Source: Eubacteriales bacterium
GTDB lineage: Bacteria; Bacillota; Clostridia; Oscillospirales; CAG-272
Length of the DNA stretch: 64,000 nt
Direction: 5' to 3'
Assembly (NCBI GenBank): GCA_045635225.1
Contig: JAZRBV010000014.1
Coordinates: 3,544 to 67,543, forward strand
Shown: positions 1 to 64,000 of the stretch, in pieces
How the letters are laid out: each line of letters opens with the position of its first letter
Numbering within the stretch: the first letter of the stretch is position 1
Translations under genes and position numbers: made by a program
Notes under the pieces: model-generated
Databases searched by the model: none
The model's input: only the letters and a program-made list of their open reading frames with translations
Told to the model about the DNA's origin: nothing

Positions 1-1558
1 TTGTTCTGATGATCGAATTGAACTGCTACGACGGATATTCTGAACAGACTTAAGTATCACTTCGGATCAAGTACTCATAGTCCTCTTGCGGCTCTCAAAC
101 GAGTAAAATAGAGGTACTAAATCACGAAAAAATGCTGTTATTTATTGCTTTTTTGTTGGAAAAACGCAAAATAACGTATAAAATGCCATATTATGGTAAA
201 AAATACCCTAATTTTACAAATTATGGAAATTACTTTTTGGTCGGGTGATTTATGCAACGATATTCATTGATTTTTGCATATAGTGATAGTAAATAATGCG
301 AAATTATTCACTAAAAATATCTTAGTTTTACGAAATATCACCGTTATTTTGGCGTTTGCTTTGACATAATATCATTAATAACGCCCGGATGAGCTGCTTG
401 GAAGGCTGATGAACTGTGCCTGCGGATGTGTAATTAGTTACGCGATATGCAGTGTTTGCTAACGTACCTCGCTTATCAAACGCCAATTACGAAGCGAAGC
501 TGTGTTTTTTGCTCTTGTACGCCGTCGCGTATAACCTGTTTGATATGATCTGATAAGAGATCCTTTGACGCGTGACGCCCTGGCTACTTGTGCTTATATA
601 CTATGCTTATTTATCGGTGATACAAAAACATCTTACCACGTGACGCTACAGAGAGCTCTGTTATCGAGCGAGCTATAATTAACGCAAATAACGCAAATGT
701 AAATCATAGTTTACAAACAAGTAAACAATTATTTACATTAACTGCGTTTAGTGGATACCCGTGTCGAGTTTTTTAAAAGATACGGTACAATGACATGGGA
801 TATTGAGCGCTTTATAACTTAGAAATAAACAACTTCGGAGTGCTTTATCGGATAGAGCGAAGGCAGATATTTTTTAAGCTGTTCACCGCCTCGTCCTTGT
901 GTTCGGGAGGTCTGTACGTACGGATCTTAACCGATTCGCTCGAGTTTGCTTTTCGGATTGATATGGAGTTGGTATTTATAAAAATCGACCGCTCTCGGCA
1001 AATTTAAGCTCTGTAGAGCATATTTGCGTGTGAAACATAGTCTGTTGCCTTTTATCAATACGTATTTGCTCGCTACGCCCGACGAAGCTCTCCGATCTGA
1101 GTATCATTTTTACGTATTACTTTCTTTAGGAACCGTATTGACAAATAGAGGGGCGCGTGGTATAATCTTTTTCGTTAAAAAACGGTCCCTTCTTTCGCGC
1201 TTAAAGGCTTTACCTCTGTGATTATAACGTCGAGAACGCTATTTTTTTGGCTGATTTCTCAAACTATAAATATCTTAACAAAATACGAACATAATATACA
1301 TCTTTTACTATAAATATGTGCATAAATATTCAAAAACGGTAACAATTCGGTTTTATACTATGGATTTTAATGAAATTTGCTTCTAAACGGTATTATAACC
1401 TGATCGCGAGTTGCCTTTATTTAACGGTATTTGATGATTATAGCCGTTTAAATTGCTATTTTAGACCTAAAAAAGTACGATAACGACCGAAGATCCTCGA
1501 TTTTTCAACTGTGCTTGTGGCAAAAACGCAAGCGATGTTCCTATCTTGTTTTAAAAAC

Positions 1559-1596
1559 TCTGTATGATAATGATTGATCTGTATGATAATGATTGA
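1559..1596 (+). repeat. Perfect 19-bp tandem duplication (tctgtatgataatgattga x2)
   Basis: Copies read directly at 1559-1577 and 1578-1596, just upstream of the RBS. Confidence 0.9.
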
Positions 1597-1609
1597 AAGG
1601 AAAATAAAA

Positions 1610-2257
1610 ATGAAAACAACGCTTTATATCGTGAGACACGGCGAGAGTCTTGGAAATGCACGCGGATTACTGCTCGGACATACCGATCTCGACCTATCGG
1701 AGCTGGGCTATCGCCAAGCGAATGCTACTGCCGAGTATCTCCGTGAGACTCATTTTGATAAGATATACTCGAGTGATCTTCTTCGTGCCTTCAACACCGC
1801 GGTGCCGCATGGCAAAATACGCGGCATAGAGGTTATACCCGACGTAGAGCTTCGTGAGATAAATCTTGGAGAGTGGGAAGGACTTTACGGTACGGATATA
1901 GTCGAGAGGTGGCCTGGCTCCTTCACGCCACAGTGGCATAAAAATTACGGAACGTTTACGTATCCGGGCGGCGAGAATAACTATAACGTCGGTTATCGAA
2001 TTAAAGCTGAGCTTGAGCGTATTTGCCGCGAAAACGAGGGCAAAACTGTGCTTATTGCGACACATGCGGCGGCTATTCGCGCTTTTTGGGCTATTATTAC
2101 CGGTGTGACTCCGGAGGAAATGGGCAGCGCTGTGCAATTCCCCTCCAATGCTTCGTATACGGTTGTTACATATGACACAAATACGTTTACTCCTGTGGAA
2201 TATTCACACGATGATCACCTCGAAAGCGTTGGTATTACAAAAATCAAACTCGAGTGA
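1610..2257 (+). CDS. Histidine phosphatase family protein (phosphoglycerate mutase-like)
   Basis: RHG motif (IVRHGES), LREINLGEWEG and the second His motif (IATHAAAIR). Start moved to ATG 1610, which follows the RBS gaaagga. Confidence 0.9.
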   Translation: MKTTLYIVRHGESLGNARGLLLGHTDLDLSELGYRQANATAEYLRETHFDKIYSSDLLRAFNTAVPHGKIRGIEVIPDVELREINLGEWEGLYGTDIVERWPGSFTPQWHKNYGTFTYPGGENNYNVGYRIKAELERICRENEGKTVLIATHAAAIRAFWAIITGVTPEEMGSAVQFPSNASYTVVTYDTNTFTPVEYSHDDHLESVGITKIKLE

Positions 2258-2355
2258 TTTTTAAGCTAAAAACCGAAATTTGTAAATAATTGTAGTCAAA
2301 TTGCTATACTTTTTGGTAAATTCGGCAATATTAGAAACAAGAAAGTGAGCGCAAG

Positions 2356-2706
2356 ATGGAACGCATCTTACACATGATGAAGCTGGACCCGACGCCTTTT
2401 GCGGCAATAAAAAACGGTGAGAAGACAGTTGAAATGCGGCTTTATGACGAGCGACGCGCAAATATTAAGGTCGGCGATGAAATATGCTTCACAAATCGCG
2501 AGAGCGGGGAAGAGCTCAATGTCCGCGTGACACTATGCCGTGTATTTGCGAGCTTTGACGAGCTGTATTGTGCCTTTCCCAAGGAATCGATCGGTTACCG
2601 CCCTGGCGAGACGGCTTCTGCTCGCGATATGGAGAAATACTATTCGCCTGAGGATATCAAAAAATACGGCGCGTTTGCGATTGGTATCGAGCTTATCGAC
2701 AGATGA
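2356..2706 (+). CDS. ASCH domain-containing protein
   Basis: N-terminal MKL..PF.AIKNGEKTVEMRLYDERR..IKVGDEI.F pattern typical of ASCH/PUA-like domains. Confidence 0.88.
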   Translation: MERILHMMKLDPTPFAAIKNGEKTVEMRLYDERRANIKVGDEICFTNRESGEELNVRVTLCRVFASFDELYCAFPKESIGYRPGETASARDMEKYYSPEDIKKYGAFAIGIELIDR

Positions 2707-2900
2707 TTTTGCCTCGTTTTTCTATACTTGAAAAGAGCGCTTTTATCGGAACTGTTGTGTCCGGTGCAAGCGCTCCTTTTTTTACTATTGATCCGATGCC
2801 GATTATTTGGCGCGTTTGCGATAGGAATTGAGGTTATAAAATAAAAAATAAGCACTCAGGCTCCTTCTCATAAGGATGTTTTCGGAACACACCCCGCCCG

Positions 2901-2924
2901 CGGGAGATCGCAGGTCTCCCCTAC
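2901..2924 (-). repeat. GTAG-tagged REP-like palindrome
   Basis: The minus strand reads GTAG-GGGAGACC-TGCG-ATCTCCCG, a GTAG tag followed by an imperfect hairpin. Confidence 0.55.
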
Positions 2925-2996
2925 GGATAAACATATAAACATCGGCAGAGAACTTGTTTTCTCTGCCCCTTTGTGTTATATTGGAACTAACAAAAA

Positions 2997-3041
2997 GCCT
3001 TCCTCCGGGAGGAAGGTGGCACGCGTAGCGTGACGGAGGGA
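2997..3041 (+). repeat. REP-like double hairpin (family also at 10434, 47213, 53367)
   Basis: ccttcctcc-ggg-aggaagg followed by tggcacgcgtagcgtgacggaggga. Confidence 0.7.
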
Positions 3042-3064
3042 TTGTTTTATGCTCGCCAAGGCTC

Positions 3065-3149
3065 GCGCGATATGCACCTAGCGTTGCGCGATATGCACCT
3101 AGCGGTGCGCGATATGCCACTTTGTGGCGCGATATGCACCTTGCGGTGC
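3065..3149 (+). repeat. Mini-array of GCGCGATATG repeats with hairpin spacers
   Basis: Core at 3065, 3086, 3107 and 3127. Spacer hairpins include gcacc-tagc-ggtgc, gccac-ttt-gtggc and gcacc-ttgc-ggtgc. Confidence 0.85.
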
Positions 3150-3173
3150 GAGAAATTGCGGATAATGCTATAA

Positions 3174-3217
3174 AAAACGGCTGAAATGCAAATAATACTT
3201 TACAAATCAGCCGTTTT
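3174..3217. terminator. Probable intrinsic terminator downstream of GH20 (bidirectional type)
   Basis: Inverted repeat aaaacggctga...tcagccgtttt with A/T tails. Confidence 0.65.
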
Positions 3218-3243
3218 ATGAGTTTATTTTTACAAATTGCTAA

Positions 3244-5097
3244 TTAAACCTTGAGGTTTACAGTTGATATTCCGGAGTAGTGAACGAAGCCGGAAAGGCT
3301 CTTGTGAAGTCTCTCCTCCTCAAGCTCCTCGATAGCGTCGATCTCGCCATTGAGATACGCCTTGATGAGCATTGCGGCGGTGTCACATCTTGCCGCAACT
3401 CCCGCATATCGTACGTCGAGATTCTGCCAGCCGAGTATCTTGTTATTTTTGAACCAGGTCTCCTTGTGCCATGCGTGGAGCGCCTCGGTCTTTTGCTTCA
3501 GCTCGGGCAGAAGCTGTGTCGCGATAGTGAGAAGTGCATCTCTGTCGCCTGCCTTATACGCCGGGACGAGCATTTCCGCGATCCTTGTCTTCGTTGCCAT
3601 GTAGTCAAAGGCGCGGTATGCGTATTCGTAGAGGTACGCCCATTTTGACTCCCTCGGGTAACCCTTATACTGATCGCGCGAGTACTCGTAGTGAGAGGAC
3701 ATCTTCTTACCAAAGAGATGAGTGTCGTAGAGACCCGCAAGAATATCCTGCCAGAAGAGAGGCTTGCCGAGGAATCGGTTCGCATAGTTGGGATAATCGT
3801 TAGAGTTTTCGAAATCGTTGTGATAGTAGCTCATCTTGTAGAAGAGATCCCACGAGCCGCCCGTCGATGCCTCAAAGCGCGCCTTTGCCTTCTCGTCGGT
3901 GAGCTCCTTATCGTAGCAAAGCTCGGCAAAATATGAGAGACCGAAAAGGTTTGCGAAGGTATCGCACTCTGCGTTATCGTTGCACCAGACGGTGAGCATC
4001 GCCTCGCGCACGCCGTTGTTTCTGCAAGCATCGAGCGAGAATCGGGACGTGCTCATCATATAGTTGTGCTCGGGGAAGTGACCGATCCAGCCCCAGTTGC
4101 CGCCTGCGAAGATCACGTTGCGACCGAGATCGTTATGCTTTTTCAGCATATAGTCGTCGCAGTGGTGATGCTCGCCGTAGTGCCAGAAGACGAGCTCGAC
4201 CTCCTTCGGTATCTTTGCCTTCGTCTCGTCGCGGATGACGGTCGCCTCTTCGTAGTAGGCGTTGTTCTTGGTCTCGACGCGGAAGTACATATCGCTCCAC
4301 ATCATGGGTATGAGTCCGTACTTATTCGTGATACCGATAAGTCGCTCCATATATTCGTTGAAGATCTCAAACGGAGGGACGTAGCCGTATTTGTTGAGGA
4401 ATTCTCCTCTGCCCATATCCCACGCCTCGTCCATACCGATATGTATTCTCTTCGAGCGGAAGCAGGAGGTGACTGTGGCAACGAGCTCGTCTACAAATGC
4501 AAATGTATCCTCGCTTCTCGCCATCATAACGCCGTTTGTGTCCTTGAGCTTCGACGCCTCCGGCCAGATGAGGTACTTTTCCATATGTCCGTAGAGCTCG
4601 AGACAGGGAATAGCCTCGATGCCGTATTCGTAGGCGTAGTCGTCGATGGCACAAAGCTCCTCCTTCGTGTATCTGCCACGCATATATCCGAAGTATTTTC
4701 TCGAATCGAGCTTCACGACGTCCTCGGTGTAGAGCATTATCATGCTGTATCCCATAACGGCGAGGTAGTCTATTACGCTCTTTACCGATTTGACGGTAGG
4801 CACGCCACAGCGCGAGGCATCGATCATCGCGGATATAGTTTTGAAATGGCCGTCCTCGGTGATGTCGAAGGATTTTTTCGTTTTTGCATTTTCAATCAGC
4901 ACAGCGAGCTCGCGCCATACGTGATACTTTTCTTTATAGTAGAGAGTTGCTTTTTTACCCTTGAGTGATACGCCGATACGATCGCCTTTAACCGCCGTGA
5001 CCTCAATTCCGTTCTCCGACACCTCGTAGCCGAGAATTTTCGAAAGACGTGCGATGCCGACGGAGAAGTCGTCGGTTACCTTAAAGTTCAGCCTCAT
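3244..5097 (-). CDS. Glycoside hydrolase family 20 (beta-N-acetylhexosaminidase-like)
   Basis: HIGMDEAW catalytic DE motif, MIDASR, LYTED, IPCLELYGH and MMWSDMY. Start at ATG 5097 with RBS ggagg. Confidence 0.88.
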   Translation of the reverse strand: MRLNFKVTDDFSVGIARLSKILGYEVSENGIEVTAVKGDRIGVSLKGKKATLYYKEKYHVWRELAVLIENAKTKKSFDITEDGHFKTISAMIDASRCGVPTVKSVKSVIDYLAVMGYSMIMLYTEDVVKLDSRKYFGYMRGRYTKEELCAIDDYAYEYGIEAIPCLELYGHMEKYLIWPEASKLKDTNGVMMARSEDTFAFVDELVATVTSCFRSKRIHIGMDEAWDMGRGEFLNKYGYVPPFEIFNEYMERLIGITNKYGLIPMMWSDMYFRVETKNNAYYEEATVIRDETKAKIPKEVELVFWHYGEHHHCDDYMLKKHNDLGRNVIFAGGNWGWIGHFPEHNYMMSTSRFSLDACRNNGVREAMLTVWCNDNAECDTFANLFGLSYFAELCYDKELTDEKAKARFEASTGGSWDLFYKMSYYHNDFENSNDYPNYANRFLGKPLFWQDILAGLYDTHLFGKKMSSHYEYSRDQYKGYPRESKWAYLYEYAYRAFDYMATKTRIAEMLVPAYKAGDRDALLTIATQLLPELKQKTEALHAWHKETWFKNNKILGWQNLDVRYAGVAARCDTAAMLIKAYLNGEIDAIEELEEERLHKSLSGFVHYSGISTVNLKV

Positions 5098-5180
5098 ACA
5101 TGCCTCCAAAACGTGTTTTTTACCTTAATTTTAGCACAAGTGCCCACCCGTGTCAAGTTTTTTGTGTTTTTTCGCAACTT

Positions 5181-6137
5181 TTATCTTATTCTTTCCCATA
5201 TCTCGGGGTCGGAAAGAAGCTCGTCCATCGCATCGCGGCGGTCGGGATTTTTCTTCATATCGCGTATCTCCTCGTAGAAGAACTCGGGTGTTCCGAGCGT
5301 GAGCGGAGGGAAGAAGTATCTCGTCTCCTCAGGCTTCTCGAAGCGGTAGTACTGACCGCCGAGCAGACCCGAATGGTCGTCACCGCCCGAGACGAGAAGG
5401 TCGCATTTTTTCGCGAGAGTCAAGGCGCGGCGTCTTTCCTCACCGTCGAGCTCGCTGTGCCACACCTCGAGACCGTCGAGCCCCTCGCCCGCGAGTATTT
5501 CAACGTAGTCGAGAAGCTCGTGCGGATGCGCAAAGAGCATAACACCGCCCGCATCGTGAACGTGCTTTATCATATCGCGCACGCTCGGGTAGCTTTGAGT
5601 CGATTTTATCGTTCTTTTGAGCTCGGTGGAGAAGCAGGTCTCCTTCAAAGCCTCGCGCTCGGCGTAGGTGACGAGCCCCCTTGCGTGCATCGTATTGAAA
5701 ACGTGGCTGTAAACGAGCCAATTGATGCCCTCGTTATATTTCAGCACGTCATCCCAGCTAACGCCGCTTATCTCGCCCGTCGAGAGTGCTCGCTCAAAGA
5801 GCGCCCTCGTTTGCGAGGTGTATTTGTCTGCCATATTGTTTATGTGCTCGCGGAGGGGCGGATGATCGGCATCGAAGCCGAAGCCGACGAGATGGACGAT
5901 GCGCCCGGTCTCCTCGAGCCTCGCGTAAAACTCCGAGCCGTAAACGTAGCCGAGACCGAGCCTCTCGCACTCGCGCCGCATTATCGGATTGCCCGATACG
6001 GTGTCGTGGTCGGTGAGCGCTATAGCACCGTAGCCGATCTCCTTCGCAAGGCGTGCGAGCTCATCGGGCGAGTAGCGACCGTCCGAGTGCGTCGAGTGCA
6101 TATGCAGGTTAGCGTAATGAGTCAGAAGTCTTGACAT
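5181..6137 (-). CDS. PHP domain phosphoesterase (YciV/TrpH-like)
   Basis: LHMHSTHSDG, ALTDHD, AHP and SGGDDHSG metal-binding motifs. Confidence 0.88.
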   Translation of the reverse strand: MSRLLTHYANLHMHSTHSDGRYSPDELARLAKEIGYGAIALTDHDTVSGNPIMRRECERLGLGYVYGSEFYARLEETGRIVHLVGFGFDADHPPLREHINNMADKYTSQTRALFERALSTGEISGVSWDDVLKYNEGINWLVYSHVFNTMHARGLVTYAEREALKETCFSTELKRTIKSTQSYPSVRDMIKHVHDAGGVMLFAHPHELLDYVEILAGEGLDGLEVWHSELDGEERRRALTLAKKCDLLVSGGDDHSGLLGGQYYRFEKPEETRYFFPPLTLGTPEFFYEEIRDMKKNPDRRDAMDELLSDPEIWERIR

Positions 6138-6192
6138 TTCGTCTCCTCACTGCGTTTTTGCGACACGTGTCGCATTGTTTTGTGTTTTTTCA

Positions 6193-8127
6193 TTATCTCC
6201 TGTCCCTTGACGTGTAGTTGAGCGTTCCGCCCGCGAGCAGAATATCACGCTGACGGCGGCTGAGAGTAAGCTTCGCCGCGACACGTGTCGCATTTTTGCC
6301 ACATATAAGGGTCACGGAGTCGGCGCTGTCGATGGCGTCGCGGAAGCCCTCGATGACGATCTCGTCACCCTCTGCGAGCAGGTCGTAATCCGCCTCGTCC
6401 GCAAGCGTCATCGGAACGATACCGAAGTTTATGAGGTTTGCCATATGGATACGTGCGAAGCTCTTTGCAACCACCGCACGCACTCCAAGATAAAGAGGTA
6501 CGAGAGCGGCGTGCTCGCGCGACGAGCCCTGACCGTAGTTGTGACCTCCGAGTATTATGCCCGAGCCCTTAGCCTTTGCGCGCTCGGGGAAGTCCTTGTC
6601 ACAAACGGTAAAGCAGAACTCCGAGAGCTTCGGAACGTTGGAGCGGTAGGGGAGTATCTTCGCTCCCGCAGGCATAATGTGGTCTGTCGTGATGTTGTCA
6701 CCAACCTTGAGGATAAGCTCGGTTTTGAGACACGTATCGGGCTCTTTACCCTTGGGAATAGGCTTGATATTAGGTCCGCGCTCGACTGTGACCGCCTCTG
6801 CCTCCTCGGGGCTCGCGGGGAGCTCAATGAGGTTATCGTTTACAGAGAAGAGGGCGGGAAGGATGATCTTCGGAGCTGTGCCGAGGGTGGTGGGATCGGT
6901 AAACACGCCCGCTATTGCCGATGCCGCGGCGGTCTCGGGGGATACGAGATAGACCTCTGCGTCCTTGGTGCCGCTACGGGCGAGGAAGTTGCGGTTGAAG
7001 GTACGGAGGCTGACACCCTTTGATTTCGGGGAGAAGCCCATACCGATGCAGGGACCGCATGCACACTCGAGAATTCTCGCTCCCGCCGCTATCATATCGG
7101 CGAGCGCACCGCACTCTGCGAGCATCGTATACACCTGCTTCGAGCCGGGGGATATCGAGAGAGAAACGTCGGGGTGAACGGTCTTGCCCTTCAGCATTGC
7201 GGCGACGGTCAGCATATCGGAGAGAGAGGAATTCGTGCAGGAACCGATGCATACCTGATCGATCTTCATACCCGAAAGATTTGACACGGGTGCCACGTTA
7301 TCGGGCGAATGGGGGCAAGCGGCGAGCGGACGGAGCGCTGAAAGATCGACGGTGTAGCACTCGTCGTATACCGCGTCCGGGTCGGGAGAGAGGGGAATGT
7401 AATCCTCGGCTCTACCCTGTGCTGTGAGGAAGCGAAGAGTTGCTTCATCCGAGGGGAATATCGAGCTTGTCGCGCCGAGCTCAGCGCCCATATTCGTGAT
7501 GGTAGCTCTCTGCGGAACGGACAGCGTTTTGACACCCTCGCCCGCATATTCAATTACTGCACCGACACCGCCCTTGACGCCGAGTATGCGGAGCACCTCG
7601 AGTATAACGTCCTTTGCTCCCACGTAGTCGGGGAGAGCGCCTGTGAGCTTGACCTTGATATTCTTCGGCATTGTGATGTAGTACGCGCCGCCGCCCATCG
7701 CAACCGCAACGTCCAGACCTCCCGCGCCCATACCGAGCATGCCTATACCGCCGGCGGTGGGAGTGTGGCTATCAGAGCCGATCAGCGTCTTGCCGGGCTT
7801 GCCGAATCTCTCAAGATGCACCTGGTGACAGATGCCGTTTCCGGGTCGCGAGAAGCGGATGCCGTGTTTTTTTGCGACTGTCTGTATGTATCTGTGGTCG
7901 TCGGCGTTTTCAAATCCCGATTGGAGAGTGTTGTGGTCGATATACGCAACCGACAGCTCGGTCTTAACGCGGTCGATCTCCATAGCCTCAAGCTGCAGAT
8001 ACGCCATCGTGCCCGTTGCGTCCTGGGTGAGGGTCTGGTCGATGCGGAGCGCCACCTCGGCGCCCGTCTTCATCTCGCCCTCGACGAGATGCTCCTTTAT
8101 GATCTTCTGTACTATTGTAAGTCCCAT
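6193..8127 (-). CDS. Aconitate hydratase (about 640 aa clostridial/archaeal type)
   Basis: DHN, GICHQVH, GSDSHT, IGSCTN, CGPCIG, STFNRN-like RTFNRNF, and a C-terminal swivel domain with GQGSSREHA. Confidence 0.92.
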   Translation of the reverse strand: MGLTIVQKIIKEHLVEGEMKTGAEVALRIDQTLTQDATGTMAYLQLEAMEIDRVKTELSVAYIDHNTLQSGFENADDHRYIQTVAKKHGIRFSRPGNGICHQVHLERFGKPGKTLIGSDSHTPTAGGIGMLGMGAGGLDVAVAMGGGAYYITMPKNIKVKLTGALPDYVGAKDVILEVLRILGVKGGVGAVIEYAGEGVKTLSVPQRATITNMGAELGATSSIFPSDEATLRFLTAQGRAEDYIPLSPDPDAVYDECYTVDLSALRPLAACPHSPDNVAPVSNLSGMKIDQVCIGSCTNSSLSDMLTVAAMLKGKTVHPDVSLSISPGSKQVYTMLAECGALADMIAAGARILECACGPCIGMGFSPKSKGVSLRTFNRNFLARSGTKDAEVYLVSPETAAASAIAGVFTDPTTLGTAPKIILPALFSVNDNLIELPASPEEAEAVTVERGPNIKPIPKGKEPDTCLKTELILKVGDNITTDHIMPAGAKILPYRSNVPKLSEFCFTVCDKDFPERAKAKGSGIILGGHNYGQGSSREHAALVPLYLGVRAVVAKSFARIHMANLINFGIVPMTLADEADYDLLAEGDEIVIEGFRDAIDSADSVTLICGKNATRVAAKLTLSRRQRDILLAGGTLNYTSRDRR

Positions 8128-8151
8128 AATTGCCTCTTTTGTTCCTTTGTA

Positions 8152-8802
8152 TTATTCTACGATCGCGAGCAGATTGTTCATCGCCGCCTCAACGTGCTCG
8201 ACTGTGAGCTTTTCGGCGAGGGATGTGTCGCGTTTTTCAATTGCGTCGAGTATCTCGCGATGCTCGCTTACGGATTTTTCTATTCTCTCGGAGACCGACA
8301 GAGAGAGCTTTCTGTACACCTTTATCTTGCGGTGTAGGTCGGACAGAATGCGCTCGAGGTGCCTGTTCTGCGATGCTCGGTAAATTATACTGTGAAATTC
8401 GGTATCCAGCTCGCGCAGTTTTTCGAGATCGCGCTTGCAGAGATAGAATTCCGACAGCTCTACCGACTCGGTCAGCGCCTTGAAATCCTCCTTGGTGATC
8501 CTTTCTGCGGCGAGCGCCGATGCCAGACCCTCCAGATTTTTCCTTATCTGGTATATATTAGCGAGATCGTCCGGGCTGACACCCACAACGGTGGCACCGC
8601 GGTTGGTGCGTATCTCGACGAGACCCTCCTCGGAGAGTGTATGGAGTGCGGCACGCAGAGGAGTGCGGCTTACACCGAGGCGAGCCGACAGAGCCGTTTC
8701 GGTGAGGATATCGCCTTTTTTCAGAGTGCCGTTGAGTATCTCCTCCTCTAGCTTTAAGAAGGTGCGCTCCTCGAGAGAATGCGTGTTTTTGTCAACAATC
8801 AT
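8152..8802 (-). CDS. GntR family (FadR/FCD) transcriptional regulator
   Basis: wHTH motif LSARLGVSRTPLRAAL..L..EGLV and an FCD domain (DTEFH, EHREILDAI). Confidence 0.92.
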   Translation of the reverse strand: MIVDKNTHSLEERTFLKLEEEILNGTLKKGDILTETALSARLGVSRTPLRAALHTLSEEGLVEIRTNRGATVVGVSPDDLANIYQIRKNLEGLASALAAERITKEDFKALTESVELSEFYLCKRDLEKLRELDTEFHSIIYRASQNRHLERILSDLHRKIKVYRKLSLSVSERIEKSVSEHREILDAIEKRDTSLAEKLTVEHVEAAMNNLLAIVE

Positions 8803-8863
8803 TTACATATTGTCCTTTTAAGGTGATTTTTTGTGTCCGATGTCGATTTTTTAAAATGAAAAA

Positions 8864-10234
8864 TTACAGCTTGATGCGCGGAGCAAAGAAATTCACTATC
8901 TGCTCAAGCTCCTCGTCGCCCATAAGCGTGGTTCTGCCGTCGGCGTAGAGTTTGTCGATCTCCTCTTTGATTCTTTGTACAAGGGGATCGTGCTTCGAGT
9001 ATTCCTTGCCGCCCTCGAGCGGGAAGTGCTTGTTCATCCAATACGCGATGCCCGCCGTACCGGAGGTGTTGGAGATAGCTACCTCTGCCGTGCGGTTGAG
9101 TATCTTCTCGGTGTCGAAGATGTTGTATATCTCGGTGTCCTTCATAAGACCGTCGGCATGCACGCCCGCGCGAGTCAGATTGAATGCCGAGCCGACGAAG
9201 GGGGTCATCGGCGGTATATCGTAGCCGATCTCGTGCTTGAAGTACTCGGCGATATCGGTGATAGCCGTCGGGTCCATACCGTCAAAGGTGCCGCGAAGTG
9301 CTGCGTATTCGATGACCATCGCCTCGAGCGGAATGTTACCGGTGCGCTCGCCTATGCCGAGCAGGGAGCAGTTGACACCCGACGCGCCGTAGAGCCATGC
9401 GTTGACGGCGTTGGTAACGCCGTGATAAAAGTCGTTGTGACCGTGCCACTCCAGCATATCCGAGGATACGTCGGCATAGTGGCGCAGACCGTAAACGATA
9501 CCGGGCACGCTTCGGGGCAGGGCAACTCCGGGGTAGGATACGCCGTAGCCCATCGTATCGCACATTCTGATCTTGACAGGGATGCCGGCATCCTGTGCGA
9601 GCTCGTTCAGCTCGTTGACAAAGGGAACGACAAATCCGTAGAAATCGGCTCTCGTTATATCCTCAAGATGGCATCTCGGGCGTATTCCTGCGTCGAATGC
9701 GCGCTTCACAACTCCTATATAGTGTTCGAGTGCCTCACGACGTGAGAGACCGAGCTTTTTGAATATGTGGTAGTCGGAGCAGGAGACGAGGATTCCCGTT
9801 TCCTTGATACCGATATCGCGCACGAGGGCAAAGTCCTCTTTTTTTGCGCGTATCCAGGTCGTGACCTCGGGGAACTCGTAGCCGAGTGCCATACAGCGCT
9901 CGACTGCTTCACGGTCCTTTTTGGTATAAACAAAGAACTCGCTCTGTCGAATGAGACCCTTTGGTCCTCCGAGGCGGTGTATGAGCTTGTAGAGTGTCTC
10001 GATCTGCTGTGCGGTATAGGGTGCGCGCGACTGCTGACCGTCACGGAAGGTCGTATCGGTGATCCATATCTCATCGGGCATCGCAAGCGGTACGCGGCGG
10101 TGGTTGAACGCAACCTTCGGTATCTCGTCGTAGGGATAGATCTCACGGTAGAGATTGGGGTCGTCAACGTCCTGGAGCGAGTACTTGTACTGCGACTGCT
10201 CGAGTAGGTTGGTGTGCTTGTTCTTTGCAATCAT
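8864..10234 (-). CDS. Re-citrate synthase-like enzyme (DRE-TIM, isopropylmalate synthase family)
   Basis: ITDTTFRDGQQ, HGHND and GIGERTGN motifs, no LeuA regulatory domain, and co-oriented with aconitase. Start at ATG 10234 with RBS gaaagga. Confidence 0.8.
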   Translation of the reverse strand: MIAKNKHTNLLEQSQYKYSLQDVDDPNLYREIYPYDEIPKVAFNHRRVPLAMPDEIWITDTTFRDGQQSRAPYTAQQIETLYKLIHRLGGPKGLIRQSEFFVYTKKDREAVERCMALGYEFPEVTTWIRAKKEDFALVRDIGIKETGILVSCSDYHIFKKLGLSRREALEHYIGVVKRAFDAGIRPRCHLEDITRADFYGFVVPFVNELNELAQDAGIPVKIRMCDTMGYGVSYPGVALPRSVPGIVYGLRHYADVSSDMLEWHGHNDFYHGVTNAVNAWLYGASGVNCSLLGIGERTGNIPLEAMVIEYAALRGTFDGMDPTAITDIAEYFKHEIGYDIPPMTPFVGSAFNLTRAGVHADGLMKDTEIYNIFDTEKILNRTAEVAISNTSGTAGIAYWMNKHFPLEGGKEYSKHDPLVQRIKEEIDKLYADGRTTLMGDEELEQIVNFFAPRIKL

Positions 10235-10272
10235 TTTCGCTTGATTCCTTTCGTTTGGGGATAATTGTATCC

Positions 10273-10282
10273 TTGTATACAA
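10273..10282. promoter_or_regulatory. Candidate GntR/FadR operator TTGTATACAA
   Basis: Perfect palindrome between the predicted -10 and the start codon of the citrate synthase-like gene. Confidence 0.6.
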
Positions 10283-10293
10283 TTTATGCACCT

Positions 10294-10322
10294 ATTGTAT
10301 CATAGGTTCACACGCGTGTCAA
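10294..10322 (-). promoter_or_regulatory. Sigma-A promoter TTGACA-N17-TACAAT for the citrate synthase/GntR/aconitase operon
   Basis: On the + strand, tgtcaa at 10317-10322 and attgta at 10294-10299, with 17-bp spacing. Confidence 0.75.
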
Positions 10323-10433
10323 TAGGTATTATAAATAATTTTGTAAATATTATATCGGATCGATCGGTACATCGTGTCGATCTGACACACCCGATAAGCA
10401 AAACCGCGCGTTGATGCTTTGGGAAGGCTTACA

Positions 10434-10479
10434 AAAAGGCTTCTCCTTGGGAGAAGCTGTCGCGTAGCGACTGATGAGG
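10434..10479 (+). repeat. REP-like double hairpin
   Basis: gcttctcc-ttg-ggagaagc followed by tgtcgcgtagcgactgatgagg, the same layout as 2997-3041. Confidence 0.65.
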
Positions 10480-10633
10480 TGGTCGATATTCTACTATCAA
10501 ATGAGAGGAGCTATCACACAGTAAATGATGAGTAAAGTGATATTCTGGCGCCCTGACGGTTAAACTGTGATTTGACGATGCGGTGTAAAAGCAATGCAAC
10601 ATAAAGATACCTTATAACCCCTCAAAAAGTAAA

Positions 10634-10675
10634 CAAGAGTAGACAAAATCCGTGTATTTACGGTGTCTACTCTTG
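10634..10675 (-). terminator. Probable terminator downstream of trpS
   Basis: Inverted repeat caagagtagaca...tgtctactcttg. Confidence 0.65.
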
Positions 10676-10725
10676 CTTTTTTGTATTTTAAATTCGGTGA
10701 AAAGTCAGATGATTTTACGAGTATA

Positions 10726-11721
10726 TCAGTTGACGAAGCCGATCTTGCGGCGGACCTTGGACATAGTTTTTCTTGCGTAGTACGCCGCCTCGTCGGCACC
10801 GTTTTTCATAACGGTCTCGAGGTGTGCCTTGTCTGCCATGAGGCGGGCAAATTCCTCGCGCACCGGAGCGAGTGCATCGGCACACGCCTCGCCGACTGCG
10901 AGCTTGAAGTCACCGTAGCCGCGGCCGTCGAACTCGCGCTCGACTTCCTCTACGGTCTTGCCGGTGAAGGCACCGTAGATAGAGATGAGGTTGGATACGC
11001 CGGGCTTATCCTCGGAGTAGCGAACTGCGGTATCGGAGTCGGTGACGGCTCTCTTGAACTTGCGGATCACGTCGTCCTTCGAGTCAAGAATATATACGAC
11101 GGCGTTGGGGTTGGGATCGGACTTCGACATCTTGGCGGTCGGCTCGGCGAGCGACATTATCTTCATCGTATCGGTGGGAATGTATCCCTCGGGGATGGTG
11201 AAGGTATCGCCGTAGACCTGATTGAAGCGCATCGCCACGTCGCGGGCAAGCTCCAGATGCTGCTTCTGGTCGATACCGACGGGAACGAGGTCGGTCTGAT
11301 AGAGGAGAATATCCGCCGCCATCAGGGCAGGGTAGGTAAACAGACCCGCGTTGATGTTCTCGGCGTGCTTCTGGCTCTTGTCCTTGAACTGTGTCATGCG
11401 CGAGAGCTCACCGAACATCGTGTAGCAGTCGAGCATCCAGCCGAGCTCTGCGTGAGCGGGCACGTGCGACTGCACGAAGAGAGTGTTCTTTTTCTCATCG
11501 AGACCGCACGCCATATAGAGCGCGAGTGTCTCGTAGGTGCGGCGGCGAAGCTCTGCGGGAACCTGTCTTACGGTTATGGCGTGCAGGTCAACGACGCAGT
11601 AGAAGGTCTTGTAGTCCTCGGAGAAGCGAGAGAAGTTCTTGATAGCTCCGAGATAGTTACCTATCGTGAGATTTCCCGAGGGCTGTACTCCCGAGAAAAC
11701 TATTTTTTTATCGGCGATCAT
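10726..11721 (-). CDS. trpS: Tryptophan--tRNA ligase
   Basis: SGVQPSG.LTIGNYLGA (HIGH-like), YPALMAADIL, VPVGIDQKQHLELARD and KMSKS. Confidence 0.97.
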   Translation of the reverse strand: MIADKKIVFSGVQPSGNLTIGNYLGAIKNFSRFSEDYKTFYCVVDLHAITVRQVPAELRRRTYETLALYMACGLDEKKNTLFVQSHVPAHAELGWMLDCYTMFGELSRMTQFKDKSQKHAENINAGLFTYPALMAADILLYQTDLVPVGIDQKQHLELARDVAMRFNQVYGDTFTIPEGYIPTDTMKIMSLAEPTAKMSKSDPNPNAVVYILDSKDDVIRKFKRAVTDSDTAVRYSEDKPGVSNLISIYGAFTGKTVEEVEREFDGRGYGDFKLAVGEACADALAPVREEFARLMADKAHLETVMKNGADEAAYYARKTMSKVRRKIGFVN

Positions 11722-11805
11722 ATTACTGTCCTTTCGGGGGCTTTGCCCCGGTTAAAATTCTATGTCAAGATTATACACTTTATTTTGCATTTTGTCAATA
11801 CGTAT

Positions 11806-12813
11806 TTATTCGCCTAATTCATAGAACTGTGACCAGGCGGAGAGGTTGTGCTCGTCGGTGACCTTTACTCTGAAGCCGTCGAAGTCGGCGCGAAGCTTTA
11901 CTCTTACGTCGGTGAGATATTCTCCGTCGGGGGCGGTGACCGTTATTCGCGCTCTGCCGCGCGAGATGACCGCGACGCGCTTTGCGGGAGAGCATTTGAC
12001 CCGCACCTCGTCGCCGTCCTGTGTCAGCGAGTGTATCTCGGGTCCGCCGCTTGCGTAAAACTCGCCGTTTTTGAGCGCGGATATGATCGTTCTATAATCG
12101 AGTCTGTCGGCGTTTATCATAACAAATCCGCCAAAGGAATCCGAGTCGGGCGCGTCAAAGCTCACACGGTTGTGGTTATCGTCGGCGGCGGTGCACCATA
12201 CTCGCTTACCCTCACGGAGCATATCCTCAAATGCGTGCTCGTCCTCGGAGTGACCCATCGTACAGCAGGAATGGTTGCGTATCTCAACGAAGTCAAGCCC
12301 CTCGTATCCGAGGTAGTCCGCGGCACTCTCGAGAGACCAGCCGGGATGGTTATACGCTACCATAAAGCCGAGGGCGTGTCCCAATTTTATCATTTCATTG
12401 ATGCCTGCAGGGGAGTACGTGCGCGTATATTCTCCGTCGTGTCTTATGACGGCGGGGTCGATATTTTTGCAGAAATGATCTGCCACCGAACTATAGCATG
12501 GGGTAGTCAGATTATCAGGCTCGGTTGCGTAAAAATTCATATGCGTCACGCGCAGAAGCGGTGAGGTCATCGTCGATACGGTGGGATCCTCCTTGATCGC
12601 CAGCTCACAGCCGTTTATCGCGAGAAAGGACTCGTCGGTAAGGTGCGAGTTATTGATAATATGCTCGTGATCGGTAAAGGCGACGACCGAGTAGCCGCGC
12701 TTTTTGTACTCCTCCTTGATCCTCTCGGGGGTAGCAGAGCCGTCGGAGTTTGTAGTGTGGCAGTGCAGATTGGCCTTGTAAAAGCTTTTATTTTCGTCGA
12801 GCAGTATTTTCAT
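11806..12813 (-). CDS. PHP domain metallohydrolase
   Basis: KANLHCHTTNSDG, FTDHE, YNHPGWS and AADDNH motifs. Confidence 0.85.
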   Translation of the reverse strand: MKILLDENKSFYKANLHCHTTNSDGSATPERIKEEYKKRGYSVVAFTDHEHIINNSHLTDESFLAINGCELAIKEDPTVSTMTSPLLRVTHMNFYATEPDNLTTPCYSSVADHFCKNIDPAVIRHDGEYTRTYSPAGINEMIKLGHALGFMVAYNHPGWSLESAADYLGYEGLDFVEIRNHSCCTMGHSEDEHAFEDMLREGKRVWCTAADDNHNRVSFDAPDSDSFGGFVMINADRLDYRTIISALKNGEFYASGGPEIHSLTQDGDEVRVKCSPAKRVAVISRGRARITVTAPDGEYLTDVRVKLRADFDGFRVKVTDEHNLSAWSQFYELGE

Positions 12814-13128
12814 TATCTTCTCCTTGTTGATGCATCAAAGCTATCGCCCGCGGCGCGTTATCGTGACGTTCCTTTGAGCCTTGCTCGTATGCACAAGTGC
12901 GTCTCGTATACCGTTATTCTATCATTTCGCGAGCAAAAAATCAACGATTTTGAAGTAAAAAGCAACGGAAAATGGTCGGAGAACAGCTTGTGCTGTCGCT
13001 CTTCATAGAAAATTAACCCCTCGTTACCGAAATTTTCTAAATAATATTTTCTTTTTCAAAGCTATGTTAATAATTTGTTTAAAATTATGTGGTATAATGT
13101 TTCGGTGACTGGTATGTCGCTTGCGCGA

Positions 13129-13240
13129 CTCGATATGCACCTTGCGGTGCTCGATATGCTCGCAGTCGCTCGCTCGATATGCGCGCAGTCGCTCGCTCGA
13201 TATGTTGCTTGCGCAACTCGATATGTCACTTGCGCGAGCG
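13129..13240 (+). repeat. Mini-array of CTCGATATG repeats with hairpin spacers
   Basis: Core at 13129, 13150, 13173, 13196 and 13217. The unit cgatatgcaccttgcggtgc is shared with 3130-3149. Confidence 0.85.
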
Positions 13241-13299
13241 TGATTTTTGATTATTTTGATTAAATGCACAGCCACTTTGTGGCGGAATGGAGTAAATAA

Positions 13300-14265
13300 A
13301 TGGTAAAAGCGGAAAATCTTGTAAAAAGATACGGCTCAAATTACGCCTTGAACGACGTAAGCTTTGAGATAGGCGAGGGCGAGATCGTCGGTCTGCTCGG
13401 CCCCAACGGTGCGGGCAAGAGTACGGCGATGAACATTCTGACCGGCTATCTCTCGTCGACCTCCGGCGCGGCTTACGTAAATGGGATCAATATTCTCGAC
13501 GACCCCATAGAGGCAAAAAAATACATAGGCTTCCTCCCTGAGCAGCCACCCGTCTATCCCGATATGACGGTCTCAGAATATCTTAACTTCGTATACGAGC
13601 TGAAATCCTGCGAGCTCGATCGCGCAGAGCACATCGCCGAGATACTCGCGGTAGTAAAGCTCACCGACGTGAAGGACAGGCTTATAAAGAATCTTTCGAA
13701 GGGCTATAAGCAGCGCGTAGGTATAGCGCAGGCTCTGGTAGGCGATCCGAAGGTCATAATCTTCGACGAGCCTACGGTCGGTCTCGACCCGAAGCAGATA
13801 CTCGAGGTGAGAAACCTCATCAGAACGCTCGGTAAAAAGCACACCGTCATTCTCTCGACACATATCCTCGCCGAGGTGCAGGCGGTCTGCGAGCGAGTCA
13901 TCATCATAAACAAGGGCGTGATCATCGCCGACGAGCGCACCGACGATCTCACCAGAACGATCGAGGACGGCTTCTCCTATGAGGTGCGTATCTGTGCGCC
14001 CCAGACGGAGGCTCTCACCGCTCTTCGTAAGGTGGTTGGCGTGCGCGAGGCGCGCGCTACGGGCGAGCGTGACGGTGATGCGTGCGTATTCGTCGTAGAG
14101 GCGAGCGCGAGCTACGACGTCAGAAAATCGCTCTTCAAGCTCTGCGCCTCGAACGATTGGCCCCTCGTCGGTCTTGCGCCCGTAGGTACAGATCTCGAGT
14201 CGATATTCATAAAGCTCGTCGATCGCGCCGACAAGAAGCCCGATACCTCGAAGAAAAGAAGATAA
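13300..14265 (+). CDS. ABC transporter ATP-binding protein (GldA-like)
   Basis: Walker A GPNGAGKS, signature LSKGYKQRV and Walker B IIFDEPTVGLDP. Confidence 0.92.
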   Translation: MVKAENLVKRYGSNYALNDVSFEIGEGEIVGLLGPNGAGKSTAMNILTGYLSSTSGAAYVNGINILDDPIEAKKYIGFLPEQPPVYPDMTVSEYLNFVYELKSCELDRAEHIAEILAVVKLTDVKDRLIKNLSKGYKQRVGIAQALVGDPKVIIFDEPTVGLDPKQILEVRNLIRTLGKKHTVILSTHILAEVQAVCERVIIINKGVIIADERTDDLTRTIEDGFSYEVRICAPQTEALTALRKVVGVREARATGERDGDACVFVVEASASYDVRKSLFKLCASNDWPLVGLAPVGTDLESIFIKLVDRADKKPDTSKKRR

Positions 14266-14278
14266 GGAGACAAAATAA

Positions 14279-14986
14279 ATGCTTGCTATATTCAAAAGAG
14301 AATTGCGCTCCTATTTTACGGGCGTTATCGGCTACGTGTTTCTCGTAGTATTCCTCGCCGTTGCCGGCGTCGTGTTCTCGTACACGACACTCTTTGCTAT
14401 GTCGGCTGACGTTACGGCGTATTTCACGTTCATGCTTCTGTTCTCGGCGATCATACTGCCGATACTCACCATGAAATCCTTCAGTGAGGAAAGAAAAATG
14501 AAGACCGAGCAGCTTCTGCTCACCGCTCCCGTCTCGCTCCCCTCGATGGTATTCGGCAAATTCCTCGCCTCCTATACCATTTTCGGCGGTGCGACTCTCT
14601 TCAGCTCGCTCTACTTTCTCATTCTCATACCCTATGCACCCTTGAAGACGGCGACCCTCATCGGCAATATCATAGCACTTCTTCTCGCCGGTATGGTATT
14701 CATCTCGATCGGACTGTTCGTTTCGGCACTCACCGAAAATCAGCTCTCCGCCGCAGTCGGCACGATAGCTATCATTCTCGTATTGCTCGGCATAGGTCTC
14801 GTCTCCTCGCTCCTGCCCTCCAGCTACTGGATCAGATTCGTGCTCGATGCGATCTCGGTATTTACGAGGTTCAGCACCTTCACAAACGGTTATTTTGATC
14901 TTGCCTCGGTAGTGTATTATCTCTCTGTATCGGCAGTATTCCTCTATCTCACCGTTCGCGTATACGACCGCAGAAGATATAGCTGA
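14279..14986 (+). CDS. ABC-2 type permease (GldF-like)
   Basis: MLAIFKRELRSYF start, TMKSFSEERKMKTEQLLLTAP, and multiple TM helices. Confidence 0.88.
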   Translation: MLAIFKRELRSYFTGVIGYVFLVVFLAVAGVVFSYTTLFAMSADVTAYFTFMLLFSAIILPILTMKSFSEERKMKTEQLLLTAPVSLPSMVFGKFLASYTIFGGATLFSSLYFLILIPYAPLKTATLIGNIIALLLAGMVFISIGLFVSALTENQLSAAVGTIAIILVLLGIGLVSSLLPSSYWIRFVLDAISVFTRFSTFTNGYFDLASVVYYLSVSAVFLYLTVRVYDRRRYS

Positions 14987-15034
14987 TCTTAAACGAGATA
15001 CAAAACTGGTTTTGAAGGGAAAATACTCAAAAAT

Positions 15035-16546
15035 ATGAATAAATTCAAACAAAAGTTTACATCTTACCTCAAAGGGCGAGATTTTTCGTCCAACGTTACG
15101 GCGACGATGATCATTGCTGCCGTGGTATTTGTAAACATCATCATATACACTCTGACCTCTACTCTCGGTCTGTATCTGTATCAGCCGGAGAAGCTTGATC
15201 TCTCTATTACGGATTCCTCGGACGGAATATTTGAGGACGCGATAAACCACGGACTTACGATCACCGTCACCTTCTGTATGTACGAGGACGAGCTCAGCGT
15301 TCATTCGACGGGCAAGTTCGTCTATGAGACGGCGAAAAAGTTTGCCGAGCGCTATCCCACCCTCTTTAATTTCCGCTTTGTCAACGTGATAACTCAGCTC
15401 GATTCCGAGGGCGAGTTCGTCGATCTTTCGATATATAAATACGACGGACGCGGCAGGGAAAACGCCATCCTCGCGAGCTCGGTAATATTCGAATGCGGCA
15501 ACAACTACCGCGTTGTCACCGATGCGATCACCGGTGCGGGATATGCCGACTTCTTCACGCTTGATTCCACCTACTCTCCGACCTCCTATAACGGCGAGGA
15601 AGCGTTTGCATCTATGTCCCGTTGGGTGCTCACCGACGAGCATAAGGTCGCCTTTTTCACCGTCGGACACGGTGAGACTGCGTCCTTGCATCTCTACAGC
15701 GCGCTCGTCTATGCGGGCTACTACGTAGAGGAGATAAACCTGCGCGACAGCTCTCTCGACGAGGATAAGTTCCTCGCCGATGCGGGACTCGTCGTTATAT
15801 CCAATCCCACGAGCGACATCGAGCGCGCGGTTGAGGGCTCTACGGTGCCCACGGAGATGGAGCGCCTCGAAAAATATGCGGAAAACGGCGGCTCCTTCCT
15901 CGTAACGCTCGACCCCCTCGCGAGAAAGATGCCTGTCCTTACCGAGTTTTTAGGCAGCTACGGCATGAGCATCATGACCGATGCGGAGGGTGCCTCCCTC
16001 GTCGTGAAGGACAGCTATAACGCGATACCCACCGACGACTTTACCGTCGTGGTCGACTACGCCTCGGGGGATGTCGCACAGAGCGTTGCGGCAAATATAC
16101 AGGACAGCGGAAACAGAGTAATACTCCGCAACTGTGCGCCCCTCAGGCTCACGGGCGGCGCCGAGCCTATGCTCGTCACCTCCGAGTACGCCGTAGCCCA
16201 CTCGGGTGAGGACGTCTATGACCGAGAGGGAAGCTATGCCGTTGCCGCACATTCGGTCGGCTCGGACGGCTCTCGCATCTTCTTTATTCCCAGTATATTT
16301 TTCACCGCCGCGGACGCCATGGTCTCGAGCGGATATTCCAACAAGGATTTCATAATGTCGCTTGCGGACGAGTACTACGGCATGGGCGATATGCCCTACG
16401 GCTGTCGCAGTGTCCTCTATGACGATACCACTCTTGAAAATCTCACGATGAGCTCTGTCAGACTCTACGTTGCGATAGCTCTCATCATTCCCGCCCTCCT
16501 TGCGGCTCTGGGCGCAGTAGTCATCATAAGAAGGAGGAACAGATGA
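15035..16546 (+). CDS. GldG-family ABC auxiliary component
   Basis: N- and C-terminal TM helices and the VAFFTVGHGE motif. Confidence 0.75.
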   Translation: MNKFKQKFTSYLKGRDFSSNVTATMIIAAVVFVNIIIYTLTSTLGLYLYQPEKLDLSITDSSDGIFEDAINHGLTITVTFCMYEDELSVHSTGKFVYETAKKFAERYPTLFNFRFVNVITQLDSEGEFVDLSIYKYDGRGRENAILASSVIFECGNNYRVVTDAITGAGYADFFTLDSTYSPTSYNGEEAFASMSRWVLTDEHKVAFFTVGHGETASLHLYSALVYAGYYVEEINLRDSSLDEDKFLADAGLVVISNPTSDIERAVEGSTVPTEMERLEKYAENGGSFLVTLDPLARKMPVLTEFLGSYGMSIMTDAEGASLVVKDSYNAIPTDDFTVVVDYASGDVAQSVAANIQDSGNRVILRNCAPLRLTGGAEPMLVTSEYAVAHSGEDVYDREGSYAVAAHSVGSDGSRIFFIPSIFFTAADAMVSSGYSNKDFIMSLADEYYGMGDMPYGCRSVLYDDTTLENLTMSSVRLYVAIALIIPALLAALGAVVIIRRRNR

Positions 16547-16547
16547 T

Positions 16548-18224
16548 ATGAAGCTGAATATCAAGCGCAACAAGCTTTCCTCCCGACTTATCTCTCTTCT
16601 GACGGTGGTGGGAATACTCCTGCTCTTCGGACTGAACCTGCTTTTGACGAGTGTGGGACTCACTCACACCGTGTTTATAGACACGACACCCGAGGGTCTA
16701 TACACCCTCACCGATGCGATGAAGGAGCAGCTCTCCTTCGTCGACGAGCTCCCCGATGACGAGAGGGAGGTAAGGATCACCTTCTGTGCCGATCCCGATA
16801 CGCTCCTCTCTACGGATACGACGAGAGTACCGTATATCATGTCGCTCGAGCTCGCAGATGAGTTTGACAGGATATCGGTCCACACCGTCAACGTGCTCTA
16901 CAACCCTGCGGCAGTACAGAAATACAAGCCCACCTCCCTCTCGGATATCGAGCCTACCGACGTTATCGTCTCCTACGGAGACAGATACAGAGTTATCTCG
17001 CTCGAGAGATTCTGGGTGCAGAACACCAGCAAGGTCCGCTGGGCGTATAACGGCGAGTACAGAATGGCGTCGATCATTATGTCCGTCACCTCGAAAAACC
17101 GCCCCGCCGCCTATTTCGTCACCAACCACGGCGAGAGCTACTACGACGTGAACGATCCCACCTCGAAGATGAGCCTCGATACCGCGTATCTTTACGATCT
17201 GCTCGGCGAGCGCGGACTTGACGTAAAGACGATAGACCTGTCTGTCGAGGAGATACCCGACGATTGCGTGCTCCTCGTGATAAACGATCCCCGCACAGAT
17301 TTTCTCTACGATCCCGATAAGATAGACTCGCTCGGCTACGTCTCCGAGAGCGAGAAGCTCGACAGATATCTCGTTTCGCGCCACGGCTCGATCATGGTAT
17401 CGAAGGATCACGAGCTCACTCTGCCCACCTTCGACGCCTTTCTCTACGAGTGGGGCTTCGATATTCAGACGGGTATGGTAAAGGACGACGAGAATTATAT
17501 GCCCTCGGCGGGAGGCGATCACTCGAAGATCCTCGGTATGTACAATACCGACGAGGACAGCTACGCCCACGCGATCTACGGTGAGTTTGCCGATCTTCCC
17601 TCGGCACCCGCTATGGTATTCAAGAATACCGGCTACTACAAGTGCTCCTACACTCCCGCCGCCGAGATGCCCGAGGCAGGCACCTATATAGCTTCGCGAA
17701 ACTACGCGTCGCTCTTCCGTACGTCTCTTGCCGCACGCGCGTATGTAAAAGAAGTGGACGGCAGCTTCAATCTCTTCTCCGGTGTGGAGGGAGAGATGCA
17801 CGTCGCGGGCGTTACCACGCGCCTTGAGATGGACTCCTACACCGCGGAGTATAAGTACTCCTATCTCTTCTGCGCACCCAGCAGAAGCTTCTTCTCATCC
17901 GAGCTTCTCGGAAACACCTCCTACGCAAACTACGATATAGTATCCGCTCTCGTTGAGAATATGTCGAGAGTTGACGAATACGCCTCCATCGAGCTTGGCG
18001 GCACCTCGTATAACTCCCCCAACCTCGGCGGTAAAAAGCTCCTGAACGTCTCTATGACCGAGGAGGACGTCTATGAGTACGATTCCGACACCCGCCGCGA
18101 CGAGCTGGTGGTATACGGACTCGGCTCGGGCGAGGTGATCCTGCTCACCGTAATGGTGATGCTCGTGCCCGTCGGCGTGGCAATACTTGGCATCGTTATC
18201 CGCGTAAGGCGCAAAAATTTGTAA
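16548..18224 (+). CDS. GldG-family ABC auxiliary component (second paralog)
   Basis: IDTTPEGLYTLT, AYFVTNHGE and LLVINDPRTD motifs, with TM helices at both ends. Confidence 0.78.
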   Translation: MKLNIKRNKLSSRLISLLTVVGILLLFGLNLLLTSVGLTHTVFIDTTPEGLYTLTDAMKEQLSFVDELPDDEREVRITFCADPDTLLSTDTTRVPYIMSLELADEFDRISVHTVNVLYNPAAVQKYKPTSLSDIEPTDVIVSYGDRYRVISLERFWVQNTSKVRWAYNGEYRMASIIMSVTSKNRPAAYFVTNHGESYYDVNDPTSKMSLDTAYLYDLLGERGLDVKTIDLSVEEIPDDCVLLVINDPRTDFLYDPDKIDSLGYVSESEKLDRYLVSRHGSIMVSKDHELTLPTFDAFLYEWGFDIQTGMVKDDENYMPSAGGDHSKILGMYNTDEDSYAHAIYGEFADLPSAPAMVFKNTGYYKCSYTPAAEMPEAGTYIASRNYASLFRTSLAARAYVKEVDGSFNLFSGVEGEMHVAGVTTRLEMDSYTAEYKYSYLFCAPSRSFFSSELLGNTSYANYDIVSALVENMSRVDEYASIELGGTSYNSPNLGGKKLLNVSMTEEDVYEYDSDTRRDELVVYGLGSGEVILLTVMVMLVPVGVAILGIVIRVRRKNL

Positions 18225-18237
18225 GGAGGCGGAAAAC

Positions 18238-21141
18238 GTGATACAAAAAAGAGTAAAAAACCGCAAAAAACCAACCTTCAATCTGATCCTGACCGCCTCG
18301 GCGCTCGCATTTCTCATACTCTTCTACGTCGTTATGAACGCCATTATCGGCGCCGGCGGCAACGGTGAGGGTGGGGCAAGTGGCGGCGAGCGGCTCGAGA
18401 TCATTGACGGCGAATCCTACTACGGCAACAACCGTATAGCATACCCCTACTTCTCCGAGCAGAGCATTCAGTCTATCGTCGTAAGCTATCGCGATGACGA
18501 GGACGTGAAGCAGAAGTTTATGATCTCCCGCCCCGATTCCAAGTCGAGCTTCGTATTCTATTACAGCGATAAAAACGGAGATATGATAAAGTACGCTCCG
18601 CCGATATGCACCGAGGAGTACGATTTCGACTACTCCGAGCTCTACGCGATAGAGTCCTCGGACGGACTTAATCTCTTCAAGCTCAACTATCTTGCCGCCG
18701 CACTCGGCGTCCTCTACTTCCACGAGAGGATACCGCTCTCCGAGAATACTACGGAGCGCGCGGCACAGCTCAACCGCTACGGTCTCAACGACGAGGATAA
18801 AGAGGGAATCTCTATTACCTATACCGATAAGGACGGTAAAGAGAAGACCAACGTTATCTACGTCGGCGATAAGCTTATTACCGGTACCGGTCACTACTTT
18901 ATGATAGAGGGCCGCGAGTACGTTTACAACACAATTTCCAACAATCTCGATTACGCCCTCGACGGCTTCATTCCGTTCTTGCATAGCCGCCTCGTTTCCA
19001 AGGGCCTATCGAATGACAGCACCTACGAGCCCTACCTCACCACCGACTATAAGCAGTGGAAAAACGTGGTCTACAAGACTAGCGGCACTCTCGTAAAGGA
19101 CGACTCGAGGGTCGTTATCACGGCAGATCTTCTGACTCCTCTTCATAAGGAGCTTATAGACACCGCGGGACTCTACGCGAGGACGGGATATACGCAGATC
19201 TCTATGGATCTCGCAAGACTGAAGGGCAACCGTATGTTCCGACCGATAGTGAACTCGCTTCTCGCGGGTAAGCTCGGCACGCTTGAGAACGGCGGCAGCA
19301 CCTGGACCGTTGTATCCAACACCAACGTTGCAACCCTCGGTGTGACCTACTCCTACGCTATCAGCGAGATATGCTCGGTATTCAACGACGGAGCCGATAT
19401 CGACGCGCCCGGCACACCCGTCGGCGACTACAGATACGTGAAGGTGCGCTACGACTACACCTACGAGAGCGAGGGTGAGGTAAAGACCTACTTTACCTAC
19501 GGCATCGTGGACCTTAAGAGTGACGGTGCAACCGTACCCGATGACGTTATAGAGAAGCTTCGTGCGGCTAAGGTCGGCGAGCTCGATTCCCCCATAACCT
19601 TTAGCACGGCTTACGATAAGGATAACACCGACTCCTACGACGTCGAGTACGTTATCGACAACATCACCCTTATTTTGAAGTTTGATGAGAACGGTAAGGA
19701 GATAAAGCACTCCACGGTGCAAAGCGACTCTATCGTCAGCTTCACCTATTACTACCGCATGGACGGCGAGGCTATCAGCGACCCCGAGTCCAACACCGTC
19801 GATCTCTCGAAGATCACGGATACCTCGTCTAACGACTACAAGATCAAGGAAAAGCTCCTCGGTAAGTCGGTCGGCAACGGCCTCGGTATCGTCGGCTACA
19901 CCGACACGATGCACTGTCAGGTAATATCCGGCTTTAACGCCTACGACGTGCGCAGTATCGATTACTTCGTTACGAGTGAGCCTATAGTTTCCTTCAAATT
20001 CGTCAACGCCTCCGAGAGGGACGTATTCTACGGCGAATCCCTTTATATCAACACGGTGACCGGTCCCAACCGATACTACGGCCTCAACTCCTCTGCATGT
20101 GAGTCGACGGTCAGACTTCTCGGCGGTATCAACGCGGACTCCTCCTCCACGCTCTCTATGGGCCTCGTCGGCAGTGAGACGGTGGCGGTGGGTCTTACTC
20201 CCGAGAATATGGAGGAATACGGTCTCTATGCGAATACCATCTACTTCGAGCTCCCGAGAAATATCATCGTACACTCGTCGGGCAGTGATAATACCGTCGA
20301 CGATTTCGGCTACACCGACAAGCTCGCCTTCACTCTCTACGTTAGTGACGAGCGCACCGACGGCACGAGATATATCGGCTCGGATATGTACGACATTATA
20401 GTAAAGATCGACGGCGCGCGCTTCAAGTACCTCGATATGAGCTTCGTCGAGTATTGGGCGAGAAGAAACATCGCGAGCGTCAACTATTCCGAGATCGAGA
20501 GCATGACCTTCGACTTCTTTATGGAGGACGTATACGGCAGTTATCATCTCGACGTTGAGCACGAGGATACCTGGATCGTGGGCGGTGAGCTCGTCACCGA
20601 GCAGCCCGAGAATGGCGGTCAGGAGTACGATAAGATCACCGTCAGAGCGCGCATTACCTCTGAGGAGGCGAGCGAGACTCTCCTGAAGCGCCTGCTCGGC
20701 GAGCTCGACCGCGACTCGGTCATGATCTCCACCGTATATTCCGAGGCAAAGGGCTCCGATACCGTTGTGATGGACGGCTACGATACCCTCGGCAGCTCTA
20801 ACTTCAAGGAGCTTCTGAGCCTTATTTACAGCACCTACTACCAGGGCATACTCACTCCCGAGGAGCAGGCAGAGGCGTTCAAGAGTGCACCTCTCCTTAT
20901 GCGTATGTCGTTTGACGTGCCGGCATCAAGTGCCTACTCCTACGTTTATGAATTCTACCGCATCGACGACCGCAGAGTTATGGTTTCTATCTTCAAGGAC
21001 TCCTCGAGCGGCGAGATAGGTAGGGTATCCGATTTCTATCTCACCACCTTTGCATTCAAAAAGCTGGTCAGAAATTACGTTGAGCTTATGAATGGAGTTG
21101 AGCTTAACGTCGATCTCGGATACAGACCCGAAACTAACTGA
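18238..21141 (+). CDS. Large membrane-anchored protein, probably DUF4340-like (repeated domain)
   Basis: N-terminal TM helix. LNRYGL...YVGDKLITGTGHYFM recurs as MEEYGL...YVSDERTDGTRY. Position at the end of a Gld-like operon is typical. Confidence 0.6.
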   Translation: MIQKRVKNRKKPTFNLILTASALAFLILFYVVMNAIIGAGGNGEGGASGGERLEIIDGESYYGNNRIAYPYFSEQSIQSIVVSYRDDEDVKQKFMISRPDSKSSFVFYYSDKNGDMIKYAPPICTEEYDFDYSELYAIESSDGLNLFKLNYLAAALGVLYFHERIPLSENTTERAAQLNRYGLNDEDKEGISITYTDKDGKEKTNVIYVGDKLITGTGHYFMIEGREYVYNTISNNLDYALDGFIPFLHSRLVSKGLSNDSTYEPYLTTDYKQWKNVVYKTSGTLVKDDSRVVITADLLTPLHKELIDTAGLYARTGYTQISMDLARLKGNRMFRPIVNSLLAGKLGTLENGGSTWTVVSNTNVATLGVTYSYAISEICSVFNDGADIDAPGTPVGDYRYVKVRYDYTYESEGEVKTYFTYGIVDLKSDGATVPDDVIEKLRAAKVGELDSPITFSTAYDKDNTDSYDVEYVIDNITLILKFDENGKEIKHSTVQSDSIVSFTYYYRMDGEAISDPESNTVDLSKITDTSSNDYKIKEKLLGKSVGNGLGIVGYTDTMHCQVISGFNAYDVRSIDYFVTSEPIVSFKFVNASERDVFYGESLYINTVTGPNRYYGLNSSACESTVRLLGGINADSSSTLSMGLVGSETVAVGLTPENMEEYGLYANTIYFELPRNIIVHSSGSDNTVDDFGYTDKLAFTLYVSDERTDGTRYIGSDMYDIIVKIDGARFKYLDMSFVEYWARRNIASVNYSEIESMTFDFFMEDVYGSYHLDVEHEDTWIVGGELVTEQPENGGQEYDKITVRARITSEEASETLLKRLLGELDRDSVMISTVYSEAKGSDTVVMDGYDTLGSSNFKELLSLIYSTYYQGILTPEEQAEAFKSAPLLMRMSFDVPASSAYSYVYEFYRIDDRRVMVSIFKDSSSGEIGRVSDFYLTTFAFKKLVRNYVELMNGVELNVDLGYRPETN

Positions 21142-21352
21142 AATATCTTAAATAAGTAAACTGTAGTTTACAAAAACGCGTATTTTGACAACCGATAAGC
21201 GCATCAGCCGAATGGAAGTCGGAGCGCAATTATCTCTATAATACACTAGAGTACCGATCGGTGCGGGTACGGCACTTACCCGCGCCGCGGACTCCTTTTG
21301 TGAAGGCTGTATTACATAAAATAAAATTTATTTAAAAATATTAAAAAAACAT

Positions 21353-21381
21353 TTGCATTTTTTGAACCTTTGTGCTATAAT
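21353..21381 (+). promoter_or_regulatory. Sigma-A promoter TTGCAT-N17-TATAAT (extended -10)
   Basis: Motifs at 21353-21358 and 21376-21381. Confidence 0.7.
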
Positions 21382-21450
21382 ATCTATGTTTAAGACAATG
21401 ACGCGCACAGCGCGTTGGCTTTTAATAAAACTTTTGTAAGGAAGAAAGAC

Positions 21451-23883
21451 ATGAAAAAGAGAATTATTGCCCTGATCCTCGCACTTGTTATGGCAGTTCT
21501 CGCTCTCGCATCCTGCGGTAGCGCGTTCAGCTTTGCGGATGAGGATCTCAGCCAGTACGCAACCTTTGATCTTGCGGCATTTGAGGAAGCACTCCAAAAG
21601 CTCGAGATCGAGGACGGTGATTTCACCACCGATGAAACAGTAAGAGCCAGAAAGGTGCAGAATAAGATCTACGCCGCTCTCGTATCCGCTATCACCGGAA
21701 CCGTTGAGGACGATGAGAAGCTCGAGGAGGGAACTCTTTCCGACCGTGACGTAGTATACTTCTGCTACTACACCACTCTCGAGAAGGATGGAAAGACCTA
21801 CGTATTCAGCTCCTCCGAGATGAATAAGGCAACCGTTACCACCGGTAGCACCAAGGACAGCCACCTTGTTAAGATGGCTATCGTTGATCTTCAGGACGAG
21901 GATGCCGACGAGCTCCAGAAGAAGCTCAAGGAGGCTTTCGCCGGTGTCGACGTTACCGATATGATCTACTCCACCACCTCTACCAAGAACAAGGTGGTCA
22001 AGACCGGTGTCGTATTCAAGAAGGACGCTAATGACAAGCTTACCGACGAGGTAGAGAAGTACGAGGATGGCGACACCATCGTTATTTCCTACACCAGAGA
22101 GTACGTTGTCAACGAGATAAAGATGAAGGACGGCAAGCCCGTAATTGCTACCGACGATACCAAGGAGGAGAACAAGGTTCTCGCTAAGGATGAGGACGGC
22201 AACGTTATCAAGGACGATAACGGCAACGACGTTTACTACGAGACCGAGGCTGTTCCCTACAAGGAGACCGCTCTCTACGAGACTATCACTCTTAACGGCG
22301 AGTCCGACGACGCTCTTGCAAGGCTTCTTACTGACAAGAAGGCTGTAGTTAAGGTTGGCAACAACGTTAAGTACGACGGCAAAGAGAAGTTCGACGTTAT
22401 CGAGGATGGCACAACCTACACCTACTCCGCAGTTAACGTAAAGTGGATCGTTGACGAGGCAGGCGCTTCCGTTACCTTCAAGCACACTCCTTACGAAAAA
22501 GACGATAAGGAGACCAAGGTAGAGGCAGACAACCTCCACAGCAGCACTGCCGAGAAGATCAAGCTTAACGGCGAGGAGCTTACCTACCACGTATTCCCCG
22601 TATATTACCTCTCCGTGCCCGAGATCAGCGCGACCAGCATCGTTAAGGAGATCCTCGGCAAGAATATCGCAACTACATCCCTCGAGATCTTCGAGGACGA
22701 GACCTATAAGAACGGCGACGAGACCCTCGCTAATATGATCGGCGTGCTCTCCATGATCTGGAGCGGCAAGTACGACGAGGAGTCTGACGACGCTACCATC
22801 AAGAACCTCATCGCTCTTAAGAAGACCTATACCGACCTCGAGGAGGAGTATGACGGCTCCGACGGAAACGAGGAGCTCGGCGATCGCGTTGACGCAGCCG
22901 AGAAGGCTTGGAAGGACGCTATCGCAAAGGCTAAGGACGATCAGATCTCAAAGCTTCTTGCGGCTACCTCCACCACCGAGGGTGCTAAGAGCATGTCCGA
23001 TGCTATTCTTGAGGAGTACAAGGATAACGCTTACCACTCTCTTAAGGAGTCGTATGACGCAGATATCGTTGAGAAGGTAGGTCAGGCTATCTACGGTCTT
23101 ATCGAGAAGCACGTTACCCTCACCGGTAAGTATCCCGAGGATCTTCTTGAGGATTATTACGATCACCTCTACGAGAGCTACGAGTACGACTTCTACAAGG
23201 GCTACGTTGACGACACTCAGTCCAAGGGCTCTAACTACAAGGAGTACGGCGGCGACTTCAACGCATTCCTTCTTAAGGAGACCGGCGCTAAGGATAACTT
23301 CGGCGGCGATATCGAGAAGGCTATCTATGCAGAGGCTAAGTCCTATCTCGATCCCATCATCAGAATCTACGTTGTAGCTAAGGCATACGAGGCAAAGGCT
23401 GTTGCAGCTCTTCCCGGATTCCTCGAGGCTGACATCGCCGCAGGCGTATACAACGCAGATTATGAGGACGATGCTACCGATGACGAGAAGAAGGAAGCAG
23501 ACGATAAGGCGGCAGAGAACATCGCTGAGCTTCGTGAGAATATCACCAAGTTCCTTGTTACCGACGAGGTATTCGACGACTATAAGAAGGATCTCGGTAA
23601 GGTAACCTACAAGGATATGGAGAAGAGATACGGCGAGATCAACATCCGCACCGCTCTTCAGTTCACCAGACTCTTCTACTACTTCACCTGCACCGACGTT
23701 GAGAAGCCCGACGATCACGTTGAGATCAAGTACACCGCGGACGGTAAGCTCTCCTTCAGAACCGTAGCCTATACCATCAAGGTTGAGGATACCACTACTG
23801 ACGGCGACAGCACCACCAACGGTGACGGTGCTACCGACGGTAACGGCGCAACTGACGATAACGGTGCAACCGACGGCAACTGA
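21451..23883 (+). CDS. Acidic lipoprotein, possibly trigger-factor-like
   Basis: Lipoprotein signal MKKRIIALILALVMAVLALASC, RDVVYFCYY resembling the FKBP first strand, a helical C-terminal part, and a C-terminal NGATD repeat tail. Confidence 0.6.
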   Translation: MKKRIIALILALVMAVLALASCGSAFSFADEDLSQYATFDLAAFEEALQKLEIEDGDFTTDETVRARKVQNKIYAALVSAITGTVEDDEKLEEGTLSDRDVVYFCYYTTLEKDGKTYVFSSSEMNKATVTTGSTKDSHLVKMAIVDLQDEDADELQKKLKEAFAGVDVTDMIYSTTSTKNKVVKTGVVFKKDANDKLTDEVEKYEDGDTIVISYTREYVVNEIKMKDGKPVIATDDTKEENKVLAKDEDGNVIKDDNGNDVYYETEAVPYKETALYETITLNGESDDALARLLTDKKAVVKVGNNVKYDGKEKFDVIEDGTTYTYSAVNVKWIVDEAGASVTFKHTPYEKDDKETKVEADNLHSSTAEKIKLNGEELTYHVFPVYYLSVPEISATSIVKEILGKNIATTSLEIFEDETYKNGDETLANMIGVLSMIWSGKYDEESDDATIKNLIALKKTYTDLEEEYDGSDGNEELGDRVDAAEKAWKDAIAKAKDDQISKLLAATSTTEGAKSMSDAILEEYKDNAYHSLKESYDADIVEKVGQAIYGLIEKHVTLTGKYPEDLLEDYYDHLYESYEYDFYKGYVDDTQSKGSNYKEYGGDFNAFLLKETGAKDNFGGDIEKAIYAEAKSYLDPIIRIYVVAKAYEAKAVAALPGFLEADIAAGVYNADYEDDATDDEKKEADDKAAENIAELRENITKFLVTDEVFDDYKKDLGKVTYKDMEKRYGEINIRTALQFTRLFYYFTCTDVEKPDDHVEIKYTADGKLSFRTVAYTIKVEDTTTDGDSTTNGDGATDGNGATDDNGATDGN

Positions 23884-23918
23884 TCGCGTCTTACCCGTAA
23901 CCGAAATAAACTACTGAC

Positions 23919-23957
23919 GGGAGCCGGCTCTGATAATTTACGAGCCGGCTCTCTTTT
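23919..23957 (+). terminator. Intrinsic terminator
   Basis: gagccggctc-N11-gagccggctc (self-complementary arms) followed by tctttt. Confidence 0.7.
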
Positions 23958-24018
23958 ATAAAACGGCGTGCCGCGAGCTATCGCGGTGCGAATGATATCT
24001 TACCGAAAGGATGAGGCT

Positions 24019-24486
24019 ATGAAGGCTGTTCAATTATATACCGACGGTGCCTGCCGAGGCAATCCCGGTCCGGGCGGTTGGGGAGCGATCCTCGTTTACG
24101 GTAAGTATGAAAAGGAACTGTCGGGCGGCGAGGCAGAGACCACGAACAACCGTATGGAGCTGCTCGCGGCGATCTCGGGACTCTCGGCTCTGCGCGAGAG
24201 CTGTGAGGTCACGCTCTACTCCGACTCGAAATATCTGGTCGACGCCTATACCAAGGGTTGGGTCGTCGGCTGGCGTGCCTCAGGCTGGAGACGCGGCAGG
24301 GAGGAACTAAAAAACCCCGATCTGTGGGAACGCCTATGGGAGCTCACAGAGAGACACCGTGTCACGTTCATCTGGGTGAAGGGGCACAACGGCCACAGCT
24401 ACAACGAGAGGTGCGATGCGCTCGCTACGGCGTTTGCCGACTCCTACTCGGAGGCGAAGGCTAACTTCCCCGACGCCTTTGCGTGA
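24019..24486 (+). CDS. rnhA: Ribonuclease HI
   Basis: [34 protein letters not shown] and NERCD.LA. Confidence 0.96.
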
Positions 24487-24526
24487 AGCGGCTATTCTTC
24501 ATTTATATTTATAAAGGAAAACGAAA

Positions 24527-26374
24527 ATGGGCAAAAAAAATAAACAGACGAATGCGCCCCGCTCCGATAAGCCTATCGGAGTGAGCATGAAGGGATCTCG
24601 GAAAAACGCACCGAAGCAGGGCGTTCTCCCCGCAGATGACGTCATAAAACCGAAAAGGCAGATCGACAGTGGCAGGATCGCCGTGATCGTAACCGCCGCC
24701 ATCGTTGCGGTGGTACTCATCGTCGGTGCCGTGTTCTGGGCGGTCGACGCCTACCGAAGCGACGAAAACTTTGATTATCTCAGATCGAATCTATCGAGAT
24801 ACGTCGAGTTCAGCGCCGAGGATTACAGGAATTATTCCCTGAATATTGATATCGCTCGCCCGCACGTAAAGCGTGCGGACGGTACCGGAGTCAGTGACGT
24901 CGAGGTAGCGATACTCTCGATGATAGCCTCCGATATGCCCGAGTCGGCAGTTGACGGCTCTATGCGCCGCTCGATCTCGATAGCACCCGGCGATGCGATC
25001 TACGTATGGTACAGATGCTATATCCTTGACGCCGACGGTAAGGAGGTCGAGGTCAGCTCAAACTTCTCGAGCACTCTCGATCAGGTGACTGCGGATACGA
25101 ACAAGGTCACCGTCGGCTCCAACGACTTCCCGCCCGGTATCGAGGTGGGACTGATAGGCAAGAAGGCGGAGGACTATCCCGAGTTCAAGAAGATCACCGA
25201 GGGCACCGTTACGGCACAGCACGTCGTATACCTCGATTACACGAGGGTTCGCTCTGATATCGAGGGCGCATCCAAAACCTCGAGAGTCGGCTTCAGACTC
25301 GATCTCTCCGACCCCGACGTCTACGCACTCTGGGGTGAGACACTCGTCGGTCAGCAGATCGGCGGCGAGGATGCGATGAGCTTCGATCTCACCATCGACG
25401 GCAAGCCTTATCACTACACCGATACCAAGGTATCCTTCGTCACCGATTTTGAAAACGATACCGAGGCAGGACCCCTCGTCATCGAGGGCTATTATCCCTA
25501 CGATTATACCTATTCCTCGCTCCGCAACGAGACGGTCTACTACGAGATGTATATTCAGGGCACCGTAGCCTACAACCCCTGGCACAAGGATAATGCCGGC
25601 AGTGACTACGATATCTCCTACGATTGGAACGACGAATACGTTACGAAGAAGGTTTCTGATAGCAACAGTCCCATCACGATGGACGAGCTGCTCGCATTCG
25701 ACGGCGATACCCTCACCGAAAAATACGAGAGCTATGCCGTGAAGTATCTCGACGATGCCTACAACGAGGCGCTCCGCGCGAAGATAGAGACCGCTATGTG
25801 GTCGAGATATCACGAGCTCGCGAAGATAAAGAGATATCCCGGCATCAAGGTCAACGCCGTGTATGAGCAGTATCTCAAGGACGTTGAGGCTCAGTACGAG
25901 TATAATGGCGGTATGATAACCGACAGCCTGACGGGTGAGGAAAAGCTCGCCGAGAGCTACGATGAGTTTGCTATCCACTATCTCGGTCTGCAGTATCAGG
26001 AGGAACCGGATTGGAAGGGCACGCTCTACACGATGTCGGAGAGCCTTGTCGCCGAGCGACTCATCTTCTACTACATTATGGACGAGGAGGGGCTGAAGCC
26101 CACCGATGAGGTGTTCGAGGCGAGATTTGCCGAGATCAAGCAGGAATATCTCGACGAGTATCTGGAGCAGTACCTCGCATATCAGAATAAGACCAAAGAG
26201 GATATCGAGGATTGGGATAAATTCGTCGAGGAAAGAAAGGCTGAGATCTTCGGCACCTACGACGACGATTTCTTCACCGAGACTACCTATTACGAAATAG
26301 TGCTCGACACCCTCGTGACCTATCCCACGGTAGTGACGCTCGACGAGCGCCGCGCATATCCCGCCACTAAATAG
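24527..26374 (+). CDS. Membrane-anchored trigger-factor-like protein (FKBP-like plus Trigger_C-like)
   Basis: One TM helix near the N-terminus. GDAIYVWY...TVGSNDFPPGIEVGLIG is FKBP-like and ERLIFYYIMDEEGLKPTDE is TF C-terminal-like. Confidence 0.7.
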   Translation: MGKKNKQTNAPRSDKPIGVSMKGSRKNAPKQGVLPADDVIKPKRQIDSGRIAVIVTAAIVAVVLIVGAVFWAVDAYRSDENFDYLRSNLSRYVEFSAEDYRNYSLNIDIARPHVKRADGTGVSDVEVAILSMIASDMPESAVDGSMRRSISIAPGDAIYVWYRCYILDADGKEVEVSSNFSSTLDQVTADTNKVTVGSNDFPPGIEVGLIGKKAEDYPEFKKITEGTVTAQHVVYLDYTRVRSDIEGASKTSRVGFRLDLSDPDVYALWGETLVGQQIGGEDAMSFDLTIDGKPYHYTDTKVSFVTDFENDTEAGPLVIEGYYPYDYTYSSLRNETVYYEMYIQGTVAYNPWHKDNAGSDYDISYDWNDEYVTKKVSDSNSPITMDELLAFDGDTLTEKYESYAVKYLDDAYNEALRAKIETAMWSRYHELAKIKRYPGIKVNAVYEQYLKDVEAQYEYNGGMITDSLTGEEKLAESYDEFAIHYLGLQYQEEPDWKGTLYTMSESLVAERLIFYYIMDEEGLKPTDEVFEARFAEIKQEYLDEYLEQYLAYQNKTKEDIEDWDKFVEERKAEIFGTYDDDFFTETTYYEIVLDTLVTYPTVVTLDERRAYPATK

Positions 26375-26403
26375 TAGTTCGGAAAAATATCCACATAACA
26401 AAG

Positions 26404-26452
26404 AAAAATCCGTGAATTTGCTAAGTAAAGTTAGCATTTTCGCGGATTTTTT
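26404..26452. terminator. Bidirectional terminator between convergent genes
   Basis: Inverted repeat aaaaatccg(t/c)gaa...ttcgcggattttt. Confidence 0.65.
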
Positions 26453-26513
26453 TATTGATAATCGGTGAAGTTAAGATGTGACTAAATTATTTTTTAAGTA
26501 TTGCGCGGATAAA

Positions 26514-27449
26514 TTACTGCTCCGATCTCGGCTTATAGTTGAGGAGGAATATTCCCGAGCTGACGAGGAGTAGAGTGATGATTATATTGAGGGGCTTTGT
26601 GCCGCTCGACTCCGAGAGCATGATCTCCGAGAGAATAGTTCCGAATATAGGAGTCGTGAAGCTGAATACGGTGACGCGTGAGACGGGGTTGAACTTGAGG
26701 AGCAGTCCCCAGAGCGCGTATGCGACAGCCGAGAGCGCCGCGAGGTAGAGAAGCACGCCGACGGCGCCTGGGGAATTCACTACAATTCTGCCTCCGAGCG
26801 AGAAGCCGAGTATTACGAGAAAGATGCCGCCGACGATGAACTGATAACCGCTGATGAGGACGGGATCCTCGTATTTCGAGAATTTCTTCATAAACACCGA
26901 CGAGGTCGCCAGAGCTATTGCCGAGAAGATGACGAAGCCATCGCCGAGGAAGTTCATCGTGAGCTCGAGACCGTTGAGGTTGACGAGCACGATTCCGGCG
27001 AAGCCGAGGACGCAGGCTACGATCTTCTTTACCGTGAGCTTCTCCTGACGGAAGATGAGGCTTGCGATCAACACGCCGAAGAACGCCGACGAGCCGCTCG
27101 CGATGGTGCCCTTAACGCCGGTGGTATTCTGCAGACCGACGTAGAAGAATATGTACTGCAATACTGTTTGGAAGAGGCTGACGAGGAGTATGCGAGGCGC
27201 ATTTTTGATCTGCGGTACGAGGACCTTTCGCCTCGCGACGCTGTATATCAGCACCGTGAGCAGACCCGCGATAGCAAATCTCACACCTGCAAAAAGTATC
27301 GTGGAGGAGACGTTGCGCTCGGGCATCATCAGCTCGTAGCCGGTCTTGATGAACGGAGTCGCGCTACCCCAGAGGGCACAGCAGAGGAGTGCTGTCAGCG
27401 TTATGACGAGCGGGTGGGTGAATATGCTTTTTTTCGTGTCTTGTATCAT
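26514..27449 (-). CDS. DMT (EamA) family transporter
   Basis: About 10 TM helices, LWGSATPFIK and RFAIAG. Start trimmed to MIQDTKK. Confidence 0.88.
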   Translation of the reverse strand: MIQDTKKSIFTHPLVITLTALLCCALWGSATPFIKTGYELMMPERNVSSTILFAGVRFAIAGLLTVLIYSVARRKVLVPQIKNAPRILLVSLFQTVLQYIFFYVGLQNTTGVKGTIASGSSAFFGVLIASLIFRQEKLTVKKIVACVLGFAGIVLVNLNGLELTMNFLGDGFVIFSAIALATSSVFMKKFSKYEDPVLISGYQFIVGGIFLVILGFSLGGRIVVNSPGAVGVLLYLAALSAVAYALWGLLLKFNPVSRVTVFSFTTPIFGTILSEIMLSESSGTKPLNIIITLLLVSSGIFLLNYKPRSEQ

Positions 27450-27684
27450 TTCTATACTGCCTTTACTTGTCGTTATACGCGCCGATGGGGCGATGCCGCT
27501 CGGTCGCTTATCTATTATAACCGAAACCGACCGTAAAGTCAAGTGCGGCGCGCGGATTTGTTTTCGGGCACGCGGATTTGTTTTTTGACCGTACACGTAA
27601 AAAGTGTTGACATCGCCGAGTCTTGGTGATAATATATATAATAATAAATGAAGAAAGGGTCGGTGCGACTCGGGAGGTGCGGAT

Positions 27685-28608
27685 ATGATATACGGAAGCG
27701 GTGAGGAGTTGGTTGGCAGGACTCCGATGTTAGAGATATCGGAGCTTGAGGGAGAGCTCGGACTTAAGGCAAAGATATATTTGAAGCTCGAGTGCTTCAG
27801 CCTCACGGGGTCGATAAAGGACCGTGCGGCGCTGGGGATGCTCAATGATGCCGAATCTCGCGGACTCTTGTGTCGCGGTGCGACTATAATCGAGCCGACG
27901 AGCGGTAATACGGGAATCGGTCTTGCCGCGGTCGGTGTGCCGCGTGGCTACCGTGTGATCATCGTAATGCCCGACAGTATGTCCGAGGAACGTATTCAGC
28001 TGATGCGCGCCTATGGCGCGGAGGTCGTGCTTACCCCCGGAGCGCTCGGTATGCAGGGGGCGATAGACAGAGCGCGAGAGATGGCAGAGAAAATTGATGG
28101 CGCGTTTATCCCATCGCAGTTTGAGAACACCGCAAATGCCGATGCGCATTATGCGACGACGGCACCCGAGATATACGCCGATCTCGACGGCAGAGTGGAT
28201 ATGATAGTTGCCGGCATCGGCACCGGCGGCACGGCTACCGGCATTGGCAGATATTTTAAGGAGCTGTCACCGAATACGCATATCGTCGGAGTTGAGCCTG
28301 CCGACTCCCCCGTCCTGACCGAGGGAAGATCGGGGGCGCATAAAATACAGGGCATCGGTGCGGGATTTGTTCCTGCGGTGCTCGATACGTCCGTCGTCGA
28401 TGAGGTCGTGACGGTTACCGCGGAGGATGCGTACGCAGCTGTGCGACTGCTTGCACGCAGGATGGGAATACTCGTCGGAGTCTCCTCCGGAGCCGCTCTT
28501 GCGGTTGCAATAGAGCTTGCAAAAAGGGATGAAAATGCGGACAAAAGAATAGTCGCAATACTTCCCGACAGCGGATCGAGATACCTATCTACGCCCGATC
28601 TGTTTTGA
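27685..28608 (+). CDS. cysK: Cysteine synthase A
   Basis: GSIKDR PLP lysine, EPTSGNTGIGLA, GIGTGGT and HKIQGIGAGF. Confidence 0.95.
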   Translation: MIYGSGEELVGRTPMLEISELEGELGLKAKIYLKLECFSLTGSIKDRAALGMLNDAESRGLLCRGATIIEPTSGNTGIGLAAVGVPRGYRVIIVMPDSMSEERIQLMRAYGAEVVLTPGALGMQGAIDRAREMAEKIDGAFIPSQFENTANADAHYATTAPEIYADLDGRVDMIVAGIGTGGTATGIGRYFKELSPNTHIVGVEPADSPVLTEGRSGAHKIQGIGAGFVPAVLDTSVVDEVVTVTAEDAYAAVRLLARRMGILVGVSSGAALAVAIELAKRDENADKRIVAILPDSGSRYLSTPDLF

Positions 28609-28668
28609 TAATACCAAGTGATATTTTTTAAATTCCACACGCAGCGAGATACTGTTAAATATAACAAA

Positions 28669-28708
28669 AACGCGATATTTGTAATGTTAAGTTTACAAAT
28701 ATCGCGTT
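28669..28708. terminator. Bidirectional terminator/hairpin between cysK and the acetyltransferase gene
   Basis: 16-bp perfect stem aacgcgatatttgtaa / ttacaaatatcgcgtt. Confidence 0.7.
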
Positions 28709-28753
28709 CTAGCTTGCGAAATACTACTTATTTGGATTTTTAAAAATAAAAAG

Positions 28754-29365
28754 TCACTTGTCAATTTGCATAAGCTCGTCGAGCGTCTTATACTTATGCT
28801 TATCCTCTTCGGTGATCTCTCGCATAACTCGGCATGGGACGCCCACGGCAATGACACCTGAGGGGATATCGTGCGTTACTACACTACCGGCTCCTATGAC
28901 CGTACCCGCACCTATGGTGACACCTGCCAGGACGGTGGTGCCGGCACCGATCCACACGTTGTCGCCGACGGTTATCGGAAACGCGACCTCGAGTCCCTCG
29001 TTGCGTTGCTCTACGTCTAGCGCGTGCTCTGCTGTTGTAAAGGTGCAGTTTGGTGCGATGAATACGTAATCGCCGAATGTAACGCGAGCGCCGTCGAGTA
29101 TCTGACAGTTATGGTTAGCGAAGAAATAGTCGCCGACGGTGGTGTTGTAGCCGTAGTCTATCCAAAACGGAGTGTTGATGACGGGACTTTTACCGGTGCT
29201 TTTGAACAGCTTTTTTATTATCCTCGCCTGTGCTCTGCGCCGCGACGGCTTTATGCGGTTGAATTTATGGCAGAGGTCGTTTGCTTTTGCGACGGTCTTC
29301 TGGATATCGGGGTCGTAGTTCGGATTATATAGAACTCCGAGCGCCGCCTTTTCCTTTTCGGTCAT
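28754..29365 (-). CDS. Sugar O-acetyltransferase (maltose/galactoside acetyltransferase family)
   Basis: PFWIDYGYNT, hexapeptide repeats, PITVGDNVWIGAG and GVPCRV. Confidence 0.92.
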   Translation of the reverse strand: MTEKEKAALGVLYNPNYDPDIQKTVAKANDLCHKFNRIKPSRRRAQARIIKKLFKSTGKSPVINTPFWIDYGYNTTVGDYFFANHNCQILDGARVTFGDYVFIAPNCTFTTAEHALDVEQRNEGLEVAFPITVGDNVWIGAGTTVLAGVTIGAGTVIGAGSVVTHDIPSGVIAVGVPCRVMREITEEDKHKYKTLDELMQIDK

Positions 29366-29495
29366 AATGTCTCCTTTTCGCTCTGCTTTTTGTGCGGCAT
29401 TGCGTTTTGTTCTTTTAAGAGTGTTTATTGCTTTTATGAAAATTCAAGCTGTCACAGCTGACGTATATTTCGGGCGGTCATTCTGTGAGGTGTTA

Positions 29496-31634
29496 TCAGT
29501 AGCCGTAATCCTCCGGGAAGAAAATTCCGCTTGATTCGATCACGTAGCCGCCTGCGCGGTAGAGCTCCTTTACCTTGCGGCGCAGTGATGTGTCCTCGGG
29601 CATCTCTTCGATGTTTTCGTTGCCCGGCTTATCAAAGAGGAAGGTAAATACCGCCTTACCGCTTGCCTTAACGGGGAAGCGCATATACTGCGACTGAAAT
29701 GCTACAATGTTCGACTCGGGCTTCAGGAGTGCGGGTAGATCTGCCGACATAAGCCAGGAGGTGCAGACGATGGGCGCGTCCTTGTAGTCGGGGAAGGAGC
29801 GGGCAAGTATCTCGCGAACTTTTCTGTATGCCGCGGCAATGGTCTCGGCAGAGAATTCCTTCGATGCGGGGATATGCACGTTGATTACCTTGTCACACTC
29901 GCCTATCACCTCGCGCCACTCGCTCTTATCGAGCACTACGCGCTCAAGCGTTGATACCGCGCGGTAGGTATCTATCGCGTATCCCTCGACACGTGTCTCA
30001 TTTTCGACGATTTCTGCGTAGATATATTCCTCGCAACCCGCGCTCGCAGCTATCTGTCCTTCCTTAGAGAGCGTCTGATTGTTGACGAGGAGACGGTACT
30101 CACCCGCCGCATTACGGAAGACGCGCACGTATTTCGAGAAGCCCTCACGCATCTCAAAGTTGAGAACTCCTACGCGAAGGATATCGAGCTCTATGTAGTA
30201 GACGTTCCAATTGTAGTACGTCCTTACAATGAAGCCATCTCTGCCACGTCTGCGGTTACATACCAACAGCGTTTCGTAGTATGCCTGTCGCAGAGTTGCT
30301 TTTATGACGTCCTCGGGGACCTTTTTTTCTCTGAGCTCGGTCACTATCCTACCTGCAAATGCAAAGGAGGCGAAGTAGGGCGCCATCTCGTATGTGAGTG
30401 CATCGCGCTCGGGTACATTCGTGAGGTCGGGGAGGGTCGGATGCTTGCCTTTCGGTGCTCGGTCGATCATTTTCTTCGCTATGAGTGAGTAGAGAGCTGC
30501 GGTCTCGTTTTCACGCACGAGGCGTTGCGACTCACGTATAAAGTCGAACTTCTCGCCGAAAATGTCAAACTCACGCTCGATCTCATTGAGATAGCTTTCC
30601 TCGAGATAGGGCGCACCATGTGTCTCAAATTCGACTACCGTCTCGAGAAAATCCGTACTGAAATCCTCCGGCATCTCCTGACCTCCGAGCGCTTCTATAA
30701 GCTCCTCGGGAGAGTTGAAAATATGTCCTTTGTTGTAGGGATATTCGTGTCTGTTTTCGCTTATCACTTTTATTTCCTCCATATCTATAATTGTAGTTTC
30801 GCTGTGATGGTAACAGTCGCACTCGCTATGGCGAAGATACCAATTGTCGCCGCTCGGGCGACGAGTCATTCTTCTGTCATTCAGAAAATCGTACTCGCAC
30901 ATCGAATAGAGTACTATTCTCGGGTTGACCGTTCTGTAAAATTCCTCGCTCCGCTTCATATACTCGGGTGGGTCGTTTGAAAAGCCGTGATGTGCGACCC
31001 ATACGACGTCACATCTTATCTCCTCTGCCGTCATTGCCGTCTTATATTCATCGTCGAGAAGGAGTGTCATACGCCGCGGCGAAATGTCGCCGAGTGCCAG
31101 GAAGGTGGTACCCGTGTCAAATTTAAAGCGCAGAGCCGCGCTTATTTCGTTCTGATTTTCGGGTCCCTGCGGATGCTTATCCGACTCGGTGAGCAGTACT
31201 CTCGCTATAACGCCGGGATACTCGATCACATCGCCCGTAGCGAGCAGCTGACGCTCTGCCTCAGGGTGTGCGTCCATCGCCTCCCACCACAGCCTTTCCT
31301 GCTCCCGTGAGCGCACCGCATCGGTGTGGCCGGGGTGATTGTAGCGGAATGATCTGACCGTTATTCTGTTTTTATACTCTATGAGAAACCGTGCCGCAAG
31401 GTCTACGTGGTCGGAGTGAAAGTGCGTGATGATCCAATCGGCAATCACGGGGCGTTCCCCCTCGGAGAGCCCGTCTGTGAGGTGGCGCCACAGTTCCGCG
31501 ACGTTGTAGTCGTAATCATCTCCGGCGAGTCCTCCGTCGAGTAGGATGAAGCTACCGTCGAATAGCTTTATTGCGTATGATGAGCCACCGTCAACGAGCG
31601 AGAGCTGTGCGACGGTGGGTATTGTTTTTTTCAT
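29496..31634 (-). CDS. Fusion of a ComEC-like metallo-beta-lactamase fold and a GNAT-like acyltransferase domain
   Basis: N-terminal THFHSDH, LGD and AHHG motifs. C-terminal NVHIP, CTSWLM and SNIVAFQ motifs. Start at ATG 31634. Confidence 0.72.
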   Translation of the reverse strand: MKKTIPTVAQLSLVDGGSSYAIKLFDGSFILLDGGLAGDDYDYNVAELWRHLTDGLSEGERPVIADWIITHFHSDHVDLAARFLIEYKNRITVRSFRYNHPGHTDAVRSREQERLWWEAMDAHPEAERQLLATGDVIEYPGVIARVLLTESDKHPQGPENQNEISAALRFKFDTGTTFLALGDISPRRMTLLLDDEYKTAMTAEEIRCDVVWVAHHGFSNDPPEYMKRSEEFYRTVNPRIVLYSMCEYDFLNDRRMTRRPSGDNWYLRHSECDCYHHSETTIIDMEEIKVISENRHEYPYNKGHIFNSPEELIEALGGQEMPEDFSTDFLETVVEFETHGAPYLEESYLNEIEREFDIFGEKFDFIRESQRLVRENETAALYSLIAKKMIDRAPKGKHPTLPDLTNVPERDALTYEMAPYFASFAFAGRIVTELREKKVPEDVIKATLRQAYYETLLVCNRRRGRDGFIVRTYYNWNVYYIELDILRVGVLNFEMREGFSKYVRVFRNAAGEYRLLVNNQTLSKEGQIAASAGCEEYIYAEIVENETRVEGYAIDTYRAVSTLERVVLDKSEWREVIGECDKVINVHIPASKEFSAETIAAAYRKVREILARSFPDYKDAPIVCTSWLMSADLPALLKPESNIVAFQSQYMRFPVKASGKAVFTFLFDKPGNENIEEMPEDTSLRRKVKELYRAGGYVIESSGIFFPEDYGY

Positions 31635-31686
31635 TATGCTGTATGCTTCCTTTATTCCGAGATGTCGGTGTATCTTAGTGTGTGCT

Positions 31687-32457
31687 TTACCTTTTATATT
31701 CGGTATTGACGGTGCGTCTGTACTCACCCGGCGTCATTCCGACGATGCGCTTGAAGACGCGAGAGAAGTAGTTGTAGTCGGAGAAGCCGCAGGTCTCGGC
31801 GATCTCTGTCAGCGTCTGCCTGCGCATTATGATCAGCCTCTTCGCGAGCTCGATCTTCTCGCCCACCACGTACTCGGTGATGGTCATACCTGTCTCGCGC
31901 TTGAAGAGCGTGCAAACGTAGCGTGGCACGAGATGCACCTCTGACGCGATCTCGTCGAGAGATACGTCCTCGCATATGTGCTTGAGGACGTATTTTTTTA
32001 TTTTCTTGATATGCTCGTTCTCGCGGTCGACCGAGTGGTCGAGCAGCTGGTGATAGAGATACAGGAAGATCGCCACGATACGCTCCTGCCTGTTATGCGA
32101 AACCGAGCGTACCGATTTGTCTGCCGACTCGAGCATAAGCACGGTGTCGCTTCTTACCGCGTTATTTATCACGCCGGAGAGCCTCGCCTCCACCTCGCCG
32201 TCCATCATAATATTAAAGCTCGCGTAGTAGACCTTCTCGGTGTGCCAGGGTCTGTACCTGGTGTGCCCCTGCGGTATGACTATCGCGTCGCCGGAGGTGA
32301 GGGTCAGCTCCTTTCCGTCGAGAAAATAGGTCATCTGTCCGTCTATAACGTAGGTGAGCTCGAGATATGAGAGCGTCGCCGAGCGTATCTCATCCGGCAC
32401 GTCATAGGTGTGATACGCGTAGCCGATGAAGCGCGCCGCACTGAATATCGAATCCAT
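31687..32457 (-). CDS. AraC family transcriptional regulator
   Basis: N-terminal cupin and a C-terminal double HTH (IAETCGFSDYNYFSRVFKRIVGMTPGEYR). Confidence 0.93.
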   Translation of the reverse strand: MDSIFSAARFIGYAYHTYDVPDEIRSATLSYLELTYVIDGQMTYFLDGKELTLTSGDAIVIPQGHTRYRPWHTEKVYYASFNIMMDGEVEARLSGVINNAVRSDTVLMLESADKSVRSVSHNRQERIVAIFLYLYHQLLDHSVDRENEHIKKIKKYVLKHICEDVSLDEIASEVHLVPRYVCTLFKRETGMTITEYVVGEKIELAKRLIIMRRQTLTEIAETCGFSDYNYFSRVFKRIVGMTPGEYRRTVNTEYKR

Positions 32458-32707
32458 ATGATCCCTCCGTTTCTCCGTTATAAGGCTAGTATAGCAGAGC
32501 CTATCCGAAATTGCAAGCGTTTTTTTCAAAAAAGTAAACCGAGTGTGATAAAATTACACCCGACGGGTGATCGGTCGGAGGAGAATAAAAACAAAAGTGA
32601 ATTTTGTGCTAATTTACGACCGAAAGACGTGAATATTACACTTTAATTTTGATGGCTGTTTAAGTATAATAATACTATGATAACTTCTTTTGAAAGGTAG
32701 ATCTGAA

Positions 32708-33463
32708 ATGAAATACGGTGTAGCAGATTACGGCATGTTCGTCTGGTACGGCGGTCACTACGATTACGAGTGGCGTATTGACGAGATAAGAAAGATAGGC
32801 TTTGACGGTCTCGAGAGACTTTACCCCTCAAGTGCTGAGGACGCGCTTCGTAAGGCGGCGTATCTCAAGGGGCAGGGAATGGCGTTTGCCACCTGTAACG
32901 TGCAGGGAAATCCCGAGCTTTCTATCAAGTGGAGCGGAGCACTCGGCGCGGAGTACGTCTGGGCAGAGGTCCAGGGCGGTAAGACGATGGAGGACTATCT
33001 CAGACAGGTGTCCTATCAGGCGGAGTTTGCCGCGCGCTACGGAGTGAAGGTCGCGGTGCACAATCACCTCGGACTTCGTATCGAGAAGCAGGAGGAGATC
33101 GAGCTTCTGCTCGATAGCTGTCCAAACGTGCATCTTCTCTTTGACGTCGGTCATCTCGCGGCGGCGGGCGGCGACGTAAGATATATTGCCGATAAGTACT
33201 ACGACAGGATCGTCGCATATCACCTCAAGGGCTGGCAGACGAGTGCTACTCCCGATGCGGCACAGTGGTGGGATCGCGGTCACTTCTGCGGTCTCGGTCA
33301 GGGCGATTTCTTCGTCGATAACGAGTACGTTTTCAAGAATGCGGTGCGCCGCGGTTATAACGGCTGGATGTTTATCGAGCACGATACGCACAAGCGCGAT
33401 CCTCTCGTCGATATCAAGGAGAGCTTTGATATCATGAAGCGCTGGGAAAGTGAAGCGAAATAA
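32708..33463 (+). CDS. Sugar phosphate isomerase/epimerase (xylose isomerase-like TIM barrel)
   Basis: VAVHNH, LLFDVGH, YHLKG and FIEHD metal motifs. Confidence 0.85.
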   Translation: MKYGVADYGMFVWYGGHYDYEWRIDEIRKIGFDGLERLYPSSAEDALRKAAYLKGQGMAFATCNVQGNPELSIKWSGALGAEYVWAEVQGGKTMEDYLRQVSYQAEFAARYGVKVAVHNHLGLRIEKQEEIELLLDSCPNVHLLFDVGHLAAAGGDVRYIADKYYDRIVAYHLKGWQTSATPDAAQWWDRGHFCGLGQGDFFVDNEYVFKNAVRRGYNGWMFIEHDTHKRDPLVDIKESFDIMKRWESEAK

Positions 33464-33530
33464 AATCGAGGCTAAAACGCATCATTTGACAATAATTGTT
33501 TACATATAATAACGATTTAGGAGAAATACA

Positions 33531-34577
33531 ATGAATAAGAAGCCGATAAAATTAGGTATAATCGGAATAGGACGCGCGGGCTGGGGAATGCACCTCAAGG
33601 AGCTTGAGGGCAAGGAGGATATGTTCGAGATCGTAGCGGTCTGCGACGTCGAGGCTGACAGACGCGATCAGGCTCGCGAGCGGTTCGGATGTAAGGTGTA
33701 CGAGAGAGTCGAGGACATAGTTTTCGATCCCGACGTTGAGGTGATCGACATTGCGACGCGCTCCTGCGACCATTATAAGCACGCAAAAACAGCACTCGAT
33801 GCAGGCAAGACCGTATTCCTTGAAAAGCCGATGTGCGAGACCTATGCCGAGGCAAAACAGCTCATGGAGCTCGGTGAGAAATACGGAGAGAGACGCCTCT
33901 TTATCCGTCACAACCGCCGCTTCGAGCCGGGATTCGTTCAGGTGAACAAGATCATCGACTCGGGAATTCTCGGCGACGTTTATTACGTGAAGCGCGCGGT
34001 AGGAAACTTCGATATTCGCGCCGATTGGCAGACTCTCAGTCAGTACGGCGGCGGTCAGCTTCTTAACTGGGGACCTCATCTTGTTGACCAGGCACTCCGC
34101 TTCTCGGGTGGCGATTACGTTAAGATGTTCGCAGATATCCGACAGATCGCGGCGGCGGGAGATTGCGAGGACGTTGTGCACGCGAGCTTTGTCGGTGTGA
34201 ACGGCAGAATGGTCGAGATAGAGATCAGCGGAGGCTCGGCAATTGCGCCTCCCACCTATACCGTATACGGTACACGCGGCGCGCTCATCGATCGCGGCGA
34301 CGGCAAGTTTGAGATCAAATACGTGCGAGAGGACTACACTCTCCCCACTCCCACCGCAGACGTGAAGACACCCGTTATGGGCGCAAACTTCGGCGGCAAG
34401 GAAACGATCCCCTTCGTCACCGAGACGAGAGATTGGGACGACTATAAGCTCGATCAGACCTGGGTCTACCTCTACGAGGCACTTCGCTTGGGTAAGGATT
34501 ACCCGATCAAGAGCTCCGAGGCTCTGAAGGTCGTAGAGACTATCGAAGAGATCAAAAAAACGGGTAAAAACGTATAA
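33531..34577 (+). CDS. Gfo/Idh/MocA family oxidoreductase
   Basis: GIIGIGRAG Rossmann motif, EKP, HNRRF and GGGQLLNWGPH. Confidence 0.92.
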   Translation: MNKKPIKLGIIGIGRAGWGMHLKELEGKEDMFEIVAVCDVEADRRDQARERFGCKVYERVEDIVFDPDVEVIDIATRSCDHYKHAKTALDAGKTVFLEKPMCETYAEAKQLMELGEKYGERRLFIRHNRRFEPGFVQVNKIIDSGILGDVYYVKRAVGNFDIRADWQTLSQYGGGQLLNWGPHLVDQALRFSGGDYVKMFADIRQIAAAGDCEDVVHASFVGVNGRMVEIEISGGSAIAPPTYTVYGTRGALIDRGDGKFEIKYVREDYTLPTPTADVKTPVMGANFGGKETIPFVTETRDWDDYKLDQTWVYLYEALRLGKDYPIKSSEALKVVETIEEIKKTGKNV

Positions 34578-34616
34578 AGAAATACTATACTGTAGGCAAT
34601 TTCGCATTTAATAAAG

Positions 34617-34650
34617 GGGGTGTCTCAAATGAAAAATTTGAGACACCCCA
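34617..34650 (+). terminator. Intrinsic terminator
   Basis: gggtgtctcaaat / atttgagacaccc stem. Confidence 0.65.
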
Positions 34651-34886
34651 AAAAGTTTGATAAGGGGATAGTCAGATTTGAGGAAAAAGCGTCGCTTTTC
34701 GTGGCGTGAGGCGTACAAAAGTACGTCGAGCCGCGAAAACGGCGGTAGAAAAAGTCCATCAAAATCGAAGAAATCCGCAGGATTTCATCATTTCATTGTC
34801 TCATTTACGGTTTTTGCCGTTTTTCGAGACTTTTCATTGTCATTTCGGACTTTTTCGGTTTTACCAAATGTGACAGCCCCTTCTGA

Positions 34887-35117
34887 TTATTCTGTACTCT
34901 TGATCCGCGCGATACATGCGGCACATATGCGCTCGCTTTCCGTGAGAAGCTTCTCCTCACACAGTATGCATCGACGCTGGGTGGGAGATAATACGATCTT
35001 CGTGTCTACAAGCGATACCGTAAGCTTGTCGTTATCCTTTATGCCGAGCTTATTTCTGTATTGCTTCGGTATGACGATTCTGCCCAATTTATCCACTTCT
35101 TTTTCTATTCCGCTCAT
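34887..35117 (-). CDS. AbrB/MazE/SpoVT family DNA-binding protein
   Basis: VDKLGRIVIPKQYRNKLGI plus C-terminal CILC/CAAC as in clostridial AbrB. RBS gaggt. Confidence 0.88.
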   Translation of the reverse strand: MSGIEKEVDKLGRIVIPKQYRNKLGIKDNDKLTVSLVDTKIVLSPTQRRCILCEEKLLTESERICAACIARIKSTE

Positions 35118-35225
35118 TTTTTGCACCTCAAGCGTTATTTTATCATCAATATGATAACACTTTGTTTGTATAAAGTCAAGCTATTTTTCTGTATAATGTT
35201 ATCAAAATGTTTTTGAGGTGTTATC

Positions 35226-35417
35226 TTGGCTACTAACAAAATTCAGACGGGCATCAGGTTTGAGCCCGAGCTTCTCTACAAAATAACTCAGGTTGCTAAG
35301 AAAAATAAGCGTTCGCTTAATGCACAGCTTGAGTATCTTGCCGAGATGTGCGTCCGTGAGTACGAGCGTGAAAATGGCGAGATTGAGCTCGATGAGTGCG
35401 AGATGTACAGCAAGTAA
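35226..35417 (+). CDS. Arc family ribbon-helix-helix protein
   Basis: TGIRF...KITQVAKKNKRSLNAQLEYL pattern, with RBS gaggtg and a TTG start. Confidence 0.78.
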   Translation: MATNKIQTGIRFEPELLYKITQVAKKNKRSLNAQLEYLAEMCVREYERENGEIELDECEMYSK

Positions 35418-35516
35418 TCTATAAAAAACAAAAACAGCACTTATTTTACACGGCACAGATTTAGGTGCCTACGTACTGTAAGTGCTGTTTTAATATCATT
35501 TTGTAAACTAAAGATG

Positions 35517-36080
35517 TCAAATTGTGGGAAAATTTAGTATTGTGTTGGTTATACCGTAGATTGACGTTATGGCGAATGGTACCAGCATTGTGAGTGCCAG
35601 AACATTGATGACCCTGCCCGATATCCGGGGCCGCAGCAGATCGTACATCCGACATCCGATATACGCGCCGAGGCAATTCATAAATATATCGGTAAAATCA
35701 AAGCCGCCAAAGCCCGAGAGCATCTGGAAGATCTCAACGCCGAATATTACGATCAAGGTGCTCCATATTACCGTCCTCGTATCGGTGAAGAAGCGGTAGA
35801 GCATACCGTAGGGGATGAAGCAGAGGACGTTCGCAAAGAAGGCAATGATGCCGACAACGCTTCCTCCGCGGAAAACTACGTATGCGCTGTGAAAGGGAAT
35901 GATGCGGTAGGTAAAGCGTTTCCATATCGACCAGCTCTGATTTCGGATCAGATTCAGCTGATCTGTTCTGTTACATTTGAAGATGATCGCCCACGCGATG
36001 ACGATGCACACCGTGACAAAGAGTGCTGCTATCAGTCCGCGCGCGACCTCTGCGTCCTTTTTAAATGCTTTCAGCTTCAT
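35517..36080 (-). CDS. VanZ family membrane protein
   Basis: ANVLCFIPYG, VEIFQ and FDFTDIFMNCLGAYIG motifs. Confidence 0.82.
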   Translation of the reverse strand: MKLKAFKKDAEVARGLIAALFVTVCIVIAWAIIFKCNRTDQLNLIRNQSWSIWKRFTYRIIPFHSAYVVFRGGSVVGIIAFFANVLCFIPYGMLYRFFTDTRTVIWSTLIVIFGVEIFQMLSGFGGFDFTDIFMNCLGAYIGCRMYDLLRPRISGRVINVLALTMLVPFAITSIYGITNTILNFPTI

Positions 36081-36102
36081 ATATTCATTTCCTCTACGCG
36101 AT

Positions 36103-36525
36103 TTATTGACCTGCACAGCGGCGCTCGAGCTCCGCGATGAATTCGTCGTTGTCGGTGACACTCACTACAGTGAGGTCAAATTTGTTGTACTTTATCACGA
36201 CGTGCTCAAAGGCGTTTTTCAACGTCAGCATCGAGTCGGAGTGGAATTTTCTCAGCTTCACGGTACCGCGTATCGAGGAATAGGGAAACTCGCGCTTAAG
36301 TATAAATCCGTACTGCACGAAAAGCGAGTCCGAGCGCAGCTCGACGTAGCCGAAAAGCGGAGAGATGAGGAAATACAGCACCAAAAGATCCGTTGGTACT
36401 ATGGCAAACAGTGAGATCGGAGCAAACACTGCTACTACGGTCATCGCCGCGCAGATCGCGAGTGACGGCACCGCAATAAGAAAATACAGCTTATCTATTT
36501 TCGGTGAAAATCTTTTTGACGGCAT
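36103..36525 (-). CDS. Small membrane protein with a bacterial PH-like domain
   Basis: Two TM helices followed by a beta-rich region (LFVQYGFILKREFPYSSI). RBS aaggaga. Confidence 0.6.
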   Translation of the reverse strand: MPSKRFSPKIDKLYFLIAVPSLAICAAMTVVAVFAPISLFAIVPTDLLVLYFLISPLFGYVELRSDSLFVQYGFILKREFPYSSIRGTVKLRKFHSDSMLTLKNAFEHVVIKYNKFDLTVVSVTDNDEFIAELERRCAGQ

Positions 36526-36541
36526 AATTTCTCCTTCGCCG

Positions 36542-36964
36542 TTATTGGCTTTTGCCGCAATACGCACAGAATGTTGAGTCGGCATCGATGGATTTTCCAC
36601 AATGCTTGCAGAATTTACTCTCTCGCTTACCGTTAGCGACGGCATTTGCGGTGATTTGAACGGCTTCGCTGATAATTTCAGCGGTTGAGGTAGCGATAGC
36701 CGTCATATCCTCTTTGTTTTCTTCATGGATGTAACGAACGGTGCGCGCTCTCATTTTCGCGATCTCGGGTCCGAAGCCTATAAAAATACCGCTGAAGCTA
36801 GCGATCATACCGAACACGGCGAGAAACGTACCGATCATAAAGTCGTTGCTCTCGAAATCACCAAATCCCGAAACGGCGAGTATCACGCCGACAATACAAA
36901 GAGCGACTCCAAGAGCGCCGACTATTTTAAATATTAGCAGATAGCGAGGTTTTGAACGGTTCAT
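36542..36964 (-). CDS. Membrane protein with a C-terminal zinc ribbon
   Basis: Two TM helices and FCKHCGKSIDADSTFCAYCG. Confidence 0.8.
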   Translation of the reverse strand: MNRSKPRYLLIFKIVGALGVALCIVGVILAVSGFGDFESNDFMIGTFLAVFGMIASFSGIFIGFGPEIAKMRARTVRYIHEENKEDMTAIATSTAEIISEAVQITANAVANGKRESKFCKHCGKSIDADSTFCAYCGKSQ

Positions 36965-36978
36965 ACGCTTTTTCCAAT

Positions 36979-37638
36979 CTATATTCTTTTTAGTAAAATA
37001 TCAATATAAAAATCAAACATATTTGCGGTATTCATAACCGCGCGGTATACCAATATTCCGAGGAATATTATCATGACGGATGAGACGGTGACGAGTGCCT
37101 TGATCCTTTTTGGCGAGTTCTTATATATCAGTCGGTAAACAAGGTAGCCTATCAGAGCACCCACGGTGTTGGTGACCAGATCTACCGCGGAAAAAGCTCC
37201 TATGTTTGATATCAGCTGCAACAGCTCAAAGCCAAAGCTCAGAAGTACGGACGGTATGACCGTGTTGAGAAACTTACACCTTTTCGCAAAATAGGATGTA
37301 TATATGCCAAACGGTATAAAAACGATCACGTTCAGTATATCCTGTCGAGCATCAAAAGGATCTGTTTTCCATATGTCAGACTTGAAAATTACAGCGAAGC
37401 TCTCCTTCACAAACTGCAACTTTTCTCTGAGAGTCATAGCGCCAAAAAAGTAATAAGTGTCGGTAATTGTAACCTTTAGATTACATTTTAGCGAAATTAC
37501 CCATACTAAAAGCGAGAGATACAGAGCAAATAAAATAACACTCAAAATGTAAAGCGTGTGGGTCGGCGTGCAGTTCTTGCATTTAATTTTAGAAATCATT
37601 TGCGCCTTTGCTTCATCCGTTGGGATGACACCTTCCAT
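36979..37638 (-). CDS. VanZ family membrane protein
   Basis: LNVIVFIPFG, FELLQ and DLVTNTVGALIG motifs. Confidence 0.82.
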   Translation of the reverse strand: MEGVIPTDEAKAQMISKIKCKNCTPTHTLYILSVILFALYLSLLVWVISLKCNLKVTITDTYYFFGAMTLREKLQFVKESFAVIFKSDIWKTDPFDARQDILNVIVFIPFGIYTSYFAKRCKFLNTVIPSVLLSFGFELLQLISNIGAFSAVDLVTNTVGALIGYLVYRLIYKNSPKRIKALVTVSSVMIIFLGILVYRAVMNTANMFDFYIDILLKRI

Positions 37639-37791
37639 TTATAAATAGTATTACGTATAACACGGTTGAACGTATGCCGTGACGGAAAACGTTTTGCCCG
37701 ATAGCCGATAGCTTTCCATTGCCCGACTGTTTTTCCGGTAGTAAACGATGCGCGTTAATTGTGGGAGCTTGCGTGGCAAACGTCCCCGACA

Positions 37792-38309
37792 CCAGACAAC
37801 CCCTCACAAAAGTGGGTGGGAGCGCTGAGGTGCCCTAATAAAACCAAAGCCCCGGAGGATAAGCGTGATGTCCTAAACGGACAAATCACGCTAAGTTATG
37901 ATTGCCCCTGCGGGCAAGCTATGAGTTATGAAATGCTACGCATTGTTATGATTGGCTTCGCCAAGTTTAAAAATTGATAGGCAATCATATCATAACGTTC
38001 GCGTAGCAAACTCATAACGGCGAGCAAGGCGAGCCTCATAACTCTAAACTAAAACCAACAAAAAAGAGCAGACATACAAGAATTACAAAATCGGGGTTGT
38101 CTGGAGCCACCCGGGTATTCACCGATGGTGAATATACCCACAACCTACGCCTGAAGAGCGAGCTCTTCGATCTGCGGTTGGGGAATGCGAACCGGACTTC
38201 GCTTGCGCGAAGCTCGATGCGAAGCGAGAGCAGCAGCCCCAGACAACCCCTCACTAAAGTGTGTGGGAGCGCTGAGGTGCCCTAATAAAACCAAAGCCCC
38301 GGAGGATAA
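37792..38309. repeat. 71-bp direct repeat (37792-37862 and 38239-38309) downstream of tRNA-Thr
   Basis: ccagacaacccctcac...ccccggaggataa, 69 of 71 bp identical by hand alignment. Confidence 0.9.
37895..38042. repeat. Head-to-head mini-array: GTTATGA copies then TCATAAC copies with hairpin spacers
   Basis: GTTATGA at 37895, 37925 and 37945 (variant at 37918). TCATAAC at 37990, 38012 and 38036. Confidence 0.85.
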
Positions 38310-38323
38310 CCTCCGGGGTTGTC

Positions 38324-38399
38324 TGGAGCTGCTACCCGGATTCGGACCGGGGACCTCATCCTTACCAAGGATGTGCTCTACCAGCTGAGCCATAGCAGC
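38324..38399 (-). tRNA. tRNA-Thr(GGT)
   Basis: 76-nt cloverleaf GCTGCTATGGCTCAGCTGGTAGAGCACATCCTTGGTAAGGATGAGGTCCCCGGTCCGAATCCGGGTAGCAGCTCCA with encoded CCA. Confidence 0.96.
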
Positions 38400-38612
38400 A
38401 TTTACCACGAAGATGTTTCCCCGTGACGCAGTACATTATAGCAAAATTTTATGCGTTTGTCAATATGTTTTTTTGCTTTTTTTCTTAAATTTTTAACTCT
38501 TTTTGAAAAAAATCGAATAATAGGGAATTTTTTATTTAGTATTTTTTATTTGTTCATCAGTTGTTTATGATTTATTCATATTTATTTGCTACAATATATT
38601 AGTCGCAAATAC

Positions 38613-38880
38613 GGAGTATAACCGGTCGGAAGAATGCGAAAATAAAAACTTAATATTTGGACCATTAGCTCAGTTGGTTAGAGTTTTGTATCATAATCAA
38701 GCGTGAGCGAGTCTGTGCTCGCACAAGCGAGGCACGCGCAGATTGCTCCGTGAGCGCATCGTTTTGCGATGCAGGGTGCGAAGCGCCCATGCCCCGAGGC
38801 GGCTCACAAGGAGTATAACCGGTCGTATAAATGCGAAATTTAAAATTTAATATTTGGACCATTAGCTCAGTTGGTTAGAG
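38613..38880 (+). repeat. 71-bp duplication including the 5' 25 nt of tRNA-Ile2, separated by a 126-bp hairpin-rich insert
   Basis: Copies at 38613-38683 and 38810-38880, 65 of 71 bp identical. Confidence 0.9.
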
Positions 38881-38932
38881 CTACCGGCTCATAACCGGTC
38901 GGTCCTAGGTTCGAGTCCTAGATGGTCCACCA
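38856..38932 (+). tRNA. tRNA with CAT anticodon, most likely tRNA-Ile2 (lysidine type)
   Basis: 77-nt cloverleaf GGACCATTAGCTCAG...CTCATAA...GGTCCACCA. The GGACC acceptor stem resembles Firmicutes Ile2 rather than fMet. Elongator Met is not formally excluded. Confidence 0.9.
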
Positions 38933-38933
38933 A

Positions 38934-38970
38934 CAAAAAGAGGTCAGCCCTTGCGGTTGACCTCTTTTTG
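38934..38970 (+). terminator. tRNA terminator
   Basis: caaaaagaggtca / tgacctctttttg stem. Confidence 0.8.
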
Positions 38971-39174
38971 TTGTCGGAGCCGTCTCGATTGACTCAACCT
39001 AGTTTTCGCAGGCAAAGCCGAGAAAATAGGTTCGCATTCCCGCCGCAGAGCGCGTCGAGCTCGCTCGTAAGCGGCAAGGCGAGGAATATTGATGCTCGTC
39101 GTCAAAATACTAGAGGCTATCTCTAATATGTTGTAGCACTACAAGGGGCTGTAACGTATTTTCCCCGGTGAATA

Positions 39175-39203
39175 TTGACATAGAATAAGTTATATGCTAC
39201 AAT
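39175..39203 (+). promoter_or_regulatory. Sigma-A promoter TTGACA-N17-TACAAT
   Basis: Motifs at 39175-39180 and 39198-39203. Confidence 0.75.
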
Positions 39204-39228
39204 TATTCGAGAGAAAAAAGTCGGGAGG

Positions 39229-40296
39229 GTGGCAATGTTACTTTTATTGAGACCTAAGAACGGATCTTATGTGGGCCTTGCGAGCGAATATCAGACTAAT
39301 TTTTGTACCGAGGGTGCTAAAAGGCTGCGTGCTGATATGGACGCGGAGCAGTTAAAATTTATTTGGAACGACGTTGCTCCCGGACAAGACAGAGACGAGC
39401 ATTCTCACCCTGCGCCGGTATGCTTTGAGTGGCGGGACAGACCTTGTGAGATAGGTCACAATAACAGGAAAATATATACCTTTTTGGTTATATCCGAAAA
39501 TGCGGACATGTCTTCTCCCGAGGTTTATATCACTGCCGGCTCGTCGATGAAGGTTTACAATCTTAAAATTGCAACGAGGTATTACTGGTTCGTGCAGAAA
39601 AACGGACGGCGCAGTGAGGTTTATAGCTTCGTTACGGAGGATATTGCTCCTCGCTTTCTGCGCATAGTAGGCGTTTCAAACGTCCGTGATATGGGAGGCT
39701 ACAAGCTTATCGGCGGCGGTGTAATACGCCAGGGGCTGATGTACCGAGGAAGTGAATTTGAAAACAAGGTGCATTTATCCAAGGAGGGTGCAGAGGCTCT
39801 TGCCGCACTTAAAATAAAAACCGATCTGGATCTTCGAGGTGAGGCGAAAATATCGGTTGAGCATCCGACCTCGGAGCTACTCGGAATGAACAGGATATCT
39901 CTTGTCTCGGAGGCGTATGCAGGCTTGTTTGACGAAGGCGAGAGGGAAGAGCTTTATACCTTCTTTTCCACCTTTGCGAGCCCTGAAAATTATCCTATTT
40001 ATTACCACTGCCGAGGGGGCGCTGACAGGACGGGCTCATACGCCTTTATCCTTGGCGCACTTTACGGAATGACTCTTGAGGATCTGATCCTTGAATACGA
40101 GATCACTTCTATTTCTATCTGGGGCGGAAGAAACCGTAATCATCATCTCTTCAAGGAATTTCTTGACCGCTTCAACCGGCTTTCCGGCGAAGCTCTATCC
40201 GATAAAGCGAGAGCCTTCCTCCTCGAGTACGCCGGTCTTTCAACGGCGCAGATAGATAAAATCTATGAAATCGCCGTTTGTAAGGACGGAAAATAA
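39229..40296 (+). CDS. Tyrosine-protein phosphatase (PtpB/IphP-like) with N-terminal extension
   Basis: NVRDMGGY, DLDLR and the CX5R P-loop HCRGGADRTG. Confidence 0.88.
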   Translation: MAMLLLLRPKNGSYVGLASEYQTNFCTEGAKRLRADMDAEQLKFIWNDVAPGQDRDEHSHPAPVCFEWRDRPCEIGHNNRKIYTFLVISENADMSSPEVYITAGSSMKVYNLKIATRYYWFVQKNGRRSEVYSFVTEDIAPRFLRIVGVSNVRDMGGYKLIGGGVIRQGLMYRGSEFENKVHLSKEGAEALAALKIKTDLDLRGEAKISVEHPTSELLGMNRISLVSEAYAGLFDEGEREELYTFFSTFASPENYPIYYHCRGGADRTGSYAFILGALYGMTLEDLILEYEITSISIWGGRNRNHHLFKEFLDRFNRLSGEALSDKARAFLLEYAGLSTAQIDKIYEIAVCKDGK

Positions 40297-40634
40297 AATC
40301 GGAGAAGAGATATAAGTAAATGTTGTCGGTTCGACTTTCGTTAAAGATGGTCCACCAAAATAAAAAGACGAACCGTGGTTCGTCTTTTTATTTATCCAAG
40401 ACCGAAGGGGTTGGTATGGCATCAAGCGATAGCTTGTATTTCTCCGTCTTCCTTCGTTCTTGATTCCATACTCGCCTTTAGCGAGATTCTATGCCGCAAC
40501 GAGTTGCGGATTCCATTCACGGCTTTGCCGTGATTTGGTACGAAAGCGAGAAATATTGACGCTCGCCGTCAAAATCCTAGATGTGACCACTCGAACCTCG
40601 CAAGAGGATTGGTTTTCGTTTTGTTTTTTCTATG

Positions 40635-40666
40635 AATTGTCCCCGACAAGCTGTCGGGGACAATTC
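40635..40666. terminator. Terminator downstream of the Fic gene
   Basis: gaattgtccccgaca / tgtcggggacaattc perfect stem. Confidence 0.72.
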
Positions 40667-40685
40667 TGTATGTTTGGTTTGTGTT

Positions 40686-41537
40686 TTATTCTTCCTCGTA
40701 GTAATATGAATAGTCAATACCCTTCATAAACAATTCTCTATCGTTAATTTTGTCTGTTAAAGCATTCTGTATTAAAGAGAAAATTTCGTTTGCGCTAAAA
40801 GGACTTTTTTTCATCGCCTCAAGATATTTAGTTTTATCTATCCCGCTCCAATCAACGCATTTACCTAAATTCTTTTTCAAAATCAGATCAAGCCAAATTC
40901 TCGTAGCTCGTCCATTACCTTCCATAAAAGGATGCGCTACGTTCATTTCTACGTATTTTTGAACGATCTCTTCGAGAGTGCTTTCGGGCATTTTTTCAAT
41001 CGATTTCAAATTTTCTTCCAGATACAATGCGTTAGCAAATTTGAAACCGCCCTTGCTGATATTATGCGTTCTGATTTGACCGGCAAAATCGTAAAGGCCG
41101 CCGAAAATAAAGGAGTGAATTTGCTTTAGTCCCTTGACTGTTCCGACCTCAATGTTTTCAATCAATCCGCCCTCAAGCAAAGAATATGCCTTTTGCTTGC
41201 TTTTCTCGTCAATCGTTGTGCCCATTGTTTTCATCCAATGAGTAAATGCCGCCGTTTTTTTGCTCGGGATAACCATGATCAGTGTATTTACACCGTCATC
41301 GTCAATAACATCGGTTAAATACGATTTACCATCCTTAGCCATCAATTTCAGTTGTCCGCAAATTGAAGACAACTGAGGATTTCTGCTTTTTATGGTATTC
41401 CAATATTTTCTCGGAGATTTGCTACCCGTTAATGCTTCGGCAATATCTACAGCGCAAAACCACCACTTGGAGCTTTCATCATTCCATACCGCGCGCACGG
41501 GAATATTGTCAAAAAAACGAATAGAAGTTTTGATCAC
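40686..41537 (-). CDS. Fic/DOC family protein with an N-terminal BRO-like domain
   Basis: Canonical [12 protein letters not shown]. The N-terminal VRAVWN...[11 protein letters not shown]...YW is BRO-N-like. GTG start with RBS aaggagg. Confidence 0.88.
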
Positions 41538-41753
41538 TTTTGCCTCCTTATAGCAGTCATTTTGCCTAACTGAAATTATCATATATATTATATCACTTTT
41601 TCCCGTTTTTTGCAAGTCAAATGTGTAAAAATGCCAAAATTGCAACGTTGATTTTTAGGCGGATGAGTTGTCGTCTTGATATCGCGAAGCGACGCCACAT
41701 GTAAGGGGACAAGCACGCGCCTCGGTGATAAAACACATTTTGTGTCACGCATC

Positions 41754-41782
41754 TTGATTTTTAACGTTTAATGTGCTATAAT
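41754..41782 (+). promoter_or_regulatory. Sigma-A promoter TTGATT-N17-TATAAT
   Basis: Motifs at 41754-41759 and 41777-41782 with an extended -10. Confidence 0.6.
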
Positions 41783-41871
41783 TAGTTGAAAATAAAAATA
41801 TGTTAAATAAGGCACTTGTTTTTTAAAAAGCAAATGCTTTATTTTAAAAAGCAACATTTGTGAGGTTTGAA

Positions 41872-42822
41872 ATGGCTTGTAATTTATGTGGGGGAGAAAG
41901 TGGAAAGTACTTTCTTTGTTTTAAGTGCAACAAACTTAAAGATGAAGGCAAGGCATTAAAGTGCCCGGATTGTAGCAAATGGTTTTACGCGGATAAAGGT
42001 TGCTCTTGCAAATCAGCAACACCAAGACCAGACCCCAAAATCGTTAAAGCGCCGCCGGCGCAAAAAAACGAAAAGGCTGCCGGAGATGGTGTCTGTATAG
42101 TTTGTGCCAATAGCGCCCCGAATGGTCACCTTTGTCGTGATTGTTACTACGAAATGCGCGATTTCAAGGACAGTTTTGACAAAAATTCAAAGCCGTTTGA
42201 TATGAAAGATTATTATTTTAATCTTCGATCAAACATATATCGCATGAAAACGTTCGACTTTATCAAAAGCAACTGTAATAAGTTGATGGCTATTGCGAAT
42301 TTTGTTTTTGAATTATTCCATGATACGTCTTTGACCGATAGGGTAGTGAATGATATAAAGGATATTATTGAATCTAAAAAGCCAAAAGAAGAAGTAAAGA
42401 TTTCTGAAGAAGTTAAGCAAAAGGATAGCCACAAAGAAGAACTTAGAAGAACGTGCGACGGGCACTATGTTAAGAGTGATCCTGAAATTGTGGTTGACGA
42501 TATATTGTATGAAAATCGCATAGTTCATTGCTATGAGAAAAAGGTTCCTATCGATTCTGATGAACAAACTATAAAATGCGATTGGTTCATTCCGGTTACG
42601 GACAGTAGACATGGTATTTACATAGAATATTGGGGAATGAACACAAAAGAATATCTGCAAAATAAAGAACGCAAACGAAAGGCATACAAGGATCACGATA
42701 TACCTTTAATAGAAATCGAAAAAGACGACTACAAAGACCGTCAAGGATTGAGTGATAGAATAATATCTGAAATAAACAAACTCGCAAAAAAATATTACAA
42801 CGTAATAGATTATCTCAAATAA
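41872..42822 (+). CDS. Zinc-ribbon protein with a putative C-terminal PD-(D/E)xK-like nuclease domain
   Basis: Five CxxC motifs. C-terminal KS..E...D.LY...YEK...DWFI...IYIEYWG...K...Y pattern. AT-rich codon usage. Confidence 0.62.
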   Translation: MACNLCGGESGKYFLCFKCNKLKDEGKALKCPDCSKWFYADKGCSCKSATPRPDPKIVKAPPAQKNEKAAGDGVCIVCANSAPNGHLCRDCYYEMRDFKDSFDKNSKPFDMKDYYFNLRSNIYRMKTFDFIKSNCNKLMAIANFVFELFHDTSLTDRVVNDIKDIIESKKPKEEVKISEEVKQKDSHKEELRRTCDGHYVKSDPEIVVDDILYENRIVHCYEKKVPIDSDEQTIKCDWFIPVTDSRHGIYIEYWGMNTKEYLQNKERKRKAYKDHDIPLIEIEKDDYKDRQGLSDRIISEINKLAKKYYNVIDYLK

Positions 42823-43141
42823 AAGGTGCGAACGAGTAGTCATTATTTCAATTCAATTACCTAACTATTAGTAGCAGTTCAACTTTCGTGAATCTTGGTC
42901 CACCAAAATAAAAAGACGAACTTCAGTTCGTCTTTTTATTTATCCAAGACCGAAGGGGTTGGTATGGAATTGCGGCTCGTCCGCGTATGGCATCAAGCGA
43001 TAGCTTGTATTTCTCCGTCTCCCTTCGTTCTTGATTCCATACCGTCTGTGACGGATTCCATACGACACTTCGTGTCGATTCCATACCGCAACAAGTTGCG
43101 GATTCCATTCACGGCTCTGCCGTGATTTGGTACGGAGGGGT

Positions 43142-43349
43142 GTGAAGATGAAACTTACTATTAGAGTACAGCGAAGAATTGGCTATTAAAATAACAAAGC
43201 TTTGCTTTGAATACAAAATCGACTCCAACACCGTTTTTCAGATAAAGAAGTCCTCGTCAAGTGTTTTTGCGAACATAACCGAAGCTCAATATCCGCAGAG
43301 CCTTGCGGATATGCATATGAGGTGTTTGGGAAAGAAATTATTGAATTAA
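43142..43349 (+). pseudogene. Frameshifted, truncated four-helix-bundle protein (23S rRNA-IVP/TIGR02436-like)
   Basis: The frame from 43152 reads NLLLEYSEELAIKITKLCFEYKIDSNTVFQIKKSSSSVFANITEAQYPQSLADM and then diverges. The upstream GTG/ATG is out of frame. Confidence 0.75.
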
Positions 43350-43533
43350 TAAGAGATAAATATAACTTTAGGTAAATATAATGTTTTATAGTTTTAATTT
43401 AGGCTTTCGCAAAGCTTGCTTTGCCGACAAAAGATGGATAGCCTTTACGGTTAACTAGTTTTTTGTTTTTATGGTATGGTTATCGCGAAAAATGAACTGT
43501 AATTAGTCTCTTATTATAATGTTATTGAAAGCA

Positions 43534-43749
43534 TTATATCTTTGCTATATCTATTTGATCGCAAAACATATGTTCTACTTCATGCTCTATGTAAGGCCAA
43601 AGCAACTCGATTATTTGCGATTCACATAGATTGTCCTCTACGGAAAATATGGGACTGATGTAGTATCCGTCTAATCTATACAAATCTTCATCTCTGTTTC
43701 TTTGTCCAATAATGTGAATGTTATCTCTAACAATGATTCTAATATTCAT
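43534..43749 (-). CDS. Small hypothetical protein
   Basis: 71-aa ORF with RBS aaggag in AT-rich accessory DNA. No family recognised. Confidence 0.45.
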   Translation of the reverse strand: MNIRIIVRDNIHIIGQRNRDEDLYRLDGYYISPIFSVEDNLCESQIIELLWPYIEHEVEHMFCDQIDIAKI

Positions 43750-43924
43750 GGTTTAAACTCCTTTGGTTTTCGTTAGTGAACATTTTTCGGATAACCACAT
43801 TAAGTATTATATCTATCGTGAAAAATAAAAAAACCCCCCTAAAACCATCTGCTTGAGAGCACGGCTATTATTCTCTTGCACAATTCGACAAAATATGCTA
43901 TCATATATTTAGTTTTTCCGAAAG

Positions 43925-44899
43925 GTGCGCTATGCTTTTGCGCGGTTTATGATAAACAAAAGAAATCCCGTGCTGATATCCTATATCGGCATCGTGTCGG
44001 TCATACTTATATGGGGACTCGTTCCGCTCGCTAAGAAGACGCTGATAGGCGGCAGCTTCTCGGCGGCGGTGTATAGCACGATCACCACGTTTTCGGCGGC
44101 GTGCGTGCTGCTCGTCTTGTCGCGCAGACGACTTTCCGAGCTCGGGGCGGGCTACTTTAAGGTCGCTGTTCCCACGGGACTGTGTGTCGGACTCGCGAGT
44201 GTGCTTCAGGCTCTCGCATATAACTTTGATACCTCGCCGACAAATCAGGCGTTTCTCGAAAACCTCTCCTGTATCACGGTACCGCTGATACTGCTTTTTG
44301 CTGTGCGAAAGAAGCCGTCTGCTCTGACGGTGGCGGCGAGCATACTCTGTCTCCTATCTTCGATGGTGCTCGCAGGTGTAGTTGATACGGGCATCAGCTT
44401 TAGGGCGGCGGATATCCTTAACGCGGTCGCGGGACTGCTGTACGGAGTCAACATCGCGGTTACGGGAATATATGCGAAAAAATATCAGGCATCGCTTTAC
44501 GTGATGATACAGCTATTTATCCAAGCGGCGGTGTCGGCGCTGATGGCGCTGTCGTTCAATTTTGTCTGTATCGGCGGTGAGCCGATCGACCCCTTCGTCT
44601 TCACTCCTGCCGTGTGGCTCGTGCTGTGCGTTGCGTGTATCGGAATTCTCGCAAATGCGGTGTGCTGGACTCTGCGCACGTCGGCTATGAGATACGTTTC
44701 TGCAAACGTCGTTGCCGTCATGATGCCGTTCTCGGCAGTTATCACGGGCGTCGCGGCGGTAATCGTCGGGCAGGACAGTGCGTCACCGTCGCTTGTGATC
44801 GGCGCTGTGCTCGGACTTGCGGCGAGCCTTATATCGAGTGCTAACGACATACGAGAAAGCAAGAACTCAAAAGATAAAAGCGTTGATTTTTTATCCTAA
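43925..44899 (+). CDS. DMT (EamA) family transporter
   Basis: About 10 TM helices, LIWGL, TSPTNQAFL and a duplicated EamA architecture. Start uncertain. Confidence 0.85.
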   Translation: MRYAFARFMINKRNPVLISYIGIVSVILIWGLVPLAKKTLIGGSFSAAVYSTITTFSAACVLLVLSRRRLSELGAGYFKVAVPTGLCVGLASVLQALAYNFDTSPTNQAFLENLSCITVPLILLFAVRKKPSALTVAASILCLLSSMVLAGVVDTGISFRAADILNAVAGLLYGVNIAVTGIYAKKYQASLYVMIQLFIQAAVSALMALSFNFVCIGGEPIDPFVFTPAVWLVLCVACIGILANAVCWTLRTSAMRYVSANVVAVMMPFSAVITGVAAVIVGQDSASPSLVIGAVLGLAASLISSANDIRESKNSKDKSVDFLS

Positions 44900-45121
44900 A
44901 CACCTTGAATATGTAAAATATAGTTTACAAAATAAACAAAAATACCCCTCGAGATGTCAGATACGCTATAAATTGTAATGCACTTATATAGGTGCAAAAC
45001 AAATAATTTGGGGTTTAACAATGGCAAAGATAAAGAATGATTCTCTTGGCATCGGGGTGACTGCCGCGATTATTGCGCGTCCCGTGCGTAGCTATTTAAT
45101 CAGAGTTAATAATTGCAGGTA

Positions 45122-45150
45122 TTGACTTAATACGACAAATATGGTAAAAT
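45122..45150 (+). promoter_or_regulatory. Sigma-A promoter TTGACT-N17-TAAAAT
   Basis: Motifs at 45122-45127 and 45145-45150. Confidence 0.65.
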
Positions 45151-45188
45151 ATGCTTATGTGCTTTCGAATAAAAAAGTGTGAGGCGTT

Positions 45189-46262
45189 ATGTACTTATTT
45201 TACACTCTGGCTTTATTGATCCCGATGCTTGCGCTGAGACCGCGACGCGAGGGGGATGCGGCGATACTCGATGCGAGATCTACCACCTGCCTCAAGGGAA
45301 TATTCTGTATCTTCGTGCTACTGCACAACCTCGGTCTCGACGTCGCTGACGTGCCGTTCAAGGGGCTTATATGCGAATACTCCGGCGGCATCGGTGTTGG
45401 ACTTTTCTTCTTCCTTTCCGCGTTCGGAATCATCCGCTCATATCAGGCTAAGGGAAACAAATATCTTGTGAAGCTCCTTCTTGTGAACGTGCCTAAGCTC
45501 TGGGCGGTGGCGGTGTTCATAAATGCGATAACTTATTACTTCTTTATGCGAGGAACGCTCACCGGCGCTGACAAGTGGCTACAGATACTAAACCTCGATC
45601 TTTTCAACAATTTGCGACACATCAACCGACATGGCTGGTATATCGCCTCGATAATAGGCCTCTATATCATCTTCGCATTCGTGTATTTTGTGTGCAGTAA
45701 GCTGAAGAGTGAAAAGCGGTTTATCATCGCGGGAATCATTATGGCGGCGGTCGCGGTTTCGTTCCGACTCGCTACCAAGATAGCAATGGAGGGCGGACTC
45801 TATACAAGAGAGATGCCGGCGTTTGCGTTCGGATGCGTCTACGCTACGTTCTACGATAAGATAAACGCATTTTGCTCAAAGCATTTTAAGCTTGGACTTC
45901 TTGTATCGGTGCTCGCTTTTATTCTCGGCTTTGCGATCGAGTTTGAGGCACTCTCTACCTACGCCTCGGTGTTCATAATAGTTTTCGTGTCACAGCGGTT
46001 TACATATTACAGCAAGGCGGCACACTTCCTCGGCAAGATCTGTATCGGTGTCTATCTCTTCCTACACTTCTCGTCTATCGTTATGCAGCCTTTCATCTAC
46101 AACGAATACGTGTGGGTGCTGACGAATACCGGCTTCATTCTCGAGGCGGCGGTGATCATCTACGCCGTGCAGTGCGCGATCGAGCATTCTGTGCGACACC
46201 TGCATCGCTCGATTATAGGAATGAAAGCGCATGAGGCGAGAGCGGATCACGAAAAATCCTAA
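45189..46262 (+). CDS. Acyltransferase family 3 (OafA-like) membrane protein
   Basis: LKGIFCIFVLLHN, GVGLFFFLSAFG, WYI and LGKI...YLFLH motifs, with multiple TM helices. Confidence 0.85.
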   Translation: MYLFYTLALLIPMLALRPRREGDAAILDARSTTCLKGIFCIFVLLHNLGLDVADVPFKGLICEYSGGIGVGLFFFLSAFGIIRSYQAKGNKYLVKLLLVNVPKLWAVAVFINAITYYFFMRGTLTGADKWLQILNLDLFNNLRHINRHGWYIASIIGLYIIFAFVYFVCSKLKSEKRFIIAGIIMAAVAVSFRLATKIAMEGGLYTREMPAFAFGCVYATFYDKINAFCSKHFKLGLLVSVLAFILGFAIEFEALSTYASVFIIVFVSQRFTYYSKAAHFLGKICIGVYLFLHFSSIVMQPFIYNEYVWVLTNTGFILEAAVIIYAVQCAIEHSVRHLHRSIIGMKAHEARADHEKS

Positions 46263-46400
46263 ATGCGTTTGGAAAAATGATCTTTTGCCGGCGCAGTGCA
46301 TTCGCTTCGGACTTTGTGCACTTAATAAAATTCTGAATATAATAAAAAACGGTCACACCGACTCTGTCGCGAGAGGTGTGACCGCTTTGCTTTTTGTGAC

Positions 46401-47183
46401 TCATTCTCCGCGTATAATATCCCGTATGACCTCACTAGCTATTACGAGTCCCATTGCCGAGGGAACGAAGGATATGCTCGCGGGGGCGCGCTTGCCGTCA
46501 CCTTTTGTGGCTATCTCGGGGGACGTGTCGCAATTTTGCGCGATTTCAGCTGCGAGCGGCACGTCGGATGATGAGCCTATGACGGTCTCTCTTACGTAGG
46601 GGAGCTCCTCTGAGTAGACCACCTTGAGATGGTTGATTCCGAGTTTTTTGAGGCGAGTGCGTACCGCACGAGCGAGCGGGCAGACCTTAGTTTTCGAGAT
46701 ATCCGATACGCGGAAGGCGGTCGGGTCAAGTTTGTTGCCCGCACCCATCGCGGATATTATCGGCGTACCGGCGCGCTTTGCGGCGCAGATCAGCTCGATC
46801 TTCGCCGAGAGGCTGTCGATTGCATCTACCACGTAGTCGTAGGATGAAAAATCGAAGTCGCCCTCGTTATCCTTATCGAAGAAAACGGGGTATATCTCGA
46901 CCCGCGCCTCCGGGTTGATATCGGCTATTCGCTCGCGCATAACCTCAACCTTTTCTCTGCCGACGGTAGAGTGGAGCGCGATTATCTGTCTATTGATATT
47001 AGTTACCGAGACTGTGTCGTGATCGATGAGGTGAAGCTCGCCGACACCCGCTCTGGCGAGTGCCTCTGCGGCATAGCCGCCGACGCCTCCAATGCCGAAA
47101 ATCGCGACACGGGTCGCCTGTATGCGCCTGAGAGCGTCGACTCCGACGAGCATCTCGGTCCTTGTATGCTGGTTTTCCTTCAT
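46401..47183 (-). CDS. tcdA: tRNA threonylcarbamoyladenosine dehydratase (ThiF family)
   Basis: GIGGVGG, D.D.V..TNINRQ, AMGAGNKLDP, CPLAR and SISFVPS.MG. Confidence 0.9.
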   Translation of the reverse strand: MKENQHTRTEMLVGVDALRRIQATRVAIFGIGGVGGYAAEALARAGVGELHLIDHDTVSVTNINRQIIALHSTVGREKVEVMRERIADINPEARVEIYPVFFDKDNEGDFDFSSYDYVVDAIDSLSAKIELICAAKRAGTPIISAMGAGNKLDPTAFRVSDISKTKVCPLARAVRTRLKKLGINHLKVVYSEELPYVRETVIGSSSDVPLAAEIAQNCDTSPEIATKGDGKRAPASISFVPSAMGLVIASEVIRDIIRGE

Positions 47184-47198
47184 AGCTATTTTCTCCTT

Positions 47199-47300
47199 GC
47201 CTTCCCCCTTTGCCTTCCCCTCTGGGGAAGGGGGACCGCCGAGGCGGTGGATGAGGTTGTATTTGCGAAAGGTTTCCTAGCCTTCCCAAAAGGGGAAGGC
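47199..47300. repeat. REP-like hairpin cluster
   Basis: ccttcccc-tct-ggggaagg followed by gggaccgccgaggcggtggatgagg, plus a second hairpin gccttccc-aaaag-gggaaggc. Confidence 0.7.
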
Positions 47301-47304
47301 TTAG

Positions 47305-48357
47305 TTAGATCTCACCTCTCGCGACTGCTTTTATGAGATTGAAATCGTCGTCGACGATGATGAAGTCTGCGTCGTAGCCTACGGCGATCTTACCCTTGTT
47401 CAGCCCCATAAGCTCGGCGGGGACGGCGGTTGCCATCTTTACTGCATCCTCCTCGGGGATACCAAAGCTGATAGCGCATCTGACGCAATCGAGTAACGTT
47501 GCGGTCGAGCCGGCGAGGTTGCCGCCCTCGGTGTATGCCTTGCCATCGGTGACGGTTATGGTCTGTCCGCCGAAATCGTACGCGCCGTCACCGAGACCTG
47601 TAGCTCTCATCGCATCGCTGATCAGCACGACTCTGTCGGTGCCGTAAAGCTTGATGAGAAGTCTGACCATCGAGGGGTGAACGTGTACACCGTCACAAAT
47701 GAGCTGTGCGTATGCTCCCGAATCAGCGCCTGCAGGGATCGGACCCGGCTTTCTGTGGTGCATACCGGGCATGACGTTGTAGGTGTGAGTCAGACATTTT
47801 GCGCCCGCACGAAACGCCGCCATAGCGGTATCGTAATCGGTATCGGTGTGACCGAGGCAAACGACTGCAGGGCACTCGCGGATAAAGTCCATGCTACCCT
47901 CGACCTCGGGTGCTATAGTCACGAGCTTTATGCTCTTACACTTGTTGAAAAGCTCCATTGTGGGCGGGATAACGTACTTCGCGTTCTGCGCACCCTTGTA
48001 TTTTACGTTGATGAAGGGGCCCTCCATATGGAAGCCGGGGATATTTGCGCCACCGATTTCCGCTATCCTCTCGTCGCACGCCGCAATTATATCCTCCTCG
48101 CTCATCGTCATAGTGGTGGGGTACCAGGTGGTGGTGCCGTGCTCGAGGTAGTATTTTGCCATCTCGGGGAGGTGTCCCTCCATAGTGTCGAATCCGATCA
48201 CACCGTGAGAGTGGATATCGATGAGTCCGGGATAGATCTTTTTGCCGCCAAAATCGACACCCTCGCCCTCGAGCTTACCGATTTTAGAAAATTTGCCGTC
48301 GGCGATCTCGATATCGACAAGCTCGCCGTACAGTCTTACGTTCTTGATAATGCTCAT
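47305..48357 (-). CDS. nagA: N-acetylglucosamine-6-phosphate deacetylase
   Basis: PGLIDIHSHG, HMEGPF, HTYNVM, DGVHV, LISDAM and LAGS. Confidence 0.94.
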   Translation of the reverse strand: MSIIKNVRLYGELVDIEIADGKFSKIGKLEGEGVDFGGKKIYPGLIDIHSHGVIGFDTMEGHLPEMAKYYLEHGTTTWYPTTMTMSEEDIIAACDERIAEIGGANIPGFHMEGPFINVKYKGAQNAKYVIPPTMELFNKCKSIKLVTIAPEVEGSMDFIRECPAVVCLGHTDTDYDTAMAAFRAGAKCLTHTYNVMPGMHHRKPGPIPAGADSGAYAQLICDGVHVHPSMVRLLIKLYGTDRVVLISDAMRATGLGDGAYDFGGQTITVTDGKAYTEGGNLAGSTATLLDCVRCAISFGIPEEDAVKMATAVPAELMGLNKGKIAVGYDADFIIVDDDFNLIKAVARGEI

Positions 48358-48431
48358 ATTGTTCTTACCTTTCGGAAAAATATTCTACATTAATTATATA
48401 ACAAAGCAGAGGCGTTGTCAATATTGCAGCC

Positions 48432-48460
48432 TTGACAAATATCGGCTTTTGGAGTATAAT
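48432..48460 (+). promoter_or_regulatory. Consensus sigma-A promoter TTGACA-N17-TATAAT
   Basis: Perfect -35 and -10 at 48432-48437 and 48455-48460. Confidence 0.85.
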
Positions 48461-48491
48461 ATTTCAGTAAGATTTTTTTAGGAGGTGTCGA

Positions 48492-49613
48492 ATGAGACTC
48501 GAGCTTGTGGCAACCTGTCTTTTCGGTCTTGAGCATCTGCTCGGTGAGGAGATCGATGCGCTCGGATACGACAGAATATCCACGATAGACGGCAGAGTGA
48601 CCTTTCTCGGTGACGAGCAGGCTATAGCGCTGTCAAATATTTTTCTGCGCTATGCGGAGCGGGTATTTCTGAAGCTCGGCTCGTTCAGAGCAGAGACCTT
48701 CGACGAGCTTTTTGAAGGAACGCGAGCTCTTCCGTGGTCGGATTTTATCGGCAAAGCCGATGCCTTTCCTGTGAAAGGACACGCGATAAAATCAAAGCTG
48801 CACTCCATTCCCGACTGTCAGTCTATAGTGAAAAAGGCGGTCGTTCGCTCGATGAGCGAGAGATACGGCATATCTATTTTTCCCGAGACGGGCGTGAAAT
48901 ATCAGATCGAATTCTTTATACTTAACGACGAGGCGACCTTAATGATCGACACCTCGGGAACGGCACTCCACAAGCGCGGTTACCGCCGCGAGGCGCTCGG
49001 CGCACCGATACGTGAGACTCTTGCCGCGGCAATTGCGGCAATCTCCCGCCCGCGCGAGAACGTACTGCTCTGGGATCCGATGTGCGGTAGCGGAACGATC
49101 GCTATTGAGGCGGCTATGATGATGCGTGGCATCGCACCCGGCGCAAGACGCGCGTTTGCCGCAGAGGCGTTTTCGTTCATTGATAAGCGCATCTGGCTCG
49201 ATGCGAGGGAGGAGGCGATAGCGGGGGAGCACGACAGTGAATTCTGCTCGTATGCCTCGGATATCGATCCCGACGCAGTTGCACTCGCCGAGAAGAACGC
49301 GAGGCTTGCCGGTGTGTCGGACAGCGTAAAGGTGTTCAGAATGGACGCGCGCAAAATATCCACCGAGGGCAGACGAGGCACGATCGTTACAAATCCGCCC
49401 TACGGCGAGAGGCTCGGTACACAGCGCGAGGCTGAGGCACTCTATCGCGAGATAGGTGAGCATTTCCGGAGTCTCGCTCCCTGGCAGGTCTACGTGATAA
49501 CCTCGCATCCGTCGTTTGAGCGCTTGTACGGAAAACGTGCCGATAAGGTGCGCAAGCTCTACAACGGTATGCTTCCGTGCTATTTATATCAGTACTTTAA
49601 AAATAATAAATAA
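48492..49613 (+). CDS. THUMP-domain class I SAM-dependent RNA methyltransferase (RlmL/YpsC-like)
   Basis: LHKRGYR, APIRETLAAA, DPMCGSGTIAIEAA and NPPYGER. Confidence 0.92.
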   Translation: MRLELVATCLFGLEHLLGEEIDALGYDRISTIDGRVTFLGDEQAIALSNIFLRYAERVFLKLGSFRAETFDELFEGTRALPWSDFIGKADAFPVKGHAIKSKLHSIPDCQSIVKKAVVRSMSERYGISIFPETGVKYQIEFFILNDEATLMIDTSGTALHKRGYRREALGAPIRETLAAAIAAISRPRENVLLWDPMCGSGTIAIEAAMMMRGIAPGARRAFAAEAFSFIDKRIWLDAREEAIAGEHDSEFCSYASDIDPDAVALAEKNARLAGVSDSVKVFRMDARKISTEGRRGTIVTNPPYGERLGTQREAEALYREIGEHFRSLAPWQVYVITSHPSFERLYGKRADKVRKLYNGMLPCYLYQYFKNNK

Positions 49614-49675
49614 AGCCGACGCTTTGACTAAATAGCGGAATATGTAAATAATTATTTGCATATTTATATAAAAAT

Positions 49676-49717
49676 CGGGCACATCAATACCGTAATTGGT
49701 AGGATGTGCCCGTTTTT
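49676..49717. terminator. Terminator between convergent genes
   Basis: cgggcacatc / gatgtgcccg stem with a T tail. Confidence 0.65.
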
Positions 49718-49767
49718 GTTACGTTTTATAACACGGCTTTATTCGGGACGTGCGATACCCGATCTGC

Positions 49768-52644
49768 TCAGGTAAACGTGACGGTACAATCGGTGTCTAT
49801 GCTCGCACGATAGATGTTCTCGCGCAGCTTGGTGAAGGTGAGAGGCTTACCGTCGGCGGTGGCAACGGGTGGATGCTCGGAGTATATCTCGATCCACGCG
49901 CCCGTCTTTACCTCCGTGAGTGTGACCGTCGGATAGGTCGCGTCGGCGATGCGGAGACCTCGCCACGCGGTAAGTGCCGCCTTTTCACGAGAGTAGAGAT
50001 CGGATAGGAGCATTATGCGCGACCACTCTCTCGAGAGGCGACGGTGCGACCACACGTAGTGACCGAGAATGTCTCGCGATATCCTGCCGTTCTCACGCGC
50101 CTCTAGTATCATCCGCTCAAGCTCTCGGTCGTCAAAACGCTTCATAATAGTTGAAAGTGACAGATACGAGTAGGTCTCCTGCTCACCGAGGAAGCCGTTT
50201 TTGAGCGTCGAGTAGGTCGTTTCCTCGTCTATTTTCTTACCCGTGATAGAGCCTATCACGGATCGCTCTGCGGCACAGAGGAGCGCCTCGGTCTCGCGCG
50301 GCAGGTATTTTGCGTACATTCTGAACGCCTCGCGGTAGTGACCCTCGGTGGTGAAGTTGTATATAGCTTGACGGCGATAGCCCTCGCTGACGAGTGTTGC
50401 GGGGTAGGATATAAAGGCGCAGTCTCCGTCGGTCTCCTCGTGGAAGAACTTAGCGGAGAGCCATGGCTCTACACCAAAGTATTTACAGAAATAATTCTGC
50501 GTCGAGAGCAGCTGTGCGCGGCGCAGACAGCAGAGCTTCGCATAAGCGTAAAGACCTAACTCATAGTCCTCGCGCCTTCCGAGCGTATCGGCAATATTGA
50601 TAAATCCGAGATAGCCGCCGAAGTTCGTTCCATCGTTCCAGGACACACCGCACTCGGCATATCCAACCGCCATGCAGGCAAAATCCATGCCGACGAGGTA
50701 GTAGTCAAATGCCCGTCTGAAAATGGAATAATTCTTCTCGACGAGATCGAGAGAGCCGGTGAACAGAGCGGAGAGCCAGGTCGAGTAGAGGCTCATCGCG
50801 TTGCCCCAATCTATCTCGATGAACACGTTCTCGCTATTTTCGATGATCTCGCGGTCGCAGTGTGCGTACTTCGATATTCCCGTGATGTGAAGATACGTAG
50901 ACAGATGTGAGATCCCCGTGAACGGCTCTGTGCGCGTATACCAGGAGAGACACCGTCTGCCCGCAGGACCTACGTAGCCGTGATTTGGATTTGATACAAC
51001 GTCGAGACCCTCTCTCATAATGTCCTCGAGTCTTTCGCGCTCTTCACTCCTAAGATAGGGGAATAGCTTGTACGGATAGGCGTACTGGAAGAGGAAGGAA
51101 TAGTTACCCGGGTTCGGAATATATCCCTTGTCTCTATGATAGCTTATATACTCATCAAAGTCGGAATGCAGTAGTTCTGCAAACTCTTCTTTACATTTTC
51201 CACCAAAAACGAAGTTCTCGCGGTACTCGGGTATCGGAAGAGAGTACTCGGAATCTGTGCTGTTTAATACGGCGTACAGAGGTCCGTACTTTGTCGGCAG
51301 ACCGAGATCCAGAGCGCGCGCATCGGCTACTGCCGCACCGCCGTAGAGTGCCTCGAGCATCACGGGAGGGGGAAGTGGCGCTGCCGCGAGATGCGGTGCT
51401 TTGAAATCATCCTCTAGCACGCGGTAGGTGAATAGGTTTTTGATGCTGATGCGATCGCCAAAGATGCGGAAATACTCCTCGCATCCGACGGGTCGCATAA
51501 GCGAGATCGAGTGGACCGTCATAGCCTTCTCTATCGCTTTTTGGTACCACTCCTCGGTCAGATCATCTGTTTCAAACAGCTCTATTCCGTAGAGGAAGGT
51601 GAGGAGCGCAAAGCCGACCTCACCGTCAAACTCTATACGCACTCCCTTACCGTCTCGCTTTACCGTGCGGGGGGAGCGGGATAGAGTTATGAGCATCGGG
51701 ATCTCGGGGAAGGTGTTCTGCCGCGAGAGAATGATGAAGCCTTTTTTCAGTTCGCCGTCACGCGCCGCGTCGTAGAGCACTCCGTCGTCGGGTGTGCGCG
51801 TGACGAATACGCCTCTGCCACCTCTCTCTGTGGCAAAGGTTGCCGAGGTAGGCACGCCGATCGCCGACATACGTGACATATTTATATAATTAAGGTTGGT
51901 TTCGATAAGGAGTGACGAGCATACCGTCGAATAGTCGTAGCTGATATATTTGCCTCCCGTGAGCTCGCGCCGCCAAGTCGTGTGCGTCCAATCGACGTCT
52001 ATCTTCTCGTTTTCGGGCACCTTATATACCTTCATATTTCTTCCGCTCTCGCGCTCGCCGTCGGGCAGGAGCGAGAAGGACCACATCGCGTGCTTTTTGT
52101 ATCCGGGTACTCCCGATATATAGGGGCGCGAGACGATACCGAATGCGGGCATCGAGTAGTCGAGCACACCGTCACCCTTGGCGTAGCCGAATCTTCCGTA
52201 GGAGCGAATAGCGCTACCTACCGCGGGGGTATAGCCCTCGGGTATCTCGGCGGTGTCCGCCTTTTTTACGTCGGGGTAGGGGCGGTCGTCGGATATAACG
52301 TCGTCGCGGATGATCCTGCCATCCTCACCGAGCAGTCGTGTTGACAGAGTCGGAACTGCTCCGTCCTTCACGGGTACGGAGGCTGTCAACGTGTTCTCAC
52401 CGCGCTCGAGCGTGACGAGTAGCTCGCGGTCCTCACCGTGGAGTATCGGGGTATATCTTGCTTCGGGGGAGAGAAGCTCTATTTCCGAGAAGCTGTCGGT
52501 GAAGTACTGAAGATAGTATTCTCCCGCCTCTCTTACGCTGTATTTTCTTGTGAATATCGCCGCACCGTCGGTCACGTCGGTGACCTGCCACGCTGAAGTG
52601 AAGCCCTCACGCGTGTTTACGAAGTATTCTCTGTCGAAGCTCAT
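49768..52644 (-). CDS. Large hypothetical protein (958 aa)
   Basis: Long ORF with host-like codon usage and RBS ggagg. No family recognised. Confidence 0.8.
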   Translation of the reverse strand: MSFDREYFVNTREGFTSAWQVTDVTDGAAIFTRKYSVREAGEYYLQYFTDSFSEIELLSPEARYTPILHGEDRELLVTLERGENTLTASVPVKDGAVPTLSTRLLGEDGRIIRDDVISDDRPYPDVKKADTAEIPEGYTPAVGSAIRSYGRFGYAKGDGVLDYSMPAFGIVSRPYISGVPGYKKHAMWSFSLLPDGERESGRNMKVYKVPENEKIDVDWTHTTWRRELTGGKYISYDYSTVCSSLLIETNLNYINMSRMSAIGVPTSATFATERGGRGVFVTRTPDDGVLYDAARDGELKKGFIILSRQNTFPEIPMLITLSRSPRTVKRDGKGVRIEFDGEVGFALLTFLYGIELFETDDLTEEWYQKAIEKAMTVHSISLMRPVGCEEYFRIFGDRISIKNLFTYRVLEDDFKAPHLAAAPLPPPVMLEALYGGAAVADARALDLGLPTKYGPLYAVLNSTDSEYSLPIPEYRENFVFGGKCKEEFAELLHSDFDEYISYHRDKGYIPNPGNYSFLFQYAYPYKLFPYLRSEERERLEDIMREGLDVVSNPNHGYVGPAGRRCLSWYTRTEPFTGISHLSTYLHITGISKYAHCDREIIENSENVFIEIDWGNAMSLYSTWLSALFTGSLDLVEKNYSIFRRAFDYYLVGMDFACMAVGYAECGVSWNDGTNFGGYLGFINIADTLGRREDYELGLYAYAKLCCLRRAQLLSTQNYFCKYFGVEPWLSAKFFHEETDGDCAFISYPATLVSEGYRRQAIYNFTTEGHYREAFRMYAKYLPRETEALLCAAERSVIGSITGKKIDEETTYSTLKNGFLGEQETYSYLSLSTIMKRFDDRELERMILEARENGRISRDILGHYVWSHRRLSREWSRIMLLSDLYSREKAALTAWRGLRIADATYPTVTLTEVKTGAWIEIYSEHPPVATADGKPLTFTKLRENIYRASIDTDCTVTFT

Positions 52645-52742
52645 TGTGCGCCTCCGTGTAATGATGTTACTCGAATTATAACATTGAGGTGCGAGAATGT
52701 CAATAGGGTGGTGGGATTTATCTAACCCTTTGCCGTATGATA

Positions 52743-52958
52743 TCAGGTGCGATCAACGTCAAAATGGGCGGTGTATATTATCCTTTCGAGCGAATCCAGC
52801 ATATTCGTATCGGTCAGCAGCTCTTTTGTGAGTTCTCTGCCGTGGCTGTAGTCGAAAAGCAGTGTCAGTATTCTGCCGCGGTCCTCGAGAGAAAGCCCCT
52901 CGAGATATTTGTAGTGTGCGTTTACGAGCTTGAAGCCTTGAGAGTTGATGTTTGTCAC
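52743..52958 (-). CDS. Small protein, DUF6291-like
   Basis: LEGLSLEDRGRILTLLFDY resembles the N-terminal domain of phage replication proteins. RBS gaaagga. Confidence 0.45.
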   Translation of the reverse strand: MTNINSQGFKLVNAHYKYLEGLSLEDRGRILTLLFDYSHGRELTKELLTDTNMLDSLERIIYTAHFDVDRT

Positions 52959-53329
52959 GTTGCTTATATCCTTTCTTTTTTTGCTCTGTGACTACATTCT
53001 AACATAATCCCCGCGGCTTGTAAGTATAGTGGGGTTACAAATTGTCACCTATAAAGTGACAAAATTTTAGTGCAAAGTGAACAAAAATCGGGGCGATTTT
53101 GACAGTCGGGGGAGGGGCAAGGATAGTTAACGGACGTTTGTACGTTATATTGGCAGAATGACTTGTGCCGGTGTGTTAGCTGAAGAAAGCGTAATAATAA
53201 TCCACCCGCACAGCGGGTGGTATTTCAGTTTCGGGCATAGCCCTAATACTACAGGCTACGCATAAGTGCGTCTTTTATTGGCCTGTCAGCCATGCATTTG
53301 TTACGTACACCCCGCAGAAGCGAGACTAA

Positions 53330-53560
53330 AACCAAGCCTCCTTTGTGGTGCAGAAGCGCAAAGCGCATCTGCGGGAGGTGGCACGGCTTGCCGTGACGGA
53401 GGGATTGTGGAAAGCGATAATCTACACAAAACAATCCCTCAGTCAGCTTCGCTGACAGCCTTCGGCCCTGGTCGCAATCGTAGATTGCTCCCCGCTTTGG
53501 CTAAAAATATGCCACCGGCATATTTTCTTAACGCGTCGCGCCCTTTACACAAGGGAGCCT
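53330..53560. repeat. Composite REP-like element
   Basis: aagcctcctttg...gggaggtggcacggcttgccgtgacggagggattgt paired with an inverted acaatccctcagtcagcttcgctgacag...ctttacacaagggagcctt. Confidence 0.7.
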
Positions 53561-53796
53561 TTGACACAAAAACATTTTGTGGTGATTTTTTTGCTACCCG
53601 TAGCGAGATATTGTCGACCTTATCCGTCTTGCCGGCGACAATCCGCCTTTTCCTATCGGAGAAGGCTTTCCACCGCTAACGCACGTTGCGCGCTCCGCAC
53701 GCAACATTTCACGAAACGCGTTGGCGTTTCATTTCACGGTTGCGAAGCAATCATTTCACGACAGCTAGGCTGTCATTTCGTTGCTCACCCTGTGAG

Positions 53797-54285
53797 CTAC
53801 ATATCTGCTATCAGCTTTGCGCGGCTCTGTGGGTCAAGTGCGCGATAGTCCTCAATTATATAGCGGTTATCGTCGGAGTCGCGGAGGCGCACCTTGCCGT
53901 CCTTATATACCTTAATATCGTGGTTGCGGTTGCGGATATCAAAGCCCTTGATGCCTCTGTCGGTCTCGACGACCCAACGCAATGTACCGTATTTCTCGTC
54001 CGTGGATACTATGCGTGTGATATGCGGTACGAGGTAATAGTCGTCGAGGCTATGCTCGACCGCCCTCTGCGATGCGGGATCGAGCGCGTCAAGCCGTCTT
54101 ATCAGTGCCGCCTCGCGCCCATCTGTATCCAAGAGGGTCACGTAGGTATCGAGTGACGAGACGGGGAAGAGCCTGCGCGGCTCGAGCGAGGAGATGACTC
54201 TGCCGTCCTCGAGCGTAAGGGTGACGAGGTTGTTTTCGTAGGGCTCTATTCTATCCTTATCTGTGACGTATATTCTGTCAGCCAT
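53797..54285 (-). CDS. DUF1854 domain-containing protein
   Basis: PRRLFPVS, YYLVPHITRI and W.VETDRG motifs. Lies directly downstream of the ABC transporter. Confidence 0.8.
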   Translation of the reverse strand: MADRIYVTDKDRIEPYENNLVTLTLEDGRVISSLEPRRLFPVSSLDTYVTLLDTDGREAALIRRLDALDPASQRAVEHSLDDYYLVPHITRIVSTDEKYGTLRWVVETDRGIKGFDIRNRNHDIKVYKDGKVRLRDSDDNRYIIEDYRALDPQSRAKLIADM

Positions 54286-54349
54286 AGTCTTTCCTTTCAT
54301 ATTTTCGTGACACGGGGTGGGGTGTATTGCGTTTTGAGTGCGTTTTCCA

Positions 54350-56671
54350 CTACTCGAAGCGTTCCTCTGCCTTCATTCGCTCGGCGTCCTGTGCCATCGA
54401 CTGTATCTCTACGAGCTTGTAGTATTTGCCCTTTTTCGCGAGCAGCTCCTCGGGCGAGCCGAACTCTATGATCCTGCCGCCGTCGACGACGATTATCTTG
54501 TTCGCGCGCTTGAGAGTGGAGAGACGGTGCGCTATCATCAGCGTCGTTCTGCCTGCGATCAGGCGATCAATCGCCTCTTGGATCAGATGCTCGGTCTCAG
54601 AGTCCACCGCGGCGGTAGCCTCGTCAAATATGAGTATCGAGGGGTCCATCAGCACAGCGCGTGCGATGGAGATGCGCTGCTTTTCACCGCCCGAGACACC
54701 GACTCCGCGCTCACCGAGTACGGTATCGTATGCGTCGGGCTGCTTTGCAATGAAGCCGTGTGCGTTGGCTATATCCGCGGCGGCGATGACCTCGTCTATC
54801 GTGGCGTCGGGGTTGCTGTATGCTATGTTGTTGAATATCGTGTCGCTGAACATCTGCGGCTCCTGCTGTACGTATCCTATCTGTGCGCGGTATGCCGAGA
54901 GATCAAAATTCTTTATGTTATGTCCGTCGACGAGTATCTCGCCGGAGTATCCGTCGTAGAAGCGCATCAGGAGGTTGACGAGCGTCGATTTACCCGAGCC
55001 GGTCGTGCCCACGATGCCGACGATGTCGCCGGGCTCTATCGTGACGGTCACGTCGTCGAGTACCTTCTTCGTGCGGTCAAACGAGAAGCTGACGTGCAGG
55101 AATTCTATCTTACCCTTCAGCTTATCCGGGACTACGTAGGACTCTGCCTGCACCTCCGGCTTTGCCTCTAGGATATCCAGTATCTTTTCGGTGGATGCGA
55201 GCGCACCCTGGAAGGAGTCGGAGAGGTTTGCAAAGAAGGTGACGGGGTTATAGAACATCGATGCATAGGAGATGAAGCTGACGATGAGACCTGCGGAATA
55301 TCCCGCCTCACCGTTTATTACCTTACTGCCGCCTATGCTCCAAATGATCAGCGAGCCGCAGGTGACGAGGAAGGATACGACCTGTGGGAAGGTGGTCGCG
55401 AGCTTGCCTATCTTACGGTCCATCTCGAGCCAATCTGCCGTCTTTTCCTCAAATCTTGCGGTAGAGCGTTTCTCGCCCGTGAAGGATTTAACCACCTTTA
55501 TGCAGGGGATCGTGTCGGATAGGGTGGAGAATACCGATGACCATCTGCGCCAGATACGGCGGTAGTAGGGACGTATTTTCTTCGAGAATATCCTCGTTGC
55601 TATGACGATGAACACAACCGGAATGAGCGAGTAGAGCGTTAGTGTCGGGTTGAGCGTCAGCATAATGATGACGATACCGATCAGCTGGAAGAAGTGTACC
55701 ACCGCCTCCTGCGTTATACGGAGCATAAAGTTTTGCAGCGTTGCCGAGTCGGACGCGATACGGTTGATGACCGCGCCCGTCGAGGTCTTGTCGTAGAAGC
55801 TCATCGGCAGATACTGCGCCTTGCGGTAGATATCGTTACGGAGAGCGGTGACCGATCTGTTACCGACCTGACGGAGCAGATATGAGCGAATGATACCGAT
55901 GCCGTACTGCACGACGTAGGTCGAGAGAAGTATGAATATCATCACGGTGAGCAGCTGTGAGGTGCCGCGACCTACCGTGTCCGCGATCGCGTTCAGTAGC
56001 GGGATGGTGGATTCTCCGCTACCGCCCGGGAATACCGCATCGACGATAAATCCCGTGATGGTGGGAGGTATCAGAGCCATCGCCGTCGTCAATAGCGAGA
56101 GGCAGATACAGAGTATTATCGTTTTCAGCTGTGGGCGCATATAGCCCGAGAGCTGCTTGACTATCTTGACCTTTGAGCGACACATTATGCACTCGGCTCC
56201 GGGGTGGAGAAGAGTCCTGCCGCACTTCGGACATACGCTGAGCGCGCGCTCGAACACGACCGCCATTACCGCCAGCTCGTCGTCGAGGTTGGCTCCGTCA
56301 CGCACGTGGGAGATAAAGAGAGCGGCGGAGTCGCACAGCGTCGCTACCGAGTAGGTGTAGCGGAAGAATATCTCGCGACGTCCGTTTGGCATTACTGCCG
56401 AGATGGTCGCGTTGCCGTACATTCTCTTTGAGCGCACCTCACGCATATCCGAGAATAGATATTTGCGCGGACCCTCGAGTAGTGGGTCGTGTAGCGTTAC
56501 CGACTCTCTCGTGAAGATGAGCGCGCATTCGGCGTACTTGCCGGTCAGGGACATATCGCCAACGATCACAAACTCGATCTGCTCGCCGCTTTTGCGAATA
56601 TCCTCGATGACGCCCTCGGCGCCCTCCGGAATAGGTTTATTTTTGAGAATATAGTATCCGTTTGTTTCCAT
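54350..56671 (-). CDS. ABC transporter (fused TMD and NBD) with an N-terminal extension containing CxxC motifs
   Basis: GTTGSGKS, VSGGEKQR and DEATAAVD motifs. The N-terminal region contains CPKCG...CIMC. Confidence 0.93.
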   Translation of the reverse strand: METNGYYILKNKPIPEGAEGVIEDIRKSGEQIEFVIVGDMSLTGKYAECALIFTRESVTLHDPLLEGPRKYLFSDMREVRSKRMYGNATISAVMPNGRREIFFRYTYSVATLCDSAALFISHVRDGANLDDELAVMAVVFERALSVCPKCGRTLLHPGAECIMCRSKVKIVKQLSGYMRPQLKTIILCICLSLLTTAMALIPPTITGFIVDAVFPGGSGESTIPLLNAIADTVGRGTSQLLTVMIFILLSTYVVQYGIGIIRSYLLRQVGNRSVTALRNDIYRKAQYLPMSFYDKTSTGAVINRIASDSATLQNFMLRITQEAVVHFFQLIGIVIIMLTLNPTLTLYSLIPVVFIVIATRIFSKKIRPYYRRIWRRWSSVFSTLSDTIPCIKVVKSFTGEKRSTARFEEKTADWLEMDRKIGKLATTFPQVVSFLVTCGSLIIWSIGGSKVINGEAGYSAGLIVSFISYASMFYNPVTFFANLSDSFQGALASTEKILDILEAKPEVQAESYVVPDKLKGKIEFLHVSFSFDRTKKVLDDVTVTIEPGDIVGIVGTTGSGKSTLVNLLMRFYDGYSGEILVDGHNIKNFDLSAYRAQIGYVQQEPQMFSDTIFNNIAYSNPDATIDEVIAAADIANAHGFIAKQPDAYDTVLGERGVGVSGGEKQRISIARAVLMDPSILIFDEATAAVDSETEHLIQEAIDRLIAGRTTLMIAHRLSTLKRANKIIVVDGGRIIEFGSPEELLAKKGKYYKLVEIQSMAQDAERMKAEERFE

Positions 56672-57008
56672 GATCTTTTTTCCTTTCATTCGGGACGGGT
56701 ACTTTTGTCGAGGAGGGTCTATTTAAGACGTCGCATTGCAGAATAAAAACCGAGGTGACTTTGCCGCACTCGGGGTGCTGTGACGATATGGCGCTACTCG
56801 ACTACTGACATATTATCATAAGGAGAAAAATAATTCAACCGAAACGGAGATTTAAGTCAAAATTTTCTCGTGCGCGTAAATAATATATAAATGAAAATAA
56901 AAACCGCCAAAGGTCAAAATAGTTGAAGAAATAAAAACGCCACCGTTCTCCGCACGACGCATTGCGCCGAGGCTACGGTGACGCTTTTGATGAATTTTTG
57001 ATTGAGGC

Positions 57009-57431
57009 TTACTTTTTATCGCTTTGCGTATCTGGGGTTGCGCCGTCGACAGAGATCTCGCGGCGGAAGTCACGCTCGGAGATGAGGAATTTACGGATAG
57101 CAAAGAGACCGCCGATGCAGAGCACGCAGGCGATGTTGCTGAGCGGGTCGCTGTGGTCGACGATGACCTGTCGCGCAATAGCGACTATCAGCACCTCAAT
57201 AGTGTTCGCGGGGGTGAGGTTGATCAGCATTCTGACAAACTCGAGTCCGACGACGATAGTCAGTATGTTATGTAGATAGGTGTCCGCCGAGGAGAAGTAG
57301 CCGTCGGTCGAGAACATCTTGTATACCTCGACGCCGACAAGACCGACGAGCACGGCGATCGTGAGCGCCGCGATGAGATACTCGAGCACGTGCAGTGCGC
57401 GGTAGAAGATCTTTCCGTATGAATTGGGCAT
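57009..57431 (-). CDS. PsiE-like membrane protein
   Basis: Four TM helices and LEFVRML...EVLIVAIARQVIV. Confidence 0.68.
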   Translation of the reverse strand: MPNSYGKIFYRALHVLEYLIAALTIAVLVGLVGVEVYKMFSTDGYFSSADTYLHNILTIVVGLEFVRMLINLTPANTIEVLIVAIARQVIVDHSDPLSNIACVLCIGGLFAIRKFLISERDFRREISVDGATPDTQSDKK

Positions 57432-57658
57432 ATGGTAGCTCCTTTGTGGTTTGTGTATTTATTTTAGCATATTCGGAGAAAAAAATCAACTGTGTTTTCG
57501 CTGAATACGTAACGCTGTGGAGGAGCTGTGGCTGATATCTGCGGTTTTTCCGTTTTACGCGGCGGTCTACGGCTTTTGCGGCTGTTATTTTGGATTTGCC
57601 GTTCGATACTTTATTTTGAGTCAATGATTAAAAAACAAATATTTATTCGGTTTTTAGG

Positions 57659-57687
57659 TTGACAAAAGCGCGGTGCTGTGATATGCT
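57659..57687 (+). promoter_or_regulatory. Sigma-A promoter TTGACA-N17-TATGCT
   Basis: Motifs at 57659-57664 and 57682-57687. Confidence 0.65.
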
Positions 57688-57717
57688 GAATTTAAAGAAT
57701 TTCTAACGGAGGACACT

Positions 57718-60057
57718 ATGAAAACTTACTTTGATCTTGGACGTGACGGTTACGTCGTGAATTTCCTTACGACACGGCCTGCCATCGGTGATTTTGAGGC
57801 GCCGTACGCGCTGAAGGATCAGCTCGAGTTCGAGCGACAGATGCGCGAGATATATTACAGAGAGCCATCGGGCTACCCCTGCGCGGCGGCACTCGGCGAG
57901 TGTGCACCGAACGGCGAGAAGTGGATCTACTACACCGATAACAGAAACCCTTACGTGGATTTCTCCAAATTTTATTTCACCCTGACCGAGGTTACCTTCC
58001 CTGTCATGACGACTCTCGTCTCGGATAAGGCGAGACTTGTCCGCGCGAGAGTGTGGTCCTACGCCGCGTTTGATATGTGGTGCGGCGGTGAGCACGTCGC
58101 ACGTGAGCGGGTGCCGGTATACCAGCCGATCAGATACACCGACGTGACGCTCAGGCTGAATGCGGGCGAGAACGACGTTTTCCTTCTCGTGCAGAATTTC
58201 GGTGTGCGCGATACAAGAAATATGATATCGTTCCAGCTCCTCGATACCGAGGGCATTACGGTAACGCTTCCTGTAGAGGACGAGACTCTCGCGAAACTTG
58301 CCGAGGCGGAGGAATGGTTCGCAGGTCTCGTTGTGCGTGACGGCGCACTTGTGGCACCCCGTGTCGCGAAATTCCCTGTCGACGTGATGATAAACGGCAA
58401 TACCGAGACCGTTAAAAACGCTGAAAAAATCGAGATCGGCGACGCCTTCCGCATAGCTCTCAGTGCTACCGTATGCGCCCAGAGCTTTGAGAGAGTGATC
58501 GAAAGGTACGAATATTGCAAGCCCGAGAGAGTTGATCGCGGTGGCGCTGATCCTTGGCACTATCTTGCCGCAGAGGGACTCAAGGAATGTAATTATTACG
58601 GCGAGACCCCAGAGTCGATGTGTAAAATGTACAATCACGGCGCGTCGATCTACACCTTTGCACACGTGCTGGAGTGCGGCGGCAAATACGACGAGCGCGC
58701 TATCGCCGACGTGCGTGAGGAGCTTAAGCTCGTGGATAAGCGCGGCGACTGCTCCGACTTTATCCTCTCGATGATACTTCATCTTTACTGCAAGACGGAT
58801 ATGCCCGACTTCCTGAAGGAGGAGGTGCATAAAACGGCGCTTGGCTTCCGTTATTGGATGGACGAGAACGGAGCTGACGCGATGTGCTTCTGGTCGGAGA
58901 ATCACGCGCTGACATTCTATTCCTGTCAGTACATCGCCGGCATGCTGTTCCCCGACGATACGTTCCTGCGCTCGGGCAGGACGGGCAGGGAGCAGATGGC
59001 GGTTGCCGAACGCCGCATCCGTGAGTGGCTCGACGTTATAGAGGTTGAGGGATATGAGGAATTCTGCGCGGGCGGCTATCTTGCGGTTACCGCGGTTGCG
59101 CTTATGTTCGTTTACGATTACTGCTCGGCAGAGCTGCGCGAGCGCGCAAGGCTTCTTATGGACGATATCGCGCGCCAGTGTGCGCTTCAGTGCTTCCACG
59201 GCTTACACCTAGCGCCTATGGGCAGAGTTTATCGCGGTGCTCTTATACCCTTTGCATCGTCGGTACAGTCGCTCTTATTTGCTCTGTCTGATGAGAATAT
59301 TCATTTTACGTATGCAAAGCTTGCGGTATTTGCGCTCTCGGATTACAGATTCCCCGACGTGACCGCAGAGATGCGCAATGATGCTGACGTCGTATTCAAC
59401 AGCGGCAGAGCCGAAATACATACGAGAAAGACAAAGGATTATATGCTCACTGCGGTCGCATCTCCCCGCACGAGCACTCCGCCCTCGGTTGAAAATACCG
59501 ATACCGAGTACTTCCGCACCAAGGTCATGAACGAGTCCTTCCACGGAACCTCGCTCTTCACCCCCGGTGGCAACGGCTATCAGCAGCACCTCTGGTATGC
59601 GGCACTTTCGGATAGCTTCTACACCTTTGTAAACCTGCCCGGCACAGAGCGCGATATGTGTCAGATGCGCCCGGGATATTGGTACGGTAACCTCATCTTC
59701 CCCGCACAGAAGCAGGTGGAGAACGAGCTCTTCGTACACTACGAGATTCCCGAGAGAGTGCCGACGAAGTTCACTCACGCATATTTCCCGGCGTATGCTG
59801 CCGATGAGATCAGAGAGGATGGCGGCTTCCGCTTTGCACGCGTTGGTGACGGCTACCTCGCACTCTGGTGCTCCGAGCCTCTCGTGCTCTGGGAGGCTGA
59901 CGCTGTCATAGACGCCGATCTGCGCGCATATGGCGACAGGATGGCTTGGTACGTTCGCGTAGGATCAAAGGATGAGGACGGCAGCTTTGACGATTTCTGC
60001 AATTCCTGCATCACTTCCGGTATAACCTACGACAAGGTAGTTAATACTCTTAAATAA
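57718..60057 (+). CDS. Large hypothetical protein (779 aa), possibly carbohydrate-active
   Basis: Long ORF with RBS ggagg and conserved-looking CFWSENH and RPGYWYGN segments. No family can be named confidently. Confidence 0.8.
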   Translation: MKTYFDLGRDGYVVNFLTTRPAIGDFEAPYALKDQLEFERQMREIYYREPSGYPCAAALGECAPNGEKWIYYTDNRNPYVDFSKFYFTLTEVTFPVMTTLVSDKARLVRARVWSYAAFDMWCGGEHVARERVPVYQPIRYTDVTLRLNAGENDVFLLVQNFGVRDTRNMISFQLLDTEGITVTLPVEDETLAKLAEAEEWFAGLVVRDGALVAPRVAKFPVDVMINGNTETVKNAEKIEIGDAFRIALSATVCAQSFERVIERYEYCKPERVDRGGADPWHYLAAEGLKECNYYGETPESMCKMYNHGASIYTFAHVLECGGKYDERAIADVREELKLVDKRGDCSDFILSMILHLYCKTDMPDFLKEEVHKTALGFRYWMDENGADAMCFWSENHALTFYSCQYIAGMLFPDDTFLRSGRTGREQMAVAERRIREWLDVIEVEGYEEFCAGGYLAVTAVALMFVYDYCSAELRERARLLMDDIARQCALQCFHGLHLAPMGRVYRGALIPFASSVQSLLFALSDENIHFTYAKLAVFALSDYRFPDVTAEMRNDADVVFNSGRAEIHTRKTKDYMLTAVASPRTSTPPSVENTDTEYFRTKVMNESFHGTSLFTPGGNGYQQHLWYAALSDSFYTFVNLPGTERDMCQMRPGYWYGNLIFPAQKQVENELFVHYEIPERVPTKFTHAYFPAYAADEIREDGGFRFARVGDGYLALWCSEPLVLWEADAVIDADLRAYGDRMAWYVRVGSKDEDGSFDDFCNSCITSGITYDKVVNTLK

Positions 60058-60351
60058 GCTAAATACCCACATTTTGTAATCTTAGGTTTGCAAAATGTGG
60101 GTGTTTTTTAACCTTTGTATTTTTTATTTATTGCTCAAAGCTACTGTTTTTTACCTTTAAATTTGCGTTCGGCATCGAGTCGCTACAGTGAATTCTTATG
60201 GCTTTTTTCTATTTATAGATAGAAATATTCTATTTACTTAAATTACGTGCGGTGATAGAATATGATTGTGATCGGATACTTCGTGGGCGTATTTTTTGCG
60301 GCGTGCGCGGATTTAGTATCCTCTATACGTTATTTCGGTAGGAGAACTGTT

Positions 60352-61620
60352 ATGAAAAAGAAAATCAAAATGGGTATATTCGGTCTCGGTCGAGGCCTCA
60401 ACAATGCAAAGTCCATGCTCCTCAATGGAGCGGAGATCGTCGCGGTGTGCGACATCAAGCACAGACTTCGCGATAAGGCAAGGGAGCAGCTCGGAGACGT
60501 TGCGGTATTCTCGGATTTTGACGAATTTATCAAATCGGATATGGATGCGGTATATCTTGCGAACTACTTCCCCGAGCACGCGCCCTATGCTATCAAGGCT
60601 CTCGAGCGAGGTATTCACGTGATCTCCGAGTGCGCATCGAACGGCACTATGGCGGAGGGCGTAGAGCTGGTCCGCGCGGCTGAGAAATCGGATGCGATCT
60701 ATATGCTCGCCGAGAACTATCCTTATATGCTCTTTAACCGGGAGATGCAGAGGGTGTATCAGTCCGGAGTCCTCGGCCGGGTGATGTATGCCGAGGGCGA
60801 GTATAATCACCCCGGTAGGGGCACCGACAAGAACACCGTCATAGAGCTATACGACAGCGAGAAGCACTGGAGATGTCATCTGCCGAGAACCTATTATCTC
60901 ACACATTCGCTCGGCCCTCTGATGATGGCGACCAGGTCTACTCCCATACGCGTCAGCGCAACGCCCATCTTCATCAATACGCCGACTCCGGAGCACGAGG
61001 ATGAGATCATCAGCGGCAACTGCAACGGTGACAGGACTGCCATCATCGTGACGAAAAACGACGACGGATCGGTATACCGTTTCGTGGGTAATTCGTCGTT
61101 TGGAGCTCACGGCAACACTTACAGAATTGCAGGTACGAAGGGACAGATCGAGAACGTGCGCGGCACCGACGGTATGGTAAACCTGAACTTTAACGAATGG
61201 GATATTCCCGAGGGATACGAGAAGCACAAATATTACAAGCCCGAGGAGCCGGAGTCAGACAAATGGCTCTCCTCGCAGACCGGTCACGGCGGCGGTGACT
61301 ACTATATGTTCAAGGACTTCTTCGATTGCATCAGGACCGGCAGGCGTCCATATCTCGACGTGTACGTTGCGACGCATATGATGTCGGTCGCTATCCTCGC
61401 GCACAGAAGCGTACTGAACGGCGGCATCCCCTACGACGTGCCCGATTTCAGACGCGAGGAGGACAGAGTGAAGTGGGAGAACGACAGAGAGACGCCCTTC
61501 TATACCTACGGTACGGGCGAGCCGACGATCCGATCCTGCTCCGAAGCAGACTTTAAACCGATCGAGGGAAGACTGCAGCGATTCCGCGACGTGCTCGCAG
61601 AGGTGGATAACTCGAATTGA
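60352..61620 (+). CDS. Gfo/Idh/MocA family oxidoreductase
   Basis: GIFGLGRG, HVISEC, AENYPY, EGEYNH, YYLTHSLGP and GHGGGD. Confidence 0.9.
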   Translation: MKKKIKMGIFGLGRGLNNAKSMLLNGAEIVAVCDIKHRLRDKAREQLGDVAVFSDFDEFIKSDMDAVYLANYFPEHAPYAIKALERGIHVISECASNGTMAEGVELVRAAEKSDAIYMLAENYPYMLFNREMQRVYQSGVLGRVMYAEGEYNHPGRGTDKNTVIELYDSEKHWRCHLPRTYYLTHSLGPLMMATRSTPIRVSATPIFINTPTPEHEDEIISGNCNGDRTAIIVTKNDDGSVYRFVGNSSFGAHGNTYRIAGTKGQIENVRGTDGMVNLNFNEWDIPEGYEKHKYYKPEEPESDKWLSSQTGHGGGDYYMFKDFFDCIRTGRRPYLDVYVATHMMSVAILAHRSVLNGGIPYDVPDFRREEDRVKWENDRETPFYTYGTGEPTIRSCSEADFKPIEGRLQRFRDVLAEVDNSN

Positions 61621-61666
61621 GTAAGACTCGGCAGCTTTTACCCGATAAGCGGCGGATAGCTCATAC

Positions 61667-61695
61667 TTGACTTTTCGTTCTGTAAGTGATATAAT
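61667..61695 (+). promoter_or_regulatory. Sigma-A promoter TTGACT-N17-TATAAT
   Basis: Motifs at 61667-61672 and 61690-61695. Confidence 0.7.
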
Positions 61696-61758
61696 AACCG
61701 CGGCGGTGTTGACTGCCGCGGCTGTGCTTTTTAATGAGCGCGCAGAAACGGAGAGAAA

Positions 61759-62577
61759 ATGAAGCTTGCAATTACTAATTACTACTTAAATAAATACGGA
61801 AACACCGACGGTGCTAAGAAAATGGCTGAGCACGGCTATACCTCGGTCGACTATTCGCTTATGAATACCGAGGAGGGACTCTACGCCCTGCGCGACGACA
61901 GATTTGTGATCGAGGTGACGAAGCTTCGCCGTGAGATCGAGTCGGGCGGTATCAAGGTGGATACGGTACACGGACCGTGGAGATTTCCCTCTGATGCCAC
62001 GGATAGCGATAGGGCAGAGCGCTTTGAGAAGATGACGAAGGCGATGGTGATCGCGCGTTACCTCGGTGCGAAATATATGACGGTACATCCGCTGATGCCC
62101 TACGGTATAAGCGGTACGGAGCCATCGGAGGTATACGCTATCAACCGTCAGTACTTCTCGGCGCTTGCAAACGTCGGTAAAAATCTCGGCATCACCGTGT
62201 GCCTTGAGAATCTTCCGTTCCCGATCTTTTCGCTCTCGACACCCGAGAGCATCGCGGCGCTCGTGCGCGATATCAACAGCCCGTATTTGAAGATATGTCT
62301 GGACGTGGGTCACGCAAACGTGTTCGACACGCCGATCGGAGAATCGGTGCGCGAGCTCGGAGAGCTTATAGCTATGGTACACGCGCATGACAATTTCGGT
62401 GACGACGACAGTCACAACGTGCCATATAACGGTACGGTCGATTGGATGAATTTCGCCGAGGCACTCTTCGATATCGCCTTTGACGGTGTGATCTCACTCG
62501 AGTGTAAGCCCGAGACGCAGGATGTAGAGGGAGAGGAGAGCCTCGCTCGGGTCGGCAGACTGATTGCTGGCATCTGA
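61759..62577 (+). CDS. Sugar phosphate isomerase/epimerase (xylose isomerase-like TIM barrel)
   Basis: CLENL, CLDVGH, HAHDNFG and SLEC motifs. Confidence 0.88.
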   Translation: MKLAITNYYLNKYGNTDGAKKMAEHGYTSVDYSLMNTEEGLYALRDDRFVIEVTKLRREIESGGIKVDTVHGPWRFPSDATDSDRAERFEKMTKAMVIARYLGAKYMTVHPLMPYGISGTEPSEVYAINRQYFSALANVGKNLGITVCLENLPFPIFSLSTPESIAALVRDINSPYLKICLDVGHANVFDTPIGESVRELGELIAMVHAHDNFGDDDSHNVPYNGTVDWMNFAEALFDIAFDGVISLECKPETQDVEGEESLARVGRLIAGI

Positions 62578-62751
62578 TACACGCTTCACCGCGACCCTAG
62601 GGACTGTTGCTCACGTACCCATATACGACGCTATATTAATAAAAAATACGCATTATTTTCACAGAACCTATCAAGGTAAATCGGTGATTATAATGCGTAT
62701 TTTTGCGCTTTTTGTAAAGTATAATTGTCTAAATTGAGTATTTTAGAGCTA

Positions 62752-63678
62752 TTATATGTGGTTCTCGTACATTTCTGCCGTGATTATCCCATCGCGGATA
62801 TCCAGACGGCATACACGCGCGGTGCGATCCTCGCGATATTCCTCCCCGGGCTCTTTGTAGTCTCTGCCGTGATAGTAGGATAGGTAGATGTCCCCGAGCT
62901 TCAGTACGCTGTTGTGACCGCATCCCTCCTCGTAGGAGCTACCTGTTATTACGGGGTGAAAGCCGCCGTTTTCCGTTACCTTACGGAACTCTACACGACG
63001 AAGATCTGCCTCGCGGCTTTTTGCCACGGCGTATCCGACGTGATACGTGTTGTCCTGATAACAGCCGCCGCTATACATCAGATATTGATACTCACCGTCG
63101 GAGAGCCAGAACGGTCCCTCTACGGTGTGCCACTTATGCGTTTCGGTGCAGTTGGGAGTAAACAGCTCCTCGTCACAGGTCGGTACGATCTTTTCGACGG
63201 GCTTATTCTCGGGTGTATACGGATCAATGAAGCGGTCGACGAAAACGCGCGTGCCTATCCTGCCGTCACACTCATAGCGGTTCTCGGCGTAGAAGAGAAA
63301 GAGTCCTGCCTCGGTCTCTACCATATGTGAGTCGATGGTAAAGCGGTCGTAGAGCATCCTCTCGTTTTTGAACGGGCCGAGGGGAGAGTCCGACTCTGCG
63401 ACGTGCATGTGCTGAAACGCGCCCGTCTTCTCACACGAGACGTACATATAGTATTTTCCTCGATATTTTATCACCGACGGCGCCCAATAATTTCTAGCTC
63501 CGTCAAATCGCGCGACCTCGCCCTCGTAGTGCCAGATTCCGAGCGGATCGGTAGCACTGTATGCCTCGACACCGCCACAGCCCTCGGTCACCGTTACGTA
63601 CATATAATATTTGTCACCGTCCCGGATAACGAAGGGATCGGGCTGCTTTTTGCCGTTTATATCAAAATTCAGTTTCAT
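62752..63678 (-). CDS. Glycoside hydrolase family 43
   Basis: PDPFV (catalytic base), WAPSV, TIDSH, TVEGPF and GHNSV. Confidence 0.9.
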   Translation of the reverse strand: MKLNFDINGKKQPDPFVIRDGDKYYMYVTVTEGCGGVEAYSATDPLGIWHYEGEVARFDGARNYWAPSVIKYRGKYYMYVSCEKTGAFQHMHVAESDSPLGPFKNERMLYDRFTIDSHMVETEAGLFLFYAENRYECDGRIGTRVFVDRFIDPYTPENKPVEKIVPTCDEELFTPNCTETHKWHTVEGPFWLSDGEYQYLMYSGGCYQDNTYHVGYAVAKSREADLRRVEFRKVTENGGFHPVITGSSYEEGCGHNSVLKLGDIYLSYYHGRDYKEPGEEYREDRTARVCRLDIRDGIITAEMYENHI

Positions 63679-63727
63679 ATATCCTTATAAATGAGGGGCA
63701 CTGTGTCAGTGCCCCGTACGGTTGCGT

Positions 63728-64000
63728 TTATTTTGAATTTCTTGCGAGCATTTCGATGAGCTCTGTGTCGAGCGCACCGAGATTTATGAGAATGAGGATC
63801 TTCGCCTCGTCGCCCTCAAGCTCTGCGATAAGTGCATAGACGTCGGTGTATTCGGTGTCGGTGTCGGGATCGTCCCCGCCGCCTGTTTCACCACCACTTT
63901 CAACGACGGTTTTACCGCACTCGGTGCAGGTCTTGGTTACCGTATTGCCGTCGACGGTCTCGTTCCATATGTGAACGCCGGTCTTCGGGATAGTCTCACC
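63728..64000 (-). CDS. 3' end of a probably extracellular protein (partial, runs off the window)
   Basis: Open frame of 90 residues GETIPKTGVHIWNE...TKTCTECGKT...ARNSK*, with an H.W...CxxC surface-protein-like repeat. Confidence 0.6.
   Translation of the reverse strand, partial: GETIPKTGVHIWNETVDGNTVTKTCTECGKTVVESGGETGGGDDPDTDTEYTDVYALIAELEGDEAKILILINLGALDTELIEMLARNSK

Follow-up and report, generated by a model that had tools for sequence, protein, structure and literature searches.

The TRAP protein is an oligomeric ring that binds one short RNA repeat per subunit in the leader of the gene it regulates, and the spacers between these repeats are irrelevant. Direct and inverted arrays of heptads or iterons are bound by Omega (inc18 plasmid) and ParR, ribbon-helix-helix proteins that sit on contiguous B-form heptads (WATCACW for Omega). 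CRISPR arrays, which come with cas genes, have a constant repeat (24-48 bp) and unique spacers of about the same size, while type III toxin-antitoxin systems (ToxIN-like) combine identical tandem repeats of ~34-48 nt with a terminator and an endoribonuclease toxin gene. In REPs it is the hairpin sequence that is conserved, and the Y1-transposase gene is flanked by the repeats.

The PF05635 family includes the Avd and S23p proteins (PDB 4dwl, 2rld, 2gsc, 8ub7). The Avd pentamer grips an RNA stem-loop, with flipped-out bases in crevices between protomers (bioRxiv 10.1101/2023.10.23.563531), and S23p genes are also found inside stable-RNA operons (PMC4990558). Gut-1 (RF01706) is an orphan motif classed as a stand-alone ncRNA, for which no function was given beyond 'human gut only' (Weinberg et al. 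2010, PMC2864571). The arrays that we analysed in a stretch of 64,000 nucleotides from a Eubacteriales bacterium (the window) are linker variants of this one published, unexplained motif, and their partner is a PF05635 gene, not an enzyme.

Gut-1-like arrays in the window

Repeat counts in the window exceeded those in shuffles or those expected for all three families named in the initial annotation, which are real and lie where it had placed them. CGATATG occurs 29 times (13.1 +/- 3.9 in shuffles), with clusters at 3068-3136 and 13131-13225. GTTATGA occurs 15 times (7.4 expected), with three forward and three reverse copies at 37895-38042, and GATTCCATAC four times (0.14 expected), at 40462 and 43033-43086. 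As the initial annotation had proposed, the families are variants of one thing and share one grammar: a constant linker of 7 nt (GCGATAT, TCGATAT, GTTATGA) or 8 nt (ATTCCATA) alternates with hairpins of variable sequence (stems 4-7 bp, loops 3-4 nt), giving periods of 21-23 bp (TRF). The TATG that it had placed in every core is not general: in this genome, the TGAAAT and GATGT families lack it.

Two of the arrays are orphan single arms on the plus strand. The first (3051..3161) carries the linker GCGATAT four times, at 3067, 3088, 3109 and 3129, with hairpins that include GCACC-TAGC-GGTGC and GCCAC-TTT-GTGGC, and has convergent ASCH and GH20 genes on either side. The second (13113..13243) carries TCGATAT five times (13130-13224) with variable hairpins between. 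It is placed between a putative TG-extended -10 element, read from the sequence as TGgTATAAT (13090..13098, plus strand), and an ABC ATPase gene starting at 13300, and is probably the first part of the 5' UTR of that gene. Our promoter scan did not call this promoter because the -35 is weak. An additional orphan array, the fourth in the window, lies beyond the span given by the initial annotation, between convergent genes (53701..53783, minus strand), and has the canonical Gut-1 linker GTGAAAT (GUGAAAU).

The GTTATGA copies form a two-arm module on the plus strand. Its distal arm (37895..37965) has three GTTATGA linkers with a hairpin after each, and its proximal arm (37990..38042) has three copies of the reverse-complement linker TCATAAC. 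Between them, the centre half-unit GGCAATCAT (37980..37988) is complementary to ATGATTGCC (37898-37906), a stretch made up of the last part of linker 1 and the 5' half of the first hairpin; we call this pairing, which is present in most modules, the 'closing helix'. No PF05635 gene follows the proximal arm. The module sits in the 3' flank of a tRNA-Thr(GGT) gene (38324..38399, minus strand), between two copies of a ~70-nt trailer (37791-37859 and 38238-38306).

The GATTCCATAC module, also on the plus strand, consists of a distal-arm remnant (42962..42990) with GTATGGAAT and GTATGG, the reverse complement of ATTCCATAC, and a proximal arm (43033..43134) in which three copies of GATTCCATAC, one of GATTCCATTC and one of GATTTGGTAC come in this order, with a hairpin after each. 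A partial second copy (40414..40542, plus strand) forms a direct repeat with 42962-43134. The proximal arm ends 14 nt 5' of the ATG at 43148, where a PF05635 pseudogene begins (43148..43349, plus strand). Its frame from 43167 corresponds to about residues 8-55 of the family and is 44% identical to the paralog on contig 52 (E 2e-10). The remnant is frameshifted relative to the ATG, shortened to about 60 aa, and scores only 20.2 bits against a family cut-off of 33.8. The initial annotation, which saw no enzyme for the arrays, had missed this degenerate partner gene at 43167-43349.

Comparison with Rfam revealed the likeness to Gut-1, whose grammar is identical: three or more small covarying hairpins with 7-nt linkers of the GUGAAAU type between them. 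Its seed alignment already contains GUGAUAU/GCGAUAU linkers and the layout of tRNA, terminator, GUGAUAU-hairpin array and inverted array. With cmscan, window positions 3086-3161 and 53701-53783 align to Gut-1 positions 1-77, including all three hairpins, although at 42.6 and 46.1 bits they remain below the gathering score of 50 bits. The genome holds 72 matches, of which 21 reach or exceed that score, GATATG-linker arrays among them. The model reports neither the GTTATGA nor the ATTCCATA(C)/ATTCCATAC arrays of the window, and in Rfam only one arm is modelled, with no closing helix, second arm or partner. The suggestion that the window held an undescribed system therefore does not stand, a match to a published repeat class being an outcome that its author had named as refuting. 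A CRISPR array was rejected on the constant part of 7-8 nt, the variable palindrome of 9-19 nt and the units of 16-33 bp; a type III toxin-antitoxin system was rejected on the 16-33-nt units, the non-identical hairpins and a downstream gene that belongs to PF05635 and is not of ToxN type.

Array-gene modules within and beyond the genome

The genome encodes six intact PF05635 genes, on contigs 60, 52, 22, 16, 71 and 14, which score 88-98 bits with the PF05635 model (cut-off 33.8) and 99-107 bits with TIGR02436 (cut-off 24). A two-arm array lies directly upstream of five of the six and of the window pseudogene, while the sixth has 5+5 contiguous heptads instead. Arrays and gene form a compact module of roughly 650 bp, in the order hairpin/terminator, distal arm, centre half-unit, inverted proximal arm and gene. 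The distal arm has four conserved linkers and one degenerate linker, the centre half-unit is able to base-pair with the beginning of the distal arm, and the proximal arm has four or five reverse-complement linkers. The inverted arms noted earlier in the window are real, and the suspected four-helix-bundle neighbour is indeed the partner of the arrays.

Arrays also lie directly upstream of the gene in most of about 100 loci from other species, and most of 80 such loci share the layout at fixed distances. Conservation is limited to the region from about -300 through the stop codon. A co-oriented tRNA or tmRNA gene lies at most 500 nt upstream in 47/60 related loci, bearing out the proposed link to tRNA genes. 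Among 300 Clostridia genomes, PF05635 was present in 52/59 with a Gut-1 match versus 60/241 without one (odds ratio 22, p 2e-19).

The most common linker length is 7 nt. Core-to-core distances span 16-33 bp and favour even values, as expected for 7 + 3 + 2n in a folded form. Closing inverted repeats of 9 nt or more occur at a fixed place in 42/63 loci versus 4/63 in the control, and their sequence varies from clade to clade. Hairpin-less variants have exactly five contiguous heptads with the same gene family downstream. We counted the 7-nt mode, the closing repeat and these five heptads for the proposed folded form.

Across the genome we found 61 arms, which belong to six linker families and are all intergenic. 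Orphan arrays occur in all orientations and in intergenic regions of all types. The arrays are mixed into mosaics with other repeat modules, and the GATATG family shows a few hairpin types in a fixed order, as if copied as a unit. This dispersal resembles that of REP/BIME/REPIN hairpin repeats and would fit elements spread by a RAYT (IS200/IS605-type TnpA), by a nuclease such as DUF559 or by an RT, all neighbours suggested in the initial annotation. However, none of these adjoins an array or a PF05635 gene in this genome, which has two DUF559 genes, two RT genes and a single Y1_Tnp (contig 43, around 80.7 kb) without an array nearby, and we rejected REP/REPIN with RAYT on that count. Here, moreover, the hairpin is variable and the linker constant, the opposite of REPs, making such an origin highly improbable.

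Covariation between partner protein and linker

The AF2 model of the partner protein (pLDDT 95, four helices) predicts an up-down four-helix bundle like 2rld (E 2.6e-40; Foldseek TM 0.89-0.95) and 2gsc (TM 0.78-0.86). It also resembles Avd (TM 0.75-0.82), sharing its fold and presumably its pentameric barrel; by analogy with the five chains in 2rld and 2gsc and with the Avd pentamer, we presume a homopentamer. The proteins differ from the strongly basic Avd/S23p in being nearly neutral (mean net charge +1.7), and the ligand here is a periodic array, whereas Avd binds a single stem-loop. Identity with the Avd of diversity-generating retroelements (DGRs) was rejected at 19.6 bits for NF033474, the Avd equivalog (cut-off 80), with no adjacent RT, TR or VR. 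The only two RVT_1 genes of the genome are on contigs 42 and 9, neither of which is a PF05635 contig.

Linker class tracks protein clade (10 changes versus 31.7 in shuffles). In 59/59 modules, linker base 1 is G where residue 4 is S/T and A where it is N/D, and both states are found within four linker classes. Base 5 likewise follows residue 64 in 59/59 modules (T with E, A with Q), with at least three clade-level switches. Both rules also fit 12/12 loci fetched afterwards, among which was a new linker class. In the predicted bundle, the residues that covary (4, 7, 48, 54, 57, 64, 103, 109 and 110) are all close to one end. Because two residues change in step with two linker bases, the arrays appear to be recognition sites of the PF05635 protein.

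We also considered whether Gut-1 is a free-standing structured small RNA, as first classed, or a selfish repeat, with gene and array co-travelling on a mobile cassette and the correlations due to block inheritance. About 50 of the 61 arms in the genome have no adjacent PF05635 gene, the family was not seen in seven of the 59 Gut-1-positive genomes, and blocks upstream seem to have been swapped between gene backgrounds (L023 is like L002, and L022 like L006). Since the codon of residue 4 is only 70-240 bp from the array, the residue-4 rule could partly reflect hitch-hiking with such blocks. Residue 64, however, is encoded about 190 nt inside the gene and still tracks base 5. All eight to ten linkers of both arms change together while hairpin stems drift freely, the rules predicted new loci, and hairpin-less variants retain five heptads before the same gene family. 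We consider block inheritance without recognition improbable.

Candidate ligands and proposed regulation

On balance, we favour the prediction that the arrays are the cognate, folded nucleic-acid sites of PF05635 (S23p/Avd-like) pentamers, with one linker per protomer. Extrusion of the hairpins would bring about five 7-nt linkers of an arm side by side, and each protomer would read one linker at the end of its helical bundle formed by the helix 1 N-terminus, the helix 2-3 turn and the helix 4 C-terminus. Residues 4 and 7 may read base 1 (S/T plus R/K with G, N/D with A), and residue 64 may read base 5 (E with T/U, Q with A). Gene-less arrays (such as 3051..3161, 13113..13243 and 53701-53783) could be extra trans sites, or decayed or dispersed copies. 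The outcome for the module is probably autoregulation.

We favour RNA as the candidate ligand, at about even probability. In this version the array would be leader or tRNA-trailer RNA, and a protein ring on the xUGAxxx strand would autoregulate its own gene as TRAP does, with the complementary proximal arm and the closing helix as a source of alternative pairings. Five heptads would match a pentamer, although TRAP has an unrelated fold, the spacers here are structured hairpins, there is a second inverted arm, and binding is our proposal. Recognition rules in which Asn/Gln pair with A and Arg/Lys with G are established, and by our reading these pairings make chemical sense only on the xTGAxxx strand. 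In the GCTAAAT class the only TG-extended promoter is upstream of the whole array, L099 has a 12/12 promoter, then five heptads, then ATG, and in three modules of this genome the proximal arm abuts the ribosome-binding site. We took these three arrangements, the Avd precedent, the upstream tRNA or tmRNA genes of the 47/60 loci and the xTGAxxx pairings as pointers to RNA.

Alternatively, the same partnership may act on DNA, a reading we hold to be possible but rather doubtful: pentamers would bind linkers in duplex with extruded mini-hairpins or cruciforms, or in transient single-stranded DNA, the two inverted arms being an operator that represses or insulates the promoter and the orphan arrays further chromosomal sites. 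The arms carry an identical linker in inverted orientation, and 7-bp units that run direct then inverted beside a promoter recall Omega/ParR and suggest autoregulation. The Omega heptad resembles the proximal-arm linkers ACATCAC and ATATCAC, although heptads here are mostly split by variable-length palindromes. In the classes closest to the contig-60 gene, the arrays have a terminator on one side and a strong promoter on the other, with the -35 directly next to the last linker. In hairpin-less variants, heptad orientation relative to the gene is variable. Stem mismatches comprise 19 G-T versus 22 A-C in 2960 stem positions, equally balanced in each arm, versus 13 G-T and 5 A-C in neighbouring terminator hairpins; Watson-Crick-only stems with balanced G-T and A-C counts, on every strand model, are expected if both strands must fold. 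The loops C(GAA)G, C(GCA)G and C(GNNA)G, dominant on one strand, are classic stable DNA mini-hairpin loops. DGR target sites require a DNA hairpin/cruciform whose GC stem varies while its GRNA loop is conserved (PMC3240598).

Against a DNA ligand, cruciforms would have to be extruded from very short stems (4-6 bp), distances of 16-33 bp exclude B-form phasing, and the covarying closing helix, which competes with hairpin 1, resembles an RNA switch. In an unbiased sample, the repeats lie between promoter and start codon in 14/17 parsed genes, and RNA binding is the sole structural precedent in the family. For the preferred reading, with RNA as ligand, we counted several observations on the other side. 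The TGATG, TGAAG and TGATAT classes have a good promoter between array and gene and a terminator upstream, so that their arrays would be transcribed only by read-through. No strand shows tolerance of G-U pairs in the stems, a layout with two inverted arms suits DNA better than RNA, GNA/GNNA loops closed by C-G lie on the strand opposite to the proposed read strand, the proteins are near-neutral, and orphan arrays take any orientation.

More broadly, we put forward tentatively, at a little under even confidence, that PF05635 represents a large and so far unrecognised class of nucleic-acid readers, modular and ring-shaped, with a simple residue-to-base code and one 7-nt linker per protomer. If so, the orphan Gut-1 motif would gain a partner and the widespread PF05635 family a function. 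It would also hint at the ligands of S23p genes in 23S rRNA intervening sequences and cas loci, and would provide a small scaffold with reprogrammable specificity.

Repeat arrays of the window and the Gut-1 motif

The initial annotation had read three repeat cores of the window as one architecture of short cores and hairpin spacers, and as its best candidate for an undescribed system. All three cores were enriched over shuffled sequence and clustered where it had placed them. CGATATG gave 29 matches in the window versus 13.1 ± 3.9 in shuffles, with four at 3068–3136 and five at 13131–13225; GTTATGA gave 15 versus 7.4, with a cluster of three forward and three reverse copies at 37895–38042; GATTCCATAC gave 4 versus 0.14, at 40462 and 43033–43086. 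TRF returned array periods of 21–23 bp. Reading the arrays by eye, we found a constant linker of 7 nt (GCGATAT, TCGATAT or GTTATGA) or 8 nt (ATTCCATA), alternating with small hairpins whose stem sequence changes from unit to unit (GCACC-TAGC-GGTGC, GCCAC-TTT-GTGGC and GACAC-TTC-GTGTC, for example). In view of unit length and variability, we rejected readings as a CRISPR, type III antitoxin repeats, iterons or units phased on B-form DNA.

Searching the 3.26 Mb genome (91 contigs) revealed 61 arms, which fall into six linker families (GATATG, TGAAAT, GATGT, GTTATGA, GTATGGAAT and GATGAAG). A fourth array of the window, at 53701–53783, has linker GTGAAAT. All arms are intergenic, in any orientation and in any kind of intergenic space. 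A further two-arm array, on contig 16 at about 114240–114400, belongs to the GTATGGAAT / GATTCCATAC family; this fourth family of the window therefore has more than one representative in the genome. The GATATG arrays sit in mosaics of other repeat modules (window 2860–3045; contigs 10, 23, 46, 59, 85 and 86), such as AGCCTTCC(C/T)C..GGGAGGAAGGTGGC.. and GGGGACCAC(G/A)..GTGGTGGAAGGAG, which recur on either side of the arrays and themselves fold into GC-rich hairpins.

A permissive Rfam scan matched the orphan motif Gut-1 (RF01706) at 3086–3161 (42.6 bits) and 53701–53783 (46.1 bits), both below the gathering score of 50 bits. Genome-wide there were 72 matches, 21 of them above this score, with GATATG-linker arrays among these. 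Gut-1 was described from human-gut metagenomes only, as probably a non-coding RNA (Weinberg et al. 2010, PMC2864571). GUGAUAU and GCGAUAU linkers are already present in its seed alignment, as is the layout tRNA, terminator, array and inverted array (RF01706). As the seed holds several linkers, one architecture with several families was the right reading, while the claim of an undescribed class falls: the arrays are a known motif with new linker variants. Literature searches found no later functional work on Gut-1 and nothing relevant on tandem hairpin repeats in Clostridia.

A PF05635 gene as the partner of the arrays

The genome encodes six intact PF05635 genes (23S_rRNA_IVP; TIGR02436, 'four helix bundle protein') and one weak match. 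A two-arm array lies directly upstream of five of the six; the sixth has inverted arms of five plus five contiguous CT-rich heptads without hairpins. The weak match is a remnant in the window itself (43167–43349), encoding residues ~8–55 of the family with 44% identity to the contig-52 paralogue (E 2e-10), in a frame other than that of the ATG at 43148 and prematurely ended. Since it lies immediately behind the GATTCCATAC arm, a remnant of the partner is visible in the window. The four-helix-bundle neighbour suggested initially is thus confirmed, in contrast to the RAYT, DUF559 and RT genes also suggested, none of which adjoins the arrays or the PF05635 genes in our neighbourhood check.

With an alignment of the six proteins we collected 80 loci of other species, most of which showed the same anatomy at fixed distances: a distal arm at about −230 to −160 and, between about −130 and −60, a proximal arm in which the linker is reverse-complemented. 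Conservation between loci is confined to the stretch from about −300 to the stop codon, making the unit a compact module of ~650 bp. The expected tRNA linkage was borne out, with a same-strand tRNA or tmRNA gene of any identity at most 500 nt upstream in 47/60 loci. In a sample of 300 Clostridia genomes, 112 had PF05635/TIGR02436; it was present in 52/59 genomes with a Gut-1 match versus 60/241 without (odds ratio 22, p 2e-19), and many Gut-1 matches visibly adjoin PF05635 on one contig. The module is nearly absent from phage (2/50,697 records). An empty-site and synteny comparison aimed at mobility gave no DNA match for the contig-16 module flank in 30 relatives. Altogether, the initial observation is confirmed and its interpretation partly supported, as one tRNA-linked family with a four-helix-bundle neighbour.

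The module often opens at about −300 to −230 with a hairpin of A6...T6 bidirectional-terminator shape (L004, L007, L011, L013, L021, L070 and other loci). Both the core, CACTTTTGTC...GACAAAGGTG, and a T-G wobble are conserved between species and downstream of various tRNA genes, which makes the hairpin part of the module and not of the tRNA operon. No consistent minus-strand promoter for an antisense RNA through the arrays was found. A PF05635 sub-family has exactly five contiguous 7-bp repeats without hairpins (contig 60 at 15952–16317, and loci L083, L085, L086, L092 and L099), either immediately before the start codon or as 5 + 5 inverted arms; AATTCAC, TTGAAAA and AAGTGAG, each repeated five times, are examples. 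Small ORFs of ~100–120 aa follow PF05635 genes (contig 60, 13.7–16.9 kb; contig 16, 113548–113910), and contig 60 has repeated cassettes beginning MIDLKPYYQVKL; these may be immunity-like cargo. Clostridia-type modules also occurred in bins of other phyla (L041 and L062 in Victivallaceae MAGs, L049 in a Bacteroidaceae MAG), through either horizontal transfer or bin contamination.

Within the window, the arrays at 3051–3161, 13113–13243 and 53701–53783 are single arms without a gene. PF05635 genes elsewhere in the genome have matching linkers, G[CT]GATAT on contig 52 and TGAAAT on contigs 22 and 16. The array at 13113–13243 lies directly 3' of a TGgTATAAT box and 5' of an ABC ATPase gene; should that promoter be active, transcription of the array would run in the Gut-1 orientation. 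With both arms complete, the GTTATGA element is a module whose gene has been lost; it is located in the 3' flank of a tRNA-Thr gene between two copies of the tRNA trailer (37779–37859 and 38238–38306, 97% identity). An ~80-nt element at 38113–38193, which had no match in Rfam, recurs on contigs 28, 79, 84, 12 and 73 at 77–88% identity. The GATTCCATAC element and its pseudogene make up a decayed module, partly duplicated around a Fic/Bro-N gene (40686–41645, minus strand). Direct repeats of ~200 bp, comprising terminator and GATTCCATAC module (40348–40542 and 42896–43134), enclose this gene and an ORF of 320 aa with no family assigned (41860–42822), an arrangement that looks like an insertion or the recombination of two module copies.

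Covariation of protein residues and linker bases

Linker class tracks the PF05635 protein tree, with 10 changes versus 31.7 in shuffles (0/200 shuffles as low). Residue 4 (contig-60 protein numbering) agreed with linker base 1, S/T going with G in 24/24 cases and N/D with A in 35/35, a rule that linkage could explain in part, as this residue lies near the array and upstream blocks seemingly recombine between gene backgrounds; both states were found within each of the TGATG, TGAAG, TGATAT and TGAAAT classes. Residue 7 agreed partially with the same base, R/K occurring with G and otherwise mostly V/A/S/L. Residue 64, which is less exposed to the linkage problem, agreed with linker base 5, E with T (32/32) and Q with A (27/27), with at least three clade-level switches. 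A follow-up set of 20 more PF05635 loci from the class sample yielded 17 parsable genes, 5 with the five-heptad form and 12 with hairpin arrays. Both rules hold in 12/12 of the latter, nine of which belong to the previously hardly seen GCTAAAT linker class and carry S4 and Q64.

AlphaFold predicts a four-helix bundle (pLDDT 95), its helices spanning 2–26, 30–50, 56–82 and 88–114, a topology that would place the covarying residues 4, 7, 48, 54, 57, 64, 103, 109 and 110 towards one end of the bundle. Foldseek matched the model to the five-chain structure 2rld (TM 0.89–0.95), which was also matched by sequence, to 2gsc, to the diversity-generating retroelement (DGR) accessory protein Avd (4dwl, 0.75–0.82) and to the DGR ribonucleoprotein 8ub7. 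The PF05635 partner and the residue–base rules are the new content here, and we found this link nowhere in the searchable literature.

Folded arrays as proposed RNA or DNA ligands

We analysed 149 arms with 525 hairpins and 2960 stem positions. Stems are 4–7 bp and most loops 3 or 4 nt long; C-G closes 391/525 hairpins, and the most frequent linker length is 7 nt. Core-to-core distance ranges over 16–33 bp, so B-form DNA spacing is not conserved, and even values are preferred, as expected for 7 + 3 + 2n. It is the linker, with the hairpins folded out, that is conserved. Distal arms have four good linkers and a degenerate fifth, proximal arms four or five, and hairpin-less variants exactly five heptads. 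We also observed a 9–14-nt inverted repeat, in which the end of linker 1 and the 5' half of hairpin 1 can pair with the central half-unit. A position-based inverted-repeat test placed this closing helix at a fixed position in 42/63 loci versus 4/63 in a control; a comparison of unit 1 with units 2+ gave a noisy result, as unit 1 is in many cases degenerate. The helix sequence varies between clades, and the GTTATGA module of the window has one (37898–37906 with 37980–37988). The closing helix competes with hairpin 1, resembling the alternative helices of a switch.

This switch-like appearance fits an RNA ligand, to which we give about an even chance. The family's sole mechanistic precedent also points to RNA: the Avd pentamer grips an RNA stem-loop, present in most DGRs, with flipped-out bases in protomer crevices (bioRxiv 10.1101/2023.10.23.563531). 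The GCTAAAT class has its only TG-extended promoter upstream of the entire array, placing both arms in the leader, and at L099 five heptads stand between a perfect promoter (12/12 consensus) and the ATG. The proximal arm touches the ribosome-binding site in three modules of this genome, the module is placed behind co-oriented stable-RNA genes, and Asn/Gln-A and Arg/Lys-G pairings are chemically sensible if the xUGAxxx strand is read.

Folded or extruded DNA as the ligand is a less probable but substantial alternative, to which we assign about a third of the weight; other readings share what is left. The same linker occurs in two inverted arms, and arrays of the TGATG, TGAAG and TGATAT classes have a terminator on one side and a strong promoter on the other. 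Whichever strand model is used, G-T is tolerated in the stems no better than A-C (19 versus 22 overall). Distal arms, proximal arms and orphans each show near-equal counts of the two, compared with 13 versus 5 in adjoining terminators. Testing for G-U wobble to identify the transcribed strand, we saw no asymmetry under any of the strand models; an apparent T-G excess was due to constant linker bases flanking the stems. Loops on the Gut-1 strand are TTC, TTGC, TGC, TAC and TGAC, giving GAA, GCAA, GCA, GTA and GTCA on the opposite strand. Loops of the forms C(GNA)G and C(GNNA)G are known as the classic stable mini-hairpin loops of DNA. DGR targets, moreover, require a DNA hairpin or cruciform with variable stem and conserved GRNA loop (PMC3240598).

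Gut-1 has been an Rfam entry since 2010 without function, partner or cultured host, and PF05635, whose members are likewise found within 23S rRNA intervening sequences, at cas loci and in DGRs, has a known role only for its DGR member Avd. The tie between them merges two long-standing unknowns into one experimental question, for which the covariation predicts two residues to alter and the resulting specificity. For annotation of gut Firmicutes, arrays of 7-nt linkers and small hairpins are to be read as Gut-1-type sites, not as CRISPR-like or REP-like repeats, and as pointers to a PF05635 gene that is close by or has decayed.

Follow-up and report, generated by a model that had tools for sequence, protein, structure and literature searches.

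Repeats linked to tRNA genes (TLRs) have been known in Escherichia coli since 1978, and apart from three copies in rRNA operons most of them are without a known function or origin. Such repeats, among them the RtT RNA or rttR of the tyrT-tyrV operon, were reportedly described by Egan and Landy in 1978 and by Rudd in 1999. The hallmark of a TLR is that the 3' end of the repeat, over 18-19 bp, is identical to the upstream tRNA (PMC8144298, Stenum et al. 2021). Three E. coli TLRs (rrA, rrB, and rrF) are transcribed by terminator read-through, processed, and bound by Hfq and CsrA; the 19 located in tRNA operons have no known function (PMC8144298). As read here, the units behind tyrT/V, proK, serX, and lysV run from a terminator through an inverted T-arm and a T-stem 5' strand with TTCG into a 60-70 nt insert of GC-rich hairpins, followed by (T)AATCC, the T-stem 3' strand, the acceptor, and CCA. 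The arms match the unit's own tRNA, and the units often end with a second copy of the terminator.

Two other classes of elements are relevant. Islands and prophages are said, following Williams (2002), to enter tRNA and tmRNA genes at T-loop and anticodon-loop sublocations by means of tyrosine integrases. MITEs and the palindrome-associated elements derived from IS200/IS605 are non-autonomous structured insertion sequences.

Here we describe units of the TLR layout in a 64,000-nucleotide stretch of DNA (the window) from a contig, C14, of the 3.26 Mb metagenome-assembled genome (MAG) of an uncultured organism. According to the original prediction, two divergent tRNA genes in the window are both trailed by a common series of terminator, inverted copy of the tRNA 3' end, core, and direct copy. 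This observation is confirmed for both genes and also genome-wide. The parts are as follows, where R1 is the covariance model built here for the Clostridial family.

38324-38399, minus strand: intact tRNA-Thr(GGT) with encoded CCA (ARAGORN; Rfam tRNA, 67.4 bits)
38297-38318, minus strand: intrinsic terminator hairpin immediately 3' of tRNA-Thr (terminator scan: 9 pairs, then a T run)
38230-38250, minus strand: tRNA-Thr 3' end in inverted orientation, comprising the acceptor 3' strand, CCA, and the beginning of the trailer
38197-38228, minus strand: two small hairpins that separate the inverted copy from the split T-arm, ctcg..cgag and cttcgc-GCAA-gcgaag (sequence; MFE fold)
38188-38196, minus strand: T-stem 5' strand and TTCG, copied directly, which form the left half of the duplicated T-arm
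38120-38187, minus strand: conserved insert module, 68 nt (nhmmer E=3e-20; R1 84.8 bits; covariation)
38092-38119, minus strand: direct copy of the T-loop 3' part, T-stem 3' strand, acceptor, CCA, and 10 nt of trailer
37792-37862, minus strand: partial second tandem unit, running from the right arm of the terminator through the spacer into the inverted copy
38856-38932, plus strand: tRNA with anticodon CAT (ARAGORN: Met)
38926-38978, plus strand: terminator whose stem reaches into the tRNA 3' end (inverted repeat, 24 nt, 88%)
38987-39002, plus strand: inverted copy of the tRNA(CAT) T-arm, gattgactcaacctag (local alignment, tRNA positions 50-62 inverted)
38998-39034, plus strand: hairpin and, after it, the directly copied T-stem 5' strand with TTCG, TAGGTTCG
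39035-39103, plus strand: insert module, 69 nt, degraded, with P3 altered (nhmmer E=5e-17; R1 78.1 bits)
39104-39121, plus strand: T-stem 3' strand and acceptor, an eroded direct copy (AAAATACTAGAGG versus GAGTCCTAGATGG)
40543-40590, plus strand: truncated sister unit, consisting of the 3' part of the insert (P1 end, then P3) followed by TCCTAGATGTGACCAC

On the tRNA-Thr side, the inverted copy at 38232-38250 is 95% complementary over 19 nt to 38315-38333, and the direct copy includes an exact 16-nt repeat (CGGGGTTGTCTGGAGC, at 38092-38107 and 38314-38329), both as predicted. The whole direct copy reads AATACCCGGGTG-GCTCCAGACAACCCCG, aligns with tRNA positions 51-76, and retains CCGGGT..GCTCCA together with the 10 nt of trailer. 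The left half of the T-arm has CCGGT.CG in common with tRNA-Thr and forms a closing helix with 38109-38113 in the MFE fold. The enclosed module consists of helix P1, hairpin P2 with a G(CUCG)C loop, and hairpin P3 (TTCACC..GGTGAA), and folds far better than shuffled sequences (z=-3.37). The partial second unit is a 71-nt repeat 97% identical to 38239-38309; a hairpin-array element (37863-38050) separates it from the first unit.

The original prediction took the tRNA(CAT) for Ile; it is possibly a lysidine tRNA-Ile2. The arms of its terminator stem lie at 38926-38949 and 38955-38978 (TCCACCAAC.. and ..GTTGTCGGA). A degenerate inverted copy had been placed near 38962-38987; the inverted T-arm copy was found at 38987-39002. 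The T-stem 5' copy is an exact 8-nt match with tRNA positions 51-58, and an eroded direct copy was found as anticipated. The core, at 39025-39103 on this side, is shared with the tRNA-Thr side at 72% over 43 nt (38151-38193 versus 39029-39071), and the module on this side is no longer well folded (z=+0.26). The sister fragment, noticed earlier near 40546-40590, is 87% identical to 39076-39114 at 40543-40581, and its TCCTAGATGTGACCAC is a better kept copy of the tRNA(CAT) 3' end. Serial tRNA 3'-end copies occur in the window at 40325-40357, 40543-40590, and about 42870; copies of the tRNA(CAT) 3' end also bracket gene-bearing cassettes there.

With nhmmer, 20 full copies of the core and one partial copy were found in the host genome; 14 of these lie 79-445 nt downstream of a tRNA or tmRNA gene on the same strand, where about 0.07 copies would be expected within 450 nt from the genome fraction. 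In other MAGs, 54 of the 73 assessable copies follow a tRNA or tmRNA gene on the same strand; the median distance is 90 nt, and 17 kinds of tRNA or tmRNA serve as hosts. All 167 copies in the nhmmer collection are short and gene-less, and none is joined to an ORF. The complete units are 200-250 bp long, lack ORFs, and commonly stand in tandem arrays with near-perfect repeats. Eighteen congeners carry 0-16 copies each; no family copies were found in 12 other families of the order, and the core pattern had no match in the 2.9 million viral contigs of IMG/VR. Inserts of other families were also seen, namely the 'CATACCGCAGG' type, a family B in the anticodon loop, and the types of genomes G001 and G011.

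The arms track the neighbouring tRNA, in agreement with the original prediction. A constant core with neighbour-specific arms is seen in 13 tRNA-linked copies and a tmRNA copy of the host genome and at more than 100 loci in MAGs of other gut Clostridia; the cognate tRNA ranked first of 48 for 9 of the 13 copies and second to fifth for the remaining four. A general unit contains, in order, a terminator, an inverted tRNA 3' part, a hairpin, a direct but split copy of the cognate T-arm, and a decaying copy of the acceptor. The T-arm copy is split after TTCG by a module of about 68 nt with three covarying helices, one of them capped by a conserved G(CUYG)C loop. The module is flanked by GGGTTCG on the left and (CG)AAWWTCCC on the right, and these two flanks together form the cognate T-stem and covary heavily. 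Its position, between G57 and A58 of the duplicated T-loop, has fixed boundaries in more than 150 copies. The core had been taken for a mimic of a T-loop; the GGTTCG is T-loop-like, but it is the true 5' half of a duplicated T-arm, the 3' half of which (AAT.CC, T-stem 3' strand, and acceptor) is found 68 nt further on.

The copied parts are retained unequally. The inverted copy is complementary to the real tRNA end above the 95th percentile of the null in 57% of units, whereas its pairing with the unit's own distal copy exceeds it in 5.7%, the chance level; the acceptor copy has decayed to chance level in most units. Most copies keep 8-12 nt of the tRNA end, and the fresh copies L055, L085, and L145 keep 16-22 nt including CCA. 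In the freshest units (these three and L136), the T-stem 5' strand that precedes the module on its left is already in agreement with the new tRNA, which requires either a pre-existing duplicate or a one-step mechanism. In fresh units a new terminator follows the tRNA, and a different, probably native one follows the distal copy. The same percentages led us to reject a cloverleaf, in which the inverted copy would pair with the unit's own distal acceptor to give a tRNA-like four-way junction. The tRNA-Thr unit of the window is an exception in this respect because its distal copy is well kept. A retroviral-type primer-binding site was rejected as well: the inverted copy runs on into the trailer and so mirrors the gene, not the mature tRNA.

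The helices of the module were evaluated on 117 copies. Paired cells amount to 93.4% (75.8% in shuffles), double changes to 392 (122 in shuffles), and the covariation score to 0.446, compared with 0.144 in shuffles and 0.03-0.09 with the partners slid. G-U wobble pairs are very rare in the module helices, at 15 of about 1,900 cells. Their near-absence is unusual for an RNA, and a hairpin acting at the DNA level would fit just as well. Among mismatched cells, A-C (36) outnumbers G-T (15), and a single pair at the inner end of P1 supplies 22 of the 36. The two ends of the module (CATWCC.. and ..GGYG) do not form inverted repeats, and hairpins P2 and P3 are unrelated to each other; neither terminal inverted repeats, nor a linked gene, nor a clear target-site duplication beyond an ambiguous CG was found for the module. 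The sequence of the internal loop is unsuited to a kink-turn, and an IS91/Helitron-like rolling-circle origin was discarded, the GTTC/CTTG motifs bearing merely a loose resemblance.

Empty, filled, and differently filled sites coexist within the host genome. Among three homologous spare tRNA-Ser 3' halves, that on contig C28 is empty (GGGGGTTCG followed directly by AATCCCTCTTCC), that on C72 contains the module described here (GGGGGTTCG, then CAT..GACG, then AATCCCCCTCTTCC), and that on C11 contains a different module in the same position. Outside the T-loop, copies occur with like geometry at CCGCTTCG^ATA, antisense of the tRNA-Ser 5' end. Among related genomes, G004 has both the tRNA-Thr and the tRNA(CAT) site empty, G012 the former, and G009 the latter; other inserts stand at the tRNA-Thr site in G001 and G011 and at the tRNA(CAT) site in G008. 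An exact look-up of two flanking proteins returned no record of filled and empty alleles in the same species. On the module tree the tRNA-species label changes 52 times, against a minimum of 18 and 71 +/- 2 in shuffles. A 94%-identical module stands behind tRNA-Gln in L132 and behind tRNA-Pro in L145, with unrelated flanks. Such similar modules at different tRNAs could be produced by gene conversion among existing units instead of transposition.

Taken on sequence grounds, the Clostridial units are a new sequence family of the known, poorly understood TLR design; the earlier statement that no family of this design had been described therefore does not hold, since the E. coli TLRs (RtT, RF00391) share it. 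On balance we consider it probable that they are of the E. coli TLR/RtT type and form a new family confined to uncultured gut Clostridia (Oscillospirales-like MAGs). Each unit would then be a redundant partial copy of the 3' part of the neighbouring tRNA gene, and its arms would be duplicated target DNA outside the module, with the T-stem 5' strand and TTCG on the left and AAT, the T-stem 3' strand, and the acceptor on the right; the inverted copy would lengthen the terminator stem. The module itself would be a discrete, separately evolving, exchangeable T-loop insert, which may land at TTCG^A sites, mostly in T-loops, and persist solely where the interrupted copy is dispensable. The spare copies probably result from duplication at tRNA 3' ends, either in tandem or of the integration type, and the units would subsequently multiply locally as tandem repeats. 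By analogy with the RNAs of E. coli TLRs, the unit is probably transcribed by read-through of the tRNA terminator; it is predicted to fold into a three-way junction closed by the copied T-stem, and may be selfish or at most accessory, and dispensable for the tRNA. The original prediction had supposed an element that copies or adapts to its target tRNA. An active copying step is not supported: the arms are better read as duplicated target DNA, the distal acceptor decays, and the tRNA-Ser copies are both empty and filled.

The alternative that survives best, although we regard it as rather unlikely, is a functional family of RtT-like small RNAs made from the tRNA transcript. In such RNAs the copied T-stem and acceptor would serve as handles for processing enzymes, and the three-helix module with its invariant AGCUYGCU loop would bind a protein or another RNA, acting for instance as a regulator or a sponge. 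The strong structural covariation, the invariant G-C-closed tetraloop of the CUYG type, the stable fold of the tRNA-Thr copy, the placement of units directly behind tRNA genes in the same orientation, and the processed, Hfq- and CsrA-binding read-through transcripts of rrA, rrB, and rrF are all consistent with it. At the same time, turnover is high, as orthologous tRNA sites in congeners are empty or otherwise filled; a terminator separates the tRNA from the unit; the would-be handle, the acceptor copy, is mostly at chance level; and the loss of fold on the tRNA(CAT) side of the window, the scarcity of wobble pairs, and the 19 E. coli TLRs of tRNA operons that lack a known function also argue against it.

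It is also conceivable, though in our opinion unlikely, that TLR/RtT-type units constitute a single widespread class of gene-less elements whose homing site is TTCG^A in the conserved T-loop of tRNA and tmRNA genes, the E. coli TLRs being an independent family of the class. Insertion, whose chemistry might involve folded single-stranded DNA or RNA, would result in an intact gene next to an interrupted copy, and E. coli TLRs would be neither small RNA genes nor integrase scars.

Decidedly unlikely is an origin as scars of integrase-mediated integration or as attP-only mini-elements moved in trans, with the core as an arm of the recombination site; the element would enter the T-loop region, rebuild the 3' end of the gene, and displace the old end downstream. 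The direct repeats reaching from the T-loop to or past the tRNA end look like an attL/attR signature, and the arrangement of terminators in fresh units, the cassettes between tRNA(CAT) 3'-end copies, and the spare tRNA-Ser halves, which begin at the anticodon loop and resemble classic att relics, point the same way. A recombinase elsewhere had been suggested as something to look for: 15 matches to tyrosine recombinases (PF00589) were found in the genome, one of them about 3 kb from tRNA-Ser and its units on C2, which also favours this reading. On the other side, none of the matches is on window contig C14, and most units neither contain an integrase nor have one as a neighbour. Moreover, the module sits inside the duplicated T-arm (TTCG/AAT), where a crossover would leave an intact T-loop, and protein-binding arms do not maintain hairpins through compensatory changes. 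The missing match among viral contigs and the at least 17 different tRNA and tmRNA targets served by one module family also speak against integration.

Replication template switching at T-arm or terminator hairpins, giving a direct-inverted-direct triplication with no element and a core of filler spread by gene conversion, is very improbable, for although the order intact-inverted-direct resembles fold-back triplications, a palindrome is centred on the terminator, and near-perfect tandem arrays are common, it leaves unexplained the conserved 68-nt module with its covarying helices and fixed G57^A58 boundaries as well as the presence of both empty and filled homologues, the age of the inverted copy is not that of the distal one (scores uncorrelated, Spearman -0.18), and the inverted copy is poorly matched in the newly arisen L055, L136, and L145.

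A tRNA intron, whether of the bacterial group I type in the anticodon loop or of the archaeal bulge-helix-bulge type, is improbable as well: the interrupted copies have neither a D-arm nor the 5' strand of the acceptor, and the Rfam intron families were unmatched in the window region and 15 loci. At Rfam gathering thresholds and at E <= 5, the window region and 15 loci matched tRNA and tmRNA alone; a Gut-1 match of 33 bits, below threshold, was seen on the opposite strand at C38.

Compared with tRNA-integrated islands, the Clostridial units share the duplication of the 3' part from a loop, the rebuilt gene end with the old end displaced, the use of tmRNA as a target, and the serial accretion of 3'-end copies seen in the window. 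As at attL and attR, direct repeats of the tRNA 3' part flank the inserted DNA; a recombinase within the insert and intact loops at both junctions were not found. In contrast to islands, the units measure 200-250 bp and contain no integrase or other gene, and their module interrupts the duplicated T-loop and keeps its hairpins by compensatory change. Because of their likeness to att sites, the units may be miscalled by tools that search for islands, and they break assemblies at tRNA loci. With MITEs and IS200/IS605-derived elements they have in common small size, lack of genes, richness in hairpins, multiple copies whose number varies between close relatives, and a fixed short target (TTCG^A for the Clostridial module) with no clear target duplication. 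They differ from them in that the module has neither terminal inverted repeats nor paired hairpins, in that no matching autonomous relative or transposase was found among the 167 copies, and in that the module stands nearly always within a duplicate of a tRNA segment beside an intact gene.

The E. coli TLRs are closest in design. Like them, the Clostridial units immediately follow tRNA genes, share their orientation, often stand in tandem, and have a 3' end that repeats that of the upstream tRNA; the position downstream of a tRNA gene holds for 14/21 copies in the host genome and 54/73 in other MAGs, and the 3'-end identity is present, though in most copies it spans 8-12 nt as against the perfect 18-19 nt of E. 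coli. The inserts fold differently, into a long helix with the CUYG hairpin plus one further hairpin in the Clostridial units and into three hairpins in E. coli, and the Clostridial family, which also has a tmRNA host, belongs to Bacillota instead of Proteobacteria. A relation by sequence was not detected: RF00391, which at its gathering threshold of 45 bits gave 13 matches behind five different tRNA clusters in the E. coli K-12 control, matched neither the window region and 15 loci (E <= 5) nor the whole genome (E <= 1), and homology between R1 and the E. coli TLRs is unsupported by the single match of 14.9 bits (filters off), which falls mostly on the T-arm flanks. Among the papers searched, none describes TLR-like elements outside enterobacteria. 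While E. coli has 22 near-identical copies, the Clostridial family offers more than 150 diverged ones that show clear covariation, switch from one tRNA species to another, occupy some sites and leave others empty in a single genome, and include a tmRNA among their hosts. Its anatomy, a duplicated T-arm with a discrete module at G57^A58, makes the nature of TLRs testable as mobile module, processed RNA, or recombination scar.

All the repeats described in the original prediction were found in the window, around two divergent tRNA genes, as follows.

38324-38399, minus strand: tRNA-Thr(GGT), divergent from tRNA(CAT)
38856-38932, plus strand: tRNA with anticodon CAT, divergent from tRNA-Thr(GGT)
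38232-38250: inverted copy (19 nt) of the tRNA-Thr 3' end, 95% match to 38315-38333
38151-38193 and 39029-39071: core common to both tRNA sides
38092-38107: direct copy (16 nt, exact) of 38314-38329
40543-40581: sister fragment, 87% identical to 39076-39114

Alignment of the copies with their flanks shows that the core, taken earlier for a mimic of a T-loop, is instead a genuine duplicated T-arm that has been split. Counting away from the tRNA gene, a unit consists of an intrinsic terminator; an inverted copy of the tRNA 3' part (the acceptor 3' strand and CCA, often the entire T-arm), which makes the terminator stem longer; one or two small hairpins; the T-stem 5' strand of the cognate tRNA with TTCG; a module of about 68 nt; and finally AAT with 1-2 extra bases, the cognate T-stem 3' strand, and an acceptor strand eroded to varying degree. 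Terminator and inverted copy often recur at this point, opening the next tandem unit. Logos of 152 copies give the consensus flanks GGGTTCG / module / (CG)AAWWTCCC. In the window, the module is 68 nt long on the Thr side and 69 nt on the CAT side; the Thr locus has about 1.3 units, and the terminator of its second, partial unit is split by an unrelated hairpin-array element (37863-38050).

Such hairpin-array palindromes, which adjoin tRNA-linked units, were also observed at 40395-40545 of the window and at loci L046 (genome G008), L044 (G004), L055, L085, and L136. They are built of short variable GC hairpins with a constant word of 7-10 nt between them, in a forward run that is then mirrored. 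The word varies by locus and genome, being GTTATGA/TCATAAC at 37863-38050, GATTCCAT at 40395-40545, and AATGATG, GTATATCATC, GTGAAATA, and GTATGTAAT in other genomes.

The module has a conserved structure. RNAalifold applied to 18 copies gives a closing helix formed by the two T-stem strands, a long helix P1, and hairpins P2, whose invariant loop region AGCUYGCU is a G(CUYG)C tetraloop, and P3 (TTCRYC..GRYGAA), with compensatory changes in 13 of 20 pairs. In 117 further copies, aligned to the model and thus leaning towards its structure, 93.4% of cells pair vs 75.8% in shuffles, with 392 vs 122 double changes and a covariation score of 0.446 vs 0.144 (0.03-0.09 when the partners are slid). Wobble pairs are almost absent from the module helices. 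Of the window copies, the Thr-side one folds alone into the family shape (z = -3.37), and the CAT-side one no longer does so (z = +0.26). The folded species may be either RNA or single-stranded DNA.

The predicted tie of the core to tRNA loci is upheld. A profile search of the source assembly (G000; 3.26 Mb in 91 contigs, the window being on C14) found 20 full copies and 1 partial copy, of which 13 lie 79-445 nt downstream of a same-strand tRNA gene (Thr, CAT, two Pro, three Ser, Arg, two Glu, and Gln, some copies being tandem) and one lies downstream of the tmRNA gene; by our arithmetic, about 0.07 copies would fall by chance into the 450-nt stretches downstream of the 47 tRNA genes, given the part of the genome that these occupy, against the 14 of 21 observed. 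The source organism is uncultured. When 185,579 species genomes were scanned for the exact pattern, the core turned up at at least 119 loci, and the matches listed all come from gut MAGs, of animals or humans, assigned to uncultured Clostridia, Eubacteriales, or Oscillospiraceae. Within the first 80 of these loci, 54 of 73 assessable cores are at most 700 nt (median 90 nt) from a tRNA or tmRNA (17 kinds in all) on the same strand. At C73:14650-15450 of the source genome (L010), a unit with arms copying the tmRNA 3' end stands behind the tmRNA gene (Rfam, 160.5 bits), and tmRNA-linked units occur in at least four further MAGs.

An orphan unit with no tRNA near was noticed at C84:23595 of the source genome, directly downstream of three consecutive ORFs of 547, 267, and 546 aa (C84:19296-23700), putative large serine recombinases as judged by eye; the orphan units at MAG loci L057 and L121 have similar arms. 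A weak match to the Rfam Gut-1 RNA (33 bits, gathering score 50; C38:46443-46514, plus strand), lying opposite in strand to the two tandem tRNA-Arg units between which it is located, is probably due to chance.

The arms duplicate sequence of the neighbouring gene. When the two flanks were scored against the 3' ends of the 47 tRNAs and the tmRNA, the adjacent gene ranked first in 9 of 13 units and second to fifth in the other four, and T-arms of unusual sequence are reproduced faithfully (AGTTCG for tRNA-Glu(CTC), GGTCCG for tRNA-Gln), as expected from the proposal of a constant core with tRNA-specific arms. Among 70 units, 57% have an inverted copy whose complementarity to the real tRNA acceptor/CCA exceeds the null 95th percentile, and only 5.7% reach this for the distal acceptor copy within the unit; thus the distal acceptor is a decaying relic. 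Closure of the unit into a tRNA-like cloverleaf was also considered, and the same 5.7% rejects it as a general feature.

Units amplify in tandem and are gained and lost between species. With the covariance model, 1-16 copies were detected in 16 of 18 congeneric genomes and none in 12 genomes from other families of the same order. The tRNA-Thr(GGT) site is filled by this family in G000, G003, G007, and G010, is empty in G012 and G004, and in two other species holds unrelated small inserts, one of them of 80 nt and flanked by a perfect 75-nt repeat from T-stem through terminator. At the tRNA(CAT) site, G009 and G004 have no insert and G008 has one of another family. Modules are also exchanged: in a tree of 94 modules, each carrying the name of its upstream tRNA as label, there are 52 label changes (minimum 18, shuffles 71 +/- 2), and two MAGs share a 94%-identical module, placed behind tRNA-Gln in the first and behind tRNA-Pro in the second, the flanks being unrelated. 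The most telling evidence is provided by three homologous spare 3' halves of tRNA-Ser(TGA) in the source genome, with the T-loop intact on C28 (GGGGGTTCG/AATCCCTCTTCC), the Clostridial module at that point on C72 (GGGGGTTCG/CAT...GACG/AATCCCCCTCTTCC), and a different, longer module at the identical point on C11. Moreover, a few module copies are found at CCGCTTCG^ATA, antisense of the tRNA-Ser 5' end (C79:65829-66000 of the source genome, L062, L065, L126), between the tRNA and its presumed promoter, where the split copy is again accompanied by an intact one and a short inverted piece. Together, these data indicate that the module behaves as a discrete insert with target TTCG^A; its boundaries are defined, it is structured and can be exchanged, and it sits at G57^A58.

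Other inserts were observed in spare tRNA copies. A second, longer family, CATACCGCAGGCAC..GAGTATTCGCGGTATC.., is found in spare tRNA-Ser copies of the source genome (C2:170-330, C11:~1600-1767), where it starts behind GGTTCG, at the T-loop position used by the first family. Family B, a GC-rich insert of 126 nt (38684-38809), is flanked on both sides by a 71-nt repeat (window 38613-38880) that comprises ATAACCGGTCG, the 3' part of the anticodon arm, together with the leader of tRNA(CAT) and nucleotides 1-25 of the tRNA. Family B is multi-copy in congeners, above all G011; in G003 and G007 a spare tRNA(CAT) copy has its anticodon loop interrupted by this insert (CATAA^ATAACC). The family has the appearance of an equivalent of the T-loop module for the anticodon loop.

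We consider it somewhat probable that copied arms, an exchangeable T-loop module in spare copies, and read-through transcription combine in these loci; the descriptive half of this composite is well supported, and the insertion mechanism is hypothetical. Spare 3'-end copies would arise by integration-type or tandem duplication, as suggested by the serial accretion of tRNA(CAT) 3' ends in the window (40325-40357, 40543-40590, ~42870). The module would land in the T-loops of spare copies and survive only there, since insertion into a working gene would destroy it, and the unit would be transcribed by read-through, by analogy with E. coli. The left T-stem strand of the freshest units, however, is already that of the new host tRNA, and a simple move of the module alone would account for this only if a duplicate was there beforehand. 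A processed functional small RNA is possible but doubtful. That the unit is a scar or an attP-only passenger of integrases appears unlikely, and a template-switch by-product very improbable.

Two degenerate T-arms with tRNA(CAT) 3' ends, GGTTCRACTTTCGT..A..GGTCCACCA, at 40325-40400 and ~42870-42945, share the same terminator and trailer. They bracket the genes at 40686-42822, the first copy coming after a phosphatase-like ORF (39229-40296); this is a cassette-like accretion at the tRNA(CAT) 3' end.

Finally, neither sequence nor model places the Clostridial family within the RtT RNA family RF00391, and our covariance model of the Clostridial family reaches 14.9 bits on the E. coli repeats, a bare contact only. 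The RF00391 model scores above cut-off at 13 places in E. coli K-12 (behind tyrT/V, proK, the lysT-valT cluster, valU-lysV, and serX). In the tyrT-tyrV region each tRNA-Tyr is followed by an inverted T-arm copy (ggggaagg-atgagaa-gcttcg), then AAGGTTCG, a GC-rich hairpin insert of about 65 nt, and AATCCTTCCCCCACCACCA; the layout is the same at proK, serX, and lysV, where the arms fit each tRNA and the repeat takes in the terminator. Known in the literature as tRNA-linked repeats (TLRs), 22 of which occur at ten loci in K-12, they have as their hallmark a 3'-end of 18-19 bp identical to the upstream tRNA or rRNA, and are without known function except three rRNA-operon members, which arise from read-through of the terminator and bind to both Hfq and CsrA (PMC8144298). 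Thus the remark that no described family of this design was known has to be withdrawn, as the design is shared by the E. coli TLRs.

Follow-up and report, generated by a model that had tools for sequence, protein, structure and literature searches.

The copies of a tRNA 3' end that recur along part of the window (the whole 64,000-nucleotide stretch of Eubacteriales DNA analysed here) probably mark the insertion of two small defence-gene islands, and not a new integron-like system. The region appears to be a tRNA-Ile2 integration hotspot, in which two small, decayed islets were, in our judgement probably, placed by a large serine recombinase (LSR) that targets tRNA 3' ends and has since been lost from the genome. 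This interpretation draws on a family of pseudo tRNA ends linked to tRNA-Ile2, on LSR genes beside such sites in four genomes, on a palindrome and on collinearity with a related island. The sequence-only reading is partly supported: its site-specific integration footprints at the tRNA 3' end are borne out by the pseudo tRNA ends, and its enzyme and mode of accretion are not.

The anchoring gene is identified as tRNA-Ile2 by elimination: among the three CAT tRNAs of the genome, one is initiator-like, with C1 opposite A72 and a GGG/CCC anticodon stem, and a second resembles elongator Met. Its acceptor stem reads GGACC...GGTCC, and its 3' end, ...AGATGGTCCACCA, would be the primary attachment site, forming the left arm of attB. 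The type of hairpin abutting this end also lies 3' of tRNA-Ile2 in many relatives (homologous in G003, G017, G014 and others). In the trailer beyond it, GGTTCG (39029) is followed by a hairpin-rich insert of ~75 nt and then by TACTAGAGGC; jointly they make up e' (near 39106), a pseudo T-arm/acceptor 3' end that is proposed as a secondary landing site.

Features of the tRNA-Ile2 region (positions are those of the window; energies in kcal/mol)
Feature	Position	Strand	Evidence or remark
tRNA-Ile2 (anticodon CAU)	38856-38932	+	ARAGORN; Rfam tRNA 70.6 bits
Terminator hairpin abutting tRNA-Ile2 CCA	38933-38978	+	inverted repeat; -33.8, z -8.1
Native tRNA trailer	38979-39115	+	homologous modules below tRNA-Ile2 in G003, G013, G020, G023, G024, G398
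Promoter-like site before phosphatase gene	39175-39203	+	11/12
Y_phosphatase3-family gene, unit 1 cargo	39229-40296	+	Pfam E 2e-23; probable start 39235
Pseudo end PE2, GTTCGACTTTCGTTAAAGATGGTCCACCA	40329-40357	+	genus motif; 94% identical to pseudo end of G431 LSR island
Terminator hairpin 3' of PE2	40358-40393	+	inverted repeat 17/17 bp; -18.3, z -7.6
TATCCAAG hairpin and short GTATGG/ATTCCATAC array, variable hairpins	40394-40545	+	trailer repeat unit
Right half of T-loop insert and pseudo 3' end e'' (TCCTAGATGTGACCAC, 40577-40595)	40546-40595	+	repeat of 39076-39114
Islet left-end module	40591-40670	+	87% over 70 nt to attL-proximal module of G431 LSR island
BRO-N/Fic adenylyltransferase gene	40686-41540	-	Pfam Bro-N and Fic; NCBIfam NF046029 3e-84; PADLOC PDC-S04 5e-131
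Conserved hairpin module (gcgaagcgacgcc...acaagcacgcgcctcggtg), then promoter-like site 41754-41782	41676-41782	+	
CxxC zinc-ribbon / PD-(D/E)xK-type nuclease gene, unit 2 cargo	41872-42822	+	
Pseudo end PE3, GTTCAACTTTCGTGAATCTTGGTCCACCA	42877-42905	+	arm variant unlike that of PE2
Terminator hairpin 3' of PE3	42906-42941	+	-18.3, z -9.8
Longer ATTCCATAC hairpin array after PE3 terminator	within 42906-43137	+	trailer unit copy 2
Four-helix-bundle (23S rRNA IVP / Avd-like) gene, frameshifted, truncated	43142-43349	+	weak PF05635

The tRNA-end 10-mer TGGTCCACCA, reported earlier at three positions, occurs exactly at 38923, 40348 and 42896, with no further copy in the window. By itself it is not significant (1.3 matches expected; at least three in 16 of 100 shuffles), and the copies are taken as real from their sequence context, not from the 10-mer count. 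As the sequence-only reading had stated, a degenerate T-loop precedes copies 2 and 3 (GTTCGACTTTCGT and GTTCAACTTTCGT), and a strong hairpin with a T-run stands behind each of the three. PE2 and PE3 both terminate in GGTCCACCA, shared with the resident tRNA; nearly all other pseudo ends carry GCTCCACCA. The PE3-type variant, GTGAATCTTG, is present too in G007, G385 and G420. Copies 2 and 3 also lie in a long direct repeat (40329-40545 and 42877-43137), composed of blocks of 94, 58 and 58 nt with 89-98% identity, that spans the terminator and the ATTCCATAC-plus-hairpin array; a further repeat pair, 39076-39114 and 40543-40581 (87%), brackets the phosphatase unit as well. In G019, G009, G364 and G385, modules of the TATCCAAG/ATTCCATAC type lie 3' of a tRNA or a pseudo end.

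Each pseudo end represents a conserved 29-nt motif, GTTCGACTTTCGT-N9-TCCACCA. A search for GTTCRACTWTCGT-N9-TCCACCA with up to 2 mismatches in 121 genomes of an uncultured gut Clostridia genus found it in 35, with 2 hits for the reversed control. A hairpin and T-run, variable in sequence, always lie directly 3' of the motif, and the sequence 5' of it is unrelated from genome to genome. In 13 of the 17 contexts with sufficient upstream sequence, tRNA-Ile2 stands upstream of the motif, similarly oriented, at a distance of 0.24-6.4 kb. The cargo in between varies by species and is mostly of defence type, including TdeIII restriction-modification with SMODS, Mrr, AAA_15/21, RloB with AAA_21, and LRR proteins, which upholds the earlier view of the units as foreign and variable. 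These comparisons are between species, a search for conspecific contigs having given none. In G352, as in the window, a pseudo end is followed by a trailer that contains a pseudo 3' end, then by cargo and by another pseudo end.

The link to a recombinase comes from LSR-bearing islands in relatives. In G431 an LSR gene (Resolvase 6e-26, Recombinase 3e-14, Zn_ribbon_recom 4e-14) lies between tRNA-Ile2 and the motif, and AGCTTAACGAAAATCGAAC, the P' arm, abuts the tRNA CCA. Three further MAGs (L139, L140, L142) show the same junction beside LSRs of 81-89% identity, with tRNA-Ile2 as target twice and tRNA-Ala(GGC) once; four related genomes thus carry the LSR gene at the island end next to the tRNA, and G431, L139, L142 and L140 keep the full P' arm. 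Both ends of an LSR-bearing island share one contig in G431 only, and L139 shows no clear pseudo end within 11 kb. The P' arm repeats the left arm of the motif in inverted orientation: joined to it, the consensus motif gives a 48-bp near-palindrome, self-complementary at 42/48 positions with arms matching at 20/21, the form expected of an LSR attP. Because the two arms rebuild this attP-like sequence, the pseudo ends are best read as putative attR half-sites, PE2 (the P arm) of unit 1 and PE3 of unit 2. Distant LSR relatives (48-52% identity) lie convergently 130-700 nt from tRNA-Glu or tRNA-Ser 3' ends, which suggests that tRNA-end targeting is a property of the LSR family.

The Fic and nuclease unit and the G431 island share a collinear layout of left-end module, hairpin module and pseudo end. 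Between the window and this island the tRNAs are 95% identical, the left-end modules 87% (40591-40659), the hairpin modules 81% (41684-41741, aligned to G431 L079 7112-7170) and the pseudo ends 94%. The left-end module comprises TCGAAC, a T-rich terminator-like stretch and a hairpin (40634-40666). The hairpin module forms the internal boundary ahead of the cargo and precedes cargo promoters in 8 related loci. The Fic gene takes the position of the LSR gene in intact islands, and G010 encodes an 84% identical Fic protein at the corresponding location. The window contains no LSR remnant and its contig no PF00589 match, in agreement with the earlier statement that an integrase is absent. About 15 nt of the recombinase site are missing from the tRNA-side arm of this unit, which argues against present mobility; TCGAAC would be all that remains of its P' arm. 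This truncated junction of e with TCGAAC, seen at e'' and also in G003, G010 and G429, is common to four species and could be an alternative native arrangement instead of a deletion. Unit 1 has no recognisable left-end module and is therefore termed an islet from PE2 alone. The Fic and nuclease cassette had been called AT-rich; its GC content is indeed low (0.33-0.40), in a stretch exceeding the cassette, from 40600 to about 43850 and thus past copy 3.

In intact relatives the islet measures ~6 kb. Next to the tRNA ...CCACCA come the P' arm with a terminator and then two genes oriented towards the tRNA, that of the LSR and one of 290 aa; beyond them lie the conserved hairpin module, promoter, cargo, the P arm GTTCGACTTTCGTTAAGCTTGCTCCACCA (the pseudo tRNA end) and the native tRNA terminator. 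With P and P' as inverted copies, the excised circle would carry a palindromic attP of 48 bp that mimics, at its centre, the tRNA acceptor end, so that integration would keep the tRNA intact, supply a new terminator and leave a pseudo T-loop/CCA end beyond the cargo. LSRs normally recombine attP with attB only, and tandem insertions would for this reason need pseudo-attB sites. The window's trailer may have been pre-organised as tandem units, each closed by a pseudo tRNA 3' end (e', e''), with an LSR inserting one islet per trailer unit at these tandem sites; such use of e', and of e'' by unit 2 as proposed, is suggested solely by the junction sequences. Unit 1 (about 39116-40357) would since have been reduced to promoter, phosphatase gene and PE2, and unit 2 (40591-42905) would retain the left-end terminator module, hairpin module, nuclease cargo and PE3, both islets now probably immobile. 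The near-identical 215-260-nt repeats behind PE2 and PE3 would be pre-existing trailer units, not integration products. A central CC crossover does not account for GGTCCACCA in both pseudo ends, for which either an attP variant or subsequent gene conversion would be required.

The sequence-only reading had instead envisaged tandem accretion of cassettes mobilised in trans. That the units are minimal integrase-less cassettes still mobile in this way, through a recombinase encoded at another locus or brought in by an incoming element, integron- or SCC-composite-like and anchored at the tRNA, seems unlikely, yet recombinase-less units with conserved ends do recur: a 2.3-kb example in G429 has the left-end and hairpin modules, three small genes and a pseudo end, G010 holds the Fic unit, pseudo ends stand in tandem in the window, G352, G385 and G420, and one cassette is common to G019 and G398 (89.6% over 1.8 kb) in differing surroundings. 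The pseudo end is also far commoner than a cognate LSR (identity at least 69%), which occurs in only 2 of the 121 genomes, most motif-bearing genomes having none; this also fits other routes of cargo exchange. Against trans mobility, neither unit has a complete site pair, the best LSR homologue of the window's genome is 46-48% identical with no adjoining tRNA, and the units have promoters and terminators of their own, unlike integron cassettes. The outcome that the sequence-only reading had set against its own proposal, deletion remnants of large prophages or ICEs, largely holds: the units resemble deletion derivatives of integrase-bearing islands, albeit small ones (about 6 kb), not large prophages or ICEs.

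Improbable to a greater degree is an origin involving no mobility, in which pseudo end and terminator are an inherited 3'-processing or termination signal, for instance from an old tRNA duplicate, the repeats are tandem trailer duplications and the genes between them came and went by ordinary recombination. It would suit the constant position of the motif, tightly between the stop codon of a + strand gene and a terminator, the extension of the 215-260-nt repeats far past any att core, and the abundance of tandem hairpin-rich modules and tRNA fragments in tRNA trailers across the genus, even without cargo. However, a complement for a T-stem or acceptor stem is absent upstream, so the motif cannot fold as part of a tRNA, and a termination signal fails to explain why the left arm of the motif matches, inverted and at 20/21 positions, the sequence adjoining the tRNA beside LSR genes in four genomes. 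In G008 and G019, moreover, the trailers that follow the motif carry the end of a different tRNA in inverted form, which places the junction at about CCACCA. Remnants of tyrosine-integrase islands, prophages or ICEs, with the repeats as displaced tRNA 3' fragments, are very improbable: integration into tRNA 3' ends by tyrosine integrases is the usual case (PMC5704250 and the Islander abstract) and the genome has 15 PF00589 hits, but 18 motif-bearing genomes have no tyrosine recombinase match on the motif's contig, contrary to the enzyme first suggested, the tRNA identity in most genomes is just 7 nt (TCCACCA), motif and tRNA-side junction together form a palindrome, and the enzyme linked to the motif, encoded next to the tRNA in intact relatives, is a serine recombinase.

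The proposed insertion of islets by an LSR has its closest parallel in SCC (Ccr LSRs; staphylococci, enterococci), where, partly according to PMC6222049, integration at the extreme 3' end of a housekeeping gene keeps that gene active, composite islands carry small cargo islands in tandem, and ccr-less pseudo-SCC comprise many recombinase-less units between repeated copies of the integration site. Here a tRNA 3' end with its pseudo copies takes the place of rlmH as target, the site is a 48-bp palindrome mimicking the T-loop-to-CCA end and the cargo is of defence type; mobility of the LSR-less units is a supposition. CIMEs formed by site-specific accretion (ICESt1/ICESt3 family) have likewise lost integration genes, kept att-derived repeats and settled in tandem at the 3' end of a target gene (PMC5704250), but they keep attL and attR and stem from tyrosine-recombinase ICEs, whereas the serine family is involved here and the attL arm is lost. 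According to PMC5704250, the insertion sites of the serine-recombinase IMEs described to date lie within dispensable genes. Islander-type islands and Prochlorococcus tycheposons share the tRNA anchor, the displaced tRNA-like fragment that marks the distal end, and a hotspot occupied by arrays of degraded units with cargo alone; they use tyrosine integrases, not a serine recombinase, and the tRNA identity block here is only 7-14 nt, the remainder being an element-borne palindrome arm. Integrons similarly hold small gene units in series, separated by recombination-site-like repeats, but no intI, attI or Pc is present here, and the repeats would be half-sites of the 48-bp palindromic LSR attP, not folded attC hairpins.

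The gene contents first described between the copies are confirmed as a Y_phosphatase3 gene, Bro-N/Fic and CxxC nuclease genes, and a frameshifted PF05635 relative. The BRO-N/Fic gene is a candidate anti-phage gene. The neighbouring product gave no match in the Pfam search, and its PADLOC matches (PDC-S69 1e-25, HEAT_CxxC_PD-DEXK 5e-11) would fit a CxxC/PD-(D/E)xK nuclease; homologues in other gut metagenomes often lie immediately 3' of tRNA genes. The four-helix-bundle remnant matches the N-terminal part of intact 117-aa PF05635 homologues in relatives at 73-93% identity (PF05635 4e-19 for that of G019), and such a gene is the native neighbour 3' of this type of ATTCCATAC array. The phosphatase gene has a paralogue, 69% identical in DNA sequence, on contig C80.

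The tRNA gene at the head of the array has a CAT anticodon and a GGACC...GGTCC acceptor, and is assigned to tRNA-Ile2 by elimination among the three CAT tRNAs of the genome, of which one has initiator features and one is elongator-Met-like; presumably it resembles Bacillus tRNA-Ile(CAU). The sequence-only reading described its terminal TGGTCCACCA as recurring twice downstream, with a degenerate T-arm before each extra copy and a terminator after every copy, and these observations hold: T-loop-like GTTCGACTTTCGT / GTTCAACTTTCGT lies upstream of both extra copies, and folding places a hairpin with a T-run 3' of all three (z -7.6 to -9.8 against shuffles). A simple terminator scan overlooked these A/T-flanked hairpins, which folding reveals clearly. 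As a bare 10-mer the recurrence of TGGTCCACCA is not significant, at least three matches being obtained in 16 of 100 shuffles. A longer repeat, however, embraces copies 2 and 3 and comprises the terminator, a TATCCAAG hairpin and a ATTCCATAC motif array with variable hairpins between; a second repeat pair is interleaved with it. A dispersed MITE is rejected, as neither the 280-nt repeat nor the 13-nt T-loop motif occurs in the genome outside two sites in the window. Rfam returned two tRNAs and nothing else over 36000-46000.

The two displaced ends, PE2 and PE3, are copies of a 29-nt motif found across the genus. With up to two mismatches allowed, the pattern GTTCRACTWTCGT-N9-TCCACCA (consensus GTTCGACTTTCGTTAAGCTTGCTCCACCA) is present in 35 of the 121 species genomes, in one or two copies each, the reversed control giving 2 matches; the related loci come from Eubacteriales/Clostridia MAGs of faeces and sheep rectum. 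The proposed integration at a tRNA end is supported by 13 of the 17 contexts with enough upstream DNA, where tRNA-Ile2 precedes the motif by 0.24-6.4 kb on the same strand. The genes in between, suggested to be foreign and variable, indeed vary with the species, and most are defence-like, including a TdeIII restriction-modification pair with a SMODS protein, an Mrr-type nuclease, AAA_15/AAA_21 ATPases, RloB with AAA_21, and BspA-type LRR proteins. Directly 3' of every motif copy stands a hairpin with a T-run, of several sequence types; the upstream DNA is unrelated among about 40 copies, being a plus-strand gene end (often 3-30 nt off) or a hairpin array. Folding of the pseudo end into a T-arm or minihelix is rejected, since the 5 nt upstream are neither conserved nor complementary in these copies; no complement to the T-stem or acceptor stem occurs at the motif copies, and the motif is thus conserved as sequence, not as an RNA fold. 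In two genomes (G008 and G019) the post-motif trailer carries an inverted copy of a different tRNA's end, which places the junction at about CCACCA. The last bases of the pseudo ends show no general co-variation with the resident acceptor stem (13 genomes), only TCCACCA being common, with the exception of the window: both of its pseudo ends read GGTCCACCA, as the resident tRNA does, whereas nearly all others read GCTCCACCA regardless of the local tRNA.

The units were rightly described as lacking an integrase: the window contig, C14, has neither a PF00589 match nor a large serine recombinase (LSR), and tblastn found no LSR or remnant in the window. No tyrosine recombinase of the kind expected to match the tRNA end was found linked to the motif, PF00589 being absent also from the motif contigs of 18 relatives, and a tyrosine-integrase island is rejected for want of any such gene beside the tRNA or the displaced fragment. 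In the relative G431 (locus L079), the interval from tRNA-Ile2 to the motif spans 6.3 kb and contains, at 3986-5548, an ORF of 520 aa whose domains are Resolvase, Recombinase and Zn_ribbon_recom; this LSR gene adjoins tRNA-Ile2 and converges on it. There AGCTTAACGAAAATCGAAC, the reverse complement of the motif's left arm, abuts the tRNA CCA and is followed by a T-rich terminator-like stretch and a second hairpin. The pseudo end can be read as the P arm at attR, and the inverted arm by the tRNA as P' at attL. Reconstructed from attL and attR, the consensus motif plus the G431 P' arm makes 48 bp, self-complementary at 42 of 48 positions (arms 20/21). The reconstructed site has the usual size and form of LSR attP sites (about 50 bp, imperfect inverted arms, short centre). 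With crossover at the palindrome centre, the base distinguishing GGTCCACCA from GCTCCACCA should derive from attP, and the GGTCCACCA of the window needs an attP variant or later conversion.

LSRs 81-89% identical to that of G431 occur with the same junction in three more MAGs, one as a pseudogene; the neighbouring tRNA is tRNA-Ile2 in two of them and, in the third, tRNA-Ala(GGC), also ending ...CTCCACCA. Among the related islands the gene is encoded in G431, L139 and L140, L142 holding pseudogene pieces only, and both ends of an LSR island lie on one contig in G431 only. Less similar LSRs are located 130-700 nt from tRNA-Glu 3' ends (52% identity), beside tRNA-Ser (one, 48%) and beside tRNA-Ile2 (one, 69%), so that targeting of tRNA 3' ends runs through the LSR family. 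Just past the LSR stop, islands at different tRNAs share a conserved element of about 200 nt with a long stem (ctcttgaca...tgtcaagag).

Read against the G431 island, the window is collinear in four blocks, and unit 2, the Fic and nuclease unit ending at PE3, is thereby identified as a G431-type island minus the LSR and its 290-aa neighbour, the latter a candidate directionality factor. A minus-strand BRO-Fic gene occupies their place, and G010 has a Fic gene at the same position (84% protein identity) with other cargo beyond. Junctions of attR type are present at PE2 and PE3. The left end of unit 2 is joined to a pseudo 3' end (...caaaaTCCTAGATGTGACCAC/TCGAAC..., the slash marking the junction) and not to the true tRNA; only TCGAAC of P' remains in its attL, about 15 nt of the arm being gone. 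This shortened junction is common to the window, G003, G010 and G429 and could be an old fixed form rather than four independent deletions. Unit 1, the phosphatase unit ending at PE2, has no recognisable attL or left end, and its PE2 arm variant differs from that of unit 2, which, judged by the arm sequences, points to two separate events. The "L-module" (gcgaagcgacgcc...aagcacacgcc.cggtgccaaaa) is rejected as a left recombination end: it is an internal hairpin/promoter module, not an att site, since it lies inside the G431 island and recurs on contig C74 before an unrelated LRR gene. On that contig the hairpin module and promoter, with a different structured leader, stand before a large zinc-ribbon/BspA-LRR surface protein gene.

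Genus-wide, the tRNA-Ile2 trailer consists of tandem units, each closing with a tRNA-like 3' portion whose T-loop is split, a hairpin-rich insert of about 80 nt separating GGTTCG from TCCTAGATGG. The window trailer would originally have had at least two tandem units, with the same terminator-plus-array module behind each of them, and one islet would have entered at each trailer pseudo end. This history is the most economical, because it explains both interleaved repeat pairs without an integration that duplicates 215 nt. Judging from the junctions, the pseudo ends may have served as attB sites; G352 and the window agree in their order, which runs from a pseudo end through the trailer with its pseudo 3' end and the cargo to a further pseudo end. 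Tandem trailer units with a period of about 190-216 nt were also seen in G398, G420 and G010. The linker motif persists throughout the ATTCCATAC/GTATGG arrays, in which entire hairpin units vary or have been gained; a compensatory change is seen in at least one of the hairpins (cacgcc/ggcgtg versus cacggc/gccgtg). An intact PF05635 (four-helix-bundle, Avd-like) gene follows such an array directly in G019, G009 and G008, by a tRNA or pseudo tRNA end.

Coordinates of features in the window and, where a locus (L) or contig (C) is named, in related sequences
Feature	Location	Detail
tRNA-Ile2	38856-38932	Rfam 70.6 bits
Recurring TGGTCCACCA	40348; 42896	copies 2 and 3
Pseudo ends	40329-40357; 42877-42905	PE2; PE3
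Unit 2	40591-42905
Long repeat	40329-40545 / 42877-43137	blocks 89-98% identical
Second repeat pair	39076-39114 / 40543-40581	87%
Low-GC stretch	40600 to about 43850	GC 0.33-0.40
G431 block: tRNA	38855-38933	95%
G431 block: pseudo end (PE2)	40328-40358	94%
G431 block: left-end module	40591-40659	87% over 70 nt
G431 block: internal hairpin module before cargo promoter	41684-41741	81%
Hairpin module and promoter on C74	C74:500-2600
Split-T-loop trailer units	39029-39115; L019 4860-4975; L080 440-640
ATTCCATAC/GTATGG arrays	40394-40545; 42942-43137; L021 4930-5200; L028
Element of ~200 nt after LSR genes	L079 3790-3990; L134; L019 5120-5241	L134 reverse, after tRNA-Ser
Structured leader of ~150 nt	L080 700-880; L069 8400-8560; L079 7230-7400; L018 ~5330-5130	L018 reverse
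Palindromic GTTATGA/TCATAAC array	37862-38080	three units facing three
tRNA leader duplication	38613-38880	71 nt
GC-rich hairpin element	38684-38809
tRNA-Thr	38324-38399
Region downstream of tRNA-Thr	37792-38330	minus strand
Trailer duplication	37792-37862 / 38239-38309	71 nt, 97%
tRNA-Thr 3' end and terminator arm, direct copy	38092-38107 / 38314-38329
The same, inverted copy	38232-38250

The gene content is as previously stated, namely Y_phosphatase3, a minus-strand BRO-N/Fic gene, a CxxC-rich protein and a broken four-helix-bundle gene. The Fic protein scores 281 bits against the NCBIfam "protein adenylyltransferase Fic" model (cut-off 230) and is a full-length match to PDC-S04, a candidate system of PADLOC (5e-131). 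The CxxC protein, whose C-terminus is of PD-(D/E)xK type, matches PDC-S69 and HEAT_CxxC_PD-DEXK; sequence search gave no relative of solved structure, and its homologues in other gut metagenomes often lie immediately after tRNA genes. The BRO-Fic protein (PDC-S04) and the CxxC PD-(D/E)xK nuclease (PDC-S69) are candidates at the level of annotation.

Minimal cassettes mobilised in trans had been proposed, with deletion remnants of large prophages or ICEs as the opposing possibility. On comparison the units largely look like remnants of integrase-bearing elements, although the parents would be small islets, about 6 kb long, in place of large prophages or ICEs. It is rather improbable that LSR-less units with conserved ends are genuine cassettes moved in trans by tRNA-end LSRs, with tandem pseudo 3' ends kept as landing pads. 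Such units do recur (the G429 example is 2.3 kb) and conserve a terminator/P' module, a hairpin module and a pseudo tRNA end; four genomes have pseudo ends in tandem, one cassette is common to two species at 89.6% in different surroundings, and the motif is far commoner than the cognate LSR (35/121 versus 2/121 genomes). Yet a complete pair of recombination sites is missing from the window's units, each of which has its own predicted promoter and its own terminator, and the best LSR homologue of the window genome is 46-48% identical and not at a tRNA. Exact-protein look-up of two flanking genes returned no conspecific contigs. Trans-moved cassettes, if real, would constitute a serine-recombinase, tRNA-anchored defence-gene cassette platform in small-genome gut Clostridia, working comparably to SCC composite islands or integrons.

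The likeness to an integron drawn in the sequence-only reading does not extend to an intI/attI/Pc set, which is absent, as is PF00589 from contig C14 and the motif contigs of the 18 relatives. Integron cassettes are promoterless and carry a folded attC, whereas promoter-like sites precede the phosphatase and nuclease genes here, and the 29-nt motif, unlike attC, has no internal dyad, its partner arm standing at the other end of the island. The system is not an integron. CIMEs lack recombination and transfer genes, and the window shares the absence of recombinase genes, but CIMEs keep attL and attR intact; as unit 2 has lost the attL arm and unit 1 has none, the units are not CIMEs in the strict sense. 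The closest analogue by mechanism is the SCC composite island, where an LSR uses the 3' end of a housekeeping gene and units in tandem often have no recombinase, followed by CIME accretion at ICE att sites and by tRNA-anchored islands with degraded cargo units. SCC elements use a Ccr-type LSR and the rlmH 3' end, in place of tRNA-Ile2 or tRNA-Ala here, and the likeness is one of mode of action only.

Integration into tRNA genes is usually credited to tyrosine integrases. Among integrative mobilisable elements, according to a review, those with tyrosine recombinases use tRNA 3' ends, and the site-specific serine-recombinase ones known to date mostly disrupt dispensable genes (PMC5704250), so that an LSR family aimed at tRNA ends is worth recording, as a variant and not as a new kind of system. 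The family seems to be directed at the extreme end of tRNA genes, those for Ile2 and Ala in its nearest members and those for Glu and Ser in distant ones, its palindromic attP mimicking the stretch from T-loop to CCA, and a concrete candidate site pair, the 48-bp attP and a tRNA-end attB, is now available. The conserved 29-nt motif of about 30% of species in an uncultured gut genus is thereby explained and becomes usable for delimiting small defence islets in fragmented MAGs. Otherwise the locus is an ordinary decayed genomic island.

The window's assembly (3.26 Mb, 91 contigs) exceeds the 1.2-2.6 Mb of most relatives, has an estimated contamination of 3.6% and carries tRNA clusters in duplicate, their 3' ends being identical (Gly-Asp-Val, on C48 and C60); a mixed bin is possible. 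Downstream of tRNA-Thr the trailer is duplicated, and the tRNA 3' end with its terminator arm recurs in direct and inverted copies. In the neighbouring palindromic array, GTTATGA+hairpin units face hairpin+TCATAAC units. The array is one of a dispersed family, of which many species of the genus, G006, G013, G017 and G019 among them, have several members per genome; G360 has an array of this type with tRNA-Val(CAC) on one side and a pseudo end on the other. The family has the appearance of a MITE-like element or a structural component of tRNA trailers. The leader and first 28 nt of tRNA-Ile2 are duplicated around a GC-rich hairpin element, which in G003, G010 and G011 lies downstream of the tRNA, ends ...ggagTATAACCGGTCGG and continues into the 3' half of a tRNA, starting at the anticodon loop; it resembles a trace left by another type of insertion with that loop as its target. 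Finally, a conserved structured leader of about 150 nt (gtgcgacacagttgaatatt...aactgtgtcgca...terminator-like hairpin) precedes differing exported/LRR genes in several genomes and, from its sequence, looks like a riboswitch or attenuator.
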